Positions 1 through 64,000 are shown, counted from the stretch's first letter. The stretch is DNA of 64,000 nt from an uncultured Planctomycetota bacterium (GCA_963841915.1 CAWJEN010000005.1:1216001-1280000); one strand, 5' to 3'. Numbers and translations are program-made. Notes: a model not told the origin generated them from the letters alone.

Positions 1-1
1 T

Positions 2-1045
2 AAGCATCGGGCCTACCTGCCGCTGATGCCTTTGGCGATCGAGCAGCTCGACGTCGGCGGTTACGACGTTGTTCTGTCGAGCAGCTACTGCGTCGCCAAG
101 GGCATTATCTGTCGGCCAGATCAGCTTCACGTTTCGTACTGTCACAGCCCGGTCCGCTATGCGTGGGACCTGCAGCACCAGTACCTGCGCGAATCGGGCC
201 TGAGCAAGACCAACCGCCGCCGCGGGCCGATCAAGCTGCTCAAGAACGCTCTCGCCCGCTCCATTCTGCACTACATTCGCGGCTGGGATTTTCGCAGTGC
301 CGCAGGCGTCGACGTCTTCCTGTCCAACAGCGACTTCGTCGGCCGCCGCATCGAAAAGGCGTACCGCCGCACGAGCACGACGGTCTATCCGCCGGTCGAC
401 GTCTCTGCCTTTACGTTGTGCGACGAGAAGCAGTCGTATTACTACACGAGCAGCCGCCACGTGCCGTACAAGCGGATGCCGATGATTGTCGAAGCCTTCA
501 GCCGCACGCCCGACAGGCGTCTTGTCATCGGCGGTGACGGACCTGACTTCGAAAAAGTCAAAGCACTTGCCGGCCCAAACGTGCGCGTCGTCGGCCACCA
601 GAAGCACGAGGAGCACATTCACTACATGCAGCGGGCCAAGGCCTTCGTCTTCGCCGCCGAGGAAGACTTCGGCATTGTTCCCGTCGAGGCCATGGCTTGC
701 GGCACGCCTGTCATTGCCTACGGGCGCGGCGGGACGACCGAGACCGTCGTCGATGGCGTGACAGGGGTGCACTTCAAGCGACAGACCTGCGAGTCGCTGC
801 TCGAGGCCGTCGAACGTTTCGAGGCGCTGGACGCTGAAGGCGTCTGGGACCCAGACCAGATCAGTCGCCACGCGCACCAGTTCGGGGCCGCCCGTTTCCG
901 CGAGGAACTGCGCGACATCGTGCTCTCGCACTGGTCGCTCCGAACAGGTCGGTCTGACGGTGCGTCGATCAACCGGAACGTCAAGCAGACGTCCCGCGAA
1001 GAGCTTCCGCAGGCGATGCAGGTGGAAGACGATGCACGCCGCTAG
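2..1045 (+). CDS. Glycosyltransferase family 4 (5'-truncated by window edge)
   Basis: Frame is open from position 2 (KHRAYLPLM...). GT4 motifs YCHSPVRYAWD and EDFGIVPVEAMACGTPVIA are present. Confidence 0.9.
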   Translation, partial: KHRAYLPLMPLAIEQLDVGGYDVVLSSSYCVAKGIICRPDQLHVSYCHSPVRYAWDLQHQYLRESGLSKTNRRRGPIKLLKNALARSILHYIRGWDFRSAAGVDVFLSNSDFVGRRIEKAYRRTSTTVYPPVDVSAFTLCDEKQSYYYTSSRHVPYKRMPMIVEAFSRTPDRRLVIGGDGPDFEKVKALAGPNVRVVGHQKHEEHIHYMQRAKAFVFAAEEDFGIVPVEAMACGTPVIAYGRGGTTETVVDGVTGVHFKRQTCESLLEAVERFEALDAEGVWDPDQISRHAHQFGAARFREELRDIVLSHWSLRTGRSDGASINRNVKQTSREELPQAMQVEDDARR

Positions 1046-1053
1046 GCTTGGCC

Positions 1054-2097
1054 ATGCGTGGCCTGTTGCTCATCGTCTTGCTGGCCCTTGTTACAAGTTC
1101 TGCCGGTGCGACCGAAAAGCTGCCGGTCCGCGGGGTCACGCTTGCTCATCTGCATCGCGGCGACGTCGGTTACGGCTCGGACGCCTCCCGCCGACAGCTT
1201 GATGAGCTTGCCGCCCTCGGCGTGAACTGGGTCGCCCTGACCGATTTCGCCTACATGCCGGATGTGCGTCAGCCCGGACTCCGCTGGGGCCGCGACCGAA
1301 GCCTCAGCGATGCCGGCCTCCGCCGCACGATCGCAGACGCCCACGAGCGAGGCCTCAAGGTCATGCTCAAGCCGCATATCTGGTCGAACCAGTTCTGGCA
1401 GGGCAACGAATGGCACGGCACGATCGAGATGCAGAGCGATGCCGACTGGCAAAGCTTCTTCAGCAGCTACGGCGACTTCATCGTCGAACAGGCGACGCTC
1501 GCCAGCGACACCGGTGCCGACGCCCTGTGCATCGGCGTCGAGATGAAGCTCGTCAGTCCGCGCAGCGACGACTGGCGCAAGCTCGTCGCCCGCGTCCGCG
1601 AGGTCTACGACGGAACGCTGACCTACTCAGCCAACAGCGACGAATGGGACTCGATCGACTGGTGGGACGCGGTCGACTGCATCGGCATCACGGCCTACTT
1701 CCCACTGGCTGACGACGAACACGCCGCGCCTACCGAAGCGCAGGTGCGAGAGGTCTGGACCGGCATCTTCGACCGCATGCGTCCGTTTGCCGCCAGGTTT
1801 GATCGGCCGGTCTGCTTTACGGAGCTGGGCTTCAGCGCCAGTCGCCGGGCGGCCGTCGCGCCGTGGGAGCACCACGAAGTCGACCCCGACCCGGCACTGC
1901 AGGCGATGCTGTACCGGGTCAGCGTCGACGAGATCAGCCGCAGCAACGTCGTCAGCGGCGTCTTCCTGTGGAAGTGGTTCACCGCCGACGCCGACGTGGC
2001 GGCACGCATGGAGCGGGGCGACGTCTTTGGCCTCCAGAACCGGCCGCTCACGCTCGATGTGCTCCGGGAGCGGTGGTCTGACGAGCCGGCGGAATAG
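1054..2097 (+). CDS. Secreted glycoside hydrolase, GH113-like TIM barrel
   Basis: N-terminal signal peptide; LKVMLKPHIW; putative catalytic Glu in CIGVEM and FTELGF; WWDAVDCIGITAYFPL is typical of GH113-like proteins. Confidence 0.75.
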   Translation: MRGLLLIVLLALVTSSAGATEKLPVRGVTLAHLHRGDVGYGSDASRRQLDELAALGVNWVALTDFAYMPDVRQPGLRWGRDRSLSDAGLRRTIADAHERGLKVMLKPHIWSNQFWQGNEWHGTIEMQSDADWQSFFSSYGDFIVEQATLASDTGADALCIGVEMKLVSPRSDDWRKLVARVREVYDGTLTYSANSDEWDSIDWWDAVDCIGITAYFPLADDEHAAPTEAQVREVWTGIFDRMRPFAARFDRPVCFTELGFSASRRAAVAPWEHHEVDPDPALQAMLYRVSVDEISRSNVVSGVFLWKWFTADADVAARMERGDVFGLQNRPLTLDVLRERWSDEPAE

Positions 2098-2404
2098 CAC
2101 AGCTGCAGCGACAGCCTGTCGGTCGGGCGGTCAGGCTGACGCCTCACCGGGTGCTGGTGACAAGTGCGCGCTGTTTAACTGCTTGCGTAATCCGACAAGC
2201 GCGGTTTGTTGAAGCTGCATGAACACGTTCAGGGCCCCGTGGGCAGGATGTCGTATCAGCATCTTGCCCATTGCCTGTTGGAGCTTGAATCTTCTTCTAC
2301 CGGGTGGCATCGTCTGGCAAGGTTCTTGTTCAGGTCTCCACCGGCCGAACGGGCCGCGAATAACCGCAGCGGCCTACCGGGCCACTTCAACGGATCAGCA
2401 CCAG

Positions 2405-3664
2405 ATGAAGTCAGATGTCAGTGACCGTCATTCAATTCGTCCAGTCCTTGCCAGCACTTCGTCGGGTGACGGCGCTGCGACTTCGGCTTCGAAGGCCCGC
2501 TCCAAGCACGTTTTGATCACCGGCGGCGCGGGGTTCATCGGCTCGCATCTGTGTGACGAACTCCTGACAGCTGGCCATCGCGTCCGCGTGCTCGACTGCC
2601 TGTCGGAGCAGGTTCACAGTGCCGCCGCCCGGCAGGCGGGGCGGCCTGACTACCTCGATACGCGCGTCGAGCTTCGCATCGGGGATGTGCAGGATCCTAA
2701 AGCCGTCGCCGACGCGTTAGACGGCATCGACATTGTCGTCCACCTCGCCGCGGCCGTCGGGGTCGGGCAAAGCATGTACGAGGTCGTCAAGTACACGCAG
2801 ATCAACAACATCGGCACCGCGGTCTTGCTCGAAGCCGTCGCCGAGCGGCACAAGACGCGGCCGATCGAACGCCTCCTCGTCGCCAGCTCGATGAGCATCT
2901 ACGGCGAAGGTCGCTACGTCGACACCACCGGCAATGTGTGGGATAACGCCAGCCGCGACCTGCAAAGCCTCAAGGCTCGCCGATTCGAGCCAATTGATGA
3001 CGATGGCCACGCCCTGACCCCCATCGGCACGCCCGAGGACAAGACGCCCGACCTGTCGAGCGTCTATGCACTGGGCAAGTACGACCAGGAACGTTTGTGC
3101 CTCATGCTCGGCAACGCCCACGGCATCCCGACCGTCGCGTGCCGATTCTTCAACGCGTATGGCCCACGTCAGGCGCTGGGCAATCCGTACACGGGCGTCC
3201 TGGCCATCTTTGCCGGTCGCCTGCTCGGTGGGGCGGCACCGATGGTGTACGAAGACGGCAACCAGCGACGTGACTTCGTCCACGTGCGTGACGTTGCACG
3301 GTGCTGTCGTCTGGCACTAGAAGCCGAGGCCGATCAGATTGCCGGCGAGACGTTCAACGTCGGTAGCGGCCAGCCGCGTACGGTCGCCGAGGTCGCTGCC
3401 TCGCTCGCCGAGACGGTGGGCAGACCGGACCTTTCGCCGCACGTCGCAGGCACGTACCGCGTCGGCGACATCCGCCACTGCTTTGCCGACATATCCAAAG
3501 CGGGGCGAAAACTCGGATATCAGCCGGCGGTTGCCTGGGAAGACGGCCTCGCCGAGCTTGCCGACTGGCTCGACGACCAGAAAGGCGAAGCCGAAACCGT
3601 CGCCGCTGTGGAGCGTGGCAACGCCGCCAATGCCGAACTCGCCGCCCGCGGATTGGCGGTCTGA
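2405..3664 (+). CDS. NAD-dependent epimerase/dehydratase
   Basis: ITGGAGFIGSH Rossmann motif, SSMSIYG, YALGK (YxxxK), RFFNAYGP. Start codon uncertain. Confidence 0.9.
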   Translation: MKSDVSDRHSIRPVLASTSSGDGAATSASKARSKHVLITGGAGFIGSHLCDELLTAGHRVRVLDCLSEQVHSAAARQAGRPDYLDTRVELRIGDVQDPKAVADALDGIDIVVHLAAAVGVGQSMYEVVKYTQINNIGTAVLLEAVAERHKTRPIERLLVASSMSIYGEGRYVDTTGNVWDNASRDLQSLKARRFEPIDDDGHALTPIGTPEDKTPDLSSVYALGKYDQERLCLMLGNAHGIPTVACRFFNAYGPRQALGNPYTGVLAIFAGRLLGGAAPMVYEDGNQRRDFVHVRDVARCCRLALEAEADQIAGETFNVGSGQPRTVAEVAASLAETVGRPDLSPHVAGTYRVGDIRHCFADISKAGRKLGYQPAVAWEDGLAELADWLDDQKGEAETVAAVERGNAANAELAARGLAV

Positions 3665-3744
3665 TCGACACGACGTCGGGCTACGGATCAGGGGTCGGTG
3701 CTGCACGTGGTGCCGCAGGTCGCATGTTTCGCCTACCTTGATCC

Positions 3745-5103
3745 GTGGCTGTACCGACGCTTGGCATCTTGGAGTGGTTCCGTCCGGGCGAAGAGCAGCG
3801 GGTCGAGCGGGCGATCGAGGCGCTCGATCGGATCGGTATCACCCACCTGCGGACGGGCGTGAGCTGGGCCGAATGGATGACGCCCGGAGGGCGCGATTGG
3901 TACAAATGGCTGATGCCGACGCTGACCCAGCGTCTGGACGTGCTGCCGTGTTTCAGCTACACGCCGCCTGGACTGAGCGAGCCGCCGGGTACGAATGTGC
4001 CGCCGCGAGATCTGAAGGACTACGGGGCGTTCGTCTGCTACTTCATCGAGTTGCTCGGCGAGCACTTCGAGTGGGTCGAGCTGTGGAACGAACCGGACAA
4101 CCACCGCGAGTGGAACGCCAGCTTCGACGCCGACTATGCCAGGTTCGCCGAGATGGTCGGTATGGCTGGCGAGTGGAGTCGCAAGCTCGGCAAAAAGACC
4201 CTTCTCGGCGGCTTGGCCAATGCCGACCCCAACTTCCTGTCGCTCATGCACGACCACGGCACGCTCGAGCACATGGATGCGGTCGGCGTGCACGGCTTTC
4301 CGTTCAGCTTCGAGTTCTACTGGGAAGGGTGGCCCGCCCGCGTACAAAAGCTGCGCGAACGGCTCGACTGGTGCGGCTACAAGCAGACACCGGTTTGGAT
4401 CACCGAGTGCGGCTACAGCACGTGGCGGCGAGATCCGCTGCCTCAGGTGACGACGTTTGCCGACGCGTTGTCGGCCCCTGCCGAGCGGGTGTATTGGTAC
4501 GCGCTAGACGACCTCGACCCGGACTTGCCGACGGTTGACGGGTTCCACAGCGACGAGCGGGAATATCACTTTGGCCTGCGGACGGCGGACGGCCGAGACA
4601 AGCTGCTGGGCCATCTGCTGGCGACGGGCACGGCCGACGAAGCAGTACGACTTGGCAGGCGACTCGTGGCACAGACGGCGACCGACGTCGGCTATCACCT
4701 GATCACCGGTGGCTGCGGCACGCGTGCGACGGCAATTGTCGAACGACTCATTGCTGCAGGCGAGAGGGTCGTGCTGTACGACAACCTCAGCGGTGACACG
4801 TCGGCTGCAATGGCTGATCGGTGGCTCGACACGGCACACGTGATGGTCGCTGACACGCTCGACGAGCATCGGCTGCGCGAGGCCGTCGGCAACGCGGTGG
4901 CCGTCACGCACGCGGCCTTCGTGACCGACCCGACGCGGCCTTTGCACGAGTTCGACACGAACGCCCGCGGGACGCTGAACGTGCTCGATGCCATCGCACG
5001 GCTGGATCGTGTGGTTCCGTTGCAGATCCTTGCGCCGGAGGGTGCGGCAGGCACGACCAAAGCATCACTCGCCCCGGCCCAGGCATATCGCGGGTTGATG
5101 TAG
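3745..5103 (+). CDS. Glycoside hydrolase-like domain fused to a degenerate/truncated NAD-dependent epimerase domain
   Basis: Clan GH-A-like motifs ELWNEP and WITECG. The C-terminal ITGGCG...NARGTLNVLDA segment resembles an SDR N-terminus but ends before any YxxxK. Confidence 0.7.
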   Translation: MAVPTLGILEWFRPGEEQRVERAIEALDRIGITHLRTGVSWAEWMTPGGRDWYKWLMPTLTQRLDVLPCFSYTPPGLSEPPGTNVPPRDLKDYGAFVCYFIELLGEHFEWVELWNEPDNHREWNASFDADYARFAEMVGMAGEWSRKLGKKTLLGGLANADPNFLSLMHDHGTLEHMDAVGVHGFPFSFEFYWEGWPARVQKLRERLDWCGYKQTPVWITECGYSTWRRDPLPQVTTFADALSAPAERVYWYALDDLDPDLPTVDGFHSDEREYHFGLRTADGRDKLLGHLLATGTADEAVRLGRRLVAQTATDVGYHLITGGCGTRATAIVERLIAAGERVVLYDNLSGDTSAAMADRWLDTAHVMVADTLDEHRLREAVGNAVAVTHAAFVTDPTRPLHEFDTNARGTLNVLDAIARLDRVVPLQILAPEGAAGTTKASLAPAQAYRGLM

Positions 5104-5264
5104 ATGCTGCGCACAGGCGGCCGCCGCGGCGCAAGGTGCAAACATGCGGAATGCCGAGCACAGGCGACGACACGCCACCGACAGTGGGTGCAGAATCGTG
5201 ATGACCACGTCACCTGGCTGCACGAATGGCGACGGACCGCCGACGCACTGGCAAGCGGCAATTG

Positions 5265-5280
5265 TGTTCCACGTGGAACA
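5265..5280. promoter_or_regulatory. parS: parS site (ParB-binding palindrome)
   Basis: Perfect palindrome TGTTCCACGTGGAACA matching the broadly conserved parS consensus. Confidence 0.9.
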
Positions 5281-5300
5281 TTGGGGACTCGGCCGGCAGC

Positions 5301-5332
5301 AAAAACCCCCGCCGGCGTCAGCCAGCGGGGGT
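5301..5332 (-). terminator. Probable intrinsic terminator downstream of xylB
   Basis: Minus strand reads ACCCCCGCTGGC-TGAC-GCCGGCGGGGGT followed by TTTT. Confidence 0.6.
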
Positions 5333-5337
5333 GAGAT

Positions 5338-5353
5338 TGTTCCACGTGGAACA
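5338..5353. promoter_or_regulatory. parS: parS site (ParB-binding palindrome)
   Basis: Perfect palindrome TGTTCCACGTGGAACA. Confidence 0.9.
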
Positions 5354-5406
5354 TTTGCTGATCCCCAACGACCCTTGGCCGCCGCGGCGCAGCGCTTAAA
5401 ACGGCC

Positions 5407-6963
5407 TCACTCTTCGAGCGACTTGATGTCGGCGAAGGTTTCTGCCAGGCGGCCGTACATCTTGTTGTAGACCTCGGCGTGCTTCTGGTAAGCCTCCATC
5501 TGCCGCTTCTTGGGGCGGACGGTGTCGCCGAGCTTGATGAGCTGCTTGCAGGCGGCCGGGACCGACTTGTACGTGCCATTGCCGACACCAGCAAGCAGGG
5601 CGGCACCGAAGGCAGCGCCTTCTTCGCTATTGGTCTGCGAGACCGGTGCGTTGTAGACGTCGGCCTGCATCTGACGCCACATAGCGCTCTTGGCACCGCC
5701 GCCGGTCGTGCGGACCTGCTTGACGGGGACAGACATCTCGTCCCGCATGATCTGCAGCATGCGACCCATGTTGTACGTGACGCCCTCGACGAGGCTGCGG
5801 ACCATGTGGCCCTGGCCGTGACGGCGGGTCAAGCCGATCCAGCTGGCGCGGGCATCGGGGTCGTTGTACGGGCACCGCTCACCGGTCAGGAACGGCAGGA
5901 AGAACAGTCCTTCGCTGCCCAGCGGCACCTTGTCGGCGTCGGCGAGCAGCTTCTTGAAGATGTCGTCGGCACCCTTAGCGACCTTCTTGGGTGTTTTGCC
6001 TCCCGAAGAGGCCAATTCGTCTGCGTACCACTGCAAGCTACCCGCAGCCGAGAGCATGCAGCCGAAGTTGATGTAGGCATTGGGCACCGCGTGACACATT
6101 GTGGCGATGCGGCCCGGGTTGGTGCCCTTCGAATCGATCGTGATGCGGTCGCTGTGGGCGGCCATGACGCCGCCCGTACCGAGGTTGGCATTGATGAGGC
6201 CGGCTTCGACGACGCCCATGCCGACCGCACCAGTCATGACGTCACCGCTGCCTGCAAAGACGGGCGTGCCTGCGTTGAGGCCGAGGTTGCTGGCAGCTTC
6301 CTTCTCAAGTTCGCCGGTCTGTTCGGTCGACTCGACGACGTCCGGCAGGATCTCACGGTTGATCTTGAGCAGATCGATGAGTTCATCGCACCACAGACGG
6401 CGACGGATGTCGAGCAGGCACATGCCGCTGGCGTCGCCGACGTCCGTGACGTACTGACCGGTCATGCGGAAGCGGACGTAGTCCTTGGGCAGGACGACCT
6501 TGTGCAGGCGAGCGAAGCGTTTGGCTTCGTTCTTCTTGAACCACAGGATCTTGGGCAGCGTGTACCCGGTCAGCGGCAGGTTACCGACGAGGTCGAGCAT
6601 CTGGCGTGGGCCACCTGCTTTTTCGAGGATCTCGTCACATTGCTCGCCGGTCCGCTGGTCGTTCCAGAGGATGGCGGGGCGCAGGACGCGTCCTTTTTCG
6701 TCGAGGAAGACGCCGCCGTGCATCTGGCCCGATAGGCCGATGCCGACGATGTCGTCCTTGCTGACCTTGGCCGCTTTAAGCGCACCGCGGATGGACTTTT
6801 GAACGGCAGACCACCATTCAAGCGGGTCTTGCTCGGTCCAGCCGGGCTTGGGTGTCTGAAGAGAATGTTCGCTGGTGGCAGTGCCGGCAACCTTGCCGTC
6901 GGGTCCCAGGACGAGTGTTTTCGTACCGCTGGTGCCGATGTCGATGCCGAGGAGGTGAGGCAT
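5407..6963 (-). CDS. xylB: Xylulokinase (FGGY family)
   Basis: LGIDIGTSGTK, GLSGQMHG, RPAILWNDQR, FLPFLTGERCP, GGGAKSAMWRQMQAD. Confidence 0.9.
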   Translation of the reverse strand: MPHLLGIDIGTSGTKTLVLGPDGKVAGTATSEHSLQTPKPGWTEQDPLEWWSAVQKSIRGALKAAKVSKDDIVGIGLSGQMHGGVFLDEKGRVLRPAILWNDQRTGEQCDEILEKAGGPRQMLDLVGNLPLTGYTLPKILWFKKNEAKRFARLHKVVLPKDYVRFRMTGQYVTDVGDASGMCLLDIRRRLWCDELIDLLKINREILPDVVESTEQTGELEKEAASNLGLNAGTPVFAGSGDVMTGAVGMGVVEAGLINANLGTGGVMAAHSDRITIDSKGTNPGRIATMCHAVPNAYINFGCMLSAAGSLQWYADELASSGGKTPKKVAKGADDIFKKLLADADKVPLGSEGLFFLPFLTGERCPYNDPDARASWIGLTRRHGQGHMVRSLVEGVTYNMGRMLQIMRDEMSVPVKQVRTTGGGAKSAMWRQMQADVYNAPVSQTNSEEGAAFGAALLAGVGNGTYKSVPAACKQLIKLGDTVRPKKRQMEAYQKHAEVYNKMYGRLAETFADIKSLEE

Positions 6964-7061
6964 AAGACGGCACAAGCTAGCGGGTTGTAAGGAAAAGTGA
7001 AAATCGGCAGCGCTTACGACACGAAGATTCTCCCGCCGACCGGCGGCGCTACCCTCGCCGC

Positions 7062-8966
7062 GTGCTGCTTTCGGCTGAGAATCTGACCCACGCCATAGGC
7101 ACCCGACGCCTCTTCAATGGGCTCTCGCTCCGCCTCGATCGCGGCGAACGGGTCGGCTTCGTCGGTGACAACGGCACCGGGAAAACCACCCTCATCCGCT
7201 GCCTGACGAAGGAGTTCGAGCCCGACGACGGCCGAATCAGCGTCGCCCGCGGCGTTTCGATCGGTCACCTCAAGCAGGACCCGGACTTCCCGGCGGGTCA
7301 GAGCGTCATCGACGTGGCCGAAGGGGCTTTTGCCGAGTTGCACGATTTGGCCGGTCAGCTTCGGGTACTCGAGCACGACATGTCGGGCGACGACGCCGAC
7401 GCTGCGATGAAGAAGTACGAGAAGGTCAGCCACGCGTTCGAAGAAGCAGGTGGGTACGCTTGGAGGCATAAACTCGAAGCGGCACTCGACGGGGTAGGGC
7501 TCGAGCGTTCTACGTGGAACAGAGACGTCGACCAACTCAGCGGCGGGCAGCGGTCGCGTCTGCAGCTCGCCCGGCTGCTCGTCGACGCGCCTGACGTGCT
7601 GCTGCTCGACGAGCCGACAAACCACCTCGATCTCGCAGCCATCGAATGGCTCGAAAATGAGCTCGGCCGCTTTACCGGGGCGGCGCTCATCATCAGCCAC
7701 GACAGGTTCCTGCTCGACAGGCTCGCCACGCGAATCGATCACCTCGAGCGGGGGAGCATCAAGAGCTACCCTGGCAACTACGCGGCTTTCCTGAAGCAGG
7801 CCGAGGCCGACGAGCTGGCACGCGGGCGTGCTTTCGAGAAGCAGCAGAAGGACATCGACAAGCAGGCCGAGTACGTCCGAAGGTTCAAGGCCGGTCAGCG
7901 TGCCCGCCAGGCCAAGGGTCGCGAGAAGCGGCTCAACCGGCTTCTGGGTAGCGACGAGCTTGTGGCAGACGCGACGAAAAAGTCGTCGATGCACCTGAGC
8001 TTCGTGACGGACGCGGTCAAGAGCGATCGCATCCTCAAGGTGAGCGGCCTCAAGAAGTCGTTCAGCGGGCAGCCGCCGTTGTGGCAGGGCATCGGCTTCG
8101 AGGTGGCCCCAGGTGATCGGATCGGCATCGTCGGGCCCAACGGCTGTGGCAAGACGACGCTGCTTCGCTGCCTCGTCGGCGACGCCGATGCCGACGCGGG
8201 TGAGGTACGTTGGGGACCGAAGCTGTCGCTGGGCTACTACGACCAACGGTTGGAGGACTTTGAGCCGGAAAACACGGTGCTGGACGAGTTGTACCCCGAT
8301 GCCGTCGAGGCAGGCCTGTCGGAGCACGGTCTGCGTGATGCCCTCGGTGCCATGCACTACAGCGGCAACGACGTGCACAAGCCGATGGCAGCCCTGTCAG
8401 GTGGCGAGCGGGCACGGGTCGCCCTGACCCGGCTGCTGCTCAAGAAGGCCAACGTGCTCGTGCTCGACGAACCGACGAACCACCTCGACGTCGCCAGTCG
8501 TGAGGCGCTCGAGCGGGCACTACGTGGCTACGACGGGACGATCATCAGCGTCAGCCACGACCGCTGGTTCCTTGACCGGGTGGCAGACCGGCTGGTGGTC
8601 TTCGAACCGCCACAGATTGTTGACTTCCGTGGCGGCTGGCAGTCTTGGCTGGAGCACCGCGCTGCCGCCAAAGAGGCTCCGCAGCAGGCGGCGTCGCTGA
8701 AGCCCAAAGCCTCGGCCATGCCGAGCAAGAAGAAAGACCCGGCCAAGAACAAGTTCCTTCGTCCCTACGGCAGCATGGCCACGCCGAAGCTCGAAGAGCG
8801 GATCACGCACGTCGAGATCACGCTGAGCGAGCTGCAGGAGGACTTTGCGACAGGCGTCGGCATGAGCGATCCGGCCGCTGCAAGGGAAAAGACGGCCGAA
8901 CTCGAACGGCTGACGACGGAGCTGAGCCAGCTCGAAGAGGAATACTTCAATCGGGCGGACGCTTAG
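7062..8966 (+). CDS. ABC-F family ATP-binding protein (Uup/YheS-like)
   Basis: Two ABC domains (GDNGTGKTT, LSGGQ, LLLDEPTNHLD; GPNGCGKTT, LSGGE), no TM segments, C-terminal coiled coil. Confidence 0.92.
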   Translation: MLLSAENLTHAIGTRRLFNGLSLRLDRGERVGFVGDNGTGKTTLIRCLTKEFEPDDGRISVARGVSIGHLKQDPDFPAGQSVIDVAEGAFAELHDLAGQLRVLEHDMSGDDADAAMKKYEKVSHAFEEAGGYAWRHKLEAALDGVGLERSTWNRDVDQLSGGQRSRLQLARLLVDAPDVLLLDEPTNHLDLAAIEWLENELGRFTGAALIISHDRFLLDRLATRIDHLERGSIKSYPGNYAAFLKQAEADELARGRAFEKQQKDIDKQAEYVRRFKAGQRARQAKGREKRLNRLLGSDELVADATKKSSMHLSFVTDAVKSDRILKVSGLKKSFSGQPPLWQGIGFEVAPGDRIGIVGPNGCGKTTLLRCLVGDADADAGEVRWGPKLSLGYYDQRLEDFEPENTVLDELYPDAVEAGLSEHGLRDALGAMHYSGNDVHKPMAALSGGERARVALTRLLLKKANVLVLDEPTNHLDVASREALERALRGYDGTIISVSHDRWFLDRVADRLVVFEPPQIVDFRGGWQSWLEHRAAAKEAPQQAASLKPKASAMPSKKKDPAKNKFLRPYGSMATPKLEERITHVEITLSELQEDFATGVGMSDPAAAREKTAELERLTTELSQLEEEYFNRADA

Positions 8967-8981
8967 CGGTTAAGCGCTGTC

Positions 8982-9627
8982 ATGAGCGACACGACCGTCG
9001 ACCGGCCGGAGCGGTTCCTCGCGACAGAGGAGGAGTATTTGGTGTTCGAATCCGAAGCCGCAGAGAAGCACGAGTGGATCGACGGAGAAGTGCGACCGTT
9101 GCGTCGCTGGGGCCGAGGGCATGGCGGGTAAGACCTTCTCGCATCTACTGATGGTGTCGAGCATGGTTCGGAAGCTGGACAATCGGTTGGATGGGAAAGG
9201 ATGTCTGGCGTTGACGTCAAACTTGCGTGTCAAGGCGCCCGTCTTCCGGCGGCAGATAGGCCAGCGCGGCCTTTACACGTATCCCGATGTGACTGTGGTC
9301 TGCGGCAAGCCACAGCTTGAGAAGGGCGGTCCGGCTTCCGAAACGCTTATCAATCCGACGCTCCTTGTTGAGGTGCTCTCGCCGTCAACGGAAGCGAACG
9401 ACTTCGGGCAGAAGTTCGAACGCTACCGCACGATCGAGTCCTTCCGCGAGTACGTGCTCGTCAGCCAGAAGATGCCCCACGTCAATGTGTTCTTGCGGCG
9501 TGACAACGGCGACTGGAAAATCGACCAGTACGAAGGCCTTGAGGCAACGGCTTGATTCGAGTCCATCGACGTCGACCTGCCACTCAGCGAAATCTACGAC
9601 GGCGTGATCTTCGGAGCCGACCTTTAA
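8982..9627 (+). pseudogene. Uma2 family endonuclease, disrupted
   Basis: N-terminus (EEYLVFE..EKHEWIDGE) is in a different frame from the core (YPDVTVVCG, VEVLSPST, EYVLVSQ). An in-frame TGA at 9553-9555 precedes the typical tail FESIDVDLPLSEIYDGV. Confidence 0.75.
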
Positions 9628-10502
9628 GCCGCCCTCTGCGATAGCTTCATGGGATCGGCGTCTGTTGCTTCGTCCATTTCGGTGACGCGGATCGGCTTGA
9701 GGTCGAACTTGGGGTTCTGCCCCATGAATCGTGCCGGGTTGTTGTGGAAGATCTCTGTCAGGAGCTGTTCTTCCCAACCACGGCGGCGGCATTCGAGGAT
9801 GCAGGCCTGCAGCGTGAACGGGTCGCTCGGACCCCAATCGGCTGAAGAATTTACCAGCATCCGCTCGTGGCCGTACATCTCCATGACGTCTGCTGCCCGC
9901 TCGCCCGTCATCTTCGTCAGCGGATAAAGCGTCATGCCCGCCCAGAAGCCGGCGTCAAGCACGGCCTTGACCGTGTGCTCCTCGACGTGATCCACCCAAA
10001 CGCGAGACGGGTCGAGGCCAGCCTTCGTGAAGTTCTCAAGGACTTCAAGCACCTTGGTCGTGCCGTGCAGCTTGTCGCCCAGGTGCGGCGTGTGGATGAG
10101 AACGAGCTGGTCGTGATCGAGCGCCAGCTGGAAATGCCACTCGAGGCTCTGAATCTCGTTCGGCGTTGACTTGTGCAAGCCAGTCTCACCGATGCCGAGC
10201 ACCGTCGGCTTATCGAAGTACGCCGGCATCTCGTCGAGCACGGAGCGGGTGAGCGACGGGTTCTCGGCCTCTTTGGGATTCACTGCCAGCCAGCAGTAGT
10301 GCTTGATGCCGTAGTCGGCAGCGCGGGTCGGCTCGAACTCGCTGATCTGCTTGAAGTAGTCGAGAAATGTCTCGGGATGATCGCGATCGAAGCCAGCCCA
10401 GAAAGCGGGTTCGGCGACGGCAACGACGCCGCTCATGGCCATCCGCTCGTAATCCTGTGCGGTACGGGCGATCGCGTGGTAGTGGGGCTGGATGACGTAC
10501 AT
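9624..10502 (-). CDS. TatD family hydrolase (EboB-like)
   Basis: PHYH, EPAFW, AVNPKEA, IGETG, IHTPH, DHVEE and NSSADWG motifs. Confidence 0.85.
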   Translation of the reverse strand: MYVIQPHYHAIARTAQDYERMAMSGVVAVAEPAFWAGFDRDHPETFLDYFKQISEFEPTRAADYGIKHYCWLAVNPKEAENPSLTRSVLDEMPAYFDKPTVLGIGETGLHKSTPNEIQSLEWHFQLALDHDQLVLIHTPHLGDKLHGTTKVLEVLENFTKAGLDPSRVWVDHVEEHTVKAVLDAGFWAGMTLYPLTKMTGERAADVMEMYGHERMLVNSSADWGPSDPFTLQACILECRRRGWEEQLLTEIFHNNPARFMGQNPKFDLKPIRVTEMDEATDADPMKLSQRAA

Positions 10503-10510
10503 GCGTTAAT

Positions 10511-10759
10511 TCAGTCGGAGACGTCGGAGTAGATGCGTGCGATGCGTTCTACCCGGCCGGGGCCGTCGGTGGCCAGCACCTTTAAGCTCTCGTGGATGCG
10601 CAACAGCTTGGCGTCGCTGCCGTCGTCACCGTGAGCGGCCTTGCCGCGGTCGTGGCGGTCGAGAATGGCTGCAATTTCAAGCAATTTGCAACGCACCTCA
10701 AGCCCATACGCATCGGCTACGGCGGCGGGTTTCATCGTCGGGACCTGGGGCATCGGCAT
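10511..10759 (-). CDS. Small hypothetical protein
   Basis: Compact ORF between yidD and the TatD gene on the same strand, with helical LEVRCKLLEIAAILDR. Start uncertain. Confidence 0.6.
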   Translation of the reverse strand: MPMPQVPTMKPAAVADAYGLEVRCKLLEIAAILDRHDRGKAAHGDDGSDAKLLRIHESLKVLATDGPGRVERIARIYSDVSD

Positions 10760-10777
10760 CTGAATACGCAGCACGGG

Positions 10778-10990
10778 TTACGGCGGATCGTATCCCGATC
10801 CGCCCCAAGGCTGACATCGGGCGATTCGTCGCAGCCCGAGCAGCCCGCCTCGCCAAGGCCCGTGCTTTTCCACGGCAAGCAGCATGTACTCGCTGCAGGA
10901 CGGTGTGAAGCGGCACTGGCCACCGATGAACGGGCGAAGCACCGCGCGGTACACGCTGATGATCAGGCGGATGACGGCCGAGGCGAGCAC
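10778..10990 (-). CDS. yidD: Membrane protein insertion efficiency factor YidD
   Basis: CRFTPSCSEY...HG..RG..RRIARCQPWGGSGYDP signature. Confidence 0.9.
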   Translation of the reverse strand: MLASAVIRLIISVYRAVLRPFIGGQCRFTPSCSEYMLLAVEKHGPWRGGLLGLRRIARCQPWGGSGYDPP

Positions 10991-11074
10991 GGCCGCATGT
11001 TACAGAACAAGCCGCTCTTCCAGGTAAAACGGTCCTGCTTCACCGCAACCAACTATGCGATACCATGGCATCCG

Positions 11075-12602
11075 ATGGCCCGCTATGTCTTTCCGATCCT
11101 GTTCGTGGTCGTGCTCATTCTGCCGTTCGCCTTGCGACTGGCCGTCGGTGGGACAGCAGAGGCCGAGGGTCAGACGACGGCCAGGCTCACCATCGTCACG
11201 CCACACAACGGTGACATCAAGCAACAGTACGAGGCCGCATTCCGCGCCTGGCACACCGAGAAATACGGATATGCCGTTGATCTCGACTTCCGCAACATCG
11301 GCGGCACCAACGACATCGTCAAAGCGCTGACGACCTTCTACGCGCCGTACGTGATCACCGAGCAGGGCCCCGACGGCAAGGAGATTCGCCGCATGCCGCC
11401 ACCGGAGGCAATTGCCTCAGCCCCATACAATCTCGTGTGGGGCGGCGGCGACTTTGTGTTCAACATCGAGCTCGAAGGCGGAGCCAAAGCCTTGCAAGCC
11501 GTCGACCTGTCGCAAGACACCTTGAGGGCAGCGTTCCCGGAGCCGGAGCTGGCGGGTATTGCACTCTACGACCAGGATGACGACGGCATCCACTGGGTCG
11601 GCGTGTGCCTGAGCAGCTTCGGCATTGTCTACAGCCCCGACTACTACAACCGCCTTGGACTCAGTTCGCCCGAGGTCTGGGCTGATTTAGGGCGACCAGA
11701 GCTTGCGGGGCGAGTGGTGCTGGCCGACCCGGCCAAAAGTGGCAGTGCGGCAGTGGCGTACATGATGATCCTGCAGCGGGCGATGGCCGACGCCGAAGAG
11801 GCATTCTTCGAGGCGGGCAACACGAAAGAGACGAACGGGCTACGAGGCGGCAGTCGACCTCGGTTGGCGGCGGGGCATGGGCGACTTGCTGCTCATCGCT
11901 GCCAACGCGAGGTACTTCACGGACAGCGCGTCGGCGGTGCCTGCCGAGGTCAGCCATGCCAACGCCGCCGCCGGGACGGCGATCGACTTCTACGGCCGCG
12001 TTGAGGAAGAAACCGTCGGCCGCGATCGCATCCGCTATGTCTCACCCGTCGCCGCAACGGCTGTCACGCCCGATCCGGTCGCCATCTGCTACGGAACAAC
12101 GGGAGACGAACTGGTGCACGCGACCCGCTTCATCGAATTCCTTCTCACGCCCGAAGCGCAGCGGATGTGGCAGGTGCCGGGCAGTGGCGATCGGCCGCTT
12201 CGCCGAACGCCGATCCGGCAGGACATCTTCGCCGATCGCAGCGACTGGAGCGACGACGAGAACCCCTTCGCCACGAGCGGCGGCTTCAATCAGCGAAGCG
12301 AGTGGATGTCGACGTTCAGCGAGACGCGGCTCGTCTGGAAGGCGGCCTGGATCGAGGCGGGTGAGGCACTAGATTCTGCCTACGCAGCCGTTTTAGCGGT
12401 CAAGGACGACGATCGTCGTGCCGTGCTCATCGAGCAGTTTCGCGACCTACCGATCACAAGGACCGGCGTGACCAATCTGCGGGCACAGCGTAAAGGCACG
12501 GCCGAGGAAGCTCAGGCGAGCTTCATGGCTAAGCAGTCGGCAGCCTTTGCGGCTGAGTTCAGAGAGCACTTCGCCGCAGTTGAACGGGCGGCAAAGCAGT
12601 AA
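11075..12602 (+). CDS. ABC transporter substrate-binding protein (Fe3+/thiamine-type), frameshifted near 11835
   Basis: N-terminal TM/signal; LTIVTPH, WGGG, LADPAKSGSA in one frame, continuing as YEAAVDLGW..AIDFYG..TPDPVAI in the next frame. Confidence 0.75.
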
Positions 12603-13001
12603 TTAGGTGCCCGCCGGATCTGACGCGACATCGATGAAGACCGGCGGCGGCTCGACGGCGTCGGCCGGTCGACTACCCGCGTCCTTGCGGCCGCTGCCTT
12701 GGAGCCGTGATTCAGCCTTGAGCGTCAGGTCGCCGACCATCGTCATCTGACAGCTCAGCCGCAGGCCCGGCGTGCCGTCCAATTCACGGGCCTTAAGCGT
12801 TTCCTGCTCTTTGCCGGTGATCGGGCTAGCTAATCCGTCGATGACGGTAACGCGGCACGTGGTGCATTTGCCGACTCCGCCGCAGGCGTGGAGCTGATCG
12901 AGGCCTGCCTCGTCTTCGAGGGCCAACACGACCCGTTTGTCAGCCGGAACGTCGTAGGTCGAGGCACCGTCCACGGTGAGCTTGTAACTGTCCTGCTTCA
13001 T
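12603..13001 (-). CDS. 2Fe-2S ferredoxin-like protein
   Basis: CGGVGKCTTC...RLSCQ cysteine pattern. Confidence 0.85.
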   Translation of the reverse strand: MKQDSYKLTVDGASTYDVPADKRVVLALEDEAGLDQLHACGGVGKCTTCRVTVIDGLASPITGKEQETLKARELDGTPGLRLSCQMTMVGDLTLKAESRLQGSGRKDAGSRPADAVEPPPVFIDVASDPAGT

Positions 13002-13181
13002 GCGACAGCGTAGCCGACGCTTGCAGTGCAGCAGATGCCGATGAGAACACCCAATGGGCGGGTGCGACAACCTGTTGCGCCGCCTGCGACTAAATCTCAA
13101 CAAGCACTTGATGCTTCAGCGGCAGCCGTTATGGTGCCGCTCGTGACGCTGTCTCATTAAGCAAATCACCCCTTTCCTGCC

Positions 13182-14078
13182 ATGTTTGCCACCCTTAGCA
13201 CCCGCCGCGGTTTCACGCTTGTCGAACTGCTCGTCGTCATCGGCATCATCGCATTGCTGATCTCCATCCTGCTTCCGAGCCTGAATCGCGCTCGTCAGTC
13301 GGCCGCCAGCACCGTCAATCTGTCGAACCTCCGTCAGCTCGGCACGGGGCTCGAGTTCTACCGCAACGACAACAACGGTATCTTCCCGACGCACTCGTCG
13401 CTGAAGAGCCTGACCACGGATGCCACACCACCGACGCCGCGCGTCCGCTGGGCCGACCGCATTTATCCGTATCTCGAGAGCACCGACGTTTTCGTGAGCC
13501 CGCTCCTGGGAGAGCAGGGTCGATTGACGGCAATGAAGCCGTGGGCCCACACGATTAAGACCGTCGGCAACATGCTCGACGAGACCGACGTCGCCTACTA
13601 CGGCGGGTACGGCTACAACTACCAGTACCTCGGCAACGCACGCGTCAAGGTCGGCAACAACGGCCCATTCTACGCCGCCACCGGACGCGTCCGCGCCGCC
13701 GCCGAGACCGTCGCCATCGCTGACACCAAGGGCAGTCGCGACGGTGACGACACCTTCGACTACGACGAAGGCACCTACGTCATCGACCCGCCGTTGCAAA
13801 GCTTCAGTCTCGGCAGCCTGGGCAGCCGCGAAGGCTCGGCCGACCCTGCGGGTCCGGACAACTATGGCTACACAGGCGGTGACGGCTCGGCGGGAACCCT
13901 CGTCCCCGAACACCGCGCCACGCCCGACGAACGAAACGGCAACGGGGACAAGGTCGCCGCCGTCTTCGTCGACGGGCACGGGCTGCTCTTGCCACTCAGC
14001 AAACTCGACGATTTTGACGAGGACGGCAACGTCGACAACGGCTACTGGAACGGTCGCGGTGATCCGCTGCTGCGATAG
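13182..14078 (+). CDS. Prepilin-type N-terminal cleavage/methylation protein (planctomycete DUF1559/H-X9-DG-like class)
   Basis: RRG/FTLVELLVVIGIIALLISILLPSL..AR; YGYN; C-terminal AVFVDGH. Confidence 0.85.
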   Translation: MFATLSTRRGFTLVELLVVIGIIALLISILLPSLNRARQSAASTVNLSNLRQLGTGLEFYRNDNNGIFPTHSSLKSLTTDATPPTPRVRWADRIYPYLESTDVFVSPLLGEQGRLTAMKPWAHTIKTVGNMLDETDVAYYGGYGYNYQYLGNARVKVGNNGPFYAATGRVRAAAETVAIADTKGSRDGDDTFDYDEGTYVIDPPLQSFSLGSLGSREGSADPAGPDNYGYTGGDGSAGTLVPEHRATPDERNGNGDKVAAVFVDGHGLLLPLSKLDDFDEDGNVDNGYWNGRGDPLLR

Positions 14079-14082
14079 CGGA

Positions 14083-14697
14083 TTAGACTGCCGACTGAGC
14101 CGACGGCAGCTCGATGCTTAGCAGCGGTGCCAACTCGCTCAGCTGCTGGATCGTCGCATCCGGCTCTGCGTCGAACTCTCTGGCGTCGCCGTGACTAAGC
14201 CAGACGCTTGGCATGTCGGCAGCGCGGGCGGCGAGGATGTCGTACTCGCCGTCGCCGATCATCCAGCACGAGCCGGCCGGCAGTTCAAGCAGTCGTGCTG
14301 CCAGCCGCAACGGTTCGGGGTCTGGCTTGAACGCAGCGTCGTCACGCGTCACCGTCGGGCATGGCGGCAGTTCGTGCTTCTGCCAGACGATCTCCAACGC
14401 AGCTCGGCTGTTCCGCGTGACGATCGCGAAAGGCAATCGGGCGTCTCGCAGGGCGTCGAGCAGCGGCAGGCACCCGTCGTTCAACGTCGAACGCTCGGCG
14501 GCGCCGTGTTCGTGCCGGTCGAGTGTCGCCTCTGCGGCCCGTCGGTCGACAGGTGTCATCCGCTCCATCGCCTCGAGAATTGCATCGTCGGGTCGAAGGC
14601 CCAGATCCCGTTTTATGGCGGCAAAGTCGAGCAGCGGTCGGGTCAGCGTGCCGTCCATGTCGAACAGCAGGCCACGCGGTGTCGGCAGGCGGTACAT
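14083..14697 (-). CDS. HAD family hydrolase
   Basis: FDMDGTL, VTRN, KPDP and MIGD motifs. Confidence 0.88.
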   Translation of the reverse strand: MYRLPTPRGLLFDMDGTLTRPLLDFAAIKRDLGLRPDDAILEAMERMTPVDRRAAEATLDRHEHGAAERSTLNDGCLPLLDALRDARLPFAIVTRNSRAALEIVWQKHELPPCPTVTRDDAAFKPDPEPLRLAARLLELPAGSCWMIGDGEYDILAARAADMPSVWLSHGDAREFDAEPDATIQQLSELAPLLSIELPSAQSAV

Positions 14698-14743
14698 CGG
14701 GCGAGGCTACGGCTCATGACGTCGCCGGATAGGCTCGCCTCTC

Positions 14744-16286
14744 ATGCGCATCGTCTACCTCGACCTCGACGCCCTGAATCCGAACCACCTCGGCTGCTAC
14801 GGCTACCACCGCAACACGTCGCCGACCATCGATGCCATTGCCGGTGAGGGAACGCGGTTCGACAAGGTCTATTGCTCCGACGCGCCGTGTCTGCCGAGTC
14901 GGACGGCCCTCTACACCGGACGCTTCGGCATCCACACCGGCGTCGTCGGGCACGGCGGAACGGCGGCAGACCCCAAGCGACACGGGCAGACCCGCGGCTT
15001 CCGCTCGACCTACGAAGAAGACAGCTTCCCACGGCAACTCCAGAAGCTCGGTCTGCACACGGCCATGATCTCGCCGTTCGGTCAACGCCACGCCGCCCAC
15101 CAGTACTACGCCGGCTTCGACGAAATCCACAACACGGGCGAGGGTGGCAGTGAGCCGGTCGAGATCGTCCAGCCCGTCGTCCGCAAGTGGCTCGACGACA
15201 ACGCCGCCGATGACAACTGGTACCTGCACGTCAACTACTGGGACATCCATACGAATTACCGCGTGCCGATGGACTACGGCAACCCTTTCGAAGACGAGCC
15301 GATTGCCGAGTGGTTTACGGACGAGATGATCGAGCGTCACGTCAAGCGGGGCGGGCCGCACAGTGCCCAGGACCTCGGCATGTTTGTCGACAGCGACTCG
15401 TCGCAGTTTCCGCGGACGCCCACGCGCATCACAGATCGGGCGTCGCTGAAGCAGTGGATCGACGGCTACGATACGGCCATCCGCTACGTCGACGATGCTG
15501 TGGCCGAGATCGTCAAGATGCTCAAGGACGCAGGCGTCTACGAAGAGACGGCCATCGTCATCTCGTCGGACCACGGTGAAAATCAGGGTGATCTCGGCAT
15601 CTACGGCGAGCACGGCACCGCCGACCACGGTACGTGTCACATCCCGATGATCGTCAGGTGGCCCGGCGCCCCCGGTGGCAAGGTCAACAATGCGCTGCAT
15701 TACCACCTCGACTGGCCACCGACGTGCCTGCACCTCATGAATGCCTCCGAGCGGTGCCCGGGCGTGTGGGACGGCCAGAGCTTCGACGCGGCGGTGTCGA
15801 CAGATGAAGCGGCCGGTCGGGACGAGCTCGTGCTGAGTCAGTGCGCAGCACGTAGCGCAGCGGTCTGTCCGCTTCGACGAAGGCGACCGCCAATGGCTCT
15901 ACATGCGGAGCTACCACGACGGCCTGCATCCGTTCGAGCGGCACATGCTCTTCGACCTCGCCAGCGATCCGCACGAGCAGAATAACATTGCCGCCGATCA
16001 TCCGGCTGTGCTTCGTGACGCGGCGTGGCGGCTGATGAACTGGCACGATGCGGCCATGGCCACCGTGGTGCGCGACCATCCGCAGGACGTCGTCGACCCG
16101 CTCTACACGGTGCTGGCCGAGGGTGGGCCGCTACACGCAACCGTCAACACGGGCACGAACAAGCCGCTGGACATCGAGCCGTATCTGCAGCGACTCGAAT
16201 CTACCGGTCGCTCCGAGGCGGCGGCGTTTATCAGGCAGCGTTACCCCGAGGGCGTAACGCCGATGACAGAGTTTGACGCGTCTTGA
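14744..16286 (+). CDS. Formylglycine-dependent sulfatase, frameshifted near 15848
   Basis: CLPSR motif, SSDHGE, EHG. C-terminus (HVAQRSVRF..LFDLASDPHEQNN) continues in a shifted frame. Confidence 0.85.
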
Positions 16287-16287
16287 G

Positions 16288-17522
16288 TCACCTCTCAACT
16301 GTATCGGCAGCGATGTTGATGGCGTCGATCGACCGTCTGCCCAGCTCGTACGTGCCGCTGTAGATCGAGCCGTCCGCAGCGGTGTAGACGATCGTGCGAA
16401 GTTGCTCAGGTGCCTTTTGACCAAACCTCCGAACCCGAGGAGCAGGGGCGTCAGTCAGCGTGATCGACCATGTGCCGCCGTCATTTACGGCAAAGGTTTC
16501 TGCCTCTGTCAGCGCCTCGTCGAGGAGCCCGTCCGGCAGCCACGCCCACGTCGGCATCGGCGGCTCGTCCGCTTTGCCTGCCTCACGTAAGTCCGCAAAG
16601 GTGTCGAAAGCGACCTCGGCCGCCTCGGCCCGGGCGGCGAAGCTCGTCAGCTTCCGCAGCGTGGCCGCGAGGTAGTCAAGCCGCGAACGGTCATCGGGCT
16701 GGTTGGTCCACCACGTTGCCCACGCCTCCTGAAAGCCATCTGGCTGGCCGAAGCAGGCGACGAAGGCATCCGTCCAATTTTGCCCGCGCCCAGCCGCGCC
16801 ATGAACTGCTCGGTCGGCTGCGTGTATCGGCCGTCCTCGCCGTAGAGCAGGAAGTAGGCCATCGACCACGCCTGCAGGTACAGATCGCCGTCGAGCTTTG
16901 CGTTCCACTCGTCGGTGCTGATGAACATCATCTCGTCGAACGGCACAATGTCGTCGGCGGCGATCATGGTCTTGATCTGGCGGACGCGTGCTTCGGGCGA
17001 GACGCCGGTGACGAAAGAGTCGCCGCAAAACTCTGCGTAGCCGAAGACTTCTGCGAATCCTTCTTCGATCCAGGGCGGCTTGCGTCCACCGATGGCAAGG
17101 GCGCTGAACTGGTGGAATCCTTCGTGCTGGATTGTCTGCCACGTCGACTTCCGGGCGTGGAAGGTGTCGCCGTGCATGAAGGCCATGAGTCGCCCGCCGA
17201 CAAAGCGGTCACCTTGCCATCGGCTTTGAAACACGCCACCGCTGCCTTTCGGCCCGCCCATGTCGTGGTAGCCACCTGCGTCGGAGAACAGGTAAAAGTC
17301 CATACCGCGGGGCGTCTTGCCGCTGAAGCCTCGCGTGCGGTCGGAGTACTCTGAGGCGAGTGCCGTCATGCGTGTCGCGGCCTCGCGTGCGAGGTCCTCG
17401 GGCAGATCACTGTGAAGAACGTAGAAGGGCGTGTCGTACCGGCGCAGGTTGTTCTGGGCCGACGTCACGCCGCCGGTGAAGAGCGTGAGCACGAAGACCA
17501 ACAGGATGCGGCGGGCATGCAT
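16288..17522 (-). CDS. Secreted DUF1570-like zincin-motif protein, frameshifted near 16785
   Basis: Signal peptide; HEGFHQ (HExxH), PPWIEEGFAE, YLQAWSMAYFL. Tail continues in the adjacent frame (QNWTDAF...). Confidence 0.7.
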
Positions 17523-17559
17523 GGGGCCATTGTCGGTGCTGAGGTTGCCGTCGCAAGCG

Positions 17560-19020
17560 TCAGTCGGTTCTGCGATACAGGACGTTGCCGTCGTGCTCAT
17601 AGTCGATGACGAAGCAATTGCCCAGCCAAGTGTCGAAGATCGGGCCGATCCGATCGGGCTTCATGCGACCCAGCATCACCTGCCGAACCCCGGCGGCTTC
17701 TGCGTGATCGACCAGCTCCTGATCAAAGTTGGCTTCGACGTCGATCCGCTTCTTCGAGATCACAGCGAGCCACGGCGGCACCTGGCGGTTGGCGACGAAC
17801 GGGTAGATCGCTAGATCGCTGATCACCGGCTCGCCACCGGCGGCCATGAGACGCACCAACTGCGGGTCAATCTCCTCGCTTTCGTGGAGCAGGCCGGACA
17901 GCAACAGGGCTGCCGCCGACCCGATGCAAATCGCTGCGATACCGGCCCGTCGCATATCGCGTGTCGCTTTGCCCAGGAGTTCGGCGGGCTGCTTGTCGAT
18001 GATACGTTGCCTCAGCAGGTCCCAGAGTCCGACGACGCCGTATCCGCTGAGCCAGGAGAGGACGATGGTGATGAGCACACCGCTGTGGTAGCGGAAAGGG
18101 CGGTGCCAATAGAGGGCAAGCTCCATGAAGCCGAGCAAGATCAGTGCCGGCCAGATGCCTTTCCACTGACGCCGGCGACCGATCACGACACCGGCGACGG
18201 CGAAGACGATCCAGGCGACGCGTCGCGTGTGAAACTTCTGGAAGTAGCGATCCGGACCCCAACCCATGGCATCATTCGAGGCTTGCGTCGCCACGCCAAC
18301 GGCCTGCGACCAGTGGGCAAAGACGCCGGTATGCCAGGCAATCGCGACGGCGATAAGCATCGAGACGCTCAAGACGAGGGATCCCCGAACGATCGCTCGC
18401 GGCGTCGGGTGGCCGAGCACGGCGACGACGCTGATGGCCGCAACCGCAGGCACCACGAGTAGTTTCAGCATGCACGCGATGCCGAGCAACAGTCCGGCGA
18501 GCAGGCTCAGCGAAAGATCCTGCCACAGTCGCGTACAGCGTTTGGCTGTCACGACCAGATCGAGCGAGATGACCACCATGAACTGCGCTGGCAGGCCGAT
18601 CATGACGACCTGCGCGTGATCGATCCAGTGGTTGGAGATGGCAAGGAACGTGAGGGCTACGACAGCCGCCGCGATTTTTCGGCCGTCGTCGACCCCGCTC
18701 ATGCCGTGACGGATGAGCCGCCACAGCGACGCCGTCGCCGCCGCTGCAAGGAGCATGGTCGTCAGTCTGCCGTTGACAAGGCTGAAGCCGACGAGCTCCA
18801 GCCACGCCGTGAGCGAAATTGTGTGCAACGGAACCTGATCACACCAGACATCGACGTACAACGCCCGTCCCTCAGCGAGCGGCACCGCTTTGGCGAACTG
18901 AAACCCTTCATCCGGGTCGAAGAAGGTGGGCAGCCACGGCGGGCTGACCGCGACGACAAATCCCAGCATCACGAACGCGGCGGCGACGCCGTTGCGGATC
19001 GACCAGCCGACGAGCTTCAC
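17560..19020 (-). CDS. Multi-pass membrane protein, ArnT/GT39-like glycosyltransferase
   Basis: FDPDEG..LYVDVWCDQVPL after the first TM helix, followed by many hydrophobic segments. Confidence 0.65.
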   Translation of the reverse strand: MKLVGWSIRNGVAAAFVMLGFVVAVSPPWLPTFFDPDEGFQFAKAVPLAEGRALYVDVWCDQVPLHTISLTAWLELVGFSLVNGRLTTMLLAAAATASLWRLIRHGMSGVDDGRKIAAAVVALTFLAISNHWIDHAQVVMIGLPAQFMVVISLDLVVTAKRCTRLWQDLSLSLLAGLLLGIACMLKLLVVPAVAAISVVAVLGHPTPRAIVRGSLVLSVSMLIAVAIAWHTGVFAHWSQAVGVATQASNDAMGWGPDRYFQKFHTRRVAWIVFAVAGVVIGRRRQWKGIWPALILLGFMELALYWHRPFRYHSGVLITIVLSWLSGYGVVGLWDLLRQRIIDKQPAELLGKATRDMRRAGIAAICIGSAAALLLSGLLHESEEIDPQLVRLMAAGGEPVISDLAIYPFVANRQVPPWLAVISKKRIDVEANFDQELVDHAEAAGVRQVMLGRMKPDRIGPIFDTWLGNCFVIDYEHDGNVLYRRTD

Positions 19021-19964
19021 TTGAGCCTCCGCAACCAGCCGTCAAGGTCTCGCGGCAGAGGCGAATCGAATCGCATCGGGCGGCCGTTGTCGGGATGTTC
19101 GAACGCCAACACGTACGCGTGCAACGCCTGCCGTGGCGGCGGGTCGGGCTCGCCCCGCAGGCCGTACGTCTTGTCGCCGCACACCGGGTGACCCTTTTCG
19201 GCGAGGTGGATGCGGATCTGGTGCGTGCGGCCAGTTTCGAGTTGGCACTCGACGATCGCCCGATTGCCCGCAGCCATGCCGACGGGCTTGACCTGCGTGA
19301 CGGCCCGCTTGGCCGACTTGTCGGCGGTGTCGTGCGGCACTGACCCACGTTTGCCGTCCCCGCGGTCGCGAGCGATAAGGGTGCTGATGGTTTGCGTGTT
19401 CGGCTGGCCATTGTGGACGACGGCCTGGTAGATGCGTTCGAGGTCGTGGGCTTGGAACATCGAGACAAGACTGCGTTCGACGTCGGGCGTTCTGGCAAAG
19501 AGCATCAGCCCGCTGGTGTCGCGGTCGAGGCGGTGGACGGGGAAGATTGTCTTGTCCCGGTCGTGGGGCCGTCGCAGTCGCTTGTCGAGTAGCTCGTCGA
19601 GCGTCGGCTGCCGTTCGCGTCGCTTGGCCGATAACGCGTTCTCGCGTGGCTCGCGTGCGCTGATGAGGCCGGCCGGTTTGTCGACGACGACGATGTGCCG
19701 GTCGCGGAACAGGATGTCGATTTGCTCAGGTTCGGGCGGTTTGGGGGCGGCCTCTTCGAGCAGGTGAACGACGTCGCCGTTCTTGAGCCTGCGGGCGGGA
19801 TCGAGGCAGATGTTGCCGTGAACAGCGACCCTGCGGCCCATGATCCGCAATTCGGCGTCGCCCCAGGAGAGCTTGCGCTGCTTACGGATGAAAGCGGCGA
19901 GGGTGACACCGGCGTCGGAGGCATCGACGTGGAGCGGTTTGCTTGTGCGGTCGGGGCGGGACAC
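19017..19964 (-). CDS. RluA family pseudouridine synthase
   Basis: VVDKPAGL, VHRLDRDTSG, LETGRTHQIR, QALHA. Confidence 0.93.
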   Translation of the reverse strand: MSRPDRTSKPLHVDASDAGVTLAAFIRKQRKLSWGDAELRIMGRRVAVHGNICLDPARRLKNGDVVHLLEEAAPKPPEPEQIDILFRDRHIVVVDKPAGLISAREPRENALSAKRRERQPTLDELLDKRLRRPHDRDKTIFPVHRLDRDTSGLMLFARTPDVERSLVSMFQAHDLERIYQAVVHNGQPNTQTISTLIARDRGDGKRGSVPHDTADKSAKRAVTQVKPVGMAAGNRAIVECQLETGRTHQIRIHLAEKGHPVCGDKTYGLRGEPDPPPRQALHAYVLAFEHPDNGRPMRFDSPLPRDLDGWLRRLK

Positions 19965-20066
19965 GTCGCAGCGTAAGGGGCGGCGGGTCGCCGAAGAAAA
20001 TGTGAGACGGCCTTTGCGTCAAGAGCAGCTGAATCCGACATCTAGCCCGACGTCGATGGATCGATG

Positions 20067-20094
20067 TCAAGTGGAGACGCGGCCAGGCCGATGC
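20067..20094 (+). promoter_or_regulatory. Possible sigma-28-like promoter upstream of pilin gene
   Basis: TCAA-N16-GCCGATGC compared with consensus TAAA-N15/16-GCCGATAA. Confidence 0.35.
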
Positions 20095-20285
20095 CTGTGC
20101 AGGTCGAACACCGTTTACCCCTCGCATCGTTGCGACGGGCGGTGATCGGCCTCCCGGTGAGGCGCGTCCCCCAGGTTCTTGTGCGAGCTCCGCACCGCAA
20201 GAACCGGCGGCGACGGCAAGGAAGCCCACCGCCCGCCACGCCCCGCACCGTATCGGACCACCGCGTCCACAAAGGAACACCCGCT

Positions 20286-20816
20286 ATGCGTCACAACAAC
20301 ACGCTCTCCGCTCGTACCCGTCGCTCCGTCGCTCGTGGTTTCACGCTTGTCGAAATCCTGATCGTCGTGATCATCCTCGGCATCTTGGCCGCCATCGTCA
20401 TTCCGCAGTTCACGTCAGCATCAGAAGATGCCCGCAAGAACAGCGTCACCAGCCAGCTGCAGACCATTCGCAGCCAGGTCGAGCTTTACAAGCTTCAGCA
20501 CCGCGACCAGTTCCCGACCTCCGACGGTGCCGTCGGTAGCGCCTGGGACTGGAGCAAGCTGACGACCAAGACGAGTGCTGATGGCACCGCCGGTGGCAGC
20601 TTCGGCCCGTACCTGCAGGCCGTCCCGGTCAATGGTCTCAACGGCAACAGCGACATGGAGCTCGCCGCCGTAGCCGGTGCCGGCTTTGTGGTCGATGCCA
20701 ACGGCAAGATCTTCGCAACCGGCAAGGTCGACACCACGTACTACGACGAGGCCGACCGCGACGGTGACGGCGTCACCGACGAGGATGCAGCGACGGTCGG
20801 CTTCACCAGCCACTGA
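20286..20816 (+). CDS. Type IV pilin / GspG-like major pseudopilin
   Basis: G/FTLVEILIVVIILGILAAIVIPQF, LQTIRSQVELYKLQH, GPYLQ..P.N; SD-like AAAGGAA upstream. Confidence 0.85.
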   Translation: MRHNNTLSARTRRSVARGFTLVEILIVVIILGILAAIVIPQFTSASEDARKNSVTSQLQTIRSQVELYKLQHRDQFPTSDGAVGSAWDWSKLTTKTSADGTAGGSFGPYLQAVPVNGLNGNSDMELAAVAGAGFVVDANGKIFATGKVDTTYYDEADRDGDGVTDEDAATVGFTSH

Positions 20817-20928
20817 TCCTGAACCGCCTCTGAACCTTCTTTCCCGGCGGCCGGCCCAACAGCCGTCCGCCGGTTTCTCATGCGACGACCCGTCACGCCA
20901 CGTCGCACCTCTACTAGCGGAGCCCGTC

Positions 20929-21261
20929 ATGTCTCAGCCCACCGAAACGAACAAGACGCTCAAGGCCGTCATCGCCTTGCAAGCCCTGACGCTCGTTGCC
21001 GTCCTCGCCGCCCAACCCAACGCCTCAACCGCTCAAGCCGGCTTCGGCGACCGTGACCGTGCCCAGCCCGTGCTCCCCAACTCGGCGGCGCAGCGGAACG
21101 AAATGATCCGACTGCTCGCCCTCCAGGTCGAGAGCAACAAGACCGCTTCGAAGGAGCTCGGCAGTCGGTTCGACAAACTCGACAAGCAACTCGGTGACAT
21201 CGCCTCAACCTTGGGCGCTATCGAGGCCAAGCTGCCGGACCCGGTGGAGGATCGGCCATGA
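20929..21261 (+). CDS. Hypothetical protein (N-terminal hydrophobic segment, coiled-coil tail)
   Basis: GGAG upstream; stop overlaps the next start (ATGA); PNSAAQRNEMIR segment. Confidence 0.6.
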   Translation: MSQPTETNKTLKAVIALQALTLVAVLAAQPNASTAQAGFGDRDRAQPVLPNSAAQRNEMIRLLALQVESNKTASKELGSRFDKLDKQLGDIASTLGAIEAKLPDPVEDRP

Positions 21262-21779
21262 GCCGTCGCACACGAAGCGGCTTCACGCTCATCGAGATTC
21301 TGATGGTCGTGGCCGTCCTCGGCATCGTCGGGGTCACCGCAGTCGCTTATGTCGGAGGCCGTGACGACCTGAAGGTTGCCAGCGCGGCCAGGCGACTCGT
21401 CAGCGGCCTGCAGTTCGCCCAGAACCTCGCCATTGCCCGTCGCGTCCCGCACTATGTCGTCGACAAGAATGACTGGATCGCCGTCTACACCCGCGACGGT
21501 GCCACATGGGTGCCGGTCGAGCACCCGGCCGGTGGCGGCCTCATCGGTGTCGACATCTCAGGTAAAGAAGGCGTAACGCGGCACGACAGCACCTTCGACG
21601 GCTTGCCCGTGCTCGGCTTCGACGCGACCGGTCAACCGTTCAAGGCAGGGATCACCGGCAGCCCGCAGAATCCGCTAGCCGACCAGGCCGACTGCGAGCT
21701 CAAAAGCGGGAACCACATCGTCCGCGTCATGGTCGAACCGGTGACGGGTGAGGTGACCATCAAGGTGGTCAATCCGTAG
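21258..21779 (+). CDS. Minor pilin / GspH-FimT-like prepilin protein
   Basis: G/FTLIEILMVVAVLGI, AARRLVSGLQFAQNLAI, FDATGQP, VEPVTGEV. Confidence 0.8.
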   Translation: MSRRTRSGFTLIEILMVVAVLGIVGVTAVAYVGGRDDLKVASAARRLVSGLQFAQNLAIARRVPHYVVDKNDWIAVYTRDGATWVPVEHPAGGGLIGVDISGKEGVTRHDSTFDGLPVLGFDATGQPFKAGITGSPQNPLADQADCELKSGNHIVRVMVEPVTGEVTIKVVNP

Positions 21780-21803
21780 CTTCGGGCTCAATGAAGAAGT
21801 CGT

Positions 21804-22709
21804 TCAGGTGGCCAGCAGCACGGCCACGCCTGCCACGGCGACGACGGCTCCGAAGATTGCTCGCAGCGTGACGCGGTCTCCGGACCACGCGGCCAGCGGC
21901 AGAATCCAGACCGGTGTCGTGCTGAGCAAGGCCTGAGCAGGACCTGTGTCGGCTCGGTCGAAGGCGACCTGCTGCAACCAGATGCCGCCGAACGTGCCGA
22001 GCAATGCCGCCACGCCGGCGACGAGCCAGGCCGTTTTCGGTGCCTTTCCGGCCCGCTTCCAGTCACCGACAATGAGGGCCATCGGCACAAGGATCAGCGT
22101 CGCACAGCCGAGTCGCCAGAATGCGGTGGCCAGCGGATCGAGTTCGCTCTGCAGCAGGGCGGCGCGGTTGAGCAAAGCGCCGGTCGCCTGTCCGAGAGCG
22201 GCAAGAAGTCCGAAGACGATGCCAAGCCCGTAGCCGGCGATCTTGGGCGTCTTGTCCTGCGTCGGCCGCTCGGCGATGACCCACATCACCCCGGCGACGG
22301 TCAGGCCGATTCCGACGAAGCCGTACAGGCCGACGGTCTCATTCAAAAACGCGATGCCGCCGAACGTGGTGATCGGAACCGCCAGCAGGCTCATGAGCGC
22401 AACCCGCCTTGGCCCGATGCGGTTGACGCCTGCGAAATAGCACGAGTCACCGAGGCTGATGCCGATGATGCCGCTTAGGGCCAGGACAACGAGCACCCAA
22501 TGCGGCTCGCCGATGATGCGGGCAAAAAAGCTTGCGTCACCGAGTGCAAGGACGCCGCCGAAGAGCAATGTGACGGCAACGCCCTTGGCCGCATTGAGCG
22601 CGATCGGCGGGATGGTTCGACCGGCAGACGCGTACAGGACCGTCGCGACCGCCCAAAGCGCCGCGGCGGACGTGGCGGCAAGGAGGCCGATGGTCGTGGC
22701 GTCGATCAA
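21804..22709 (-). CDS. DMT (EamA) family transporter
   Basis: About 10 TM helices in two repeats; GISLGDSCYF, FLNE. Confidence 0.85.
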   Translation of the reverse strand: MIDATTIGLLAATSAAALWAVATVLYASAGRTIPPIALNAAKGVAVTLLFGGVLALGDASFFARIIGEPHWVLVVLALSGIIGISLGDSCYFAGVNRIGPRRVALMSLLAVPITTFGGIAFLNETVGLYGFVGIGLTVAGVMWVIAERPTQDKTPKIAGYGLGIVFGLLAALGQATGALLNRAALLQSELDPLATAFWRLGCATLILVPMALIVGDWKRAGKAPKTAWLVAGVAALLGTFGGIWLQQVAFDRADTGPAQALLSTTPVWILPLAAWSGDRVTLRAIFGAVVAVAGVAVLLAT

Positions 22710-22730
22710 GTCGCCAGACTACGGCAACCT

Positions 22731-23084
22731 TCAGGCGGCGAGACGCTGCTCAGCCGCTTGGGCGACATCGGCCAGAACGTTATCGAGTCGCCTGGCCAAA
22801 TCTGGCATGGCCGGATGCCTTTGCTTGCAGGTCGCCTCTAACGCTCGGGCAAGGGTCAGCAGTTCATCGACGTGCATCATTCCGGCCGCCCCCGCGATGA
22901 CGTGAGCGATTTTGGCCGTTCCCGCCGCGTCCTCGTTCTCGAGCGATCGCTGCAGCAATTGGCGACGCTTGGGTGTTTCATCGACGAAAATCGTCAGCAT
23001 GATCCGCAGCACCCCTTCGTCGCCGAAGCATGAGGCCTGTAGTGCCTTGTCGAACATCGAAGCAGTAGCAGTATCGGTCGGCAT
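22731..23084 (-). CDS. Hpt domain protein
   Basis: AHVIAGAAG (Hpt His motif), LARALE. Start uncertain. Confidence 0.75.
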   Translation of the reverse strand: MPTDTATASMFDKALQASCFGDEGVLRIMLTIFVDETPKRRQLLQRSLENEDAAGTAKIAHVIAGAAGMMHVDELLTLARALEATCKQRHPAMPDLARRLDNVLADVAQAAEQRLAA

Positions 23085-23088
23085 GAAG

Positions 23089-23529
23089 TTACTTGCAGAC
23101 GATGCCAGGAGCAGGTGCGTCATCGACGTGCTCTGCGAGGCGTTGCCCGTCCTTGATCGGCGGAATTGCACAGGCAGCGTCGATACGGCTTAGCAGGCGC
23201 TCGATGGAAAAGGTTGATTTCAGCACGTACGCGCTGATGCCGAGCTTCTGTGCCAGAAGGATCTGCGGCTTGTCGTTGGCTGCGGTGAGCATCACCACCG
23301 GCAGGTCGGCAAGAGGCGTGCTCGCCCGAACGTGCCTGAGCAGGTCGAGCCCTGACATGTTCGGCATCGTGATATCGAGAAGCAGGATGTCGAAGGTTTC
23401 GGCATCGAGTGCCAGGACGGCTTCGACGCCACCGGCGGCCGTGGTGACGGCGTGGCCTTGCTTGGTCAACGCTAGCGACAGCGGGTCACGGACGATGGCT
23501 TCGTCGTCAACTAGGAGTAGCTTCGCCAT
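23089..23529 (-). CDS. Single-domain response regulator receiver
   Basis: LLLVDDE, LLDITMP..GLDLL, VVMLT, YVLK. Confidence 0.88.
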   Translation of the reverse strand: MAKLLLVDDEAIVRDPLSLALTKQGHAVTTAAGGVEAVLALDAETFDILLLDITMPNMSGLDLLRHVRASTPLADLPVVMLTAANDKPQILLAQKLGISAYVLKSTFSIERLLSRIDAACAIPPIKDGQRLAEHVDDAPAPGIVCK

Positions 23530-23716
23530 AAGATCAGCGGGAGAAGTCTCCCCCGGCGTGCATCGACCCAAGCAGAGCAATGGGCATGGCCGAAGCAAAG
23601 TTTGCAAGCTATCGGTCCTAGGCGGTCAAGGCGTAGCAGCAACAACCGTCCTACCGTGCCGCCCGGCGGGGCGGCGTGTTGCCGCGACCCGCCGCCGCTG
23701 TTTGCCGCTTACTCCT

Positions 23717-25126
23717 ATGTCCGACAAGGCCAATCATCCGCCTCTGCCTGAGGCTTTTAAACAACTCGGCGTCGATATCGACGTACTTCGCGGCCTGGCC
23801 GACGCAGGTTACGAAAAGCCCAGCGAGATTCAGGGCCTCATGATCCCGCCGGCCCTCGATGGTCACGACATCCTCGGTCAGGCACGCACCGGCACCGGTA
23901 AGACGGCTGCATTCGGGATCCCGATGCTTTGCGAGGCCGTCCACGGCTACGCGACGCAAGGCATCATCCTCGTGCCGACGCGCGAGCTGGCGGTCCAGGT
24001 TGAGGCCGAGCTGACCATGCTCGCCAAACACACCAAGATCCGCATCGCCTGCTGCTACGGCGGTGACAAGATCGCCAAGCAGATGCAGGCGCTGAAGCAC
24101 AACCCGGAGATCGTCGTCGGCACGCCCGGCCGCATGATCGACCTCATGGAGCGCCGCGTGCTCGACTTCTGCAACATGCGGTTCCTCGTCCTCGACGAGG
24201 TCGATCGCATGCTCGACATCGGCTTCCGCGACGACATCAAGCAGATCCTCAAGCTTGTCAACGACGGGCTCGACATCCGCAACCGCGTCCGCGAGGTCTA
24301 CGGCGTCAAGTTCCAGAACGACTACGCCGACGCTGGTGACGCCGATGGCGTGCCCGAGCTGCCCGATGACGAGCTGCAGACGATGTTCGTCAGCGCGACT
24401 CTGTCAGGCGAAATCGAAAAGCTCGCCCGCTCCTACATGCGGAACGACGACGTCAAAAAGCTCGTCGCCACCGGCGCCGACGAGTCGCCGACGGTCGAGC
24501 TGGTCGAGCAGTGCTACCTGCCGATTCACCCAAAGAGCAAAGGCGACCTCATGGTCGCACTGCTTGAGCAGGAGAAACCGGAATTGGCCATCGTCTTCAC
24601 GCGGACCAAGCGCGGCGCCGAGAAGTTGACCAAGCGTCTGACGTCGGCCGGCGTCGACGTGCAGGAGATTCACGGCAACCTGAATCAATCCAAGCGCGAA
24701 AAGGTCATGAAGGGTTTCCGTGACAAGAAGTTCGACGTGCTGGTCGCGACCGACCTTGCCAGCCGCGGGATCGACGTTCGCGGTGTCTCTCACATCATCA
24801 ATTACGATGTGCCTGAGGACGCCGAGGCCTACGTCCACCGTATCGGCCGCACAGCCCGCATGGGCACCGAGGGCAAGGCCTTCACGTTCGTCACGCCCGA
24901 GCAGGGCCAGGAGCTGACGCGGATCGAAATGCTCATCAACATGGAGATTCCGCGTGGCCACATCGAAGGTTTTGACGGCGGCAACAAGGAAGTCACGCGG
25001 GCCAGTCAGGACGAAGTGATCGCCGCTGACGCGTCGAAGCAGAGCGGAGCTGAAGAAGGCATCAAGTCGGACGGCCCGCCGCGTCGCCGTCGCAACGTCG
25101 GCAAAAGCCCGTCGCGTCGTCGGTAG
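23717..25126 (+). CDS. DEAD-box RNA helicase
   Basis: ARTGTGKT, PTRELA, TPGR, DEVD, SAT, SRGID, HRIGRTAR. Confidence 0.95.
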   Translation: MSDKANHPPLPEAFKQLGVDIDVLRGLADAGYEKPSEIQGLMIPPALDGHDILGQARTGTGKTAAFGIPMLCEAVHGYATQGIILVPTRELAVQVEAELTMLAKHTKIRIACCYGGDKIAKQMQALKHNPEIVVGTPGRMIDLMERRVLDFCNMRFLVLDEVDRMLDIGFRDDIKQILKLVNDGLDIRNRVREVYGVKFQNDYADAGDADGVPELPDDELQTMFVSATLSGEIEKLARSYMRNDDVKKLVATGADESPTVELVEQCYLPIHPKSKGDLMVALLEQEKPELAIVFTRTKRGAEKLTKRLTSAGVDVQEIHGNLNQSKREKVMKGFRDKKFDVLVATDLASRGIDVRGVSHIINYDVPEDAEAYVHRIGRTARMGTEGKAFTFVTPEQGQELTRIEMLINMEIPRGHIEGFDGGNKEVTRASQDEVIAADASKQSGAEEGIKSDGPPRRRRNVGKSPSRRR

Positions 25127-25199
25127 CACGCCCTTTCAGAATGAGTCGCCGCTGCAACACTTGCGGTGCTCGTGGCGTATAGTGACTAGGAGATCCATC

Positions 25200-25583
25200 A
25201 TGAGCGACACCGCCACCCTCGACCGTACCTCTACCGAAGCCTCGCCCATCGGCCTGACCGCGTCGGCCGCGGATGAAATCCGCGAATACATCAAGGATCA
25301 GGAGCTCGACGAGAGCAAGACCTACCTGCGTGTCGGCGTCAAAGGTGGCGGCTGCAGCGGCTTCCAGTACACGCTCGACCTCGTCGAACTCGACGACGGC
25401 CCCGAAGAAGGCGAAGAATCGTTCGAGACGCAGAACCTGCGCATCGTCGCCGACGAGCGGAGCCTGCTCTACCTCGAAGGCGTCGAGATCGGCTTCCACG
25501 GCGAAGGCCTGCACACCGGCTTTGTCTTCAAGAATCCCAACGCCAGCAGCACCTGCGGCTGCGGCAGCAGCTTCACCGTCTGA
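25200..25583 (+). CDS. iscA: Fe-S cluster assembly A-type carrier (IscA/HesB family)
   Basis: GGGCSG and NPNA..TCGCGSSF. Confidence 0.9.
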   Translation: MSDTATLDRTSTEASPIGLTASAADEIREYIKDQELDESKTYLRVGVKGGGCSGFQYTLDLVELDDGPEEGEESFETQNLRIVADERSLLYLEGVEIGFHGEGLHTGFVFKNPNASSTCGCGSSFTV

Positions 25584-25612
25584 GGCGATCGAGCCTCGGC
25601 GGTACCCGCTTT

Positions 25613-25642
25613 CGACGCCCCGGCCCATCAGCCGGGGCGTCG
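25613..25642 (+). terminator. Hairpin, probable terminator after iscA
   Basis: Perfect 12-bp stem CGACGCCCCGGC/GCCGGGGCGTCG followed by TCTGTT. Confidence 0.55.
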
Positions 25643-25728
25643 TCTGTTATCTGCGACAGTTCAGGTGAAAGCAGGCTTTTGTTCGGCCGCATCAGCGCCG
25701 TCTGGACCTCGGCCGCATAGTGTCCCGC

Positions 25729-27231
25729 GTGCCGACGACTGACCAGGAAATTGAGCAACTCGCCAACCGCGAGTACAAGTACGGCTTTGTCAGCGACATC
25801 GAAGCCGACGAGGCACCCATCGGCCTGACCGAAGATACCGTCCGCTTCATCAGCGCCAAGAAAGAAGAGCCCGAATGGCTCCTCGAATGGCGGCTGCGGG
25901 CATTTCGCGTCTGGCAGGAGATGGAAGAGCCGCACCACTGGGGCAAGCTCCACTACGACCCCATCGACTATCAGGCGACCCGCTACTACTCGGCCCCCAA
26001 GAAGGCCAAGTACAAGAGCCTCGATGAGGTCGACCCCGAACTGCTGGCCGTCTACGACAAACTCGGCATCCCGCTGAGCGAGCGCAAGGCGCTGCTCGGC
26101 GTGGAAGACGCGGCCGAAACTGACGGCGACGATGTGATCAATGAGATGACGAAGCGCGGCGTCGCCGTCGATGCTGTCTTCGACTCGGTCAGCGTCAAGA
26201 CGACCTTCCAGGAAGAGCTCAAGAAGGTCGGCGTGCTGTTCATGTCCTTCGGTGAAGCAGCCCGGGAGCATCCTGAGCTCGTCAAGCAGTATCTCGGCAG
26301 CGTTGTGCCGTACCGGGACAACTACTACGCGACGCTCAACAGTGCCGTCTTCACCGACGGGTCGTTCGTCTACATCCCCAAGGGCGTCGATTGCCCGATG
26401 GAGCTGTCGACCTACTTCCGCATCAATGCCCAGAACACCGGCCAGTTCGAGCGCACGCTCATCATCGCCGACGAGGGGGCGAAGGTCAGCTACCTCGAAG
26501 GCTGCACCGCCCCGATGCGCGACGAGAACCAGCTGCACGCGGCCGTCGTCGAGCTGATCGCCCTCAAGGGGGCCGACATCAAGTACAGCACCGTTCAGAA
26601 CTGGTACCCCGGCGACGAGAACGGCAAGGGCGGCATCTACAACTTCGTCACCAAGCGTGGCAAAGCCGCCGAAAATGCCAAGATCAGCTGGACCCAGGTC
26701 GAGACCGGCAGCGCGATCACCTGGAAGTACCCCAGCGTCATCCTGCAGGGCGACAACAGCCAGGGCGAGTTCTTCAGCGTGGCCGTGTCGAACAAGCGAC
26801 AGATTGCCGACACCGGCACGAAGATGATCCACATCGGCAAGAACACCAAGTCGACGATCATTTCCAAGGGCATCAGCGCCGGCCGCGGCAACAACACCTA
26901 CCGCGGCCTCGTCCAGGTGAACAAGGGTGCTGAGAACGCCCGCAACTTCACCCAGTGCGACAGCCTCCTGCTCGGCGACCAGTGCGGCGCCCACACCGAG
27001 CCGTACATCGACGTCCGCAACCCGACGGCCAAGGTCGAGCACGAGGCCAGCACGAGCAAGATCGGCGAAGAACAGCTCTTCTACTGCGCCAGCCGCGGCA
27101 TCGAGCTCGATGACGCGGTCAACATGATCGTCAACGGCTTCTGCAAGGAAGTCTTTGCCGAGCTCCCGATGGAGTTCGCCGTGGAGGCGAAGGCGCTATT
27201 GGAGGTGTCGCTGGAAGGCTCGGTGGGTTAG
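25729..27231 (+). CDS. sufB: Fe-S cluster assembly protein SufB
   Basis: [57 protein letters not shown]. Confidence 0.97.
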
Positions 27232-27232
27232 A

Positions 27233-27436
27233 GTGCCACGAAAGATTCGCGAACTGAAACGCGACCTCCTTGGCGCTGGCTTCAAGCTCGAAGGTGGTCG
27301 CGGCAAGGGCAGCCACGCGGTCTACAGCCACCCGAGGGTGAAGCGGAAAGCGACCATCTCGGGCAAAGACGGAGACGACGCTTCGGCTTACCAGGAGAAG
27401 CACGTCAGAGAAAAGATCAAGGAGTCCCAGCAATGA
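27233..27436 (+). CDS. hicA: HicA family toxin
   Basis: 67-aa basic ORF with RELKRDL..AGF..GKGSH..YSHP (HicA GSH motif). Confidence 0.85.
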   Translation: MPRKIRELKRDLLGAGFKLEGGRGKGSHAVYSHPRVKRKATISGKDGDDASAYQEKHVREKIKESQQ

Positions 27437-27793
27437 ATGACGAACATCTTCCCGACCCGAAGCGGGAACATCGCTATAGCCTGATGATCAATTGGTCGGA
27501 TACGAACAACGCGTTCCTCGTCTCGATCCCGGAGTTGCACGCCCGCACCCACGGCAACACGCTGCACGAGGCGATTGAGATGGCGAAGGACTTGATCGAG
27601 TGTCAGTGCAGGAGCCTGCGGTCTCGATCCGCTTCCAGAGCCACTGCTGTTCCGACCGCACGAACTTGCCGATCCGTTCAAGCGGGAATGGTTTCAAGAG
27701 TCGCTCGACAGATCGGGGCGGTGGTCAGATGAGCGAGAGGTGAACGGAGAACCAGTTCCGACAAAGGTCAAGAAAGAGGCCGCTGCTGCCTGA
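27433..27793 (+). CDS. hicB: HicB family antitoxin, apparently frameshifted near 27610
   Basis: YSLMINWS..FLVSIPEL..THGNTLHEAIEMAKDLI; the shifted frame gives the expected DPLPEP tail, ending at TGA 27791-27793. Confidence 0.75.
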
Positions 27794-27998
27794 CCTCAGC
27801 TTTATCTTCCGGCGGCGTTGGACTTACGCTCTCTTCTCTGCCCTGACGACGGCCGCAGGATGCGGCTTGATCATCGCTTGGAATGACGGTTTCTCGGTAG
27901 TCCGCTACGTCTTCGCCGTGACTGCAACCGCTTCCTTGTTATTCCCGCTCGTGCTTTGGATGACGCCGCCGGTGTCGAAAAGCAGGGGCCGCATCTAG
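27786..27998 (+). CDS. Possible 70-aa two-helix membrane protein (CTG start)
   Basis: Open frame LPDLSFIFRRRWTYALFSALTTAAGCGLIIAW...YVFAVTATASLLFPLVLW fills the hicB-sufC gap; AAGAGG upstream. Confidence 0.35.
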   Translation: MPDLSFIFRRRWTYALFSALTTAAGCGLIIAWNDGFSVVRYVFAVTATASLLFPLVLWMTPPVSKSRGRI

Positions 27999-28006
27999 TT
28001 TTGAAT

Positions 28007-28768
28007 ATGCCACTCCTCGAAATCAAAGATCTTCACGCCGAAGTCCCCGGCCGAACCATCCTCAAGGGCGTCAACCTCACCATGAACGAGGGCGAAGTCC
28101 ACGCCATTATGGGCAAGAACGGCAGCGGCAAGAGCACGCTGTCGCAGGTGCTCATGGGCAAGGAGAGCTACGAGGTCACCTCGGGCTCCATCCGCTACAA
28201 GGGCCAGGACCTGCTCGAGCTCTCGACCGAGGACCGGGCACGGGAGGGCATGTTCATCGCCTTCCAGTACCCCGTCGAAATCCCCGGCGTCTCGACGAGC
28301 TACTTCCTCCGCGCGGCCGTCAACGAGATCCGCAAGCACCAGGGCAAGCCCGAGCTGTCGGCGGCTGAGTTCATCAAGATGGTCCGCGAGAAAATGACGG
28401 CCCTCAAGATGGACCCGAGCTTCATGCAGCGGGCCGTCAACGAGGGCTTCAGCGGCGGCGAGAAGAAGCGCAACGAGGTCTTTCAGATGCTCGTCTGCGA
28501 CCCCCAATTCTGCATCATGGACGAGACCGACAGCGGCCTTGACATCGACGCGCTGCGGATCGTGGCCGAGGGTGCCAACGCCCTCCGCGACGGCAAGCGG
28601 TCGATGCTCGTCGTCACGCACTACAAGCGGCTGCTCGAGTACCTCAAGCCCGACTACGTCCACGTCATGATCGACGGCCGCATCGTCAAGACGGGCGGCC
28701 CGGAGCTCGCTGATCACCTCGAGCAGGAGGGTTACGAGGAGTTCGAGCGCGAGGTCGTTACCGCCTGA
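28007..28768 (+). CDS. sufC: Fe-S cluster assembly ATPase SufC
   Basis: MGKNGSGKST, AFQYPVEIPGV, NEGFSGGEKKRNE, DETDSGLDIDAL. Confidence 0.97.
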   Translation: MPLLEIKDLHAEVPGRTILKGVNLTMNEGEVHAIMGKNGSGKSTLSQVLMGKESYEVTSGSIRYKGQDLLELSTEDRAREGMFIAFQYPVEIPGVSTSYFLRAAVNEIRKHQGKPELSAAEFIKMVREKMTALKMDPSFMQRAVNEGFSGGEKKRNEVFQMLVCDPQFCIMDETDSGLDIDALRIVAEGANALRDGKRSMLVVTHYKRLLEYLKPDYVHVMIDGRIVKTGGPELADHLEQEGYEEFEREVVTA

Positions 28769-28870
28769 GCCGTGTGGCAGTGAGTGAAGAAACTGGCGAG
28801 GCTGGCGGCACTGTGCCGTGGCCGTAGATGTTCGTGAAAATGGAGAGGGCGTCAGTCCCTACACTCCCGC

Positions 28871-30301
28871 GTGAGTTCCGAGAAGCCGATGACCCAGCTT
28901 GCAGAAGATTCCCCCGCCATCCAGCGTGCTGTCCCCGCCGCCAAGCCGGGTGATGTGCAGCAGTCGCACCTCGATGCGGCCCACGCGTTTGCTCAGGAGG
29001 CCATTGGGCCTGATTGGCTTAAGGACGTGCGCGAGCGGGCGGTTCGTGTCTTCGAAAGGCGTGGGTTCCCCGGGAAGCGTGACGAGGCGTTTCGGTACAC
29101 GAACATGCGAGCAGTGGTCGGCACACGCTTCGCGCTCGGCACCGGTGACGAGGCCGCAGCCAAGGCGTTTGTGGACGAATATCGGATCGATGATGCGCTT
29201 GTGACGCTGGTGGTTGTCGACGGCCGCTTCAGTGCCGCCCTCAGCACCTCGGCCGACCTTCCCGACGGCGTCGCCCTCGGCGATCTAATGGACGCGGCCG
29301 ATCATGAAACCGTCCGTGACCATCTGACTCGGCAGGCGGACGTGGAGAAGAATCCCTTCGTCGCACTCAACACCGCCTTCCTGGGCGGCGGGGCAGTAAT
29401 CTCAGTCGCGAGTGGCGTCACGATCGACAAGCCGATCCACGTCCTGCACGTCAACACGGGTAAGTCCGCAATCGATGCTGCCGCTGTCGCCTACCCGCGG
29501 CTGCTCGTCGTCGCCGGTGACCAGGCAAACTTCTCGCTGGTCGAGACATTTACAGGACCTGCAGACACGACGTACCTGACCAACGCTGTCACGGAGATTG
29601 TCGCCGGCGACCACTGCGAGATCGACCACAACAAGCTCAACGCCGAGGGCGACAAGGCCCTGCACGTGGCGACGATGGAGGTGACGATCGGCACCGAAAC
29701 CAGGTTCGTCGACCACAACTCGACCATCGGCAGCCTGCTGACGCGTAATGACCTCAACTGCCACCTCGCCGGCCGGGCGGCTGACGCGACGCTCAGCGGC
29801 GTCGTCATTCTTGGCGGTGATCAACACTGTGATAATCACACGCTGCTCGACCACCAGGAGCCCGACTGCCCGAGCTTCGAGCTCTACAAGCATGTGCTCG
29901 ACGACAGGTCGACCGGCATCTTCAAGGGCCAGATTTTCGTGGCGCAAAAGGCACAGAAGACGGACAGCAAGCAGTCGAGCCGCACGCTGCTGCTCAGCCG
30001 CGACGCCCAGATGCAGAGCCAGCCGGCCCTGGAGATCTACGCCGACGACGTCAAGTGCACGCACGGCAGCACGACCGGCCCGCTCGACGAGGGCAGCGTC
30101 TTTTACCTCAACAGCCGAGGCGTGAGCACAGAGACCGCCCGCCGCTTGCTCACATACGCGTTCGCTGCAGACGTGACGCGACGCATCAAGGTCGACGCCG
30201 TCCGCCAGCGGGTCGAGGACTACATGGCCAAGCAGCACGGCCTGCCGACAGACTTCCGTATCCAGGAACTGACTGGCGCGACCGAGGACGTTGTCTTCTA
30301 G
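28871..30301 (+). CDS. sufD: Fe-S cluster assembly protein SufD
   Basis: EAFRYT, FVALNTAF, FKGQIFVAQKAQKTD, PALEIYADDVKCTHGST. Confidence 0.93.
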   Translation: MSSEKPMTQLAEDSPAIQRAVPAAKPGDVQQSHLDAAHAFAQEAIGPDWLKDVRERAVRVFERRGFPGKRDEAFRYTNMRAVVGTRFALGTGDEAAAKAFVDEYRIDDALVTLVVVDGRFSAALSTSADLPDGVALGDLMDAADHETVRDHLTRQADVEKNPFVALNTAFLGGGAVISVASGVTIDKPIHVLHVNTGKSAIDAAAVAYPRLLVVAGDQANFSLVETFTGPADTTYLTNAVTEIVAGDHCEIDHNKLNAEGDKALHVATMEVTIGTETRFVDHNSTIGSLLTRNDLNCHLAGRAADATLSGVVILGGDQHCDNHTLLDHQEPDCPSFELYKHVLDDRSTGIFKGQIFVAQKAQKTDSKQSSRTLLLSRDAQMQSQPALEIYADDVKCTHGSTTGPLDEGSVFYLNSRGVSTETARRLLTYAFAADVTRRIKVDAVRQRVEDYMAKQHGLPTDFRIQELTGATEDVVF

Positions 30302-30340
30302 AACCGTCGCGACCCGCCGAGCTGGCCATGGAGGATGCGG

Positions 30341-30784
30341 CTAGTCCTTCGACGAGCCGACAAGGTTTCGCCACGACATCTTGATGGACTCGAGCAGCGT
30401 GACTTCCTTGAAGTCGCGAAACTCTCCGGCGTCGAAGAACGTTCCGTGTCCGTCCTGGCACATCTCATATTCGATGTGCGGCTGCTCGGCATCCTGAATC
30501 GTCGTCATCGGGCCGCTGCACCGCGGGCACTTCATCTTCAAGACAGATGTCGCAGCCTTTTCTGCGGCCTTGGCACGGTTGGTGCCACTGTCAATGGACT
30601 CGCTTCCGGTGAGGCCTTTCAGGCGTTCCACCTCGCCGTCATCGAACCACAGTCCATCGCACGTGGGGCAGCGGTCGACGCTGATACGTGCGAATTCAAC
30701 CTTTTCCATCGGCACCTGGCACTTCGGGCACACGAGCGTCGTCGAGTCGTGCGTGGTGCTGCTGGCGGTCATTGGTGGCGGCAT
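30341..30784 (-). CDS. Tandem zf-TFIIB-type zinc-ribbon protein
   Basis: CPKC..DRCPTCDGLWFDDGE and CPRC..CQDGHGTFFDAGE repeats. Confidence 0.8.
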   Translation of the reverse strand: MPPPMTASSTTHDSTTLVCPKCQVPMEKVEFARISVDRCPTCDGLWFDDGEVERLKGLTGSESIDSGTNRAKAAEKAATSVLKMKCPRCSGPMTTIQDAEQPHIEYEMCQDGHGTFFDAGEFRDFKEVTLLESIKMSWRNLVGSSKD

Positions 30785-30908
30785 GTGCAGCATCTTCGCC
30801 TACCCGACCGAATGAGACTACTGCGTTTCTGCTCGCCGATCGGGATGTTGACGGTGGCGAATGGGTGAGCGGTTGCGTCAACTGCCGCTTTGTGGCCCAA
30901 TGCTAACC

Positions 30909-31967
30909 ATGAGCACCTACGAGGCAGTCGGAGACCGTTACAAGGCGAGGCATGACGGTTGGTTCCGGCGCGCAGGGCGGTCCGGGCTGAAGCTGCCTGC
31001 CGTGTCGCTGGGCCTGTGGCACAACTTCGGCGAGGCCGGGACTGATTCCGCCAAACACGGCGACGAAACGTCCATGCACGAGAGCGCTCGAAAGATCGTC
31101 TTCGCCGCCTTTGACGCCGGCATCACGCACTTCGACCTCGCCAACAACTACGGCCCGCCACCGGGCAGTGCAGAGGAGCGTTTTGGTCGCATTCTCAAAG
31201 ACGACCTGGCCAGCTACCGCGACGAACTCATCATCAGCACCAAGGCTGGTTACGACATGTGGGACGGCCCCTACGGCGACTTCGGCAGCCGAAAGTATCT
31301 GCTCAGCTCGCTCGACCAGTCACTAACGCGGCTCGGCTTGGACTATGTCGACGTCTTCTACCACCACCGTCCGGATCCCGAGACGCCGCTCGAGGAGACG
31401 CTGGGCGCACTCGATCAAGCCGTCAAGAGCGGCAAAGCTCTCTACGCAGCCGTCAGCAACTACTCGGCCAACACGACCCAGCAGGCGGCGCACATCGTTC
31501 GGCGGGACGGGCTGTCGACGCTTGTGCTGCATCAGCCGCGTTACAACATGTTCGACCGCTGGATCGAACGCGGCGAGCGGACCGGCGACAGCCTGATCGA
31601 GGTGTGCGGCAACGAGGGCATCGGCATGATCCCGTTCAGCCCGCTCGATCAGGGCATGCTCACGGACCGCTATCTCGACGGTGTGCCTGATGACAGTCGG
31701 GCGGCAAGCTCGTCGCAATTTCTTCAGGCCGACAACATTGATCAAAAGAAAATCAGTCGCGCCAAGCAGCTTCAGGTCATCGCCATGGAGCGTGGCCAGA
31801 CGCTGGCCCAGCTAGCCATTTCATGGCTGATTCGGGACGACCGAGTGACAAGCGCCCTCATCGGCGCCAGTCGGGCATCGCAGGTAGTCGACGCGGCGAA
31901 GTCGCTGGAAGCCGGCCCGCTCGACGCCGAGACGTTAGAGCGAATCGAAAGTATTCTCGGGAGCTAG
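30909..31967 (+). CDS. Aldo/keto reductase (YghZ/Gpr-like)
   Basis: SLGLWHNFG, HFDLANNYGPPPGSAE, STKAGYDMW, YHHRPDPETPLEET. Confidence 0.92.
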   Translation: MSTYEAVGDRYKARHDGWFRRAGRSGLKLPAVSLGLWHNFGEAGTDSAKHGDETSMHESARKIVFAAFDAGITHFDLANNYGPPPGSAEERFGRILKDDLASYRDELIISTKAGYDMWDGPYGDFGSRKYLLSSLDQSLTRLGLDYVDVFYHHRPDPETPLEETLGALDQAVKSGKALYAAVSNYSANTTQQAAHIVRRDGLSTLVLHQPRYNMFDRWIERGERTGDSLIEVCGNEGIGMIPFSPLDQGMLTDRYLDGVPDDSRAASSSQFLQADNIDQKKISRAKQLQVIAMERGQTLAQLAISWLIRDDRVTSALIGASRASQVVDAAKSLEAGPLDAETLERIESILGS

Positions 31968-33004
31968 GCCAGGACGTCCGCAGCGGCGATGAGCGTGCGC
32001 TCGATGCCGGCGGTGTCGACATCGAGGTGCGTGACCGCCCGCACGCGGCCGTGGAGCAGTGACAAGTCGATGCCACGAGCGTCCATCGCCTCGACAAACT
32101 GGGTCGCCGGCATCGTGGTGATGTCGAAGAAGACGATGTTCGTCTGCGGCTCCCTGACGAGCGTGATGCCGTCGATGGTTGCCAGACCCTCGGCAAGCTT
32201 TGTCGCATGCTCGTGGTCGATCGACAGTCGCTCGACGTGGTGGTCAAGGGCGTGCAACGCCCCGGCGGCGATGATGCCGGCTTGACGCATCGCACCGCCG
32301 AACAGGTGCTTGTAGCGGCGGGCACGCTCGATGAAGTCACGGCTACCGGCCAGGGCAGCACCTACGGGGGCACCGAGCCCTTTGCTGAAGTCGATCCAGG
32401 CCGAGTCAAATCCGTGGCACAACTCCGCCATCGGCACGCCGAGCGACGCGGCGGCGTTGGGCAGACGAGCGCCGTCACAGTGCGTGCGAAGGCCAAGGTC
32501 GCGCGAGACGCTCAGCACGTCGCGAAGCTGATCGACCGGCCACGCGAGGCCACCTGCAAAATTGTGCGTGTTCTCGACGCACACCAGCCGGGGCGGCGGG
32601 GCGTACAAGCCGAGCGACAGGTGGTCGACCCGCTGTCGAACATCGTCGGCTCTGAACGTGCCGTCGGCAGACTCGATGGCCTCGATCATGACGCCTGACG
32701 CCACGCCCGGTCCGCCACACTCGGCACGGATGATGTGGCAGCTTCGCTCGCACAAGACGGCGTCGCCGGGTTGCGTGTGCGTCTTGACGGCGATGAGGTT
32801 GCACATCGCCCCGCTGGGCAGAAACAACGCTGTCTCCATGCCGAGCAGGTCGGCAACCCGCTCGCACAAAGCGTTGACGGTCGGATCTTGGCCGCGTTGC
32901 TCGTCACCGACGGGAGCGTCGGCCATTGCCTGCCGCATCGCCCGGGTCGGCTGCGTTTGCGTATCGCTGTAGAGGTTGACGCGATCGGCCACCGGACTGC
33001 TCAC
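31964..33004 (-). CDS. ltaE: Low-specificity L-threonine aldolase
   Basis: SDTQTQPT, DPTVNAL, ENTHN, HCDGARL, FSKGLGAPVG, GGAMRQAG. Confidence 0.9.
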   Translation of the reverse strand: MSSPVADRVNLYSDTQTQPTRAMRQAMADAPVGDEQRGQDPTVNALCERVADLLGMETALFLPSGAMCNLIAVKTHTQPGDAVLCERSCHIIRAECGGPGVASGVMIEAIESADGTFRADDVRQRVDHLSLGLYAPPPRLVCVENTHNFAGGLAWPVDQLRDVLSVSRDLGLRTHCDGARLPNAAASLGVPMAELCHGFDSAWIDFSKGLGAPVGAALAGSRDFIERARRYKHLFGGAMRQAGIIAAGALHALDHHVERLSIDHEHATKLAEGLATIDGITLVREPQTNIVFFDITTMPATQFVEAMDARGIDLSLLHGRVRAVTHLDVDTAGIERTLIAAADVLA

Positions 33005-34554
33005 TCGTCGCCCTCTATCGCGCGATTCCGTTCGGCTGCCTCACCCCGAAGAACGTCCATCGGGTTGCCGCCGCCTTCTTCGTCTAGCGGTTCTTCGGCG
33101 GGTGTATTGGACGAGCCGGCATCGGCATCGCTTGCCGCCGCGCCCGCGGTTGCTTCGGGATCACGACCTTCCTGAGCGGCCAGCTCGGCCTCTGCCGGGT
33201 CGGCGGGGTCCATCGTCAAGCCCATGCGGAGCATGTCGAAAGCCTCGGTGCCTCGACCAAGATCGTCGCCGCCATCGACGCCGGTCAGGGCGTCGTCTAG
33301 CCGCCGCTTGGTGGTTTCCTTGCGAAGGACCTGTGTGCGGCCGTCCTGTGTCACGTACTGGTAGATCCGCTGCCCACCCAGTGGCAGCCGGGCGAGCTCC
33401 TTGAACTCGAGGAACGCACCATCAGGCATCGACTGGCCGTCGAGCAGGTTCGTCGGCACCTCGTAGACGAGGTCAACGCCGGTCGAGGCGAGCAGGCGAT
33501 CGTCGGGCGAAGCGAGCACCAGGATCCTGGACGAGTCGAGGGTGCCGATCGGGAACATCTGCTTGCCGCCGATCGCCAGTCGTGCGTTGGCCGGGCCGAA
33601 GCGGACAAGGCCGTCGGTCCCGGCATCTTCGCCGAACATCAGTCGCACGACGATCGGCGTCACGTCGGCGGCGGGGCGGTAGGTCGGCTCGATCTTTCGC
33701 TCGCGGAACCAGTCATCACCCGCGGCCGTCGGGATGTCGTCGCCGAACTGACTGTTTTCGCCGAACGTCATCGCAAAGAGTCCGCCGCGATCGCCGAGGC
33801 GAACATCAACGCGTTCGCCGAAGTTGACCGCGTAACGCTTGGCAGCGGATTCGATACCGACGCGTCGACCGTAGAGGGCATCGACGAATCCGCCGCCGCC
33901 TTCTGGGTAGATGCGGCCGAAGTCACTCGTGCCGCTGAGGCTGCCGCCCATGTCGTTGCTGACGCGTCCGACGAGCCCGGCCAACCACTGGTCGACGGGC
34001 AGCCACAACGACGTCCGCGTCGTCACGGCGTCTGGCCCGCCAATGCGGTCGGCGACGACAGTCGTCATCGGGATGTCACTCGGATCATCACGCTTGACGC
34101 GATATAGCGAACCGGCCAACCGACGGTCTGCCGGAAATTCATAATCCGCCATCTCGTAAGGCTCGTGCATCAGCATTGCTCCGCCGAATGGCAACATCTG
34201 AGCCATGGTCGCGACGATGCCGCTGGCAAAGAAGCCGACGATTAGACCCGCTACCGCAGCACCGGCCTTGTCGAAGACCACCGGATACCGCACGTTGCTT
34301 GGCAGGAAACTGTCCAGGAACGCCCGCAGTAACGCGTACGTCACGGCAAACAGAGCGGTCAGTGCGACCGCGTCGCCGTACGCGCCCAAGAGGTCAGGCC
34401 CGATCGTGCGGAGCAGCGACTCGTGGAAGCCGAACGCGACGAACGTGGCCACCGCGGCAGCGACGAGGGAGACGGTCGAGTTGAACAGGCCCTGCGTGTA
34501 GTGGAAGAAAGCCACCACGCCCAGAACTGCAATGACGATAATGCTCAGAATCAT
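33001..34554 (-). CDS. Membrane protein with CvpA-like N-terminus and large unknown soluble domain
   Basis: Four N-terminal TM helices with a DKAGAAVAGLI..G motif, followed by ~400 aa with no recognised family. Confidence 0.65.
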   Translation of the reverse strand: MILSIIVIAVLGVVAFFHYTQGLFNSTVSLVAAAVATFVAFGFHESLLRTIGPDLLGAYGDAVALTALFAVTYALLRAFLDSFLPSNVRYPVVFDKAGAAVAGLIVGFFASGIVATMAQMLPFGGAMLMHEPYEMADYEFPADRRLAGSLYRVKRDDPSDIPMTTVVADRIGGPDAVTTRTSLWLPVDQWLAGLVGRVSNDMGGSLSGTSDFGRIYPEGGGGFVDALYGRRVGIESAAKRYAVNFGERVDVRLGDRGGLFAMTFGENSQFGDDIPTAAGDDWFRERKIEPTYRPAADVTPIVVRLMFGEDAGTDGLVRFGPANARLAIGGKQMFPIGTLDSSRILVLASPDDRLLASTGVDLVYEVPTNLLDGQSMPDGAFLEFKELARLPLGGQRIYQYVTQDGRTQVLRKETTKRRLDDALTGVDGGDDLGRGTEAFDMLRMGLTMDPADPAEAELAAQEGRDPEATAGAAASDADAGSSNTPAEEPLDEEGGGNPMDVLRGEAAERNRAIEGDE

Positions 34555-34575
34555 GGCGTCGGGTAGAGAGGGTGC

Positions 34576-36363
34576 TTACTTGGATGGTCGTGCTTTGGAC
34601 GATGACGATCCACCGCCGAGAACGCGCTGGACCTCGCCCAAGTCGGTACGACCGGCAATGACGTGCCGGATGGCAGCTTCGTTGAGCGTCCGCAGGTTGG
34701 CGGCGCGGAGCAGGTTGCGGACGACAGAGGGCGACGGATCCTTGAGCAATTGCTTGCGGACGTCGCTGTTGACGGGCATGACCTCGAAGGCGGCGGTGCG
34801 GCCCTTGTAGCCGAGTCCGCCGCAGAACGGGCAGGTGACGGGGTTGCCACGCTGGTCCATCATCGGCTCGGTGCGGGCCTTGTAGAGCTCGCTGACCTTG
34901 CCCTTGGAGATTCCAAGTTTCGCCAAAGCGTTATCGCTCGGCTCGTACGGGACCTTGCAGGCGTCGCACAACTTCCGCATGATTCGGCCGGCGACCACGA
35001 GCTGCAGCTTGGCCAATGCGGCCTTAGCGTCGCCGATCTGCTTGATCCAGGTGTTGATCGCTGCGGCGGCGTCATCGGCACGCAGGCCGACGTACGCCAC
35101 CGGGCCGGGCTCTTCGACGACACGCAGAACCTCCTTGGCCGCCTGATTTCCCGCAGGGCGATCGGCTAGGAACACGTCAGGCCGTTGATCCGCCAGCCAC
35201 GAGTACTGCTTGGCGTGTTCGTTCGGATTCTCGCCGACGGTCGTCTGCTGGATGCCTTCGAGTTCGAGGCGTGGGGACCGCTCTGCGGTGACGATGTGCC
35301 TCGTGAAGGCATCATGTTCGTGGAGCAGGCCATATTCGAGAGCGTCGAGCCCGCCCCCTTCGGGTGCCGCGGCCAGGACCAGGCCGCCGTCACTGTCGCG
35401 GAAGGCCTCGAGCTGCTCCTTCTGCGGCGTGGACAGGCCGAGCTGCGAGGCCCGCAGCTTGTACCGATTCTCTACATCGACTTCCAGCACCGCCGTTTCG
35501 CCCGTGCGGGTGCCGCGGGTGGTGAGCTGAATGCTGTGCGAGCCCTTGCTCGTGCGTGCTTTGAACTGACCGACCTGGACCTTGCGGGTCTCGGAGGTGT
35601 CGAGCCCGCCGAGTTCTTTGAGGTAAGCGATGGCATGGATGGCCGCTTCGGCTTCGTAGGCGAGGCCGGCATGGTCGACGCCGTCGACGGTCATCTTCGT
35701 GCCGAAGCGTTCCTGTGCGGGTGCCTCTGCGGTGGCCGGTCGCGGGCTGATCTGGACGATGGCGATCCGCTCGGATTCTTTCTCGAGCGGGTCTGCCAAC
35801 ATCTGGTGGGCCGTGTTCATGCCGAGTTTGCCGGCCTCGTCGTCGTCGCTGACGCTGAGCTTCTTGCCAGACTTGCTGGTAAGCGTGACGTTGCCTGCGG
35901 CAATGGCCTCTTCCTTCTCCTTTTCCTTGACCTTGTCCTTTTTCTTCGGAGACAGCAGGTCCTTGACGTAGGCCTTGAACTGATCGGGCAGGTCCTTGAG
36001 GCCGACCGTCGAATTGCGCCAGACAAGATAGCCGATGATGCCACCCGCCAGCAGGACAACGGTGGCACCAAGGGCCATCCAGAAGTTCGGCAGGAAGATG
36101 ATCAGCGCCAGCGTGACCACCAGCAGCACCCAAAGGCCGATGTTGATCGGCTCACGGGGCAGGCGGGCAGGTGTCGCGTCCTTGTCGACGAACTGCATCG
36201 TCCGCAGAAACGAGACGATGCCGATGAACAGCAGGAGGAGCTTCCACCAGCCGATGTAGGGGCCGACGTCCAGCGTCGAGCCACCACCGTCAGCCCCTGC
36301 GGCTTGGGCGAGCGGGGTCAGGATCAGAGACAAGGCGTTGAAGTCGTGCACGGGCGGCGACAT
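34576..36363 (-). CDS. GspE/PilB-like protein with N-terminal TM helices and degenerate ATPase motifs
   Basis: C-terminus RKLCDAC..CPFCGGLGYKGRTAAFE and GRTDLGEVQRV typical of GspE/PilB; Walker A position reads APEGGGLDA. Confidence 0.75.
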   Translation of the reverse strand: MSPPVHDFNALSLILTPLAQAAGADGGGSTLDVGPYIGWWKLLLLFIGIVSFLRTMQFVDKDATPARLPREPINIGLWVLLVVTLALIIFLPNFWMALGATVVLLAGGIIGYLVWRNSTVGLKDLPDQFKAYVKDLLSPKKKDKVKEKEKEEAIAAGNVTLTSKSGKKLSVSDDDEAGKLGMNTAHQMLADPLEKESERIAIVQISPRPATAEAPAQERFGTKMTVDGVDHAGLAYEAEAAIHAIAYLKELGGLDTSETRKVQVGQFKARTSKGSHSIQLTTRGTRTGETAVLEVDVENRYKLRASQLGLSTPQKEQLEAFRDSDGGLVLAAAPEGGGLDALEYGLLHEHDAFTRHIVTAERSPRLELEGIQQTTVGENPNEHAKQYSWLADQRPDVFLADRPAGNQAAKEVLRVVEEPGPVAYVGLRADDAAAAINTWIKQIGDAKAALAKLQLVVAGRIMRKLCDACKVPYEPSDNALAKLGISKGKVSELYKARTEPMMDQRGNPVTCPFCGGLGYKGRTAAFEVMPVNSDVRKQLLKDPSPSVVRNLLRAANLRTLNEAAIRHVIAGRTDLGEVQRVLGGGSSSSKARPSK

Positions 36364-36515
36364 CCGAATCCTCCGGACGGATCGGGCTGAAATGGAGACG
36401 CGAGCGGTGCCGGGCGGCGTTGGGGTGCTCGCGGTGAGGCGGGAGCGTCATCGTAACGCGAAAGCTGCCGTCTGGCGAACCGGCGGACCGTTCGGCACGG
36501 CAATGCTCCCGAACA

Positions 36516-37622
36516 TCACGCCGCGTACGGCTCAAACGGCAGGTCCAGCGCCGTCGCGACCGGCCGATACGTCACCTTCCCGGCGTGCAGATTCAGCCCC
36601 GCCGCCAGGCCCGCGTCCTGGGCCAACGCCTCCTTCACCCCAGCGTCGGCGAGCGCCACCACGTAGGGCAACGTCGCATTACACAGCGCAAACGTGCTCG
36701 TTCGGCTCACCGCACCGGGCATGTTGGCCACGCAGTAGTGCACGACGCCGTCGATGACGAAGGTCGGCTCGTGGTGCGTCGTCGGCCGCGTCGTCTCGAT
36801 GCAGCCGCCCTGATCGACTGCGACATCGACGATAACAGCCCCGTCTTTCATGCCCGGCAACATGTCACGCGTCACGAGCCTCGGCGCCTTGGCCCCGGGA
36901 ATGAGCACCGCACCGATAACCAGATCGGCCCGGTTCACGTACTCGGCGATGGTGTGTGGATCGCTGAAGACCGTCTTGACGTTGGCGGGCATGATGTCGT
37001 CGAGGTACCGAAGCCGATCGATGTTGATGTCGAGGATGTCGACGTTCGCTCCCATGCCGGCGGCAATTTTGGCGGCGCAGGTGCCGACGATGCCGCCGCC
37101 CAGCACGCAGACGTCGCCCGGTGCCACACCCGGCACGCCACCCAGCAGCACGCCGCGACCACCGTTGGGCCGCTCGAGGTACTTGGCACCTTCCTGAACA
37201 CTCATTTTTCCGGCAATTTCGCTCATCGGTGTCAGCAATGGCAGGCGGCCCTCGGCATCGACCACCGTCTCGTAGGCGATTGCGGTGATGTTCGCGTCGA
37301 GACACGCCTGCGTGATCTCCGGCGCAGCGGCCAGGTGGTAGTAGCCGAAGACCGTCTGCCCCGGCTTGTACATTGCCGCCTCAGAGACTTGCGGCTCCTT
37401 TACCTTCACGATCATGTCGGCCTGCTCGCAGATAGCCTGGGCCGAAGAGACAATCGTCGCGCCGGCAGCCTCGAACTCGGCGTCGGTGAGCCCGCTGCCT
37501 AAGCCCGCGCCCCGCTCGATCAGCACGGTGTGACCCCGCCTTGTCAGCGTGGCAGCGCCGGCTGGGACCAGGGCGATGCGACTTTCGTCGGCCTTTATCT
37601 CGGTAGGAACGCCAACGATCAT
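36516..37622 (-). CDS. ald: Alanine dehydrogenase
   Basis: [53 protein letters not shown]. Confidence 0.96.
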
Positions 37623-37715
37623 GGGCCAAAGCGTATTGCCGTCAAAGGCACGATGTGTGACCGGCCGCTTGCGACGTTGCCCGCGTGCCGGGTGGCCGGT
37701 AGTCTCGCTGCGAAG

Positions 37716-38207
37716 ATGGCCGATACGTCCGACGATTCTGCAGGCGATGCCTTGCCTCCTGCGGGAAGCGGACCGGTCAGCGTGGTCGGACCGACGCCGC
37801 AGGGCGTGCCGATGGAGCTGAGCCGCATCATCATCAGCGAGCTGCAGGATCAGCAGATCATCGTCCTGCAGGAAATCGACGGCCCGCGTCAGTTTCCCAT
37901 CGTGATCGGCAGCCCGGAGGCCATCGCCATCGACCGCCGACTCAAAGGCATCGTCCATGCCCGACCGCTCACGCACGACCTGCTGGCAACCGTCGTCGAA
38001 GCGCTCGGCGGCACGATCAGCCGCATCGAGATCCATAACCTGCAGGATCACACCTTCTTCGCCCGCATCATCATCAAGCGCAAAGGTGCGAAAGGTACGG
38101 ACTGGATAGAGGTCGACAGCCGCCCGAGCGACGCACTCGCAGTCGGCGTGGCAACGAACGTGCCGGTCTACGTGGCAGAGCACGTGCTAAATGACGTCAT
38201 CGGCTAA
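37716..38207 (+). CDS. Bifunctional nuclease family protein (DUF151)
   Basis: FPIVIG..EA.AI, RPLTHDL, DSRPSDALA. Confidence 0.9.
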   Translation: MADTSDDSAGDALPPAGSGPVSVVGPTPQGVPMELSRIIISELQDQQIIVLQEIDGPRQFPIVIGSPEAIAIDRRLKGIVHARPLTHDLLATVVEALGGTISRIEIHNLQDHTFFARIIIKRKGAKGTDWIEVDSRPSDALAVGVATNVPVYVAEHVLNDVIG

Positions 38208-38324
38208 CGACCTGTCGGCCACCCTGTTGTGCAAGTGCAGTTCATGGACTGCCAGTCCCGATGTTAAACGAAGGTTGGCTCCCGGCCGCGCTGCCCGGTG
38301 TTCTAAGGCGAAGTCACGGCGGGA

Positions 38325-40112
38325 TCAGCGACCTCGGTGCCGCCTGCGAAGGGCGGCAAGGCTCAGGAGGCCCAGCGACCAGGCAGGTTCAGGAACCGTC
38401 GCCGCCCACTCGTCGATGGCCGCAAGATCAGCCGATGAGCCCCCGAAACTTGCCCGCAGGAGCGCGAAGTCGAGAATGCTGACAACGCCGTCAAGGTTGA
38501 AGTCGCCGTTGGTAAAGTAGACGCGATCTGACTCTCCAAATCTGTCTCGAAGGATGGCAAAATCGAGAATGGTGACGACGCCGTCGAGGTTTGCGTCCCC
38601 TGGCACGACATCATCTATGTCAGGAGGCGTCCAGAGAACTATCGCGTTGTCTTCGTTCGAGTAGACCACTTCTCCGCGGTCATTGATACCGTCGCCGTCC
38701 AGACCAGTATTTCCGATGCTGGTTGACACGCCGACGCCGCCGCGACCGAGTTCCAGAAGTCCAAGCTCGTCGTCGAAGAACAACAATGCCTGCAGACCAA
38801 CGTCGTCGGAGGAATCGGTGACCGTTGCATGGAACAGCACCTGCCCGGCCTCGTTCATTGTTCTGCTGATGACGAACGGAAGCGGATCGTCGAGACTTGT
38901 GATCGTCCCGCCGCCCGGTGCGGCGTCGCCGACTTGGGCGACCACAACAGTCTCCGAAGGTCCTGCCCTGAGGATCGCATCGGTGCTGCTGGAACCGACC
39001 ACAACCTCCCCGAGGCCGACGATTTGGCCGGCATCGTTGAGGACCTCGATGTCGGTCAGGCGGTAGCCGACACCCTGAACGGTGACGCCCTGATCGATGA
39101 GCAGATGCGATGTCTGGCCATCGGTGAGAACAACTGCTCGCCGAGCACCGCCACCACCTGAACCATCCAGGACGACCGCCACCGCCACCTGTCCGCTGTT
39201 GTTCGGGCCGCTCAAGCTGGTGTCACCGGTCACCGCGTTGCTGCCGGGCAAGATGGCGGAAACGCGATTGCTGCCGACCATGCTGTTGACGGCGAGTAGT
39301 TCGATATTAACGCTGCCATCCGAGAGAATGGCCGCCCTAGGGGTGCTGCCGAACCCGCTCCCTTGAAACGCAGCAAGATAGGCGACGTGCCCCGCATCAT
39401 TGATGCTGGGCCGTCTTTGCAACGGAATGCTGATCACGGAGCCGGCAACTGTCGTGTCTTGAAACCTGGCGACGAGGGATCGCGTCGCTCCGTCACCAAC
39501 GACGATCGGGAAACCGACGACTCCGTCTACTGTGGTAACGCGTGTGGCGACTGCGCCGTTCGCGCTGATACTCGGTGTGAAGAAGTTGCGGCTTCCCGAA
39601 CCGCCACCTACGCCCTGGATATGACCGATCTCAATCACTGGCGGCGCACCGGCGACCAGTACATCACCGACCTCAACCACGGCGTCAACGATTCCGTTGC
39701 GGTATGTGTAAAGGCCGCTGACGTCGGTCACATTGTTGAAAGCCGTAAAGCCGAAGTCGCCGTTGTCGTTGAGCGATGCCGCCATGCTGCCGTCGAAAAT
39801 ATCGAAGTCATATTGCGCTCCTTCGGAAGATTGCCCCACACTTGGAATGGAAAGCTTGGCACGGCCTCCTGCGGCGGTGGTATAGACGCCACTCGTCAAC
39901 TCGATCGTGCTGAAGTCAATCGCGGCGACAGCGATGACACCGTTGTTATTGATGATTGGCACTTGCCTGAAGGGCACCAGTAGCGATGCCGCAGTGGGGT
40001 CTGCCGCCCCAGGACCGATGACGATTTCGCGAGTAGCAATCGCCTGCCCCCGCGCCACCGAAACGCAAGAGACAAGCGTGCAGCCGAAAACGATATGTCG
40101 AATCATCCCCAT
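38325..40112 (-). CDS. Secreted NxxG-repeat (beta-propeller-like) protein with dockerin-type domain and PEP-CTERM sorting signal
   Basis: Signal peptide; about 8 repeats such as LNDNGDFGF and INDAGHVAY; paired GD(A/F)NLDGVV.ILDFA; VPEP-hydrophobic-RRR tail. Confidence 0.85.
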   Translation of the reverse strand: MGMIRHIVFGCTLVSCVSVARGQAIATREIVIGPGAADPTAASLLVPFRQVPIINNNGVIAVAAIDFSTIELTSGVYTTAAGGRAKLSIPSVGQSSEGAQYDFDIFDGSMAASLNDNGDFGFTAFNNVTDVSGLYTYRNGIVDAVVEVGDVLVAGAPPVIEIGHIQGVGGGSGSRNFFTPSISANGAVATRVTTVDGVVGFPIVVGDGATRSLVARFQDTTVAGSVISIPLQRRPSINDAGHVAYLAAFQGSGFGSTPRAAILSDGSVNIELLAVNSMVGSNRVSAILPGSNAVTGDTSLSGPNNSGQVAVAVVLDGSGGGGARRAVVLTDGQTSHLLIDQGVTVQGVGYRLTDIEVLNDAGQIVGLGEVVVGSSSTDAILRAGPSETVVVAQVGDAAPGGGTITSLDDPLPFVISRTMNEAGQVLFHATVTDSSDDVGLQALLFFDDELGLLELGRGGVGVSTSIGNTGLDGDGINDRGEVVYSNEDNAIVLWTPPDIDDVVPGDANLDGVVTILDFAILRDRFGESDRVYFTNGDFNLDGVVSILDFALLRASFGGSSADLAAIDEWAATVPEPAWSLGLLSLAALRRRHRGR

Positions 40113-40158
40113 CGGAATGAAAGGTAACAGGTTGTAATGCGTTGCACCAATGACACGA

Positions 40159-40186
40159 CGGCGGCCTCCCGGTGCGGAGGCCGCCG
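40159..40186 (-). terminator. Hairpin, probable terminator after flagellin
   Basis: 11-bp stem CGGCGGCCTCC/GGAGGCCGCCG. Confidence 0.55.
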
Positions 40187-40244
40187 CGTCTGGCGGTCAG
40201 AGTCCGTCAGGACCCGCCGCCGAGCGTCAGGATGAAAGTGCCGC

Positions 40245-41642
40245 TCACTGCAGCAGCGACAGCACCTGCTGCGGGGTCGAGTTGGCCTGCGAGAGGATCG
40301 ACGTGTTGGCCTGCGTCAGAATCTGAGCGCGGGTCAAAGCGGCGGTCTCGGCGGCGAAGTCGGCGTCGCGGATCGAGCTTTCGGCAGCGGTCACGTTCTC
40401 GCGGGCGACACGAAGCGAGTTCATGTTCGTCTCGAGAACGTTCTTCTGCAAAGCACCCAGGCGGCCACGCATGGTGGCGATGCCGCCGATGGAGGCGTCG
40501 AGAATGTTCTGGGCGTCCGTCGTGTTGCCGGAGACGAGGCTGAAGGCGCCGCCGCTTCCGAGCTGGCTGAGGAAGCCGACGACGTCGTTACCGAGCTTGG
40601 CCGTGTTGACGCTCTGGATTCCGAGGTTGACCTGGCCCTGGTCGCCGACGCGGGAGCCGACCTGGAAGGTCGCACCACCACCGGTGATGTCGAAGACCTG
40701 ATCGACGGCCGTCTGGGTCAGGAAGTTGGCGGTGAGGTCGAGCTCGAGATCGAGTCCGCCGACACGGCTCTTGACGCTGAGGCCGTCGGCCTCGGCGGCT
40801 GCGCCGTTGACGGTGATGGTCGCCTCGACACCCTCGTCGCGGGTGCCGGACGCGGTCCATGTACCAGCGACGGCCTCGACGGTGACGAAGCTCTTGGCCC
40901 CGTAGCCGATCGAATCGAAGTGGACGTTACCGCCACTGACCGTGGCGCTGACACCGGTGCTGTCGGTGAGCTGGTTGACCGCAAAGGCCATCGCACTGAC
41001 GGCGGTGTTGCTGGCGAAGGTGAGCTGCTCGACGCCCTTGTTGCCACCGATGTCGAGGGTGGTGATGTTGGCGGTCGGGCCGTTACGGGTGATGCGACCG
41101 GTCTCGGCGCTGCTGGTGACGTTGACCTGAATGTTCAGCGGGCCGTTGTCGGGCAGGTTGGCACTGTTGACGCGGGCGTTGGTGACGTTGCTGGCCGTGA
41201 CGCCGCTGAGCTGGTAGTCCTTCTGGCCGTTGAGCAGCAACTCACCGTTGAACGTGGTGGTGTTGCTGATGCGGTTGATCGAGCCGAGGATGGCGTCGAC
41301 CTGAAGCTGGTTGGCTTCAATTTCTGCCGGCGAGAGGGCACCGGAGTTGGCGGCCTCGACGGTCAGGCTCTGGACTTCCAGGAGCAGCGAGTTGATCTCG
41401 GCGAGGCTGCCCTCTGCCGTGTTGATCACGTTGATGGCGCGGGCCGAATTGTCGATCGCCTGGCTGATACCGGCGACCTCGCTCCGCATGTTCTCACTGG
41501 CGATTAGGGCGGCAGGGCCGTCCTTGCCGGTGTTGATCTTCAGGCCCGTGCTGAGGCGCTGCAGGCGCATCGACAGGTCGCCGTTGTTGGTGTTGAGCGA
41601 GCGCTGCGCTTGCAGCGAATTGATGTTGGTGTTGATCCGCAT
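40245..41642 (-). CDS. fliC: Flagellin
   Basis: MRINTNINSLQAQR..RLSTGLKIN; C-terminal RGRLGALQ..ENVTAAESSIRDADFAAE..QQVLSLL. Confidence 0.96.
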   Translation of the reverse strand: MRINTNINSLQAQRSLNTNNGDLSMRLQRLSTGLKINTGKDGPAALIASENMRSEVAGISQAIDNSARAINVINTAEGSLAEINSLLLEVQSLTVEAANSGALSPAEIEANQLQVDAILGSINRISNTTTFNGELLLNGQKDYQLSGVTASNVTNARVNSANLPDNGPLNIQVNVTSSAETGRITRNGPTANITTLDIGGNKGVEQLTFASNTAVSAMAFAVNQLTDSTGVSATVSGGNVHFDSIGYGAKSFVTVEAVAGTWTASGTRDEGVEATITVNGAAAEADGLSVKSRVGGLDLELDLTANFLTQTAVDQVFDITGGGATFQVGSRVGDQGQVNLGIQSVNTAKLGNDVVGFLSQLGSGGAFSLVSGNTTDAQNILDASIGGIATMRGRLGALQKNVLETNMNSLRVARENVTAAESSIRDADFAAETAALTRAQILTQANTSILSQANSTPQQVLSLLQ

Positions 41643-41648
41643 GGAGTG

Positions 41649-41702
41649 AGACCTTCCGTGGTCTAAGAGAAAAAACGGTGTTGGCCTGGTTCATCCGTGA
41701 AC
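41649..41702 (-). promoter_or_regulatory. Two CsrA-type ANGGAN hairpins in the flagellin 5' leader
   Basis: mRNA sense: GTTC-ACGGAT-GAAC (41702-41689) and AGACC-ACGGAA-GGTCT (41664-41649); the latter overlaps the SD-like GGAAGG. Confidence 0.65.
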
Positions 41703-41837
41703 GTCGGCTGATAGCAATGTCGGTATCAGACTGTCATGGGCAACAACGCCGGACGTTGCCGGCCCACGTCCCATAAGCAGGTCCGGTAAAACAGCCGCTA
41801 CGCCTCCAGGCGGCGGCATCGCTACGCTGCCGGTCCG

Positions 41838-43835
41838 ATGCAGATCAGCACCGAGTGGCTAACCGACTTTCTTGACACCGTCCCGCCCACCGAGGCCGCC
41901 GGTGATGCGTTGACTATGGCCGGTTATCCCGTCGAAGAGGTTGAGGTCGTCGACGGCGTCGACGTCATGGACGTCGAGGTCACCAGCAATCGGCCCGACC
42001 TGCTGTGCCACCTCGGCGTCGCCCGCGAACTCGCCGCCGTGGCCGGTGGCACGTTCACGCTCACCGACGCGCAGCCACTGGAGGCGGGCGAACCACATGA
42101 CGTGCAGGTCGCCATCGAGGTAACCGACCTGTGCCCGCATTACACGGCCAGACTGCTCCGCGACATCACGATCAAGCCGTCCCCGGACCACCTCATCAAG
42201 CGGCTCACGCACGTCGGGCTCAGGCCGATCAACAACGTCGTCGACGTCACCAACTATGTCCTGTTCGAGCTGGGCCAGCCACTTCACGCCTTCGACTACG
42301 ACAAGCTCGCCGGTGGCAGAATTGTTGTGAGACTGGCAAAGCAGGGCGAAACCCTCCGCACCCTCGACGGCGTCGACCGCAAGCTCACCACAAGTGACCT
42401 CGTCATTGCCGATGCCGAAAAGCCCGTTGCACTTGCCGGCGTCATGGGTGGCGAAGCGACGGAGGTCACCGCTTCGACCAAGAACGTTCTGCTCGAGTCG
42501 GCCCGGTTCGATCCGCTGAGCGTCCGCAACACGAGCCGTCGGCTCAAGCTCATGAGCGACTCCTCATTCCGCTTCGAACGCGGCCTTGATCCCACCCTCG
42601 CCCACCGCGCCTCCCGCCGGGCAGCCTCGCTCATCCTCGACACCGCCGGTGGCACGCTCTGCAAAGGCGTCAGCGAGGCCGGTAGCGGCAACTACGAGCC
42701 CAAGCACCTGACCGTCCGCTGGGCCGCCATGAAGCGACTGCTCGGCGTCGATCTGCCACGCGAAGGCGTGATGGCGGCCCTCGACAAGCTGGGCCTGTCA
42801 CCGACGCCCACCGACGACGGCATCCAGACGACGATCCCATCGCACCGGCTCGACCTGTCGATTGAGGCCGACCTCATCGAAGAGGCCGCCCGCGTTGTCG
42901 GGTACGACAAGATCCCGCTGCGCGAAACCATCACCGTCCGCGTGCGGCCTGAAGATGTGAAGCTGCGGGCCAACGACATCGCCCGCACCGTTCTGACCGC
43001 AGCCGGGTGCGACGAGGCGATCACGTTCAGCTTTGTCAGCGACGCATTGAAGGATCTTTTTCTACCGGCAGATGCGAAGCTTCGTCGCGTCGATCCCGGC
43101 GTACGCAAGGCCGACGGTGCTCTGCGGCCGAGCGTGCTACCGGGCCTGCTCCAGTCGCTCCGTCACAACGAGACCGTCGGCAACGACAATGTCAAACTCT
43201 TCGAGATCGGCAGTGCGTTCTGGTTCGATGCGAAAGGCCCCTGCGAAGTCCGCCGGCTCGCCGTGGTCGGCGGAACCGACTACGCACGCTGCCGTGGCAC
43301 CATTGAAACGCTGCTCGAGCGGCTCGACCCGTCACGCCTCGTCCGCGTCGAGTCGGCCGACGCGGCTGGCTTTGGCAAGGGTGCGTGCGGCCGCGTCTTG
43401 TGGGGCGATGAGCCTGTCGGGCACGTCGGCCTTTGCGATGCAGCCGTCGTCAATGCTCTGGATCTTCGGCACACGCCGACCATGGCGGAACTCGACTATG
43501 ACGCGCTCGTCCGCGGCCTGAACGAGCCGACGAAGCCCGGCAGCCTCGCCAGATTCCCCGCCGCCCGCCGGGACGTGTCGCTCGTGGTCGCCGACCGCGT
43601 TTCCTACGACGAGCTGGCTGACCTTGCGACGGAGTTAAACCTCAGTGACCTCGTCGGCGTCGAGCACGGCGGCACCTACCGCGGCAAGCCCCTCGAGAAG
43701 CAGAGCAAGTCCGTCACCCTCACCCTTGTCTTCCGCCGCGACGACGCGACGGTGCCGCGTGAGCACGCAGAGGAACAGGTGGCCAGGCTCGTTAGCCTCG
43801 CGTCGCAGCGATTCGATGCCGAAGTCCGCAAGTAG
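41838..43835 (+). CDS. pheT: Phenylalanine--tRNA ligase beta subunit
   Basis: TSNRPDLL, INNVVDVTNYV..ELGQPLHAFD, LAGVMGG, RFERG, DLIEEAAR..GYD, FP...RDVS. Confidence 0.96.
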   Translation: MQISTEWLTDFLDTVPPTEAAGDALTMAGYPVEEVEVVDGVDVMDVEVTSNRPDLLCHLGVARELAAVAGGTFTLTDAQPLEAGEPHDVQVAIEVTDLCPHYTARLLRDITIKPSPDHLIKRLTHVGLRPINNVVDVTNYVLFELGQPLHAFDYDKLAGGRIVVRLAKQGETLRTLDGVDRKLTTSDLVIADAEKPVALAGVMGGEATEVTASTKNVLLESARFDPLSVRNTSRRLKLMSDSSFRFERGLDPTLAHRASRRAASLILDTAGGTLCKGVSEAGSGNYEPKHLTVRWAAMKRLLGVDLPREGVMAALDKLGLSPTPTDDGIQTTIPSHRLDLSIEADLIEEAARVVGYDKIPLRETITVRVRPEDVKLRANDIARTVLTAAGCDEAITFSFVSDALKDLFLPADAKLRRVDPGVRKADGALRPSVLPGLLQSLRHNETVGNDNVKLFEIGSAFWFDAKGPCEVRRLAVVGGTDYARCRGTIETLLERLDPSRLVRVESADAAGFGKGACGRVLWGDEPVGHVGLCDAAVVNALDLRHTPTMAELDYDALVRGLNEPTKPGSLARFPAARRDVSLVVADRVSYDELADLATELNLSDLVGVEHGGTYRGKPLEKQSKSVTLTLVFRRDDATVPREHAEEQVARLVSLASQRFDAEVRK

Positions 43836-43969
43836 ACGCCGAAAGTGGCGGTCCGTCAGCGGAACCCTCGACCTCAGCCACCCCGCTCACCTGCACTCGG
43901 GATGACAGAGAGACTTTGGGAGCAAGACGCCAATCACGTTTCTTGCTGAGGTTCAGCAGCCAGGAACAT

Positions 43970-44947
43970 TCAGCGTTGCCTGACGAATACTGCATCTGGG
44001 ACATCAAGCCGCTTCCGCGCCTCGGCCGTTTCTTCGAGGAAGCGAAGCCCGTCCTGCCAGTAGCCGGCCGTCGGCTTCAGACCTTTGACTTCGCGCTGCC
44101 AGTAGGCGTTGAGCCGTTCCATGGCCCGCTCGCGCACGTACTTGGCCATGCACGACGCCGCTGCCGTCGGCAGGCAGAGCGACTCGCCTTTCTCCGCGAA
44201 CGTCAGCCGCGCCTTCGCCTCACCGCGAGTCAGCAGGTACGTGCTTGTGCCGTCCGACTCGTCGAGCACCGTCAGCTCCCAGGCTTCGAACATCGTCCTT
44301 AGAAATGAGCCGTAGTGCGACCTGCCGCCTTGGCGATCAAGCACGACGTACAGCCCACCGGGCGAGGCGGCATGGGCCTCCATCAGGTCGTATAGCAGCG
44401 ATGCAACGACGGTCTGCAACGCGGCCGCCTTGTTGCGGGTCTTGTTGCAAAGCTCGTTGTACTGCCCCTCGAACAGGGCCCGCACGGTCGGCCGCAGCAG
44501 CTCGACACCTGTCGCGTCGGCTTCGTGCCTCACCGCATTGACGGAGATGCCCAGCGTCGTCGGGCTGATGCTCGCCGGGTGCGTCTCTTTCGGCGGCTGG
44601 GTGTACCAGGCGTAGCCGGGAAACGTCACGCCGACCGCTTCAAAAAAAGCCTCCAGCGTCTCCGCCTGCGAACCTGCCGCTGCAGTCAGCGTCAAGGCCG
44701 TCCGCTCAAGCTCGCCCGCACCCGCCTTGGCCCGGCCGGCGTAGACCTTCTTCGAGTCGGCCACGTGCAGCCGTCGGCCTGTCTTGTCACGCGACTGCGA
44801 CATCGCCCGGCGAAGCAACTGCCACGCGTCTGGCGGTGACTCGCTCGTCATCGCATCGCCGTCGGGTAGACGCACCGCACAAGCCCCCACGCACAATGGC
44901 CCGAGCAACGGCCCGAATCCTGCTTCATCAATGCCGGCCAGAATCAT
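43970..44947 (-). CDS. RNase HII-like protein
   Basis: AGIDEAGFGPLLGPL, ADSKKV, LDRQGG, KGE..AAASCMAK..RE, GY. Longer than canonical RnhB. Confidence 0.75.
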   Translation of the reverse strand: MILAGIDEAGFGPLLGPLCVGACAVRLPDGDAMTSESPPDAWQLLRRAMSQSRDKTGRRLHVADSKKVYAGRAKAGAGELERTALTLTAAAGSQAETLEAFFEAVGVTFPGYAWYTQPPKETHPASISPTTLGISVNAVRHEADATGVELLRPTVRALFEGQYNELCNKTRNKAAALQTVVASLLYDLMEAHAASPGGLYVVLDRQGGRSHYGSFLRTMFEAWELTVLDESDGTSTYLLTRGEAKARLTFAEKGESLCLPTAAASCMAKYVRERAMERLNAYWQREVKGLKPTAGYWQDGLRFLEETAEARKRLDVPDAVFVRQR

Positions 44948-44979
44948 GGTGCTCAACGTAGCCCGAGGCCGTTAAAGAC

Positions 44980-45104
44980 GCTTGCCTGTGGCTCGCAGCC
45001 CGCCCCTTCGTGGCCATTGAGCTCGAGCCGGCGTCACAACACACCGACTGTCGAGCCTGGAGCGGCCGAGTAGGGCCATTTATGAGGCAACCACAGCGCA
45101 AAGC
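44980..45104 (-). ncRNA. Candidate structured RNA (125-nt irregular rod hairpin), family unassigned
   Basis: Nested pairings CTGTGG/CCACAG, GGCC/GGCC, GCTCGA/TCGAGC, and GTCGGTGT/ACGCCGGC (the last pairs fully only on the minus strand, via G-U). Confidence 0.4.
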
Positions 45105-45157
45105 AGAAACCCAAACCCGCGGCTCAACGAGCCGCTGGATCGGGTGACAGTTTCTGC
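45103..45157 (-). terminator. Long hairpin, possible terminator of histone-like gene
   Basis: GCAGAAAC/GTTTCTGC outer stem, GCGGCTC/GAGCCGC inner stem, followed by TTT on the minus strand. Confidence 0.45.
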
Positions 45158-45184
45158 ATCTCCCGCCTGGTCGGCTGGGGCTCT

Positions 45185-45487
45185 TTACTTCTTCTTCGAG
45201 CTCTTCTTCGCCGACTTCTTGGCTGGAGCTTTCTTGGCTGTGGTCTTCTTCGCTGGTGCCTTCTTGGTCACCTTCTTTGCCGGAGCTTTTTTAGCTGGCG
45301 ACTTCTTGGCGACCTTCTTGGCCGGAGCCTTCTTCGCCGGTGACTTCTTGGTCACCTTCTTTGCGGGAGCTTTTTTGGCAGGGGCCTTCTTCGTGACCTT
45401 CTTTGCCGGAGCCTTCTTAGCGGGTGACTTCTTGGCGGCCTTTTGGGCCGGTGCTTTCTTTGCCGTCTTCTTGGTGGACTTGGCCAT
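45185..45487 (-). CDS. Histone H1-like Lys/Ala/Pro-rich nucleoid protein
   Basis: 100 aa built almost entirely of PAKK units; 14-aa repeat KK(S/A)PAKKAPAKKV(T/A) occurs 4 times. Confidence 0.8.
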   Translation of the reverse strand: MAKSTKKTAKKAPAQKAAKKSPAKKAPAKKVTKKAPAKKAPAKKVTKKSPAKKAPAKKVAKKSPAKKAPAKKVTKKAPAKKTTAKKAPAKKSAKKSSKKK

Positions 45488-45784
45488 GTGTGTAACTCGC
45501 GAGGAGATGGGAGAGCTGTCGGGACTGTCCGACACCTCTGAGTATCACGACAAAGTGCTGGGCGCAAAGCCTTTGCGAAGTTGTCGACAGGCGCTAGTCG
45601 ATGGTGACGGCGCGTGCAAACACTTCTTTGCCGGTGCGTGGACAAACAAGTGATGCGTGGTGCATCGACTGTTGAGCCGGAGCGGGTTGAGTCTGCGTGC
45701 AGATTTTGCCGATGAACGACGCCCCGTCGGCCAAGCATGACAGCGGCGTCGCAGCGCTTGCACCATGGAACCAGCACCACCTCG

Positions 45785-47176
45785 ATGAGCCTTCGCCTTC
45801 ACGTCCGTCACCCGCTCGGCAGCAGCGTCGTCGTCCGCAGCGACGCCGACGGAAAGGTGCCGCTGGTCTTGGGACGCGGCCGCGACGTCGACATCGCCAT
45901 TGCCGGAACCGGCGTCTTTCTAAGGCATTGTGCAGTGTTTCTTGATGCCGCTCGCGGCAGGTGGCTCATCCAGGACGGCAACACCCGCGGCAAGACGAGC
46001 GTCAACGGCGTGCCTCTGTCGGGCAGTTCGCAGCCGTGCCCGTTGCTCGACGGCTTCGTCGTCACGCTCGGTGAAGGCGCTTCAGCGGCGACGCTCACCG
46101 TCGAGCAGGCGAGCGTCGACGCGGCTGAAGAAAAGGTTCCTGCACCGTCGCCGCCTGAACTTGTCGACGTTGCTTTAGAAGACGAAGGAGTCGAACCGGC
46201 TGAGGTCGTGCGGCCGACGCGGGCCGAAGATTTTGACGGCATGTTCGCGCCGGAGCCTGACACCTACGAGGACGCGACGAACGACCGCGTCGATTTCGGC
46301 GTCGTCGCTTCGCCCTCACGCCGTCGCGACACGTCGGGCGGCGGGGCGATGCTCGGCGTGCTCGTCGTCATCACGCTCGTCACAGCAACCATCGCATTGC
46401 TCGCAGCCGTTCGGCTACAGCAGGCACAAGACGAACTGGCGCGATTGAGAAATCGCACCGCGGAGAAGCGGGCGGCCCCGGACACTGAGCAGTTGCCGAC
46501 GGAGCCGACGACAACGGCGCAGCCGCAGGAGGACACGCCGCCCGCGATCAACATCAGTCTGCTACCCGACGAGACGCTTCAGACCGAGAACGAACGGCTG
46601 TCGGCTTTGGTGGATCCTGCGGGAGAAGCGGGATTTGTGGCGGGCCTGCCACCGACCGACCCGCTGCGGGCGTCGGCGGCGTGGGCGTCGGTCGTGACGC
46701 CGCGTAAACCGGCCGAACAGCTGGCGGCGTATCTCGCGTTTCAACAGCTCCCGGCCAGTCAGCAGGGGGCGCTCGGTGACGAGGTGGCCAGTCGTGAGGC
46801 GGCGTTGCTTGATCGGCTGTGGTGGCAGCAGGTGCAATCTCTGCTGGCAGAGGAAACGGCTGTCATCGACCGAACGCTGCAGACGGAGTTTGCACTGCGA
46901 GCGTTGTCGAGCGACAGCGACCCGCAGGCGGCAGAGGCACTACGCGAGCAGCTCAAGTTCGATCGGCAACGTCTCGAGCGGATCGCGGCCGAGTTGGAGG
47001 ATCGAATGCAGTATCACGCCGGTGAGGTGCCGAACTTGACGGACGCTCAGCAGCTCGATCGACTTCGCGGTACGCGGGACGAGGTGGCTTACGAGCAATG
47101 GCGGCTGCAGGTGCTGCGCGTGGTGCTGGCGCAGGGGCGATTGCCCTGGGACGAAGACGAAGCGTCGGCGGAGTAG
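45785..47176 (+). CDS. FHA domain membrane protein
   Basis: LGRG..DI...RHC..WLIQD..GKTSVNG FHA pattern; single TM helix; helical C-terminal region. Confidence 0.75.
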   Translation: MSLRLHVRHPLGSSVVVRSDADGKVPLVLGRGRDVDIAIAGTGVFLRHCAVFLDAARGRWLIQDGNTRGKTSVNGVPLSGSSQPCPLLDGFVVTLGEGASAATLTVEQASVDAAEEKVPAPSPPELVDVALEDEGVEPAEVVRPTRAEDFDGMFAPEPDTYEDATNDRVDFGVVASPSRRRDTSGGGAMLGVLVVITLVTATIALLAAVRLQQAQDELARLRNRTAEKRAAPDTEQLPTEPTTTAQPQEDTPPAINISLLPDETLQTENERLSALVDPAGEAGFVAGLPPTDPLRASAAWASVVTPRKPAEQLAAYLAFQQLPASQQGALGDEVASREAALLDRLWWQQVQSLLAEETAVIDRTLQTEFALRALSSDSDPQAAEALREQLKFDRQRLERIAAELEDRMQYHAGEVPNLTDAQQLDRLRGTRDEVAYEQWRLQVLRVVLAQGRLPWDEDEASAE

Positions 47177-47336
47177 CGGTGCGCCGCGGCGGCCGCCTTG
47201 GCGGCGGCGAGAGACGTCCGAATGCCTCTCGCTACGAACGTCGTGTCACGCAGCAGGCAGGCGAAAAGCCACAGAAGTGGTGTAGAAAAAGCTGCACCGC
47301 GGACGACCCGCCGACGCACTTGACGGGCCGGCCGAA

Positions 47337-47352
47337 GGTTCCACGTGGAACA
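47337..47352. promoter_or_regulatory. parS: parS site (1 mismatch)
   Basis: GGTTCCACGTGGAACA. Confidence 0.8.
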
Positions 47353-47409
47353 TTCTCCACTGGCGGGCGAGCTCAAACCCTCGCCACGCACGGCAGAGCG
47401 GGTTGCCAA

Positions 47410-47425
47410 TGTTCCACGTGGAACA
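47410..47425. promoter_or_regulatory. parS: parS site
   Basis: Perfect TGTTCCACGTGGAACA within the 20-bp palindrome AATGTTCCACGTGGAACATT. Confidence 0.9.
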
Positions 47426-47480
47426 TTCTGCTCCAAAATCGGCCGCCAATCCATTGGCGGCCAAATCGGCGCAGCGCGTT

Positions 47481-48215
47481 TTAAGCTTCGCTGATCAGAA
47501 TGATCGTCAGCCGCTTCGGGCCGTGGGCACCAAGCACAAGCACGCGTTCAATGTCACCCGTGCGAGACGGCCCGGTGATGAGGCCGGCCCAGCTCGGCAG
47601 GTTGTTGCCGTACCGCTCGGTCAGCAGTCGGTACGCGCCGGGCACGTCGGCAATCATCTGGTCCTTTGTGGCGAGGACGATGTGGTGCTCGGGGAGCACC
47701 GACAACGCTCGGCCACCTGCACTTCGCGTCGAGGCGAGGATGCTGGCCGTCTGTGCCACAAGGGCATCACAAGCAGTAATGCTGGCGGGGCAGCGCTCGA
47801 GGTCGTCCGGGTCGTAGCCGTCGTCGGTCGATACGACGGGCAGGCCGAGCGCCTCACAGGCGGCGTCGGTGAGCGGCGAGCCGTGGCTGGCGACGCGATT
47901 CCAGCCTTCCTCTGCGGCGATTGACTTGATCTGCTCGTGAGCGTCGACGGCGTGTTCCACGTGGAAAAACCGCGTCGTCAGCTTCTCCGACAGCTCGGCA
48001 AATAGGGCCACACGCTCCTCGAACGTCGTACCGACTGTCGGTAGCCAGTTGTCTGCGTTGTTCTCACTAACCTGAGCCGCCAAGGCCGAGTTGGTCGCCT
48101 CGACCTGCCCGTGTTCTTCGGGTGGCTTGACGTGCGTCTCGCCACGCACGATGGCAGCAGTGGGCGTTTTGAGAGCATCCTTGACGCGGTTCAACAATGC
48201 GGTGCGGTCGCTCAT
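47481..48215 (-). CDS. lutC: Lactate utilization protein C (LutC/YkgG)
   Basis: GRALSVLPEHH, ITGPSRTGDIE..LVLGAHGP. Confidence 0.9.
   Translation of the reverse strand: MSDRTALLNRVKDALKTPTAAIVRGETHVKPPEEHGQVEATNSALAAQVSENNADNWLPTVGTTFEERVALFAELSEKLTTRFFHVEHAVDAHEQIKSIAAEEGWNRVASHGSPLTDAACEALGLPVVSTDDGYDPDDLERCPASITACDALVAQTASILASTRSAGGRALSVLPEHHIVLATKDQMIADVPGAYRLLTERYGNNLPSWAGLITGPSRTGDIERVLVLGAHGPKRLTIILISEA
47953..47968. promoter_or_regulatory. parS: Intragenic parS-like site (1 mismatch) in lutC
   Basis: TGTTCCACGTGGAAAA; encodes FFHVEH on the minus strand. Confidence 0.65.
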
Positions 48216-49642
48216 TGCTTCTTGCCTCCCTTGTCCCACCAGTCCTGGAACGACTGCTTGGCCGGTGACGGCAACGTTCGGGTCTTCCGCCAAGCCTTGA
48301 CCGGATCGAACGACGAGCCCTTCAGGAAGCCCGTCATGCGATCACCGATGCCGCCGAGTTTGCCGGCGAGGCGGTACAGCTTTGGGTGCGTCATGAGTGT
48401 CGAGAACCCCTTCATGAGCCCACGCTCGGTCATGGGTGCCTTTTCCTCGACTGCGTTGCGGCGATTTCGAAGCAGGTGGTGGTGCAGGTCGATTTTCACC
48501 GGACACGTGGCCGTACACGCACCGCAGAGCGACGAGGCGTGGGACAGGTGCTTCCACTGTTGCAGCCCCTTGTAGTGAGGCGTGATGACACTGCCGATGG
48601 GGCCTTGGTAGGTCGTGCCGTAGGTGTGGCCGCCGACGTTTTGGAAGACGGGGCAGACGTTGAGGCACGCACCGCAGCGGATGCAGCGAAGTGCGTCGCG
48701 TTGTTCCGGGTCTGCCAGCAACCGCGTACGCCCGTTGTCGAGCAGAACGACGTGCATTTCTTCAGGGCCGTCAACTTCTCCGGCCCTTCTCGGGCCACTG
48801 AGCAGCGAGTTGTAACACGTCAGGTGCTGACCAGTGCCGGCGACCGCCAGCATCGGCTGCAGCAACGACAGGTCGCTGAGCGTCGGAATGACCTTCTCGA
48901 TGCCCATCAGTGCGATGTGCACCTTCGGCATTGACGTGGTGAGTCGAGCGTTACCTTCGTTCTCGGTGATGGCGATAGCGCCCGTGTCTGCCACGCCGAA
49001 GTTGGCTCCGCTGATGCCGATGTCGGCGTCGAGGTACGCCCGCCGCATGACACGCCGTGCGACCATGGCAAGGTCTGTCGGCTCATTGCTTTTGCCCGCG
49101 AACTCTTCGCCCAGCTCGTCGCGAAACAGCTTGCCGATTTCCTCGCGTTTAAGGTGCATCGACGGAAAAACGAAGTGATACGGCGCATCGCCGGTGAGCT
49201 GGACGATGTACTCGCCTAGATCGCTCTCCAGCACCTCGAGACCGGCCGCTTCAAGGGCTTTGTTGAGGTGAATCTCCTCGCTCGTCATCGTCTTGGACTT
49301 GATGACGCGTTTGGCGTTGTGTCCCTGGACCACTCGGGTGATGTAGTCGCGGGCGGCGACGTCGTCGTCGGCCCAAAAGACTTGGATGCCGTTCTTCTCA
49401 AGGTTGTCGGCAAACGTCGCCAGATGGGTGTCGAGGTGCTCGATCGCCTCCCACTTGGCAGCGGCGGCAGCGGAACGGGCCTGGCCCCAGTCGGCAAACT
49501 TCCCCTGCGTGCCGGCCCGCGTCTTGGCGTACCCGCCGAGCGCCGTCTGCATGTAGCGACGGTGAGGCGTGTCAGCCGTCACACCGTCGGCCGCCTCGTG
49601 AAACAGCTTCAGCGGTACGCTTTTCTTGGCAGTTGCGGTCAT
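48212..49642 (-). CDS. lutB: Lactate utilization Fe-S protein LutB (YkgF)
   Basis: KSKTMTSEE, SDLGEYIVQ, ENEGN, CIRCGACLNVCP, SSLCGACTATCPVKI. Confidence 0.95.
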   Translation of the reverse strand: MTATAKKSVPLKLFHEAADGVTADTPHRRYMQTALGGYAKTRAGTQGKFADWGQARSAAAAAKWEAIEHLDTHLATFADNLEKNGIQVFWADDDVAARDYITRVVQGHNAKRVIKSKTMTSEEIHLNKALEAAGLEVLESDLGEYIVQLTGDAPYHFVFPSMHLKREEIGKLFRDELGEEFAGKSNEPTDLAMVARRVMRRAYLDADIGISGANFGVADTGAIAITENEGNARLTTSMPKVHIALMGIEKVIPTLSDLSLLQPMLAVAGTGQHLTCYNSLLSGPRRAGEVDGPEEMHVVLLDNGRTRLLADPEQRDALRCIRCGACLNVCPVFQNVGGHTYGTTYQGPIGSVITPHYKGLQQWKHLSHASSLCGACTATCPVKIDLHHHLLRNRRNAVEEKAPMTERGLMKGFSTLMTHPKLYRLAGKLGGIGDRMTGFLKGSSFDPVKAWRKTRTLPSPAKQSFQDWWDKGGKKQ

Positions 49643-50364
49643 AACTCCTCCGAATGGGCAAGCACCTCAGCCGTGTGCAGGCACCGAACCGGGTGGCCTT
49701 GCTTCTCCGCATAGCCGCCGATCTGCATGAGGCACGAGGGGTCGTTCGAGATGACAGTCTTCGTCTCGGTCCGCTTGACGCTTTCAAGTTTTGTCTCAGC
49801 CATCGCTGTCGAGATCTGAGGGAACTTTACCGCAAACGTTCCGCCGAATCCGCAGCACGTTTCGGCAGCGTCCATTTCGACCAGCTCCAGCCCTTTGACA
49901 TTTTCCAGTAGCTTGCGCGGCGCCGTTTTGACGCCCAGCTCGCGAAGCCCGTGGCAGCCGTCGTGGAACGTCGCTTTACCGTCGAAGGTTGCGTCCAGTT
50001 CAGTCACGCCCAGCACGTCGACGAGCAGCTCGCTGAATTCGTACGTCCGTTCGGCAAGTGCCTCTGCCTCCTTGTGACGCCCAGTGTTGTCGAAGATCTC
50101 AGGATAGAAGTGGCGAATCATCGTCGCGCACGAGCCGCTCGGCACGACGACGAGGTCGCTGCCGGCCATAACGTTCATGGTGTGCCTGGCGACGCTGCGT
50201 GCTTCGTCATGAAAGCCGGCGTTGAACGCCGGTTGGCCGCAGCACGTTTGGCCTTCTGGTACGACGACCTCGTGGCCGAGCTTGCGGAGGACGGTGACGA
50301 CGGCTTTGCCCACGTTGGGATAAAGCTGATCGACGAAGCAGGGGACAAACAGGGTGATCCGCAT
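49639..50364 (-). CDS. lutA: Lactate utilization protein LutA (YkgE, CCG domains)
   Basis: QTCCGQPAFNAG, PSGSC, HDGCHGLR, CCGFGGTFAVK. Confidence 0.93.
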   Translation of the reverse strand: MRITLFVPCFVDQLYPNVGKAVVTVLRKLGHEVVVPEGQTCCGQPAFNAGFHDEARSVARHTMNVMAGSDLVVVPSGSCATMIRHFYPEIFDNTGRHKEAEALAERTYEFSELLVDVLGVTELDATFDGKATFHDGCHGLRELGVKTAPRKLLENVKGLELVEMDAAETCCGFGGTFAVKFPQISTAMAETKLESVKRTETKTVISNDPSCLMQIGGYAEKQGHPVRCLHTAEVLAHSEEL

Positions 50365-50398
50365 AATGAGGCTGGCGAGCGACGGCAGGCCGAACCGA

Positions 50399-50435
50399 GT
50401 TTATGGTTGACCCCCGCCATAAACAAGGTTACTTT
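50399..50435 (+). promoter_or_regulatory. Sigma70-type promoter of DeoR-rhaB-rhaEW overlapped by an inverted repeat (candidate operator)
   Basis: TTGACC(50407-12)-N17-TACTTT(50430-35); inverted repeat GTTTATGG(50399-406)/CCATAAAC(50417-24). Confidence 0.6.
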
Positions 50436-50443
50436 TCCGCCCC

Positions 50444-51280
50444 GTGCCAAAGGTCGCACAACACGTCGTCGAAGCCCGCCGAAACAAAGCGGCGGCGTTG
50501 CTGCGTGAACACCGCTACCTCGGTATCGGCGATGTCGCCAAGCAGCTCGGCGTCAGTGAAAACACAGCCCGCCGTGACCTTGCCGCCCTGGCCGATCGCG
50601 AGCAGGCGACTCGCACGTTTGGCGGAGCGGTGCCGTCGTCGAATCATCTGCAGGACTGGAACCGTCATTTTACGAGCTTTTCGGCCCGTCTCGACTCGGC
50701 GGCCGTGGCCAAGCGAGCGGTCGCGGGACGTGCAGTCAAGCTGATTGAGTCGGGCATGTGTGTCTTCATCGACGCCGGCTCGACTGGCGCATTTGCCGCC
50801 GAGGCGTTGGCGACGTCGAAGCTATCGGGCGTCACGGTCGTCACACAATCGCTTGCCGTTGCAGCCCGTTTGGGTGAGGCAAGCCATGTCGTCACACGCG
50901 TCATCGGCGGCAGGTTGCTCGCGCGGCAGGCGGCACTGCTCGACGAGGCGACGCTCGAACAGGCCGGCCGCTTCGACTACGACGTCGCGCTGCTCGGGGC
51001 AGAAGCCTTTGACGCGTCGGGTGCCTGGAACTCGATCAACGAAGTCGTTGAGCTGCAGCGTCGCGTGAGCGGAAAGTCAGCGATCGCTGCCGTCTGCTGT
51101 GACGCAAGCAAGTGTGGCCGGCGAGCTCCGTCCTTGCTCGCCGGCTGGGAAGAAATCGATCTTCTAGTGACCGACGCGACGGCTGCCGACCTGCGACGGG
51201 CGGATGTGCCGGGTGGTCGTGACCGCGTGCTTCGGCCGCGTCTGCCGCGTGCTTCATCGAAAGCGACACAACGTTCATGA
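50444..51280 (+). CDS. DeoR/GlpR family transcriptional regulator (probable rhamnose regulator)
   Basis: HTH LGVSENTARRDL, RTFGGA, FIDAGST, DASK. Confidence 0.9.
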   Translation: MPKVAQHVVEARRNKAAALLREHRYLGIGDVAKQLGVSENTARRDLAALADREQATRTFGGAVPSSNHLQDWNRHFTSFSARLDSAAVAKRAVAGRAVKLIESGMCVFIDAGSTGAFAAEALATSKLSGVTVVTQSLAVAARLGEASHVVTRVIGGRLLARQAALLDEATLEQAGRFDYDVALLGAEAFDASGAWNSINEVVELQRRVSGKSAIAAVCCDASKCGRRAPSLLAGWEEIDLLVTDATAADLRRADVPGGRDRVLRPRLPRASSKATQRS

Positions 51281-52743
51281 GCGACAGCAACGAGCAGTCC
51301 TACATCGCAGTTGACCTCGGCGCAGAAAGCGGCCGCGTCATGATCGGCCGCGTCAGCGGGTCGGGCATCTCCCTCCAGGAAGTGCACCGCTGGCCCAGCC
51401 GCCGCGTCCGGGTGCTCGGCAGTGAGCGGTGGGATGTGCTGTTCATGTGGGCCGAGATCCTCGATGGACTCAAAATCGCAGCTGCAAAGGCGGGCACCGT
51501 TGCAAGCGTCAGCGTTGACGCGTGGGCAGTTGACTACCTTTATTTGCCCAAAGAAGGCCCGGCCCATCCCGGTCTGACGCCGCCTTTCATGTACCGCGAC
51601 ACGCGGACGCAGAAGCTCTTCGACGGCCTGAGCGACGACGACCGTCGCGAGATCTACGAGGCGACCGGCATCCAGTTTCTGCCGTTCAACACGGTCTATC
51701 AACTGGCAGTCGACGGTAACACCGTGCCAGCGGCGGCAGGCTCGTTTCTGCTGATCGCCGACTTCTTCCACTATCTGTTGACGGGCGTGGCCAAGCAGGA
51801 GCGGTCTATGGCGAGCACCACGCAGCTGTACGACCCGCAACGTCGCGACTGGGCGACGGGTATCGCCGAGAGGTTCGGCATCGACACGCGCCTGTTGCCC
51901 GAGCTCATCGACACAGGGGAAATCGTCGGCACGATTACCGATGAGGTGGCGCAGCAGACCGGCCTTGCCGTCGGGACCAGCGTCGTTGCCACGTGCAGTC
52001 ACGACACCGGCAATGCCGTCGCGGCGACGCCTCTTATGGACAATGCCGCTTATCTCTCCAGCGGCACCTGGTCGCTGCTCGGCGTGGAGACGGACCAGCC
52101 GATTGTCACCGAGACGGCTCGAAAGTACGGGTTTACGAACGAGATCGGCTACGGCCACAGCGTCCGACTGCTCAAGAACCTCAGCGGCCTGTTCCTGGTG
52201 CAGGAGTCGCGAAAGGATCTCGATGCGGCCCCGTCATACGGCGAATTGGCGGACATGGCACAACAGGCTGAGCCGGCTCGGTCACTGATCCGCCCCGACG
52301 CGCCGGCCTTTGCCACACCCGGCGACATGGTGCACAAGATTAGAGACTTCTGCCGCAGCACCGACCAGCCGGTCCCGGAGACGCCGGGGCAGATCGTGCG
52401 GTGCTGCTACGAGTCACTCGCGCTGCTGTACGCGTCGACGCTCGACAACCTCGGCGACCTCATCGGCGGACGGCCGACGTCGTTGAATGTCGTCGGCGGG
52501 GGCAGCCAGGCGACGCTTCTCAATCAACTCGCCGCCGACGCCTGCGGCGTTGATGTCGAAGCAGGCCCTGCCGAGGCGACGGCGATCGGCAACATCGGCC
52601 TCCAAGCCGTCGCCGCCGGTGAGATCAGCGACCTCGCCGAACTTCGCCGCCTGGTGCGGACGTCCAGCAATCTCACCACCTACCGGCCCGTCGGCGATCT
52701 CGCCGCCAGTGCCGGTCGATTTAACCAGCTTCCCACCTCTTAA
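51277..52743 (+). CDS. rhaB: Rhamnulokinase
   Basis: AVDLGAESGR, DAWAVDY, TGIQFLPFNTVYQL, HDTGNAV, SSGTWSL, FTNE, GPAEATAIGN. Confidence 0.9.
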   Translation: MSDSNEQSYIAVDLGAESGRVMIGRVSGSGISLQEVHRWPSRRVRVLGSERWDVLFMWAEILDGLKIAAAKAGTVASVSVDAWAVDYLYLPKEGPAHPGLTPPFMYRDTRTQKLFDGLSDDDRREIYEATGIQFLPFNTVYQLAVDGNTVPAAAGSFLLIADFFHYLLTGVAKQERSMASTTQLYDPQRRDWATGIAERFGIDTRLLPELIDTGEIVGTITDEVAQQTGLAVGTSVVATCSHDTGNAVAATPLMDNAAYLSSGTWSLLGVETDQPIVTETARKYGFTNEIGYGHSVRLLKNLSGLFLVQESRKDLDAAPSYGELADMAQQAEPARSLIRPDAPAFATPGDMVHKIRDFCRSTDQPVPETPGQIVRCCYESLALLYASTLDNLGDLIGGRPTSLNVVGGGSQATLLNQLAADACGVDVEAGPAEATAIGNIGLQAVAAGEISDLAELRRLVRTSSNLTTYRPVGDLAASAGRFNQLPTS

Positions 52744-52761
52744 GCCACCATTCCAGCCAGC

Positions 52762-54936
52762 ATGAACGCCTCCGACTTCAAACACGTCAGCTACAACTGG
52801 GACGACGCCAAAGCCCCGTCTGATCCGGTCGAACTCCTCGTTTACCGATCGAACTGCCTCGGTGCCGACCAACGCGTCACCAACACAGGCGGCGGCAACA
52901 CGAGCAACAAAATCATCGAGACCGATCCACTGACGGGTGAGCAGACGGAGGTGCTCTGGGTCAAAGGCTCGGGCGGTGACCTACGGACGAGCAAACGCGG
53001 CAATTTCAGCAGCCTGTACCTCGACAAGCTCGAGAGTCTCAAGAGCAAGTTCGGCAACGCCGACCCCAAGAGCGAAGAGGAGGACGCGATGGTCGGGATG
53101 TACCCGCACTGCACGTTCAACCTGAACCCGCGGCCCAGCAGCATCGACACGCCGCTGCACGCCTACATCCCGCACAAGTACGTCGACCACATGCACCCCA
53201 ACGCGGCCATCGCGATCGCGGCGTGCAAGGACCAGGAGAAGCTCAACAAGGAGATCTGGGGCGACCAGATGGCCTACGTCGATTGGCAGCGGCCGGGCTT
53301 CGACCTTGGCCTGCAGATGGAGAAGATCGCCAAGGAGAATCCAAATGCCATCGGCATCCTGATGGGCCAGCACGGCCTCATCAACTGGAGCGACGAGAGC
53401 GACAAGGCGTGCTACGAGCTGACGCTGAGCCTCATCGAAAAGGCGGCGGCTTTTATCGAGAAGCACGACAAGGGCGACAAGACTTTTGGTGGCGAGAAGT
53501 ACAAGAGCCTCGACGACGCCAAGCGGAACGAGACGCTGCACGAAATCCTGCCGTGGCTGCGTGGTCAGGTCTCACAGCAAAATCGCTTCATCGGGACCGT
53601 CGAATACCGCGACAGTGTCCTTCGGTTCGTCAACTCCAACGACGCAAAGCGTCTTGCAGAGATCGGCACAAGCTGCCCGGACCACTTCCTGCGGACCAAG
53701 ATCAAGCCGCTCTACGTCGATTGGGATCCGACCAGCGGCACCGACAAGCTACGTGAGCTTCTGACGAGCGGGCTTGAGCAGTATCGCAAGGACTACGCCG
53801 ACTATTACGAGTCATGCAAGCGGCCCGATTCGCCGGCGATGCGTGACCCGAATCCGACGGTCATCCTTATTCCCGGCGTTGGCATGGTCGCATGGGGCAA
53901 GAACAAGAGCGAAAGCCGCGTGACGGCCGAGTTTTACTGTTGTGCCGTCGAAGTGATGCGTGGTGCCGAGGCGGTCAGCGAATATCAAGGGTTGCCGCGG
54001 CAGGAGGCGTTCGACATCGAGTACTGGTCACTTGAAGAAGCCAAGCTGCAACGCATGCCGGCCGAGCAGGAATTGGCCCGCCAAGTCTGCGTCGTCATCG
54101 GCGGCGGCAGCGGCATCGGCAAGGAGACGTGCCACCGACTCGTCAAAGAGGGCGCAGAAATCGTGGCCGTCGACCTCAACGAGCAGGCAGCCAAAGGCAC
54201 GGCGGAAGAGATCGAGGCAAAGGTCGGCAAGGGCATCGGCGTCGCCGGCACCGGCATCTCGGGCTGCGGCGACGCGATCGGCCTGTCGGCAGACATCACC
54301 GACGCCGACTCGTGCCGCGTCATGCTCGAACATGTGCTGCTCGCTTACGGAGGTGTCGACCAGGTGCTCGTTACCGCCGGCTACTTCGCCACGCCCGACA
54401 ACAACGGCGTCAACACGCCCGACCAGTGGGACCGCTCCTTCAAGATCAATGTCACCGGCCTCTTCAACGCCGCTGACACGGCCCACAAGATTCTCAAGGC
54501 GCAAGGCCTAGGCGGTGGCATCGTGCTGACGACAAGTGTAAACGCCGTCGTCGCCAAGAAGGGCAGCTTCCCGTATGACACGTCGAAAGCGGCAGCCAAC
54601 CACCTTGTCCGCGAATTGGCCGTCGCCTACGCGCCGGACGTTCGTGTCAACGGCGTCGCGCCCGCGACGGTGGTGGCTGGCAGCAGCATGTTCCCGAAGG
54701 ACCGCGTGATGGCGAGCCTTTCGAAGTACGACATCAAGTTTGACGAGAATGCCGACGAAGACACGCTGCGGAATCAGCTCGCCGACTTCTACGCCAAACG
54801 AACGCTGACGCACAAGCCGATCCGGCCGATCGATCAGGCCGAGGCGATCTTCCTGCTCGCCAGCGATCGACTCAGCCGCACGACCGGCCAGATCATCACT
54901 GTCGACGGCGGCCTGCAGGACGCGTTCCTGCGGTAA
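52762..54936 (+). CDS. rhaEW: Bifunctional rhamnulose-1-phosphate aldolase / short-chain dehydrogenase
   Basis: N-terminal class II aldolase (GGGNTS, KGSGGD, SIDTPLH, DHMHP, SCPDHFLRTK) fused to an SDR (GGGSGIG, YDTSKAA). Confidence 0.92.
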   Translation: MNASDFKHVSYNWDDAKAPSDPVELLVYRSNCLGADQRVTNTGGGNTSNKIIETDPLTGEQTEVLWVKGSGGDLRTSKRGNFSSLYLDKLESLKSKFGNADPKSEEEDAMVGMYPHCTFNLNPRPSSIDTPLHAYIPHKYVDHMHPNAAIAIAACKDQEKLNKEIWGDQMAYVDWQRPGFDLGLQMEKIAKENPNAIGILMGQHGLINWSDESDKACYELTLSLIEKAAAFIEKHDKGDKTFGGEKYKSLDDAKRNETLHEILPWLRGQVSQQNRFIGTVEYRDSVLRFVNSNDAKRLAEIGTSCPDHFLRTKIKPLYVDWDPTSGTDKLRELLTSGLEQYRKDYADYYESCKRPDSPAMRDPNPTVILIPGVGMVAWGKNKSESRVTAEFYCCAVEVMRGAEAVSEYQGLPRQEAFDIEYWSLEEAKLQRMPAEQELARQVCVVIGGGSGIGKETCHRLVKEGAEIVAVDLNEQAAKGTAEEIEAKVGKGIGVAGTGISGCGDAIGLSADITDADSCRVMLEHVLLAYGGVDQVLVTAGYFATPDNNGVNTPDQWDRSFKINVTGLFNAADTAHKILKAQGLGGGIVLTTSVNAVVAKKGSFPYDTSKAAANHLVRELAVAYAPDVRVNGVAPATVVAGSSMFPKDRVMASLSKYDIKFDENADEDTLRNQLADFYAKRTLTHKPIRPIDQAEAIFLLASDRLSRTTGQIITVDGGLQDAFLR

Positions 54937-54962
54937 AGTCTCGTCGAGTCATGAACCGTCAT

Positions 54963-54993
54963 CGACCCGCCGTCTGGCCTAGGCGGCGGGTCG
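54963..54993 (+). terminator. Hairpin after rhaEW
   Basis: 13-bp stem CGACCCGCCGTCT/AGGCGGCGGGTCG; no clear U tract. Confidence 0.45.
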
Positions 54994-55009
54994 TCGCGTA
55001 GTCTGGCCG

Positions 55010-55750
55010 GTGACACTGGACGATGGCTATCGCATCCTGCACACAGGCCACCACGAGCCGTCGCAGGTGGCGGTCACGACAGTTGCTACAGCACGAGATG
55101 TCTCACGAGATGCCAGCCTCAATGGCCCCTGGCAGCGAGAGAAAGAGCGGCTCGGAGACAAGCTATTCGACGGGCCGATGTGTCGTTACGAGTCGCACGA
55201 AGCCGACCGAGCAAGGCTTACGCTGCGGGTCAGTCAGACCGGTTACAGGGCGTTCGTGCAGACGAATCTGTTTGGCCCAAAGGACCTGCCGACTGCCTGC
55301 TGTGCAAATCCAATTGGCGTGTCGGCGACGCTTTTATGCGATGACGACGTGCTTCTCTTCGGCAGGCGTGGCGACGGCGTGGCTTATTACCCGCGACGGC
55401 TTCACCCGTTTGCCGGCTCACTCGAGTGGCCGACAGACGGTGCGGCCATTGACGTATTTGCCGAGTGTCGCCGGGAGCTTGCTGAAGAAGTTTCACTGTC
55501 GGCGTGCGATCTGGCTGATCTGGTCGTCGTCGGCATGGTGGAAGACCTTGACCTTCGGCATCCCGAAGTGATCCTCCATGCGACGACGAGGCTGTCGTCG
55601 GTTGAGGTCGAGCGTCGTCTCGACGCGGCCGAGCATGAGGGTATCGAGCGGGTTGCCGCCAGCGTTTCTGCTGTGCGGCGGGCCGCGGCGGACGCTCGTT
55701 TTACGCCTGTTGCGCGTGCGTCGATGGCGCTGTGGTTGGCGGCGGTATAG
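55010..55750 (+). CDS. NUDIX-like hydrolase
   Basis: LFDG, NPIGVSA, FAGSLE..CRRELAEEV (Nudix box-like). Confidence 0.65.
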   Translation: MTLDDGYRILHTGHHEPSQVAVTTVATARDVSRDASLNGPWQREKERLGDKLFDGPMCRYESHEADRARLTLRVSQTGYRAFVQTNLFGPKDLPTACCANPIGVSATLLCDDDVLLFGRRGDGVAYYPRRLHPFAGSLEWPTDGAAIDVFAECRRELAEEVSLSACDLADLVVVGMVEDLDLRHPEVILHATTRLSSVEVERRLDAAEHEGIERVAASVSAVRRAAADARFTPVARASMALWLAAV

Positions 55751-55756
55751 TCGCTC

Positions 55757-56584
55757 GTGCCTGATTATGCAGCTGACCTTGAACTTGCCAAACGTCTCGC
55801 CCGGGAGGCAGGTGACCTTGCTCTGTCTCACTACGGCAAGGTTGAGCGTCTGACCAAAACTCACGCCGCGACGACGGACGAGCCTGTCACCATCGCCGAC
55901 CGTGCGGCACAACGCGTCATCGTCGAGGGACTTCGCAAGTGCTACGCGAACGACGGCATCATCGGCGAAGAAAGCGACACCGGCGAAAGCATCACGGCCG
56001 AGAACCTGCAACCCGGAGGTAGGAACTGGGTCATCGACCCGATCGACGGCACGAACAACTTCATCGCCTGCCTCGGCAACTGGGGCATCTGCATCGGCCT
56101 GCTCGACCAAGGCCGGCCGGTCGTGGGCGTCGTCTACGACGTAACGCGCGACGCCATGTACGCCGGTGCCGAGGGCATCGGTGCGTTCAAGAACGACGAG
56201 CCGGTGGAGGCTCTTCAAGACGCGTGGTCGGCCGCCTCGGTCATGATGCTCACAAGCAACCTGATTTCGAACACAGGCAGCGCACCCGCCTGGGCGGCAA
56301 AATTGCTCGATCAGACGAATTGGAAAGTCCGCATGCTTGGCACGGCAGCCATCGAGTCAGCCATGGTCGGGGCGGGCATCGCCCACGGCGCGGTCACCAT
56401 GAACGGCAAGTTATGGGACTGCGTCGCCCCGGCAGCATTCACCATTGCCGCGGGCGGCGTCGTGACCAAGCCGGACGGCAGCGAGCTGTTCCCATTCGAC
56501 GTGGGCGGATACAGAGGGGCGAAAGTCCCGTTCATCACTGCCGGAAAAGCAGCGCTCGCCGGCTTGGTCGAGAAGGTCCGCTGA
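55757..56584 (+). CDS. Inositol monophosphatase family protein
   Basis: VTIADR, IIGEE, WVIDPIDGTNNF, LWD. Confidence 0.9.
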   Translation: MPDYAADLELAKRLAREAGDLALSHYGKVERLTKTHAATTDEPVTIADRAAQRVIVEGLRKCYANDGIIGEESDTGESITAENLQPGGRNWVIDPIDGTNNFIACLGNWGICIGLLDQGRPVVGVVYDVTRDAMYAGAEGIGAFKNDEPVEALQDAWSAASVMMLTSNLISNTGSAPAWAAKLLDQTNWKVRMLGTAAIESAMVGAGIAHGAVTMNGKLWDCVAPAAFTIAAGGVVTKPDGSELFPFDVGGYRGAKVPFITAGKAALAGLVEKVR

Positions 56585-56878
56585 TCACTTGGGAAGCTTA
56601 GCCGGCTCGCCCGGTGGATACTTCTTCAAGACTGCTTCGGCAAGGTCAATGCCGTTGACGTTGGCCAGGGTGCAGAGCCACGCCAACACGTCGGCAAACT
56701 CTTCCTGCAGGTTGTCACGTCCGGTGTCACGTGCCAGGGCGCGAGCGAGCTCGCCCACTTCTTCACTGAACCAGAGCCATGTGCCAGCCGTTCCGCGGGC
56801 CGCGTCGGCTTCGTAGTAGCGGTCACGGATGAGCTGCTGAAACTGCGCCAGCGGCATGGCCTTGGGGTCTTCAGTCAT
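56585..56878 (-). CDS. MazG-like nucleotide pyrophosphohydrolase (single domain)
   Basis: EEVGELA...EEFADVLAWL..LAN..GIDL. Confidence 0.85.
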   Translation of the reverse strand: MTEDPKAMPLAQFQQLIRDRYYEADAARGTAGTWLWFSEEVGELARALARDTGRDNLQEEFADVLAWLCTLANVNGIDLAEAVLKKYPPGEPAKLPK

Positions 56879-57917
56879 GGCCCGAACGTAGTCGACCGGC
56901 AGCGGCGCGGGCGGCTTCGATCCATAGCGATAAGCCACGACGCCGGTGGCCTGGCAGGCGCATCAGGTAACGGGCGATGCACAGCGCGGCGGCAGGGTCG
57001 TGCTTCAACCATGCCGTCGCCCGACGCAGCAGTGCCTTGCCCGTTAGGTCATCGGCATGTTGGCGAGCCGCTTGATCGGCATCGCCAAGCGTTGCTCGCC
57101 GCCACTGCTGCATGAGGCGAAGCGCCGGTCGCGTGTTCAGTGGTGCCAGGTCGTCCCAGCTGTACAGCTTCCGCATCGTCGCAATCGCGGCGGCGTCGGC
57201 CTTGTGTCCGAGGAGTGTCTCGATGTACCGCTTGGCGACGGGAACCGCTTGCGCCTGTTGATGGCTCGCGTATTTGGCCGTGATAGATCCACGCCTGCGT
57301 CTGTAGCGGACGAGTTGCTCCGGCACCACGCCCAGCAGGTGCCCGCCGGCGACCATGCGGGTCCACAGGTCGTAATCCTCCATCGCCAGTGTGGTCGTGT
57401 CGTAGCCACCGACCGCCTCCAATGCGGTCCGCCGGAGGGTCATCGTCGGGTGGTAAAGCTGCAGGCCGTGACCCATCGACCATGTCACGTGCGATGCGTC
57501 GGGGTAGGGCTTTGCCTTGATGCCGATGGGCTGACCTTCGTCATCGATTTCGGTCGTCCACGTCGCGCACCCGGCCAGCGAAGCGTCACGATCGAGCAGG
57601 ACGACTTGCTGTTCCAGTCGCGTGGGCTCGCAGATGTCGTCGCCGTCGATGCGGGCGATGTACTCGCCGCGGCACATTTTGAGGCCGCGGCTGAGGGAAC
57701 CGACGTGGCCAAGATTGCTGTCGTTACGCACGTAGCGAACACGCTCATCGCCAGTCGCTTGTAGCAGGGCAGCCGTCCCGTCCGTCGACGCGTCGTCGAC
57801 TGCAACGAGTTCGAAGTCGCCAAACGTCTGGCTGAAGATGCCGGCCAGCGTTTCTTCGAGATACCGGCCGTCGTTGTAGACAGCCAGGAGAAAGCTCACT
57901 CGCGGCGTCGAGCTCAT
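56871..57917 (-). CDS. Glycosyltransferase family 2
   Basis: VYN, VDDASTDGT, IARIDGDD, EDYDLW. Confidence 0.92.
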   Translation of the reverse strand: MSSTPRVSFLLAVYNDGRYLEETLAGIFSQTFGDFELVAVDDASTDGTAALLQATGDERVRYVRNDSNLGHVGSLSRGLKMCRGEYIARIDGDDICEPTRLEQQVVLLDRDASLAGCATWTTEIDDEGQPIGIKAKPYPDASHVTWSMGHGLQLYHPTMTLRRTALEAVGGYDTTTLAMEDYDLWTRMVAGGHLLGVVPEQLVRYRRRRGSITAKYASHQQAQAVPVAKRYIETLLGHKADAAAIATMRKLYSWDDLAPLNTRPALRLMQQWRRATLGDADQAARQHADDLTGKALLRRATAWLKHDPAAALCIARYLMRLPGHRRRGLSLWIEAARAAAGRLRSGHD

Positions 57918-59167
57918 GTTGCGACTCCGTCAAAGAAGTCGCCGTACGCCGCGTCCGCTAACGCAACCTGTCTTTCCGCGGCTGCACGGAGCGGCACTTG
58001 TAACGTGTCTGCCGCGTCCCAAAGGTGCGTCGCCTCTTCGACGATGCGTTGGCGAAGGTCGTTCGCGTCGAGCGGCAATGTGGTCATGCCGACCCCGAAC
58101 TGCCTCGCGACGCCGCCAAGTTTCGCCGCGTAGTAGTCGCTCTTGTATAGCCCGATCACTGGCACGCCCATCGACAGGGCAAAGACAGCATTGTGGTACG
58201 CACCTGTGACGACGACACGGCACGACGCCAATCGCTCGAACGCATCGGCGGGTGTGCGAACCTGCCGGGCGGCGGCGATAGCGGCTTCGTCGTCGATGAG
58301 CCGGGCTGCGGAGGCAACATCGTTGTCCGGTGAGTCGCTTGTCCGAATGATCGTCGGAAGCGGCGTGGCTTTACGGTGCTGGCAGATGTCTGCAATGGCG
58401 GCGCGTGTCGCCTCAACCGCCGCGGCAGGTACGTCGGCGTCACCGGCGAGCCGAAGGTTGACGCCCAGGTGCGTCCGACCGGCTAACGGCTTCGTCTGGT
58501 GCGCAAGGTAGATGGCGTCGTCGCCGGTGACGCGGCTGTGGGCCACGCCGAGCCGTGTGGCCTCGCCCGTGCTGAGTTCGCCTTCACGCAGGGTCAGCGT
58601 GTCGAGCCGCTTGAGAACGGGGCCGCAGTGCTGCTTGATGTCTTCGCGGCTGACAGGTCCGAGGCCGATCCCGAACATGGCAGTCGGCTTGCCGAGTCCT
58701 TGAGCAAGATTGAGCGTCGCACACACCTTCCACGCGTGCTCGTGGTAATAGTCGTTGACGTATCCGCCCCCGGCGGCGAGCACGACGTCGGCACGCTCCA
58801 CTTCGTCATAAAGCGCCCCGGCCCGCGCACGTTCGTCGGGCGTCGCCCAGTGGTCGAGCGACTTTCCAAGCTTTGCAAGCTTCGGAAAATGCCCGGCCAG
58901 CATGTGCTCCTTCCACCGAACCCGGCGGACGAGCTGCTTCCATTCGAGCCACTTCGGCACAGGCACCACCCGCAGCCGAAACCAGGGCCCGGCCAATACC
59001 GGCTCGACCTTGGGAAGCACGTGCAGCAGCCGCTCCGGTTGCGTCGTCACCACCGCAACCTCTGCCTGCGGGAAGCGGCCGCGGATGCGCTCGACTGTCG
59101 TCTGCAGCATCGCGAGGTCGCCGACGTTGTCGCACTCGTACGTGCCACTTTCCAGAAGAAACCGCAT
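57914..59167 (-). CDS. Polysaccharide pyruvyl transferase family protein
   Basis: NVGDLAML, AGGG, GIGLGP, LRE, GDDA, TGAYHNAVFALSMGVP. Confidence 0.85.
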   Translation of the reverse strand: MRFLLESGTYECDNVGDLAMLQTTVERIRGRFPQAEVAVVTTQPERLLHVLPKVEPVLAGPWFRLRVVPVPKWLEWKQLVRRVRWKEHMLAGHFPKLAKLGKSLDHWATPDERARAGALYDEVERADVVLAAGGGYVNDYYHEHAWKVCATLNLAQGLGKPTAMFGIGLGPVSREDIKQHCGPVLKRLDTLTLREGELSTGEATRLGVAHSRVTGDDAIYLAHQTKPLAGRTHLGVNLRLAGDADVPAAAVEATRAAIADICQHRKATPLPTIIRTSDSPDNDVASAARLIDDEAAIAAARQVRTPADAFERLASCRVVVTGAYHNAVFALSMGVPVIGLYKSDYYAAKLGGVARQFGVGMTTLPLDANDLRQRIVEEATHLWDAADTLQVPLRAAAERQVALADAAYGDFFDGVAT

Positions 59168-60738
59168 TACGGCGTCTCCAACGGCAAGCGGTAGATGCGA
59201 ATCGTTGGGCTCATGTGCGGCGGCGTCGGGCCTGGCGGCGCGAACTCGACGAGTGGCTTGTGCTTCAGCAGCTCGCCGTACCGCTGGCGGACGCGGTCGA
59301 ACGTCTCGCCGAAATCATCAGTGACGTCGACGCCCGGCATGAAGAACTGCTCGTAGCTGCGGTCTGCAACGGCAAGGTGCGTGTAACCCTCTGCCGTCAA
59401 CGTGTCTGTTGTTGTCTCGTTCAGGATGAGCGGGATGCGGGTCGACGGCACCGGCACATCCCAATGCCACAAGCCGGTCCAGGCGTCGTGGGCCAACTTG
59501 GCGTCGGACGGCAGATTCGCCTGCAACCATTCGCGGGCCTCCAGTCGTGTGTCACGCTGAAACACCTTGAGGTATCCCAGCGATCGCAACGCCTGCGGCA
59601 CGAGCCACAGGCCGCAGATGAGCAACAGGCCAACGACAGAGATAATCTGCAAACCGCGGCTGCGGGCGGTACGGGCGAACGTGGCCGTGGCGAGCGAGCC
59701 GATACCCATGCCGCCGAACATCACGAGCAGCACAACCGACGGCAGGATGTAGCGTGGCGAGACGACGCGCGAGAGCGAGACGAGCGCGAACAGGCCCACA
59801 GCCAAAGCCGGCACGAGCCACCAGCCGCGCCACCGGCGATCGGGCTTCGTAGGAATCGTGAACGCTTCGTAGATGACGAGCACGAACAGGACGCCGCCGA
59901 GCGAGTAGAGCTCGGCTCCGTAGACGCTCAGCCGTGGCAGAATGAGGCCGGCGTGGCCGGTGGCGACGTGGTCGGCCTCGCGCTTCCAGCCCTCGATCAT
60001 GTTGCCGAATTGCCACAGCGCCGGCAGGTTGATCAGGACGAACGTCACCGCGGCGGCGGCGAGTGTGAGCAGCGTCGGCACAAGCCGCTTGCCGTCACGC
60101 CCGACACTTGCGATGAGCACAAGGCCGGCGATGGTGAGCACGCCACCGATCCACTTGCCACAGAGCATCAGACCACACGCAACGCCGAAGGCAATGAGGC
60201 GGCCGCGGGTCTTGCTGTTGAGGAACCACGCTGCCGTCGCCAACCAGACGCTGATCGTGAAGACGAAGGCGGTGTCCTCTTTGACGTAATGGGCGTTGGC
60301 GAGCAGCGACGGGCTGAGCGTGAGTCCGCCGGCGACGGCTAAACCTCCGACGACGCCACGAATGGAGCATGCCAGACCCGTCAAAGTGGCGACGGCTAAT
60401 GCGGCGAAGATCGCACTGGCCCAGCGGCCACTCTCGGCGATCCGCTGATAGTGCGGCAGGTACGGATCATCTGCAGCTACGCGGCCGTCGAGCTCGCCGG
60501 TTCGCAAGAAGACGATTGCCTGTGCAGCCCGCAGCGTGAGTTGCGGATGATTGAAGTTGTAGTGTCCCGTCGCGATCTGCTCGGCCTTACTCGGCTCGTC
60601 AGGATGAAACAGGAATGGAAACTGGTTGGCCCGTGTGAACAGGAACAGCGACGCGCAGAACGTCATCGCGCACAGCACCATCATGGCCGTCGTCCGTCGG
60701 CCGGGGCGGTCGAAGAACGGTTCGGCTTGAAACGTCAT
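59167..60738 (-). CDS. GT39/PMT-like integral membrane glycosyltransferase
   Basis: HPDE after the first TM, NFNHPQL, AHYVKED, multiple TM helices, RYILP. Confidence 0.7.
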   Translation of the reverse strand: MTFQAEPFFDRPGRRTTAMMVLCAMTFCASLFLFTRANQFPFLFHPDEPSKAEQIATGHYNFNHPQLTLRAAQAIVFLRTGELDGRVAADDPYLPHYQRIAESGRWASAIFAALAVATLTGLACSIRGVVGGLAVAGGLTLSPSLLANAHYVKEDTAFVFTISVWLATAAWFLNSKTRGRLIAFGVACGLMLCGKWIGGVLTIAGLVLIASVGRDGKRLVPTLLTLAAAAVTFVLINLPALWQFGNMIEGWKREADHVATGHAGLILPRLSVYGAELYSLGGVLFVLVIYEAFTIPTKPDRRWRGWWLVPALAVGLFALVSLSRVVSPRYILPSVVLLVMFGGMGIGSLATATFARTARSRGLQIISVVGLLLICGLWLVPQALRSLGYLKVFQRDTRLEAREWLQANLPSDAKLAHDAWTGLWHWDVPVPSTRIPLILNETTTDTLTAEGYTHLAVADRSYEQFFMPGVDVTDDFGETFDRVRQRYGELLKHKPLVEFAPPGPTPPHMSPTIRIYRLPLETP

Positions 60739-61967
60739 GCGGCGGAGCTCGTCGCGGCGGAGGTCTCGTGCGACCAGACGTGGTCGATGAGCGTCGCCGC
60801 CGCCCGTTGATCGAGTGCGGCACCGGCATGGTGAAAGACGCTGGCCGTGACGTGCATTTCGGCCGCACGCGTGATGTGGTCGGCCGTTTCACCGTCCACC
60901 TGCAGGGCGGCGGCGATGCGATAGCGACCAGTCGTCAGGGGCAAACGCTGCATCACGCAACGAAGCGTGCCGAGTTTGCCAAGCGGCAGAAGGTCCGGCC
61001 GTGTCAAATGCGTGTGAATAGCTGCGATGGGCGTCTCTTGATCGTTGTAGATTGTCGTCGAGATGCTCACCGGCACGCCAGGTTTCTTGGCTTCGTAGTC
61101 GAACTCAAGCGTGACGTCCTCGCCGCCCATGACCTCGGTGGTGAGGTTGCCGGCCTGGTCGAGCACGCGGATGTCTCGCATGCGGGCGAGCCCGCTGCCT
61201 GGCCGCGAGTCCGGGTCGTCGCTGGTGCTGGCCCCTTGTTCGAGCGAGCGGGCGAGGTAGTTGCGGACGACCTCGTCGGCCGGTCCATCCATGATGAGGT
61301 TGCCGCTTTCCATGAGCAGGGCCCGCGGGCAAAGCGACTGAATCGAGCCCATGTTGTGGCTGACGAGCAGAACGGTGATGCCGCTCTTGGCAACTTCGTC
61401 CATCTTGGCCAGGCAGCGACGCTGGAAGTCGGCGTCACCGACGGCGAGCACTTCGTCAACGATGAGGACCTCAGGCCGCAGGTGGACGGCAACGCTGAAG
61501 GCCAAACGCACGTACATGCCGCTGGAGTACCGCTTAACCGGCGTGTCGAGGTACCGCTCGACGCCTGCGAAATCGACGATGGCATCGAACTGCCGCTTGA
61601 TCTCGCGACGGCTCATGCCGAGCACGGCACCATTGAGGAAGACGTTTTCGCGGCCGGTGAGTTCGGGGTGAAAGCCGGTGCCGACTTCGAGCAGCGAGCC
61701 GACGCGGCCCCAGAGGGCGACTTGGCCGGTGGTCGGTTCGGTGATGTGGCTGAGGACTTTGAGCAGAGTGCTCTTGCCCGCGCCGTTTCGGCCGACAAGG
61801 CCGACGACTTCACCCTTGCCGATCTCGAAAGAGACGTCGCGTAGTGCCCAGACGGTTTCGCGTGTGACTTTGGCCAGGCGTTTGCCGGCGACGGCTTCCT
61901 TGTGGAAGATCTTGTACGACTTGCCGAGCCCGCGGGCGACGATGGCGGGGTTGAGGTCAGATGACAT
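60735..61967 (-). CDS. wzt: Polysaccharide ABC transporter ATP-binding protein with Wzt C-terminal domain
   Basis: GRNGAGKST, LLEVGTGFHPELTGREN, YSSGMYVRLAF, DEVLAVGD, plus a C-terminal extension. Confidence 0.93.
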   Translation of the reverse strand: MSSDLNPAIVARGLGKSYKIFHKEAVAGKRLAKVTRETVWALRDVSFEIGKGEVVGLVGRNGAGKSTLLKVLSHITEPTTGQVALWGRVGSLLEVGTGFHPELTGRENVFLNGAVLGMSRREIKRQFDAIVDFAGVERYLDTPVKRYSSGMYVRLAFSVAVHLRPEVLIVDEVLAVGDADFQRRCLAKMDEVAKSGITVLLVSHNMGSIQSLCPRALLMESGNLIMDGPADEVVRNYLARSLEQGASTSDDPDSRPGSGLARMRDIRVLDQAGNLTTEVMGGEDVTLEFDYEAKKPGVPVSISTTIYNDQETPIAAIHTHLTRPDLLPLGKLGTLRCVMQRLPLTTGRYRIAAALQVDGETADHITRAAEMHVTASVFHHAGAALDQRAAATLIDHVWSHETSAATSSAA

Positions 61968-62853
61968 CGGCAAAGCTCCGTTCCATACGGCGGAAGGCCA
62001 GGCCGCCGACCAGCAGCGACACAAGTGTGAAGCCGGCGGCGTAGGCGAGCCAAGCCCACGGCACCGAGCCGTAGTCGAGCGGGCCACCGTCCAGCGTCGC
62101 CACACGGAAGGTCTCGATCAGCGGGACCGCCGGGTTCAGATAAAGGATCCACCGCATGTCAGCGGGTACTTCCTGGATCGGCCACATGATCGCGCTGCCC
62201 CACATGGCAAACTGCACGAAGACAGGCGCAAGGTGCAACGCGTCGCGGTAGATAACGCCCGCCGCGGCAATGATGAGCCCGACGCCGAGGGCAAGTAGCC
62301 AGGACAGGACAATGGCGACCGGCACAAGCAGCACCTCAGGCCCCGGCACGTACCACTGCGACAGGATTAGCACCACCAGTACCAAGCCAGCGACGGCGAA
62401 GTCGATCAAGACCGTCAGCAGCGTCGCGATCGGCAGGACAAGTCTCGGGAAGTAGACCTTCCCGACAAGAGCGCGATTGGTGACGAGAGACGATCCGCTC
62501 CGCAGCAGCACGTTGGCAGTGCTCTGCCAAAGGGTCAAACCGGCAAAGGTCCACAAGAAGTAGGGCACCTCGCCCGGTGCCTTCAGGTTGGCCACCTTGG
62601 CGAAGATGAACGAGAAGATGCCCGCCCCGATCAGCGGCTGCAGGACGACCCAGACAACGCCCAGGACCGTCTGCTTGTATCGTGCCCGCACGTCACGACC
62701 TGCCAGTGCCAGCAGGAGTTCGCCGCGCCCTTTAAGCTCGCCCAGGCCCAGGTTGGCCCAGCCGGTGTTGGCTTGGAGCAGCTGTGTCGGTGGCGTCTGA
62801 TAACGGGACAGGTCGACGACGCTCTCCTCGGATGACATAGCGGCGGTCGTCAT
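61957..62853 (-). CDS. wzm: Polysaccharide ABC transporter permease
   Basis: RDVRARYKQTVLG..W..LQPL, KVYFPR, YRD, LNP. Confidence 0.92.
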   Translation of the reverse strand: MTTAAMSSEESVVDLSRYQTPPTQLLQANTGWANLGLGELKGRGELLLALAGRDVRARYKQTVLGVVWVVLQPLIGAGIFSFIFAKVANLKAPGEVPYFLWTFAGLTLWQSTANVLLRSGSSLVTNRALVGKVYFPRLVLPIATLLTVLIDFAVAGLVLVVLILSQWYVPGPEVLLVPVAIVLSWLLALGVGLIIAAAGVIYRDALHLAPVFVQFAMWGSAIMWPIQEVPADMRWILYLNPAVPLIETFRVATLDGGPLDYGSVPWAWLAYAAGFTLVSLLVGGLAFRRMERSFADVI

Positions 62854-62977
62854 GGCTGTTCAAACAATACGGTGGTGCAGGCGGCGGCGACTGGATCGAC
62901 AGGCGCTCCCTGCCGATGCATCGGACAGAAGCGATGGCCACCTTGCGACTCGAATCACTTCCGTCAGGCCAAGGCCG

Positions 62978-64000
62978 ATGATGTACCGCCTGCAACCGTT
63001 CCTCTGGCTCCTGCGCGGCGGTTTCTGGCGGAAGCGCGGCTTAAGTCGTCTGCGGGCCAAGCGGCTCAGGACGCGACTCCGCCAACGCCCGGACCTTTCG
63101 GCCAAGCTGGCGGTCGTCATCGCGATGCTGGAGCACATGGGGGACGTCGTCTCCGTCGAGCCGATCATTCGCGAGGTCAGGCGACGGCACCCGGAGTCGC
63201 ATCTGGTCTTCGCCGTCAAGCCGGTGTGGCGTGACCTTGTCGCGGCGCACCCTGACGTCGATGAAGTGCTGGACGTTGCGTGTCTGGGTGACTGGATCTT
63301 TCTCGCGGCAGACCAAATCTTCGACCAAGTCTACGACCTGCAAACCCGCGGCCGATGGTGCAGCACGACCGAATTGTTCCACGAGCGGCCCGATGTCGCG
63401 GCAGACGTCGACATCCACAACTACTACCACCGCGGCACGCTCCTCGATGCAGCTTTGGCCAGTGGTGGTCTTGACGGCATCGCAGTCGATCTGCAGCCGA
63501 TCTTGCATCTGTCAGCAGCCGCGCACGAGCGGGCCGAGGCTGTTTCACCTGGCAAGCCCTTCGTCGTCATCCACACGCAGTCGAATCAGGCGTCTCGAAA
63601 CTGGAACGTCCACGGCTGGCGACAGCTTGTGCTGCACCTTCGCGAGCAACACGGGCTCGAGGTCGTGCTGATCGGCATGCCTGACGAGTCGACGACTCCG
63701 ACGGGCGTGCTCGACCTGCGCGGCAAGCTCAAAGTCGACGAGACGGCGGCCGTCATCGCAGCGGCAACATTATTTGTCGGCATCGACTCAGGCCCCGCAC
63801 ACATCGCCAACGCCGTCAGTACGCCCGGCGTCGTCATCCTCGGCGTCTACGGCAAGTACGATCGCTACATGCCGTTCACCGGCGGATATGGGAGCGGATC
63901 GACAGGAACGGTCCTGCACCACACGGCGTCGGCGGCCGAAACGCCTGCCGATGTCGTGCTGGCGGCGGTCGACGACCGGATTGCGTCGTCGCCACGCGGC
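62978..64000 (+). CDS. Glycosyltransferase family 9 (heptosyltransferase-like), runs off window; absent from ORF track
   Basis: Own translation from ATG 62978: ...MLEHMGDVV...HP.VDEV...RNW...DLRGKL...FVGIDSGPAHIANA; no stop before 64000. Confidence 0.88.
   Translation, partial: MMYRLQPFLWLLRGGFWRKRGLSRLRAKRLRTRLRQRPDLSAKLAVVIAMLEHMGDVVSVEPIIREVRRRHPESHLVFAVKPVWRDLVAAHPDVDEVLDVACLGDWIFLAADQIFDQVYDLQTRGRWCSTTELFHERPDVAADVDIHNYYHRGTLLDAALASGGLDGIAVDLQPILHLSAAAHERAEAVSPGKPFVVIHTQSNQASRNWNVHGWRQLVLHLREQHGLEVVLIGMPDESTTPTGVLDLRGKLKVDETAAVIAAATLFVGIDSGPAHIANAVSTPGVVILGVYGKYDRYMPFTGGYGSGSTGTVLHHTASAAETPADVVLAAVDDRIASSPRG

Follow-up and report, generated by a model that had tools for sequence, protein, structure and literature searches.

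On balance, we lean towards reading a set of 64 cassettes in the 3.6-Mb genome of an uncultured planctomycete as ParB-marked start (pac) sites for one-way headful packaging by a domesticated terminase, working as a gene transfer agent. The cassettes likely mark where packing starts because their end box is common to phage-head genes and because a GC-skew ripple with a 7-kb period extends from them to one side. Each cassette is about 285 bp long and oriented one way, with a box palindrome (L) followed by a spacer, a motif (M), parS1, parS2 and a half-box (R). Two parS sites are present in 59 cassettes and one in the remaining 5.

Two cassettes, copies A and B, lie in the window, the 64,000-nucleotide stretch of DNA that was analysed (Table 1). 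A preliminary description had reported four parS 16-mers there, and all four are present; the window holds 5 parS matches against 0.22 expected, a number reached in 0 of 100 shuffles. The proposal that the parS pairs belong to a larger dispersed element is supported by the 64 cassettes found genome-wide and by the likeness of A and B with parS removed (alignment score 144 compared with 73.5 ± 10.4 for shuffled sequences, the best of 300 shuffles reaching 105). In both copies parS1 starts 161 bp into the element as first delimited and the two parS sites are 73 bp apart, as reported, but this geometry is not fixed: the spacing is exactly 73 bp in only 8 of the 59 paired copies. The inverted ends were confirmed for this pair, with 18 of 19 nt identical between B's left end and A's reverse-complemented right end, but not as a general property. 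They represent one protein-binding-like box used twice, the left-hand occurrence being the complete palindrome and the right-hand one a half site. Likewise, A and B sit between convergent genes, but only 22 of the 59 paired copies do so genome-wide, with 30 in tandem and 7 in divergent settings according to rough in-house gene calls. The two satellite parS sites listed in Table 1 are absent from the preliminary description. ABC-F orthologues in four congeners lack the satellite of copy A and have different amino acids at that place.

Table 1. Positions of cassette features within the window.
Feature	Position	Strand	Description
Cassette copy A	5108..5395	+	284 bp to R box core end, plus 4-nt tail
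L box, copy A	5108..5133	.	26-bp palindrome TGCGC-N6-GGCC-N6-GCGCA, two overlapping half boxes
Motif M, copy A	5232..5247	+	consensus ACGACCCGCCGACGCA; 10-bp register with L, parS2 and R
parS1, copy A	5265..5280	.	parS 16-mer
Inter-parS inverted repeat, copy A	5305..5332	-	terminator-like on minus strand
parS2, copy A	5338..5353	.	parS 16-mer
R half box and tail, copy A	5377..5395	+	GGCC-N6-GCGCA; box also found ahead of terS, portal and lysis-like genes elsewhere in the genome
Satellite parS, copy A	7506..7521	.	inside ABC-F gene
Cassette copy B	47180..47477	+	
L box, copy B	47180..47205	.	2 mismatches
Motif M, copy B	47303..47318	+	exact
parS1, copy B	47337..47352	.	1 mismatch
parS2, copy B	47410..47425	.	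parS 16-mer
R half box, copy B	47459..47477	+	same variant as portal-gene box
Satellite parS, copy B	47953..47968	.	inside LUD-domain (lutC-like) gene
First GC-skew wave, L side of copy B	39900..47400	.	putative first headful

Genome-wide, the cassettes form an evenly spread lattice with a gap CV of 0.52, compared with 0.95 under random placement (0/5000). The genome contains 123 exact parS 16-mers, against at most 22 in each of 400 other genomes of the phylum. With up to one mismatch allowed there are 154, distributed over 5 of 6 contigs and evenly spaced rather than few near the origin. In the 59 paired copies, parS1 and parS2 are 58–86 bp apart, with classes at 65–68 and 73–76 bp; a 10-bp helical phase is instead held by L, M, parS2 and R (Rayleigh R 0.79–0.91 for L-M, M-parS2, parS2-R and L-R, with an unquantised null of 0.12 and 0/5000 for each). 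parS2 is invariant in sequence in 59 of 59 paired copies. The boxes, motif M and the helical register support the predicted phased nucleoprotein platform with extra binding sites that had been suggested from copies A and B. Satellite parS sites are polar: 39 of 63 cassettes have one to their R side and 0/63 have one to their L side. All 6 satellite-bearing genes with a fetched orthologue differ from it in residues and show no indel. A search for the cassette pattern gave no match among viral contigs and 57 among genome contigs, 19 of them from one assembly; the other 38, occurring singly and in unrelated taxa, are taken as chance.

The parS of this genome (G000) is a 16-bp palindrome of the parS consensus, and the same sequence is listed for Pseudomonas putida (PMC7022226). 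One ParB_N match indicates a single ParB, which has CTPase, HTH and dimer domains. A ParA-like ATPase (AAA_31 match, 181 bits) is encoded on another contig and not beside parB, and an SMC-like gene is also present. The parS site and the ParB recognition helix change together across 6 genomes. The canonical helix and site are found in G000, G002 and G018, in G004 the helix is altered and CGCTCCACGTGGAGCG occurs both at parB and within the cassettes, and G001 and G003 have another altered helix and CGCACCACGTGGTGCG at parB, with a variant in the G003 cassettes. Cassettes in G004 and G003 carry a single box, which in G003 faces the other way relative to parS than in G000. One flanking gene is shared with a G000 cassette locus in 3/16 G004 and 1/6 G003 loci, and both flanks in none. 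Several candidates were rejected. Matches to the G003 half-site in G001 are mostly coding look-alikes without a box (12/12 fetched were discarded), 7/8 extra G003 matches were discarded as well, and paired parS sites in G032, G048, G083, G086 and G156 have no box. A Noc/NBS-type system was dismissed, as G000 has no second ParB paralogue with its own site.

Outside the cassettes, the end box is located 16–17 nt before terS-terL, portal-capsid and lysis-like genes that are conserved across the genus. Eleven non-cassette hits of the box matrix have a start codon 14–19 nt downstream, and the 5 intergenic ones include those at terS, the portal gene, the lysis-like cluster and a virus-like orphan. 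The box is kept before the portal gene in G003 and G004, before terS in G001 and G003 and before the lysis-like cluster in G004. Against a role in packaging stand the absence of an exact box before terS in G004, one strong box inside a glycosyltransferase gene and another before no recognisable phage gene. The sigma-54 promoter consensus is TGGCAC-N5-TTGC. The box has the corresponding GG-N10-GC spacing but a different sequence and was rejected as such a promoter; the genome encodes one ordinary rpoN, and ordinary sigma-54 sites precede groEL-like and dnaK-like genes.

The phage-derived packaging and head genes are inherited with the host under purifying selection. They are syntenic in the genus, occupy split chromosomal loci and have pN values of 0.17–0.25 compared with pS values of 0.46–0.58, similar to xylB. 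TerL gave no match to PF03354 but was recognised with PHROGs and Pfam; it occurs in 94 of 141 family genomes, and each of the 5 genomes of the genus has one copy with an open frame. TerS has a predicted helix-turn-helix and weak fold hits to Sf6 TerS; a single-sequence search retrieved only itself and a profile search 1936 proteins without names. A pattern search found no viral relative of the capsid protein, and no integrase or replication module is present among the scanned neighbours of the head and packaging genes. No tail or neck genes were recognised beside the head loci, to which that scan was limited, and this counts against packaging. A tRNA-Ser gene follows terL. Also weighing against packaging, the cassettes are not needed to keep the terminase and capsid genes, since G001 retains both but shows no lattice.

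A damped GC-skew ripple extends from each cassette to the L side only, with a period of 7.0 kb (bootstrap 6.6–7.5) and a decay of about 7 kb. It was measured at fourfold sites with gene strand removed and codon families corrected for. Successive half-waves are observed in 60, 55 and 47 of 63 cassettes and then in 42, 39 and 36 of 61, and both large contigs agree. At copy B, the first wave is G-rich beside the cassette, C-rich 1.5–6 kb away and G-rich again at 6–7.5 kb. The R-side skew has vanished by 3 kb, while the L side oscillates. No ripple signal is present at 142 cassette-free convergent junctions; these blank controls and the fourfold-site correction led us to reject transcription or codon bias as the cause of the skew. 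The satellite was likewise rejected as the anchor, as aligning on satellites blurs the ripple and satellite-free cassettes also show it, and cassette orientation, being unrelated to far-field skew (p=0.91), is not tied to the replichore. In G004, whose 18 cassettes are located mostly at other genes, the ripple has the same shape (17/18), with a period of 7.4 ± 0.45 kb (2/20 loci without a cassette-pattern match were left out). GC content is higher on the L side in 55/63 cassettes, and gaps between neighbours depend on orientation, measuring 76.6 kb where L sides face each other (n=14), 50.9 kb in tandem (n=27) and 42.3 kb where R sides face (n=18; p=0.0006). Several observations argue against packaging as the source of the ripple. 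Among the 7 cassettes of G003 no period is visible and the skew switch, located at the cassette, is ~2 kb from its place in G000 and G004. The L-side periodogram beyond 6 kb reaches only p=0.02 versus random anchors, and the same test mirrored to the R side gives a weak positive (39/64). No test here accounts for the mutational cause and sign of the ripple.

The ripple may nonetheless record a packaging step. The cassette would be a host-encoded DNA platform whose parS sites match the cell's own ParB and whose box is shared with the phage-head genes. ParB would load on the parS pair and spread to the satellite, and the boxes would be bound by a factor that switches on the head genes or by TerS itself, which keeps its helix-turn-helix. 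The terminase would then cut at or just right of the cassette and move leftward, packing the chromosome one way in successive headfuls of ~7 kb. Once taken up by relatives and recombined, such pieces could imprint strand-biased mutations one headful apart and raise GC content to an extent that fades with distance, and even cassette spacing would open the whole chromosome to transfer. Evenly poised, in our estimation, is the wider proposal that a centromere system has been rebuilt as an address system for sex. In this view, ParB loads on ~60 oriented cassettes that have been coupled to the control box of a domesticated phage head, and each initiates a one-way packaging series in 7-kb steps; together the series would tile the chromosome, and past transfers would be recorded in it as a footprint of periodic mutation.

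A role in chromosome folding would account equally well for the even spacing, the satellites and the dependence of gap width on orientation. In a distributed centromere, ParB and SMC would load in one direction at the cassettes to fold or segregate the whole chromosome in ~55-kb domains, with a roadblock protein on the box and phage genes merely sharing its regulation. This would also agree with sites that track the ParB helix, with the genome's single parB and its ParA-like and SMC-like genes, and with one cassette located inside the parB cluster. We consider it rather unlikely, however: it offers no reason for a strand-asymmetric 7-kb wave, does not explain why in several species the box stands at a fixed distance ahead of the terminase, portal and lysis-like genes, and would place parS where ectopic copies are reported to be harmful, outside ~600 kb around the origin (PMC7333895). 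Local or run-off replication from each cassette, perhaps amplifying transfer-agent DNA as in Bartonella, is less probable still. Close to each cassette a C-rich skew gives way to a G-rich one, as it does at an origin, and a box precedes a 213-aa orphan weakly resembling C-terminal parts of phage replication initiators (scores 0.87–0.90, a lead only). The one-sided course of the skew does not suit such auxiliary origins, two dnaA-like genes exist with a broad skew switch near one of them, and the orphan was not found in four congeners. Auxiliary origins and packaging can coexist.

The MITE-like spread put forward in the preliminary description, with parS as passenger of a non-autonomous transposon, has become very improbable. 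The empty orthologous sites it called for do exist, the site after xylB being empty in 4/4 congeners, cassette positions are mostly not shared between species, and G000 cassettes have inverted ends in the form of box halves. But no target-site duplication of any length or offset exceeds chance in 53 copies, whose pairwise identity is 53–71%, no transposase lies beside any box-only site of the assembly, which is 94% complete, congener cassettes in G004 and G003 have one box, and register, satellites, over-even spacing and ripple point to selection. A structured RNA or bidirectional terminator repeat is hardly credible, even with a terminator-like hairpin on one strand in 16/59 copies and many cassette ends abutting stop codons: the window has no Rfam match, folding z for 48 copies is close to zero, the palindrome varies with the ParB helix, and the covariation check for an RNA role gave 0/28 consensus pairs with a compensatory change in 22 copies. 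The cassettes are not an active MITE or an RNA because copies are at most 71% alike and lack target duplications and covariation.

How gene transfer agents choose a packing start is an open question (PMC11841831), and coverage peaks without motifs have been found (PMC5786225). Here, start sites, direction and piece size are predicted from sequence. If packaging from the cassettes is correct, headful size would be readable from a mutation footprint without culturing, which suggests that periodic skew ripples could reveal transfer agents in uncultured microbes. The parS lattice breaks the rule of parS near the origin, and the genus provides a natural set of switches in ParB-parS specificity. Should packaging prove wrong, an oriented lattice of parS sites across the genome, with a mutation footprint on one side, would still call for an explanation. 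Literature searches, covering listings and abstract openings, yielded no account of such an arrangement.

Phage packaging provides partial parallels. In SPP1, pacL, pacC and pacR form a phased region of a few hundred bases that is wrapped by TerS, and in the transcription-coupled packaging of T4 and T7 late-gene machinery marks the packaging start. These are single sites on a phage genome and do not involve ParB, in contrast to the cassettes. Lateral and generalized transduction from pac and pseudo-pac sites similarly proceeds as a one-way headful series of host DNA from a fixed start (PMC8575950). There, however, packaging begins at the pac site of the prophage itself or at a fortuitously similar sequence, with headfuls of ~45 kb (PMC8575950), whereas here the ~60 proposed starts are host-maintained and contain parS, and no replicating phage stands behind them. 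Chromosomal ParABS systems share the 16-bp consensus palindrome, the single ParB, the parS cluster at parB and the co-changing site and helix (PMC7333895, PMC7022226). They have up to 20–23 sites near the origin compared with ~150 chromosome-wide here, where parS is part of an oriented, phased cassette with a second box type and a polar satellite. Noc and its NBS sites also are ParB-family sites scattered around the chromosome with specificity altered via the recognition helix (PMC7383237, PMC7333895), but Noc is an additional paralogue that recognises a separate site, while the site in these composite cassettes belongs to the single ParB. The known gene transfer agents RcGTA, CcGTA, DsGTA, BaGTA and FpGTA likewise have split, syntenic phage head and packaging loci under purifying selection (PMC11841831, PMC5786225, PMC12946183). 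They pack 4–9 kb by headfuls (PMC11841831, PMC12946183, PMC5786225), a range that includes the ~7-kb piece proposed here from the sequence footprint alone. Described agents need no pac site and have small terminases without a DNA-binding domain (PMC11841831), which counts against packaging from the cassettes. Their coverage peaks are symmetric and lack motifs, whereas here the footprint runs one way from a defined cassette and TerS retains a predicted helix-turn-helix.

Cassettes, the oriented elements of about 285 bp to which copies A and B of the window belong, are spread over the genome in an evenly spaced lattice. In the genome holding the window (G000; 3.63 Mb, 6 contigs, 94% complete), TGTTCCACGTGGAACA occurs at 154 sites with at most one mismatch, and its 123 exact sites compare with at most 22 in any of 400 further genomes from the phylum. 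With 59 parS pairs, their members 58-86 bp apart, and 5 single-parS cassettes judged by eye, we counted 64 cassettes, which bears out the existence of copies beyond A and B. The mean inter-cassette gap is 54 kb with a CV of 0.52, against 0.95 for random placement (0.52 reached in 0/5000 trials). The cassette pattern has 57 matches in public assemblies, 19 of them in one Tepidisphaerales (Planctomycetota) assembly, the only one with many; the genus of G000 therefore probably belongs to that order. Cassette positions mostly differ from species to species, and no lattice was seen in congeners G001 and G002, the latter having one G004-type cassette.

The elements of the cassette run in the order L, spacer, M, parS1, parS2, R from left to right, and their distances step by one helical turn (R statistic 0.79-0.91, matched by 0/5000 unquantised nulls). 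L and M are separated by 114-116 or 123-126, M and parS2 mostly by 96-99, 106-108 or 117, M and box R by 129-131, 139-143 or 150-151, and the two boxes by 259-262, 268-273 or 279-283. parS1 floats relative to this register; most copies have it 65-68 or 73-76 from parS2, which corrects the fixed 73-bp spacing proposed in the preliminary description. For copies A and B themselves, we reproduced the four parS 16-mers, the 73-bp spacing, the 161-bp offset to parS1 and the inverted-end match of 18/19 nt, and their alignment with parS masked still exceeds shuffles (z = 6.8, 300 shuffles). The genes flanking both copies are ordinary metabolic ones.

Cassette elements, boxed gene groups and associated loci
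Feature	Location	Composition or extent	Remark
Copy A	window 5108..5395
Copy B	window 47180..47477
L	cassette	26-bp palindrome	TGCGC-N6-GGCC-N6-GCGCA
Spacer between L and M	cassette	about 90-100 bp	poorly conserved
parS1-to-parS2 interval	cassette	42-70 bp
parS2-to-R interval	cassette	21-43 bp in most copies	R is a half box
Boxed group	G000	terS-terL
Boxed group	G000	portal, small ORF, major capsid
Boxed group	G000	lysis-like cluster	lipoprotein, peptidase-like, weak holin match, two genes common to a separate prophage
Boxed group	G000	213-aa virus-like orphan
Separate prophage-like block	G000:C5:181000-200000, outside the window	terminase-, portal- and head-like genes (by eye)	no box; two genes in common with the boxed lysis-like cluster; inside one of the largest cassette gaps
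tRNA-Ser	L062:7292-7379		immediately 3' of terL
Palindrome L without parS	L059:7760-7786 (G000:C5:615760)	complete	between DinB-family and oxidoreductase genes; perhaps a decayed cassette
Lone G004-type cassette	G002:C57:4506-4587 (L141 / L044)		skew footprint; parB locus site canonical; either binning contamination or transfer
Broken capsid match	G002:C17; L118, L119	pieces with stop
parB loci of G004, G001, G003	L009, L010, L011
parB	L063:7354-8328 and L256		separate from the best ParA-like gene, on another contig
Two dnaA-like genes	G000:C6:371297, C6:510373	by motif only	overall skew weak; broad skew switch near the first, not on the parB contig
Scattered parS clusters	G083, G086, G048, G156, G032 (L047-L056), family/class members	several	no box; some TGTGCC variant
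DUF7453 protein with dockerin	window 38325-41642		adjoins lone flagellin gene

As judged from predicted recognition helices, the 16-mer follows the ParB helix. G000 has a single parB, surrounded by a cluster of the same parS sites. The usual helix occurs with the usual site at parB in G002 and G018, an altered helix with CGCTCCACGTGGAGCG (8 sites at parB) in G004, and another altered helix with CGCACCACGTGGTGCG at parB in G001 and G003. The cassettes change accordingly: 16/19 fetched box loci of G004 carry CGCTCCACGTGGAGCG, 63-65 or 74 bp apart and with the same R box at the end, and 7 cassettes of G003 carry a variant of CGCACCACGTGGTGCG at a distance of about 170-200 bp from the same box. 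One helix position is Asn in all three variant ParBs and Ala in the others, and specificity residues are described in that helix region (PMC7383237). With three parS variants, each paired with a distinct ParB helix, the genus offers a natural series in which to study how specificity changes.

Additional parS sites accompany cassettes on one side. Satellites lie 0.3-3 kb out on the R side of 39/63 cassettes and on the L side of 0/63, a count that leaves out the cassette at parB, and 20/47 of the solo sites near cassettes fall within genes. In 6/6 genes with a fetched orthologue, residues differ at the satellite with no indel; the satellites thus arose by substitution, which suggests selection. 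In one such gene the G004 orthologue has, at the matching position, its own parS variant. The polarity recurs in G004, with R-side satellites in 6/18 cassettes; one cassette has a site 7.5 kb to its left.

A one-sided skew footprint extends from the cassettes. We measured G-over-C skew at fourfold-degenerate sites in cassette orientation, with gene-strand and codon effects removed, on our own uncurated codon-model gene calls. Moving outward on the L side, it starts at +0.21 to +0.25 in the kb adjoining the cassette and then reads -0.13 (3.5-5.5 kb), +0.06 (8 kb), -0.085 (11 kb), about +0.015 (15 kb) and -0.055 (18 kb); R-side values drop from +0.11 and are at zero within 3 kb. A damped cosine gives a period of 7.0 kb (bootstrap 6.6-7.5; 7.2 on contig C5, 6.9 on C6), and successive half-waves hold in 60, 55 and 47 of 63, then 42, 39 and 36 of 61 cassettes. 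Cassette-free convergent junctions (n = 142) show no ripple. Two results count against the ripple: beyond 6 kb the periodogram reaches p = 0.02, and the mirror contrast on the R side is 39/64. The curve recurs in the 18 cassettes of G004 (7.4 +/- 0.45 kb; 17/18), and the 7 of G003 show a strong skew switch at the cassette with no clear period. At 55/63 cassettes the L side has the higher fourfold-site GC, an excess that fades over about 20 kb. Gaps average 76.6 kb between facing L sides, 50.9 in tandem and 42.3 between facing R sides (p = 0.0006), which fits what a one-way process predicts.

By its genomic positions, the box belongs to a putative phage-head regulon. Its non-cassette occurrences are few, and in G000 it ends 16-17 nt upstream of the start codon of four gene groups. 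The same position is found before portal in G003 and G004, before terS in G001 and G003 and before the lysis-like cluster in G004; terS of G004 lacks an exact box upstream. A canonical sigma-54 site does not fit and was rejected as the identity of the box. TerL matches occur in 94/141 family genomes, a tally that takes in a weak match in unpublished G006, and each of the 5/5 genomes of the genus has one copy with an open frame. Portal-capsid synteny holds in four genomes; the broken capsid match is in G002, which also has no lattice. As for xylB, pN is well below pS in the packaging genes. TerS has a predicted helix-turn-helix, and the solved structures closest to it in fold are those of a Bacillus phage protein and Sf6 TerS (weak E-values). 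A GNAT-like gene lies upstream of terS in G000 and G004. The tRNA-Ser that follows terL recalls a layout often seen at integration sites.

A headful series that runs processively from one set starting point is expected to leave a direction, a period and decay, as outlined in PMC8575950. Given the direction, the 7-kb period and the decay over two or three periods, we read the cassette as a probable pac platform for packaging, a reading we favour by a little; packaged lengths given for GTAs are 4-9 kb (PMC11841831; PMC12946183; PMC5786225). The parS pair would be occupied by ParB, the boxes bound by the head-gene regulator or by TerS and the phased spacer wrapped; the first cut would fall at the cassette or just to its right, the series would then run leftward, and a heritable mark would arise in recipients. 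Such a mark could come, for example, from damage to cytosines in resected single strands and from GC-biased conversion.

A ParB/SMC folding lattice would explain the genome-wide spacing, anatomy, ParB match and satellites, but leaves the box before phage-head genes and the one-sided 7-kb footprint unexplained; we regard it as unlikely. Auxiliary origins, which account for the skew switch but not for the 7-kb period, seem more doubtful still. The MITE interpretation of the preliminary description fails its tests, as no target duplication was found beside cassettes across copies and pairwise identity of copies is 53-71%, and is now very improbable. The suggested RNA role fares worst and is scarcely credible: covariation supports 0/28 pairs in an alignment of 22 of 59 copies, folding z is near 0 (48 copies) and no Rfam family matches the window. 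These roles could coexist.

The dispersed element is real; we found no description of an arrangement like it in the openly accessible literature. PMC7333895 and PMC7022226 describe parS as present at 1 to 20-23 sites around the origin and ectopic copies as badly tolerated. Known GTAs are described in PMC11841831 as having no pac sites and a TerS without a DNA-binding domain, and in PMC5786225 as giving symmetric peaks without motifs. For the cassettes, we infer from sequence a packaging role somewhat likelier than its absence. Recognition of the cassette resembles that of a centromere site and its footprint that of lateral transduction, but the system falls outside the definition of either.
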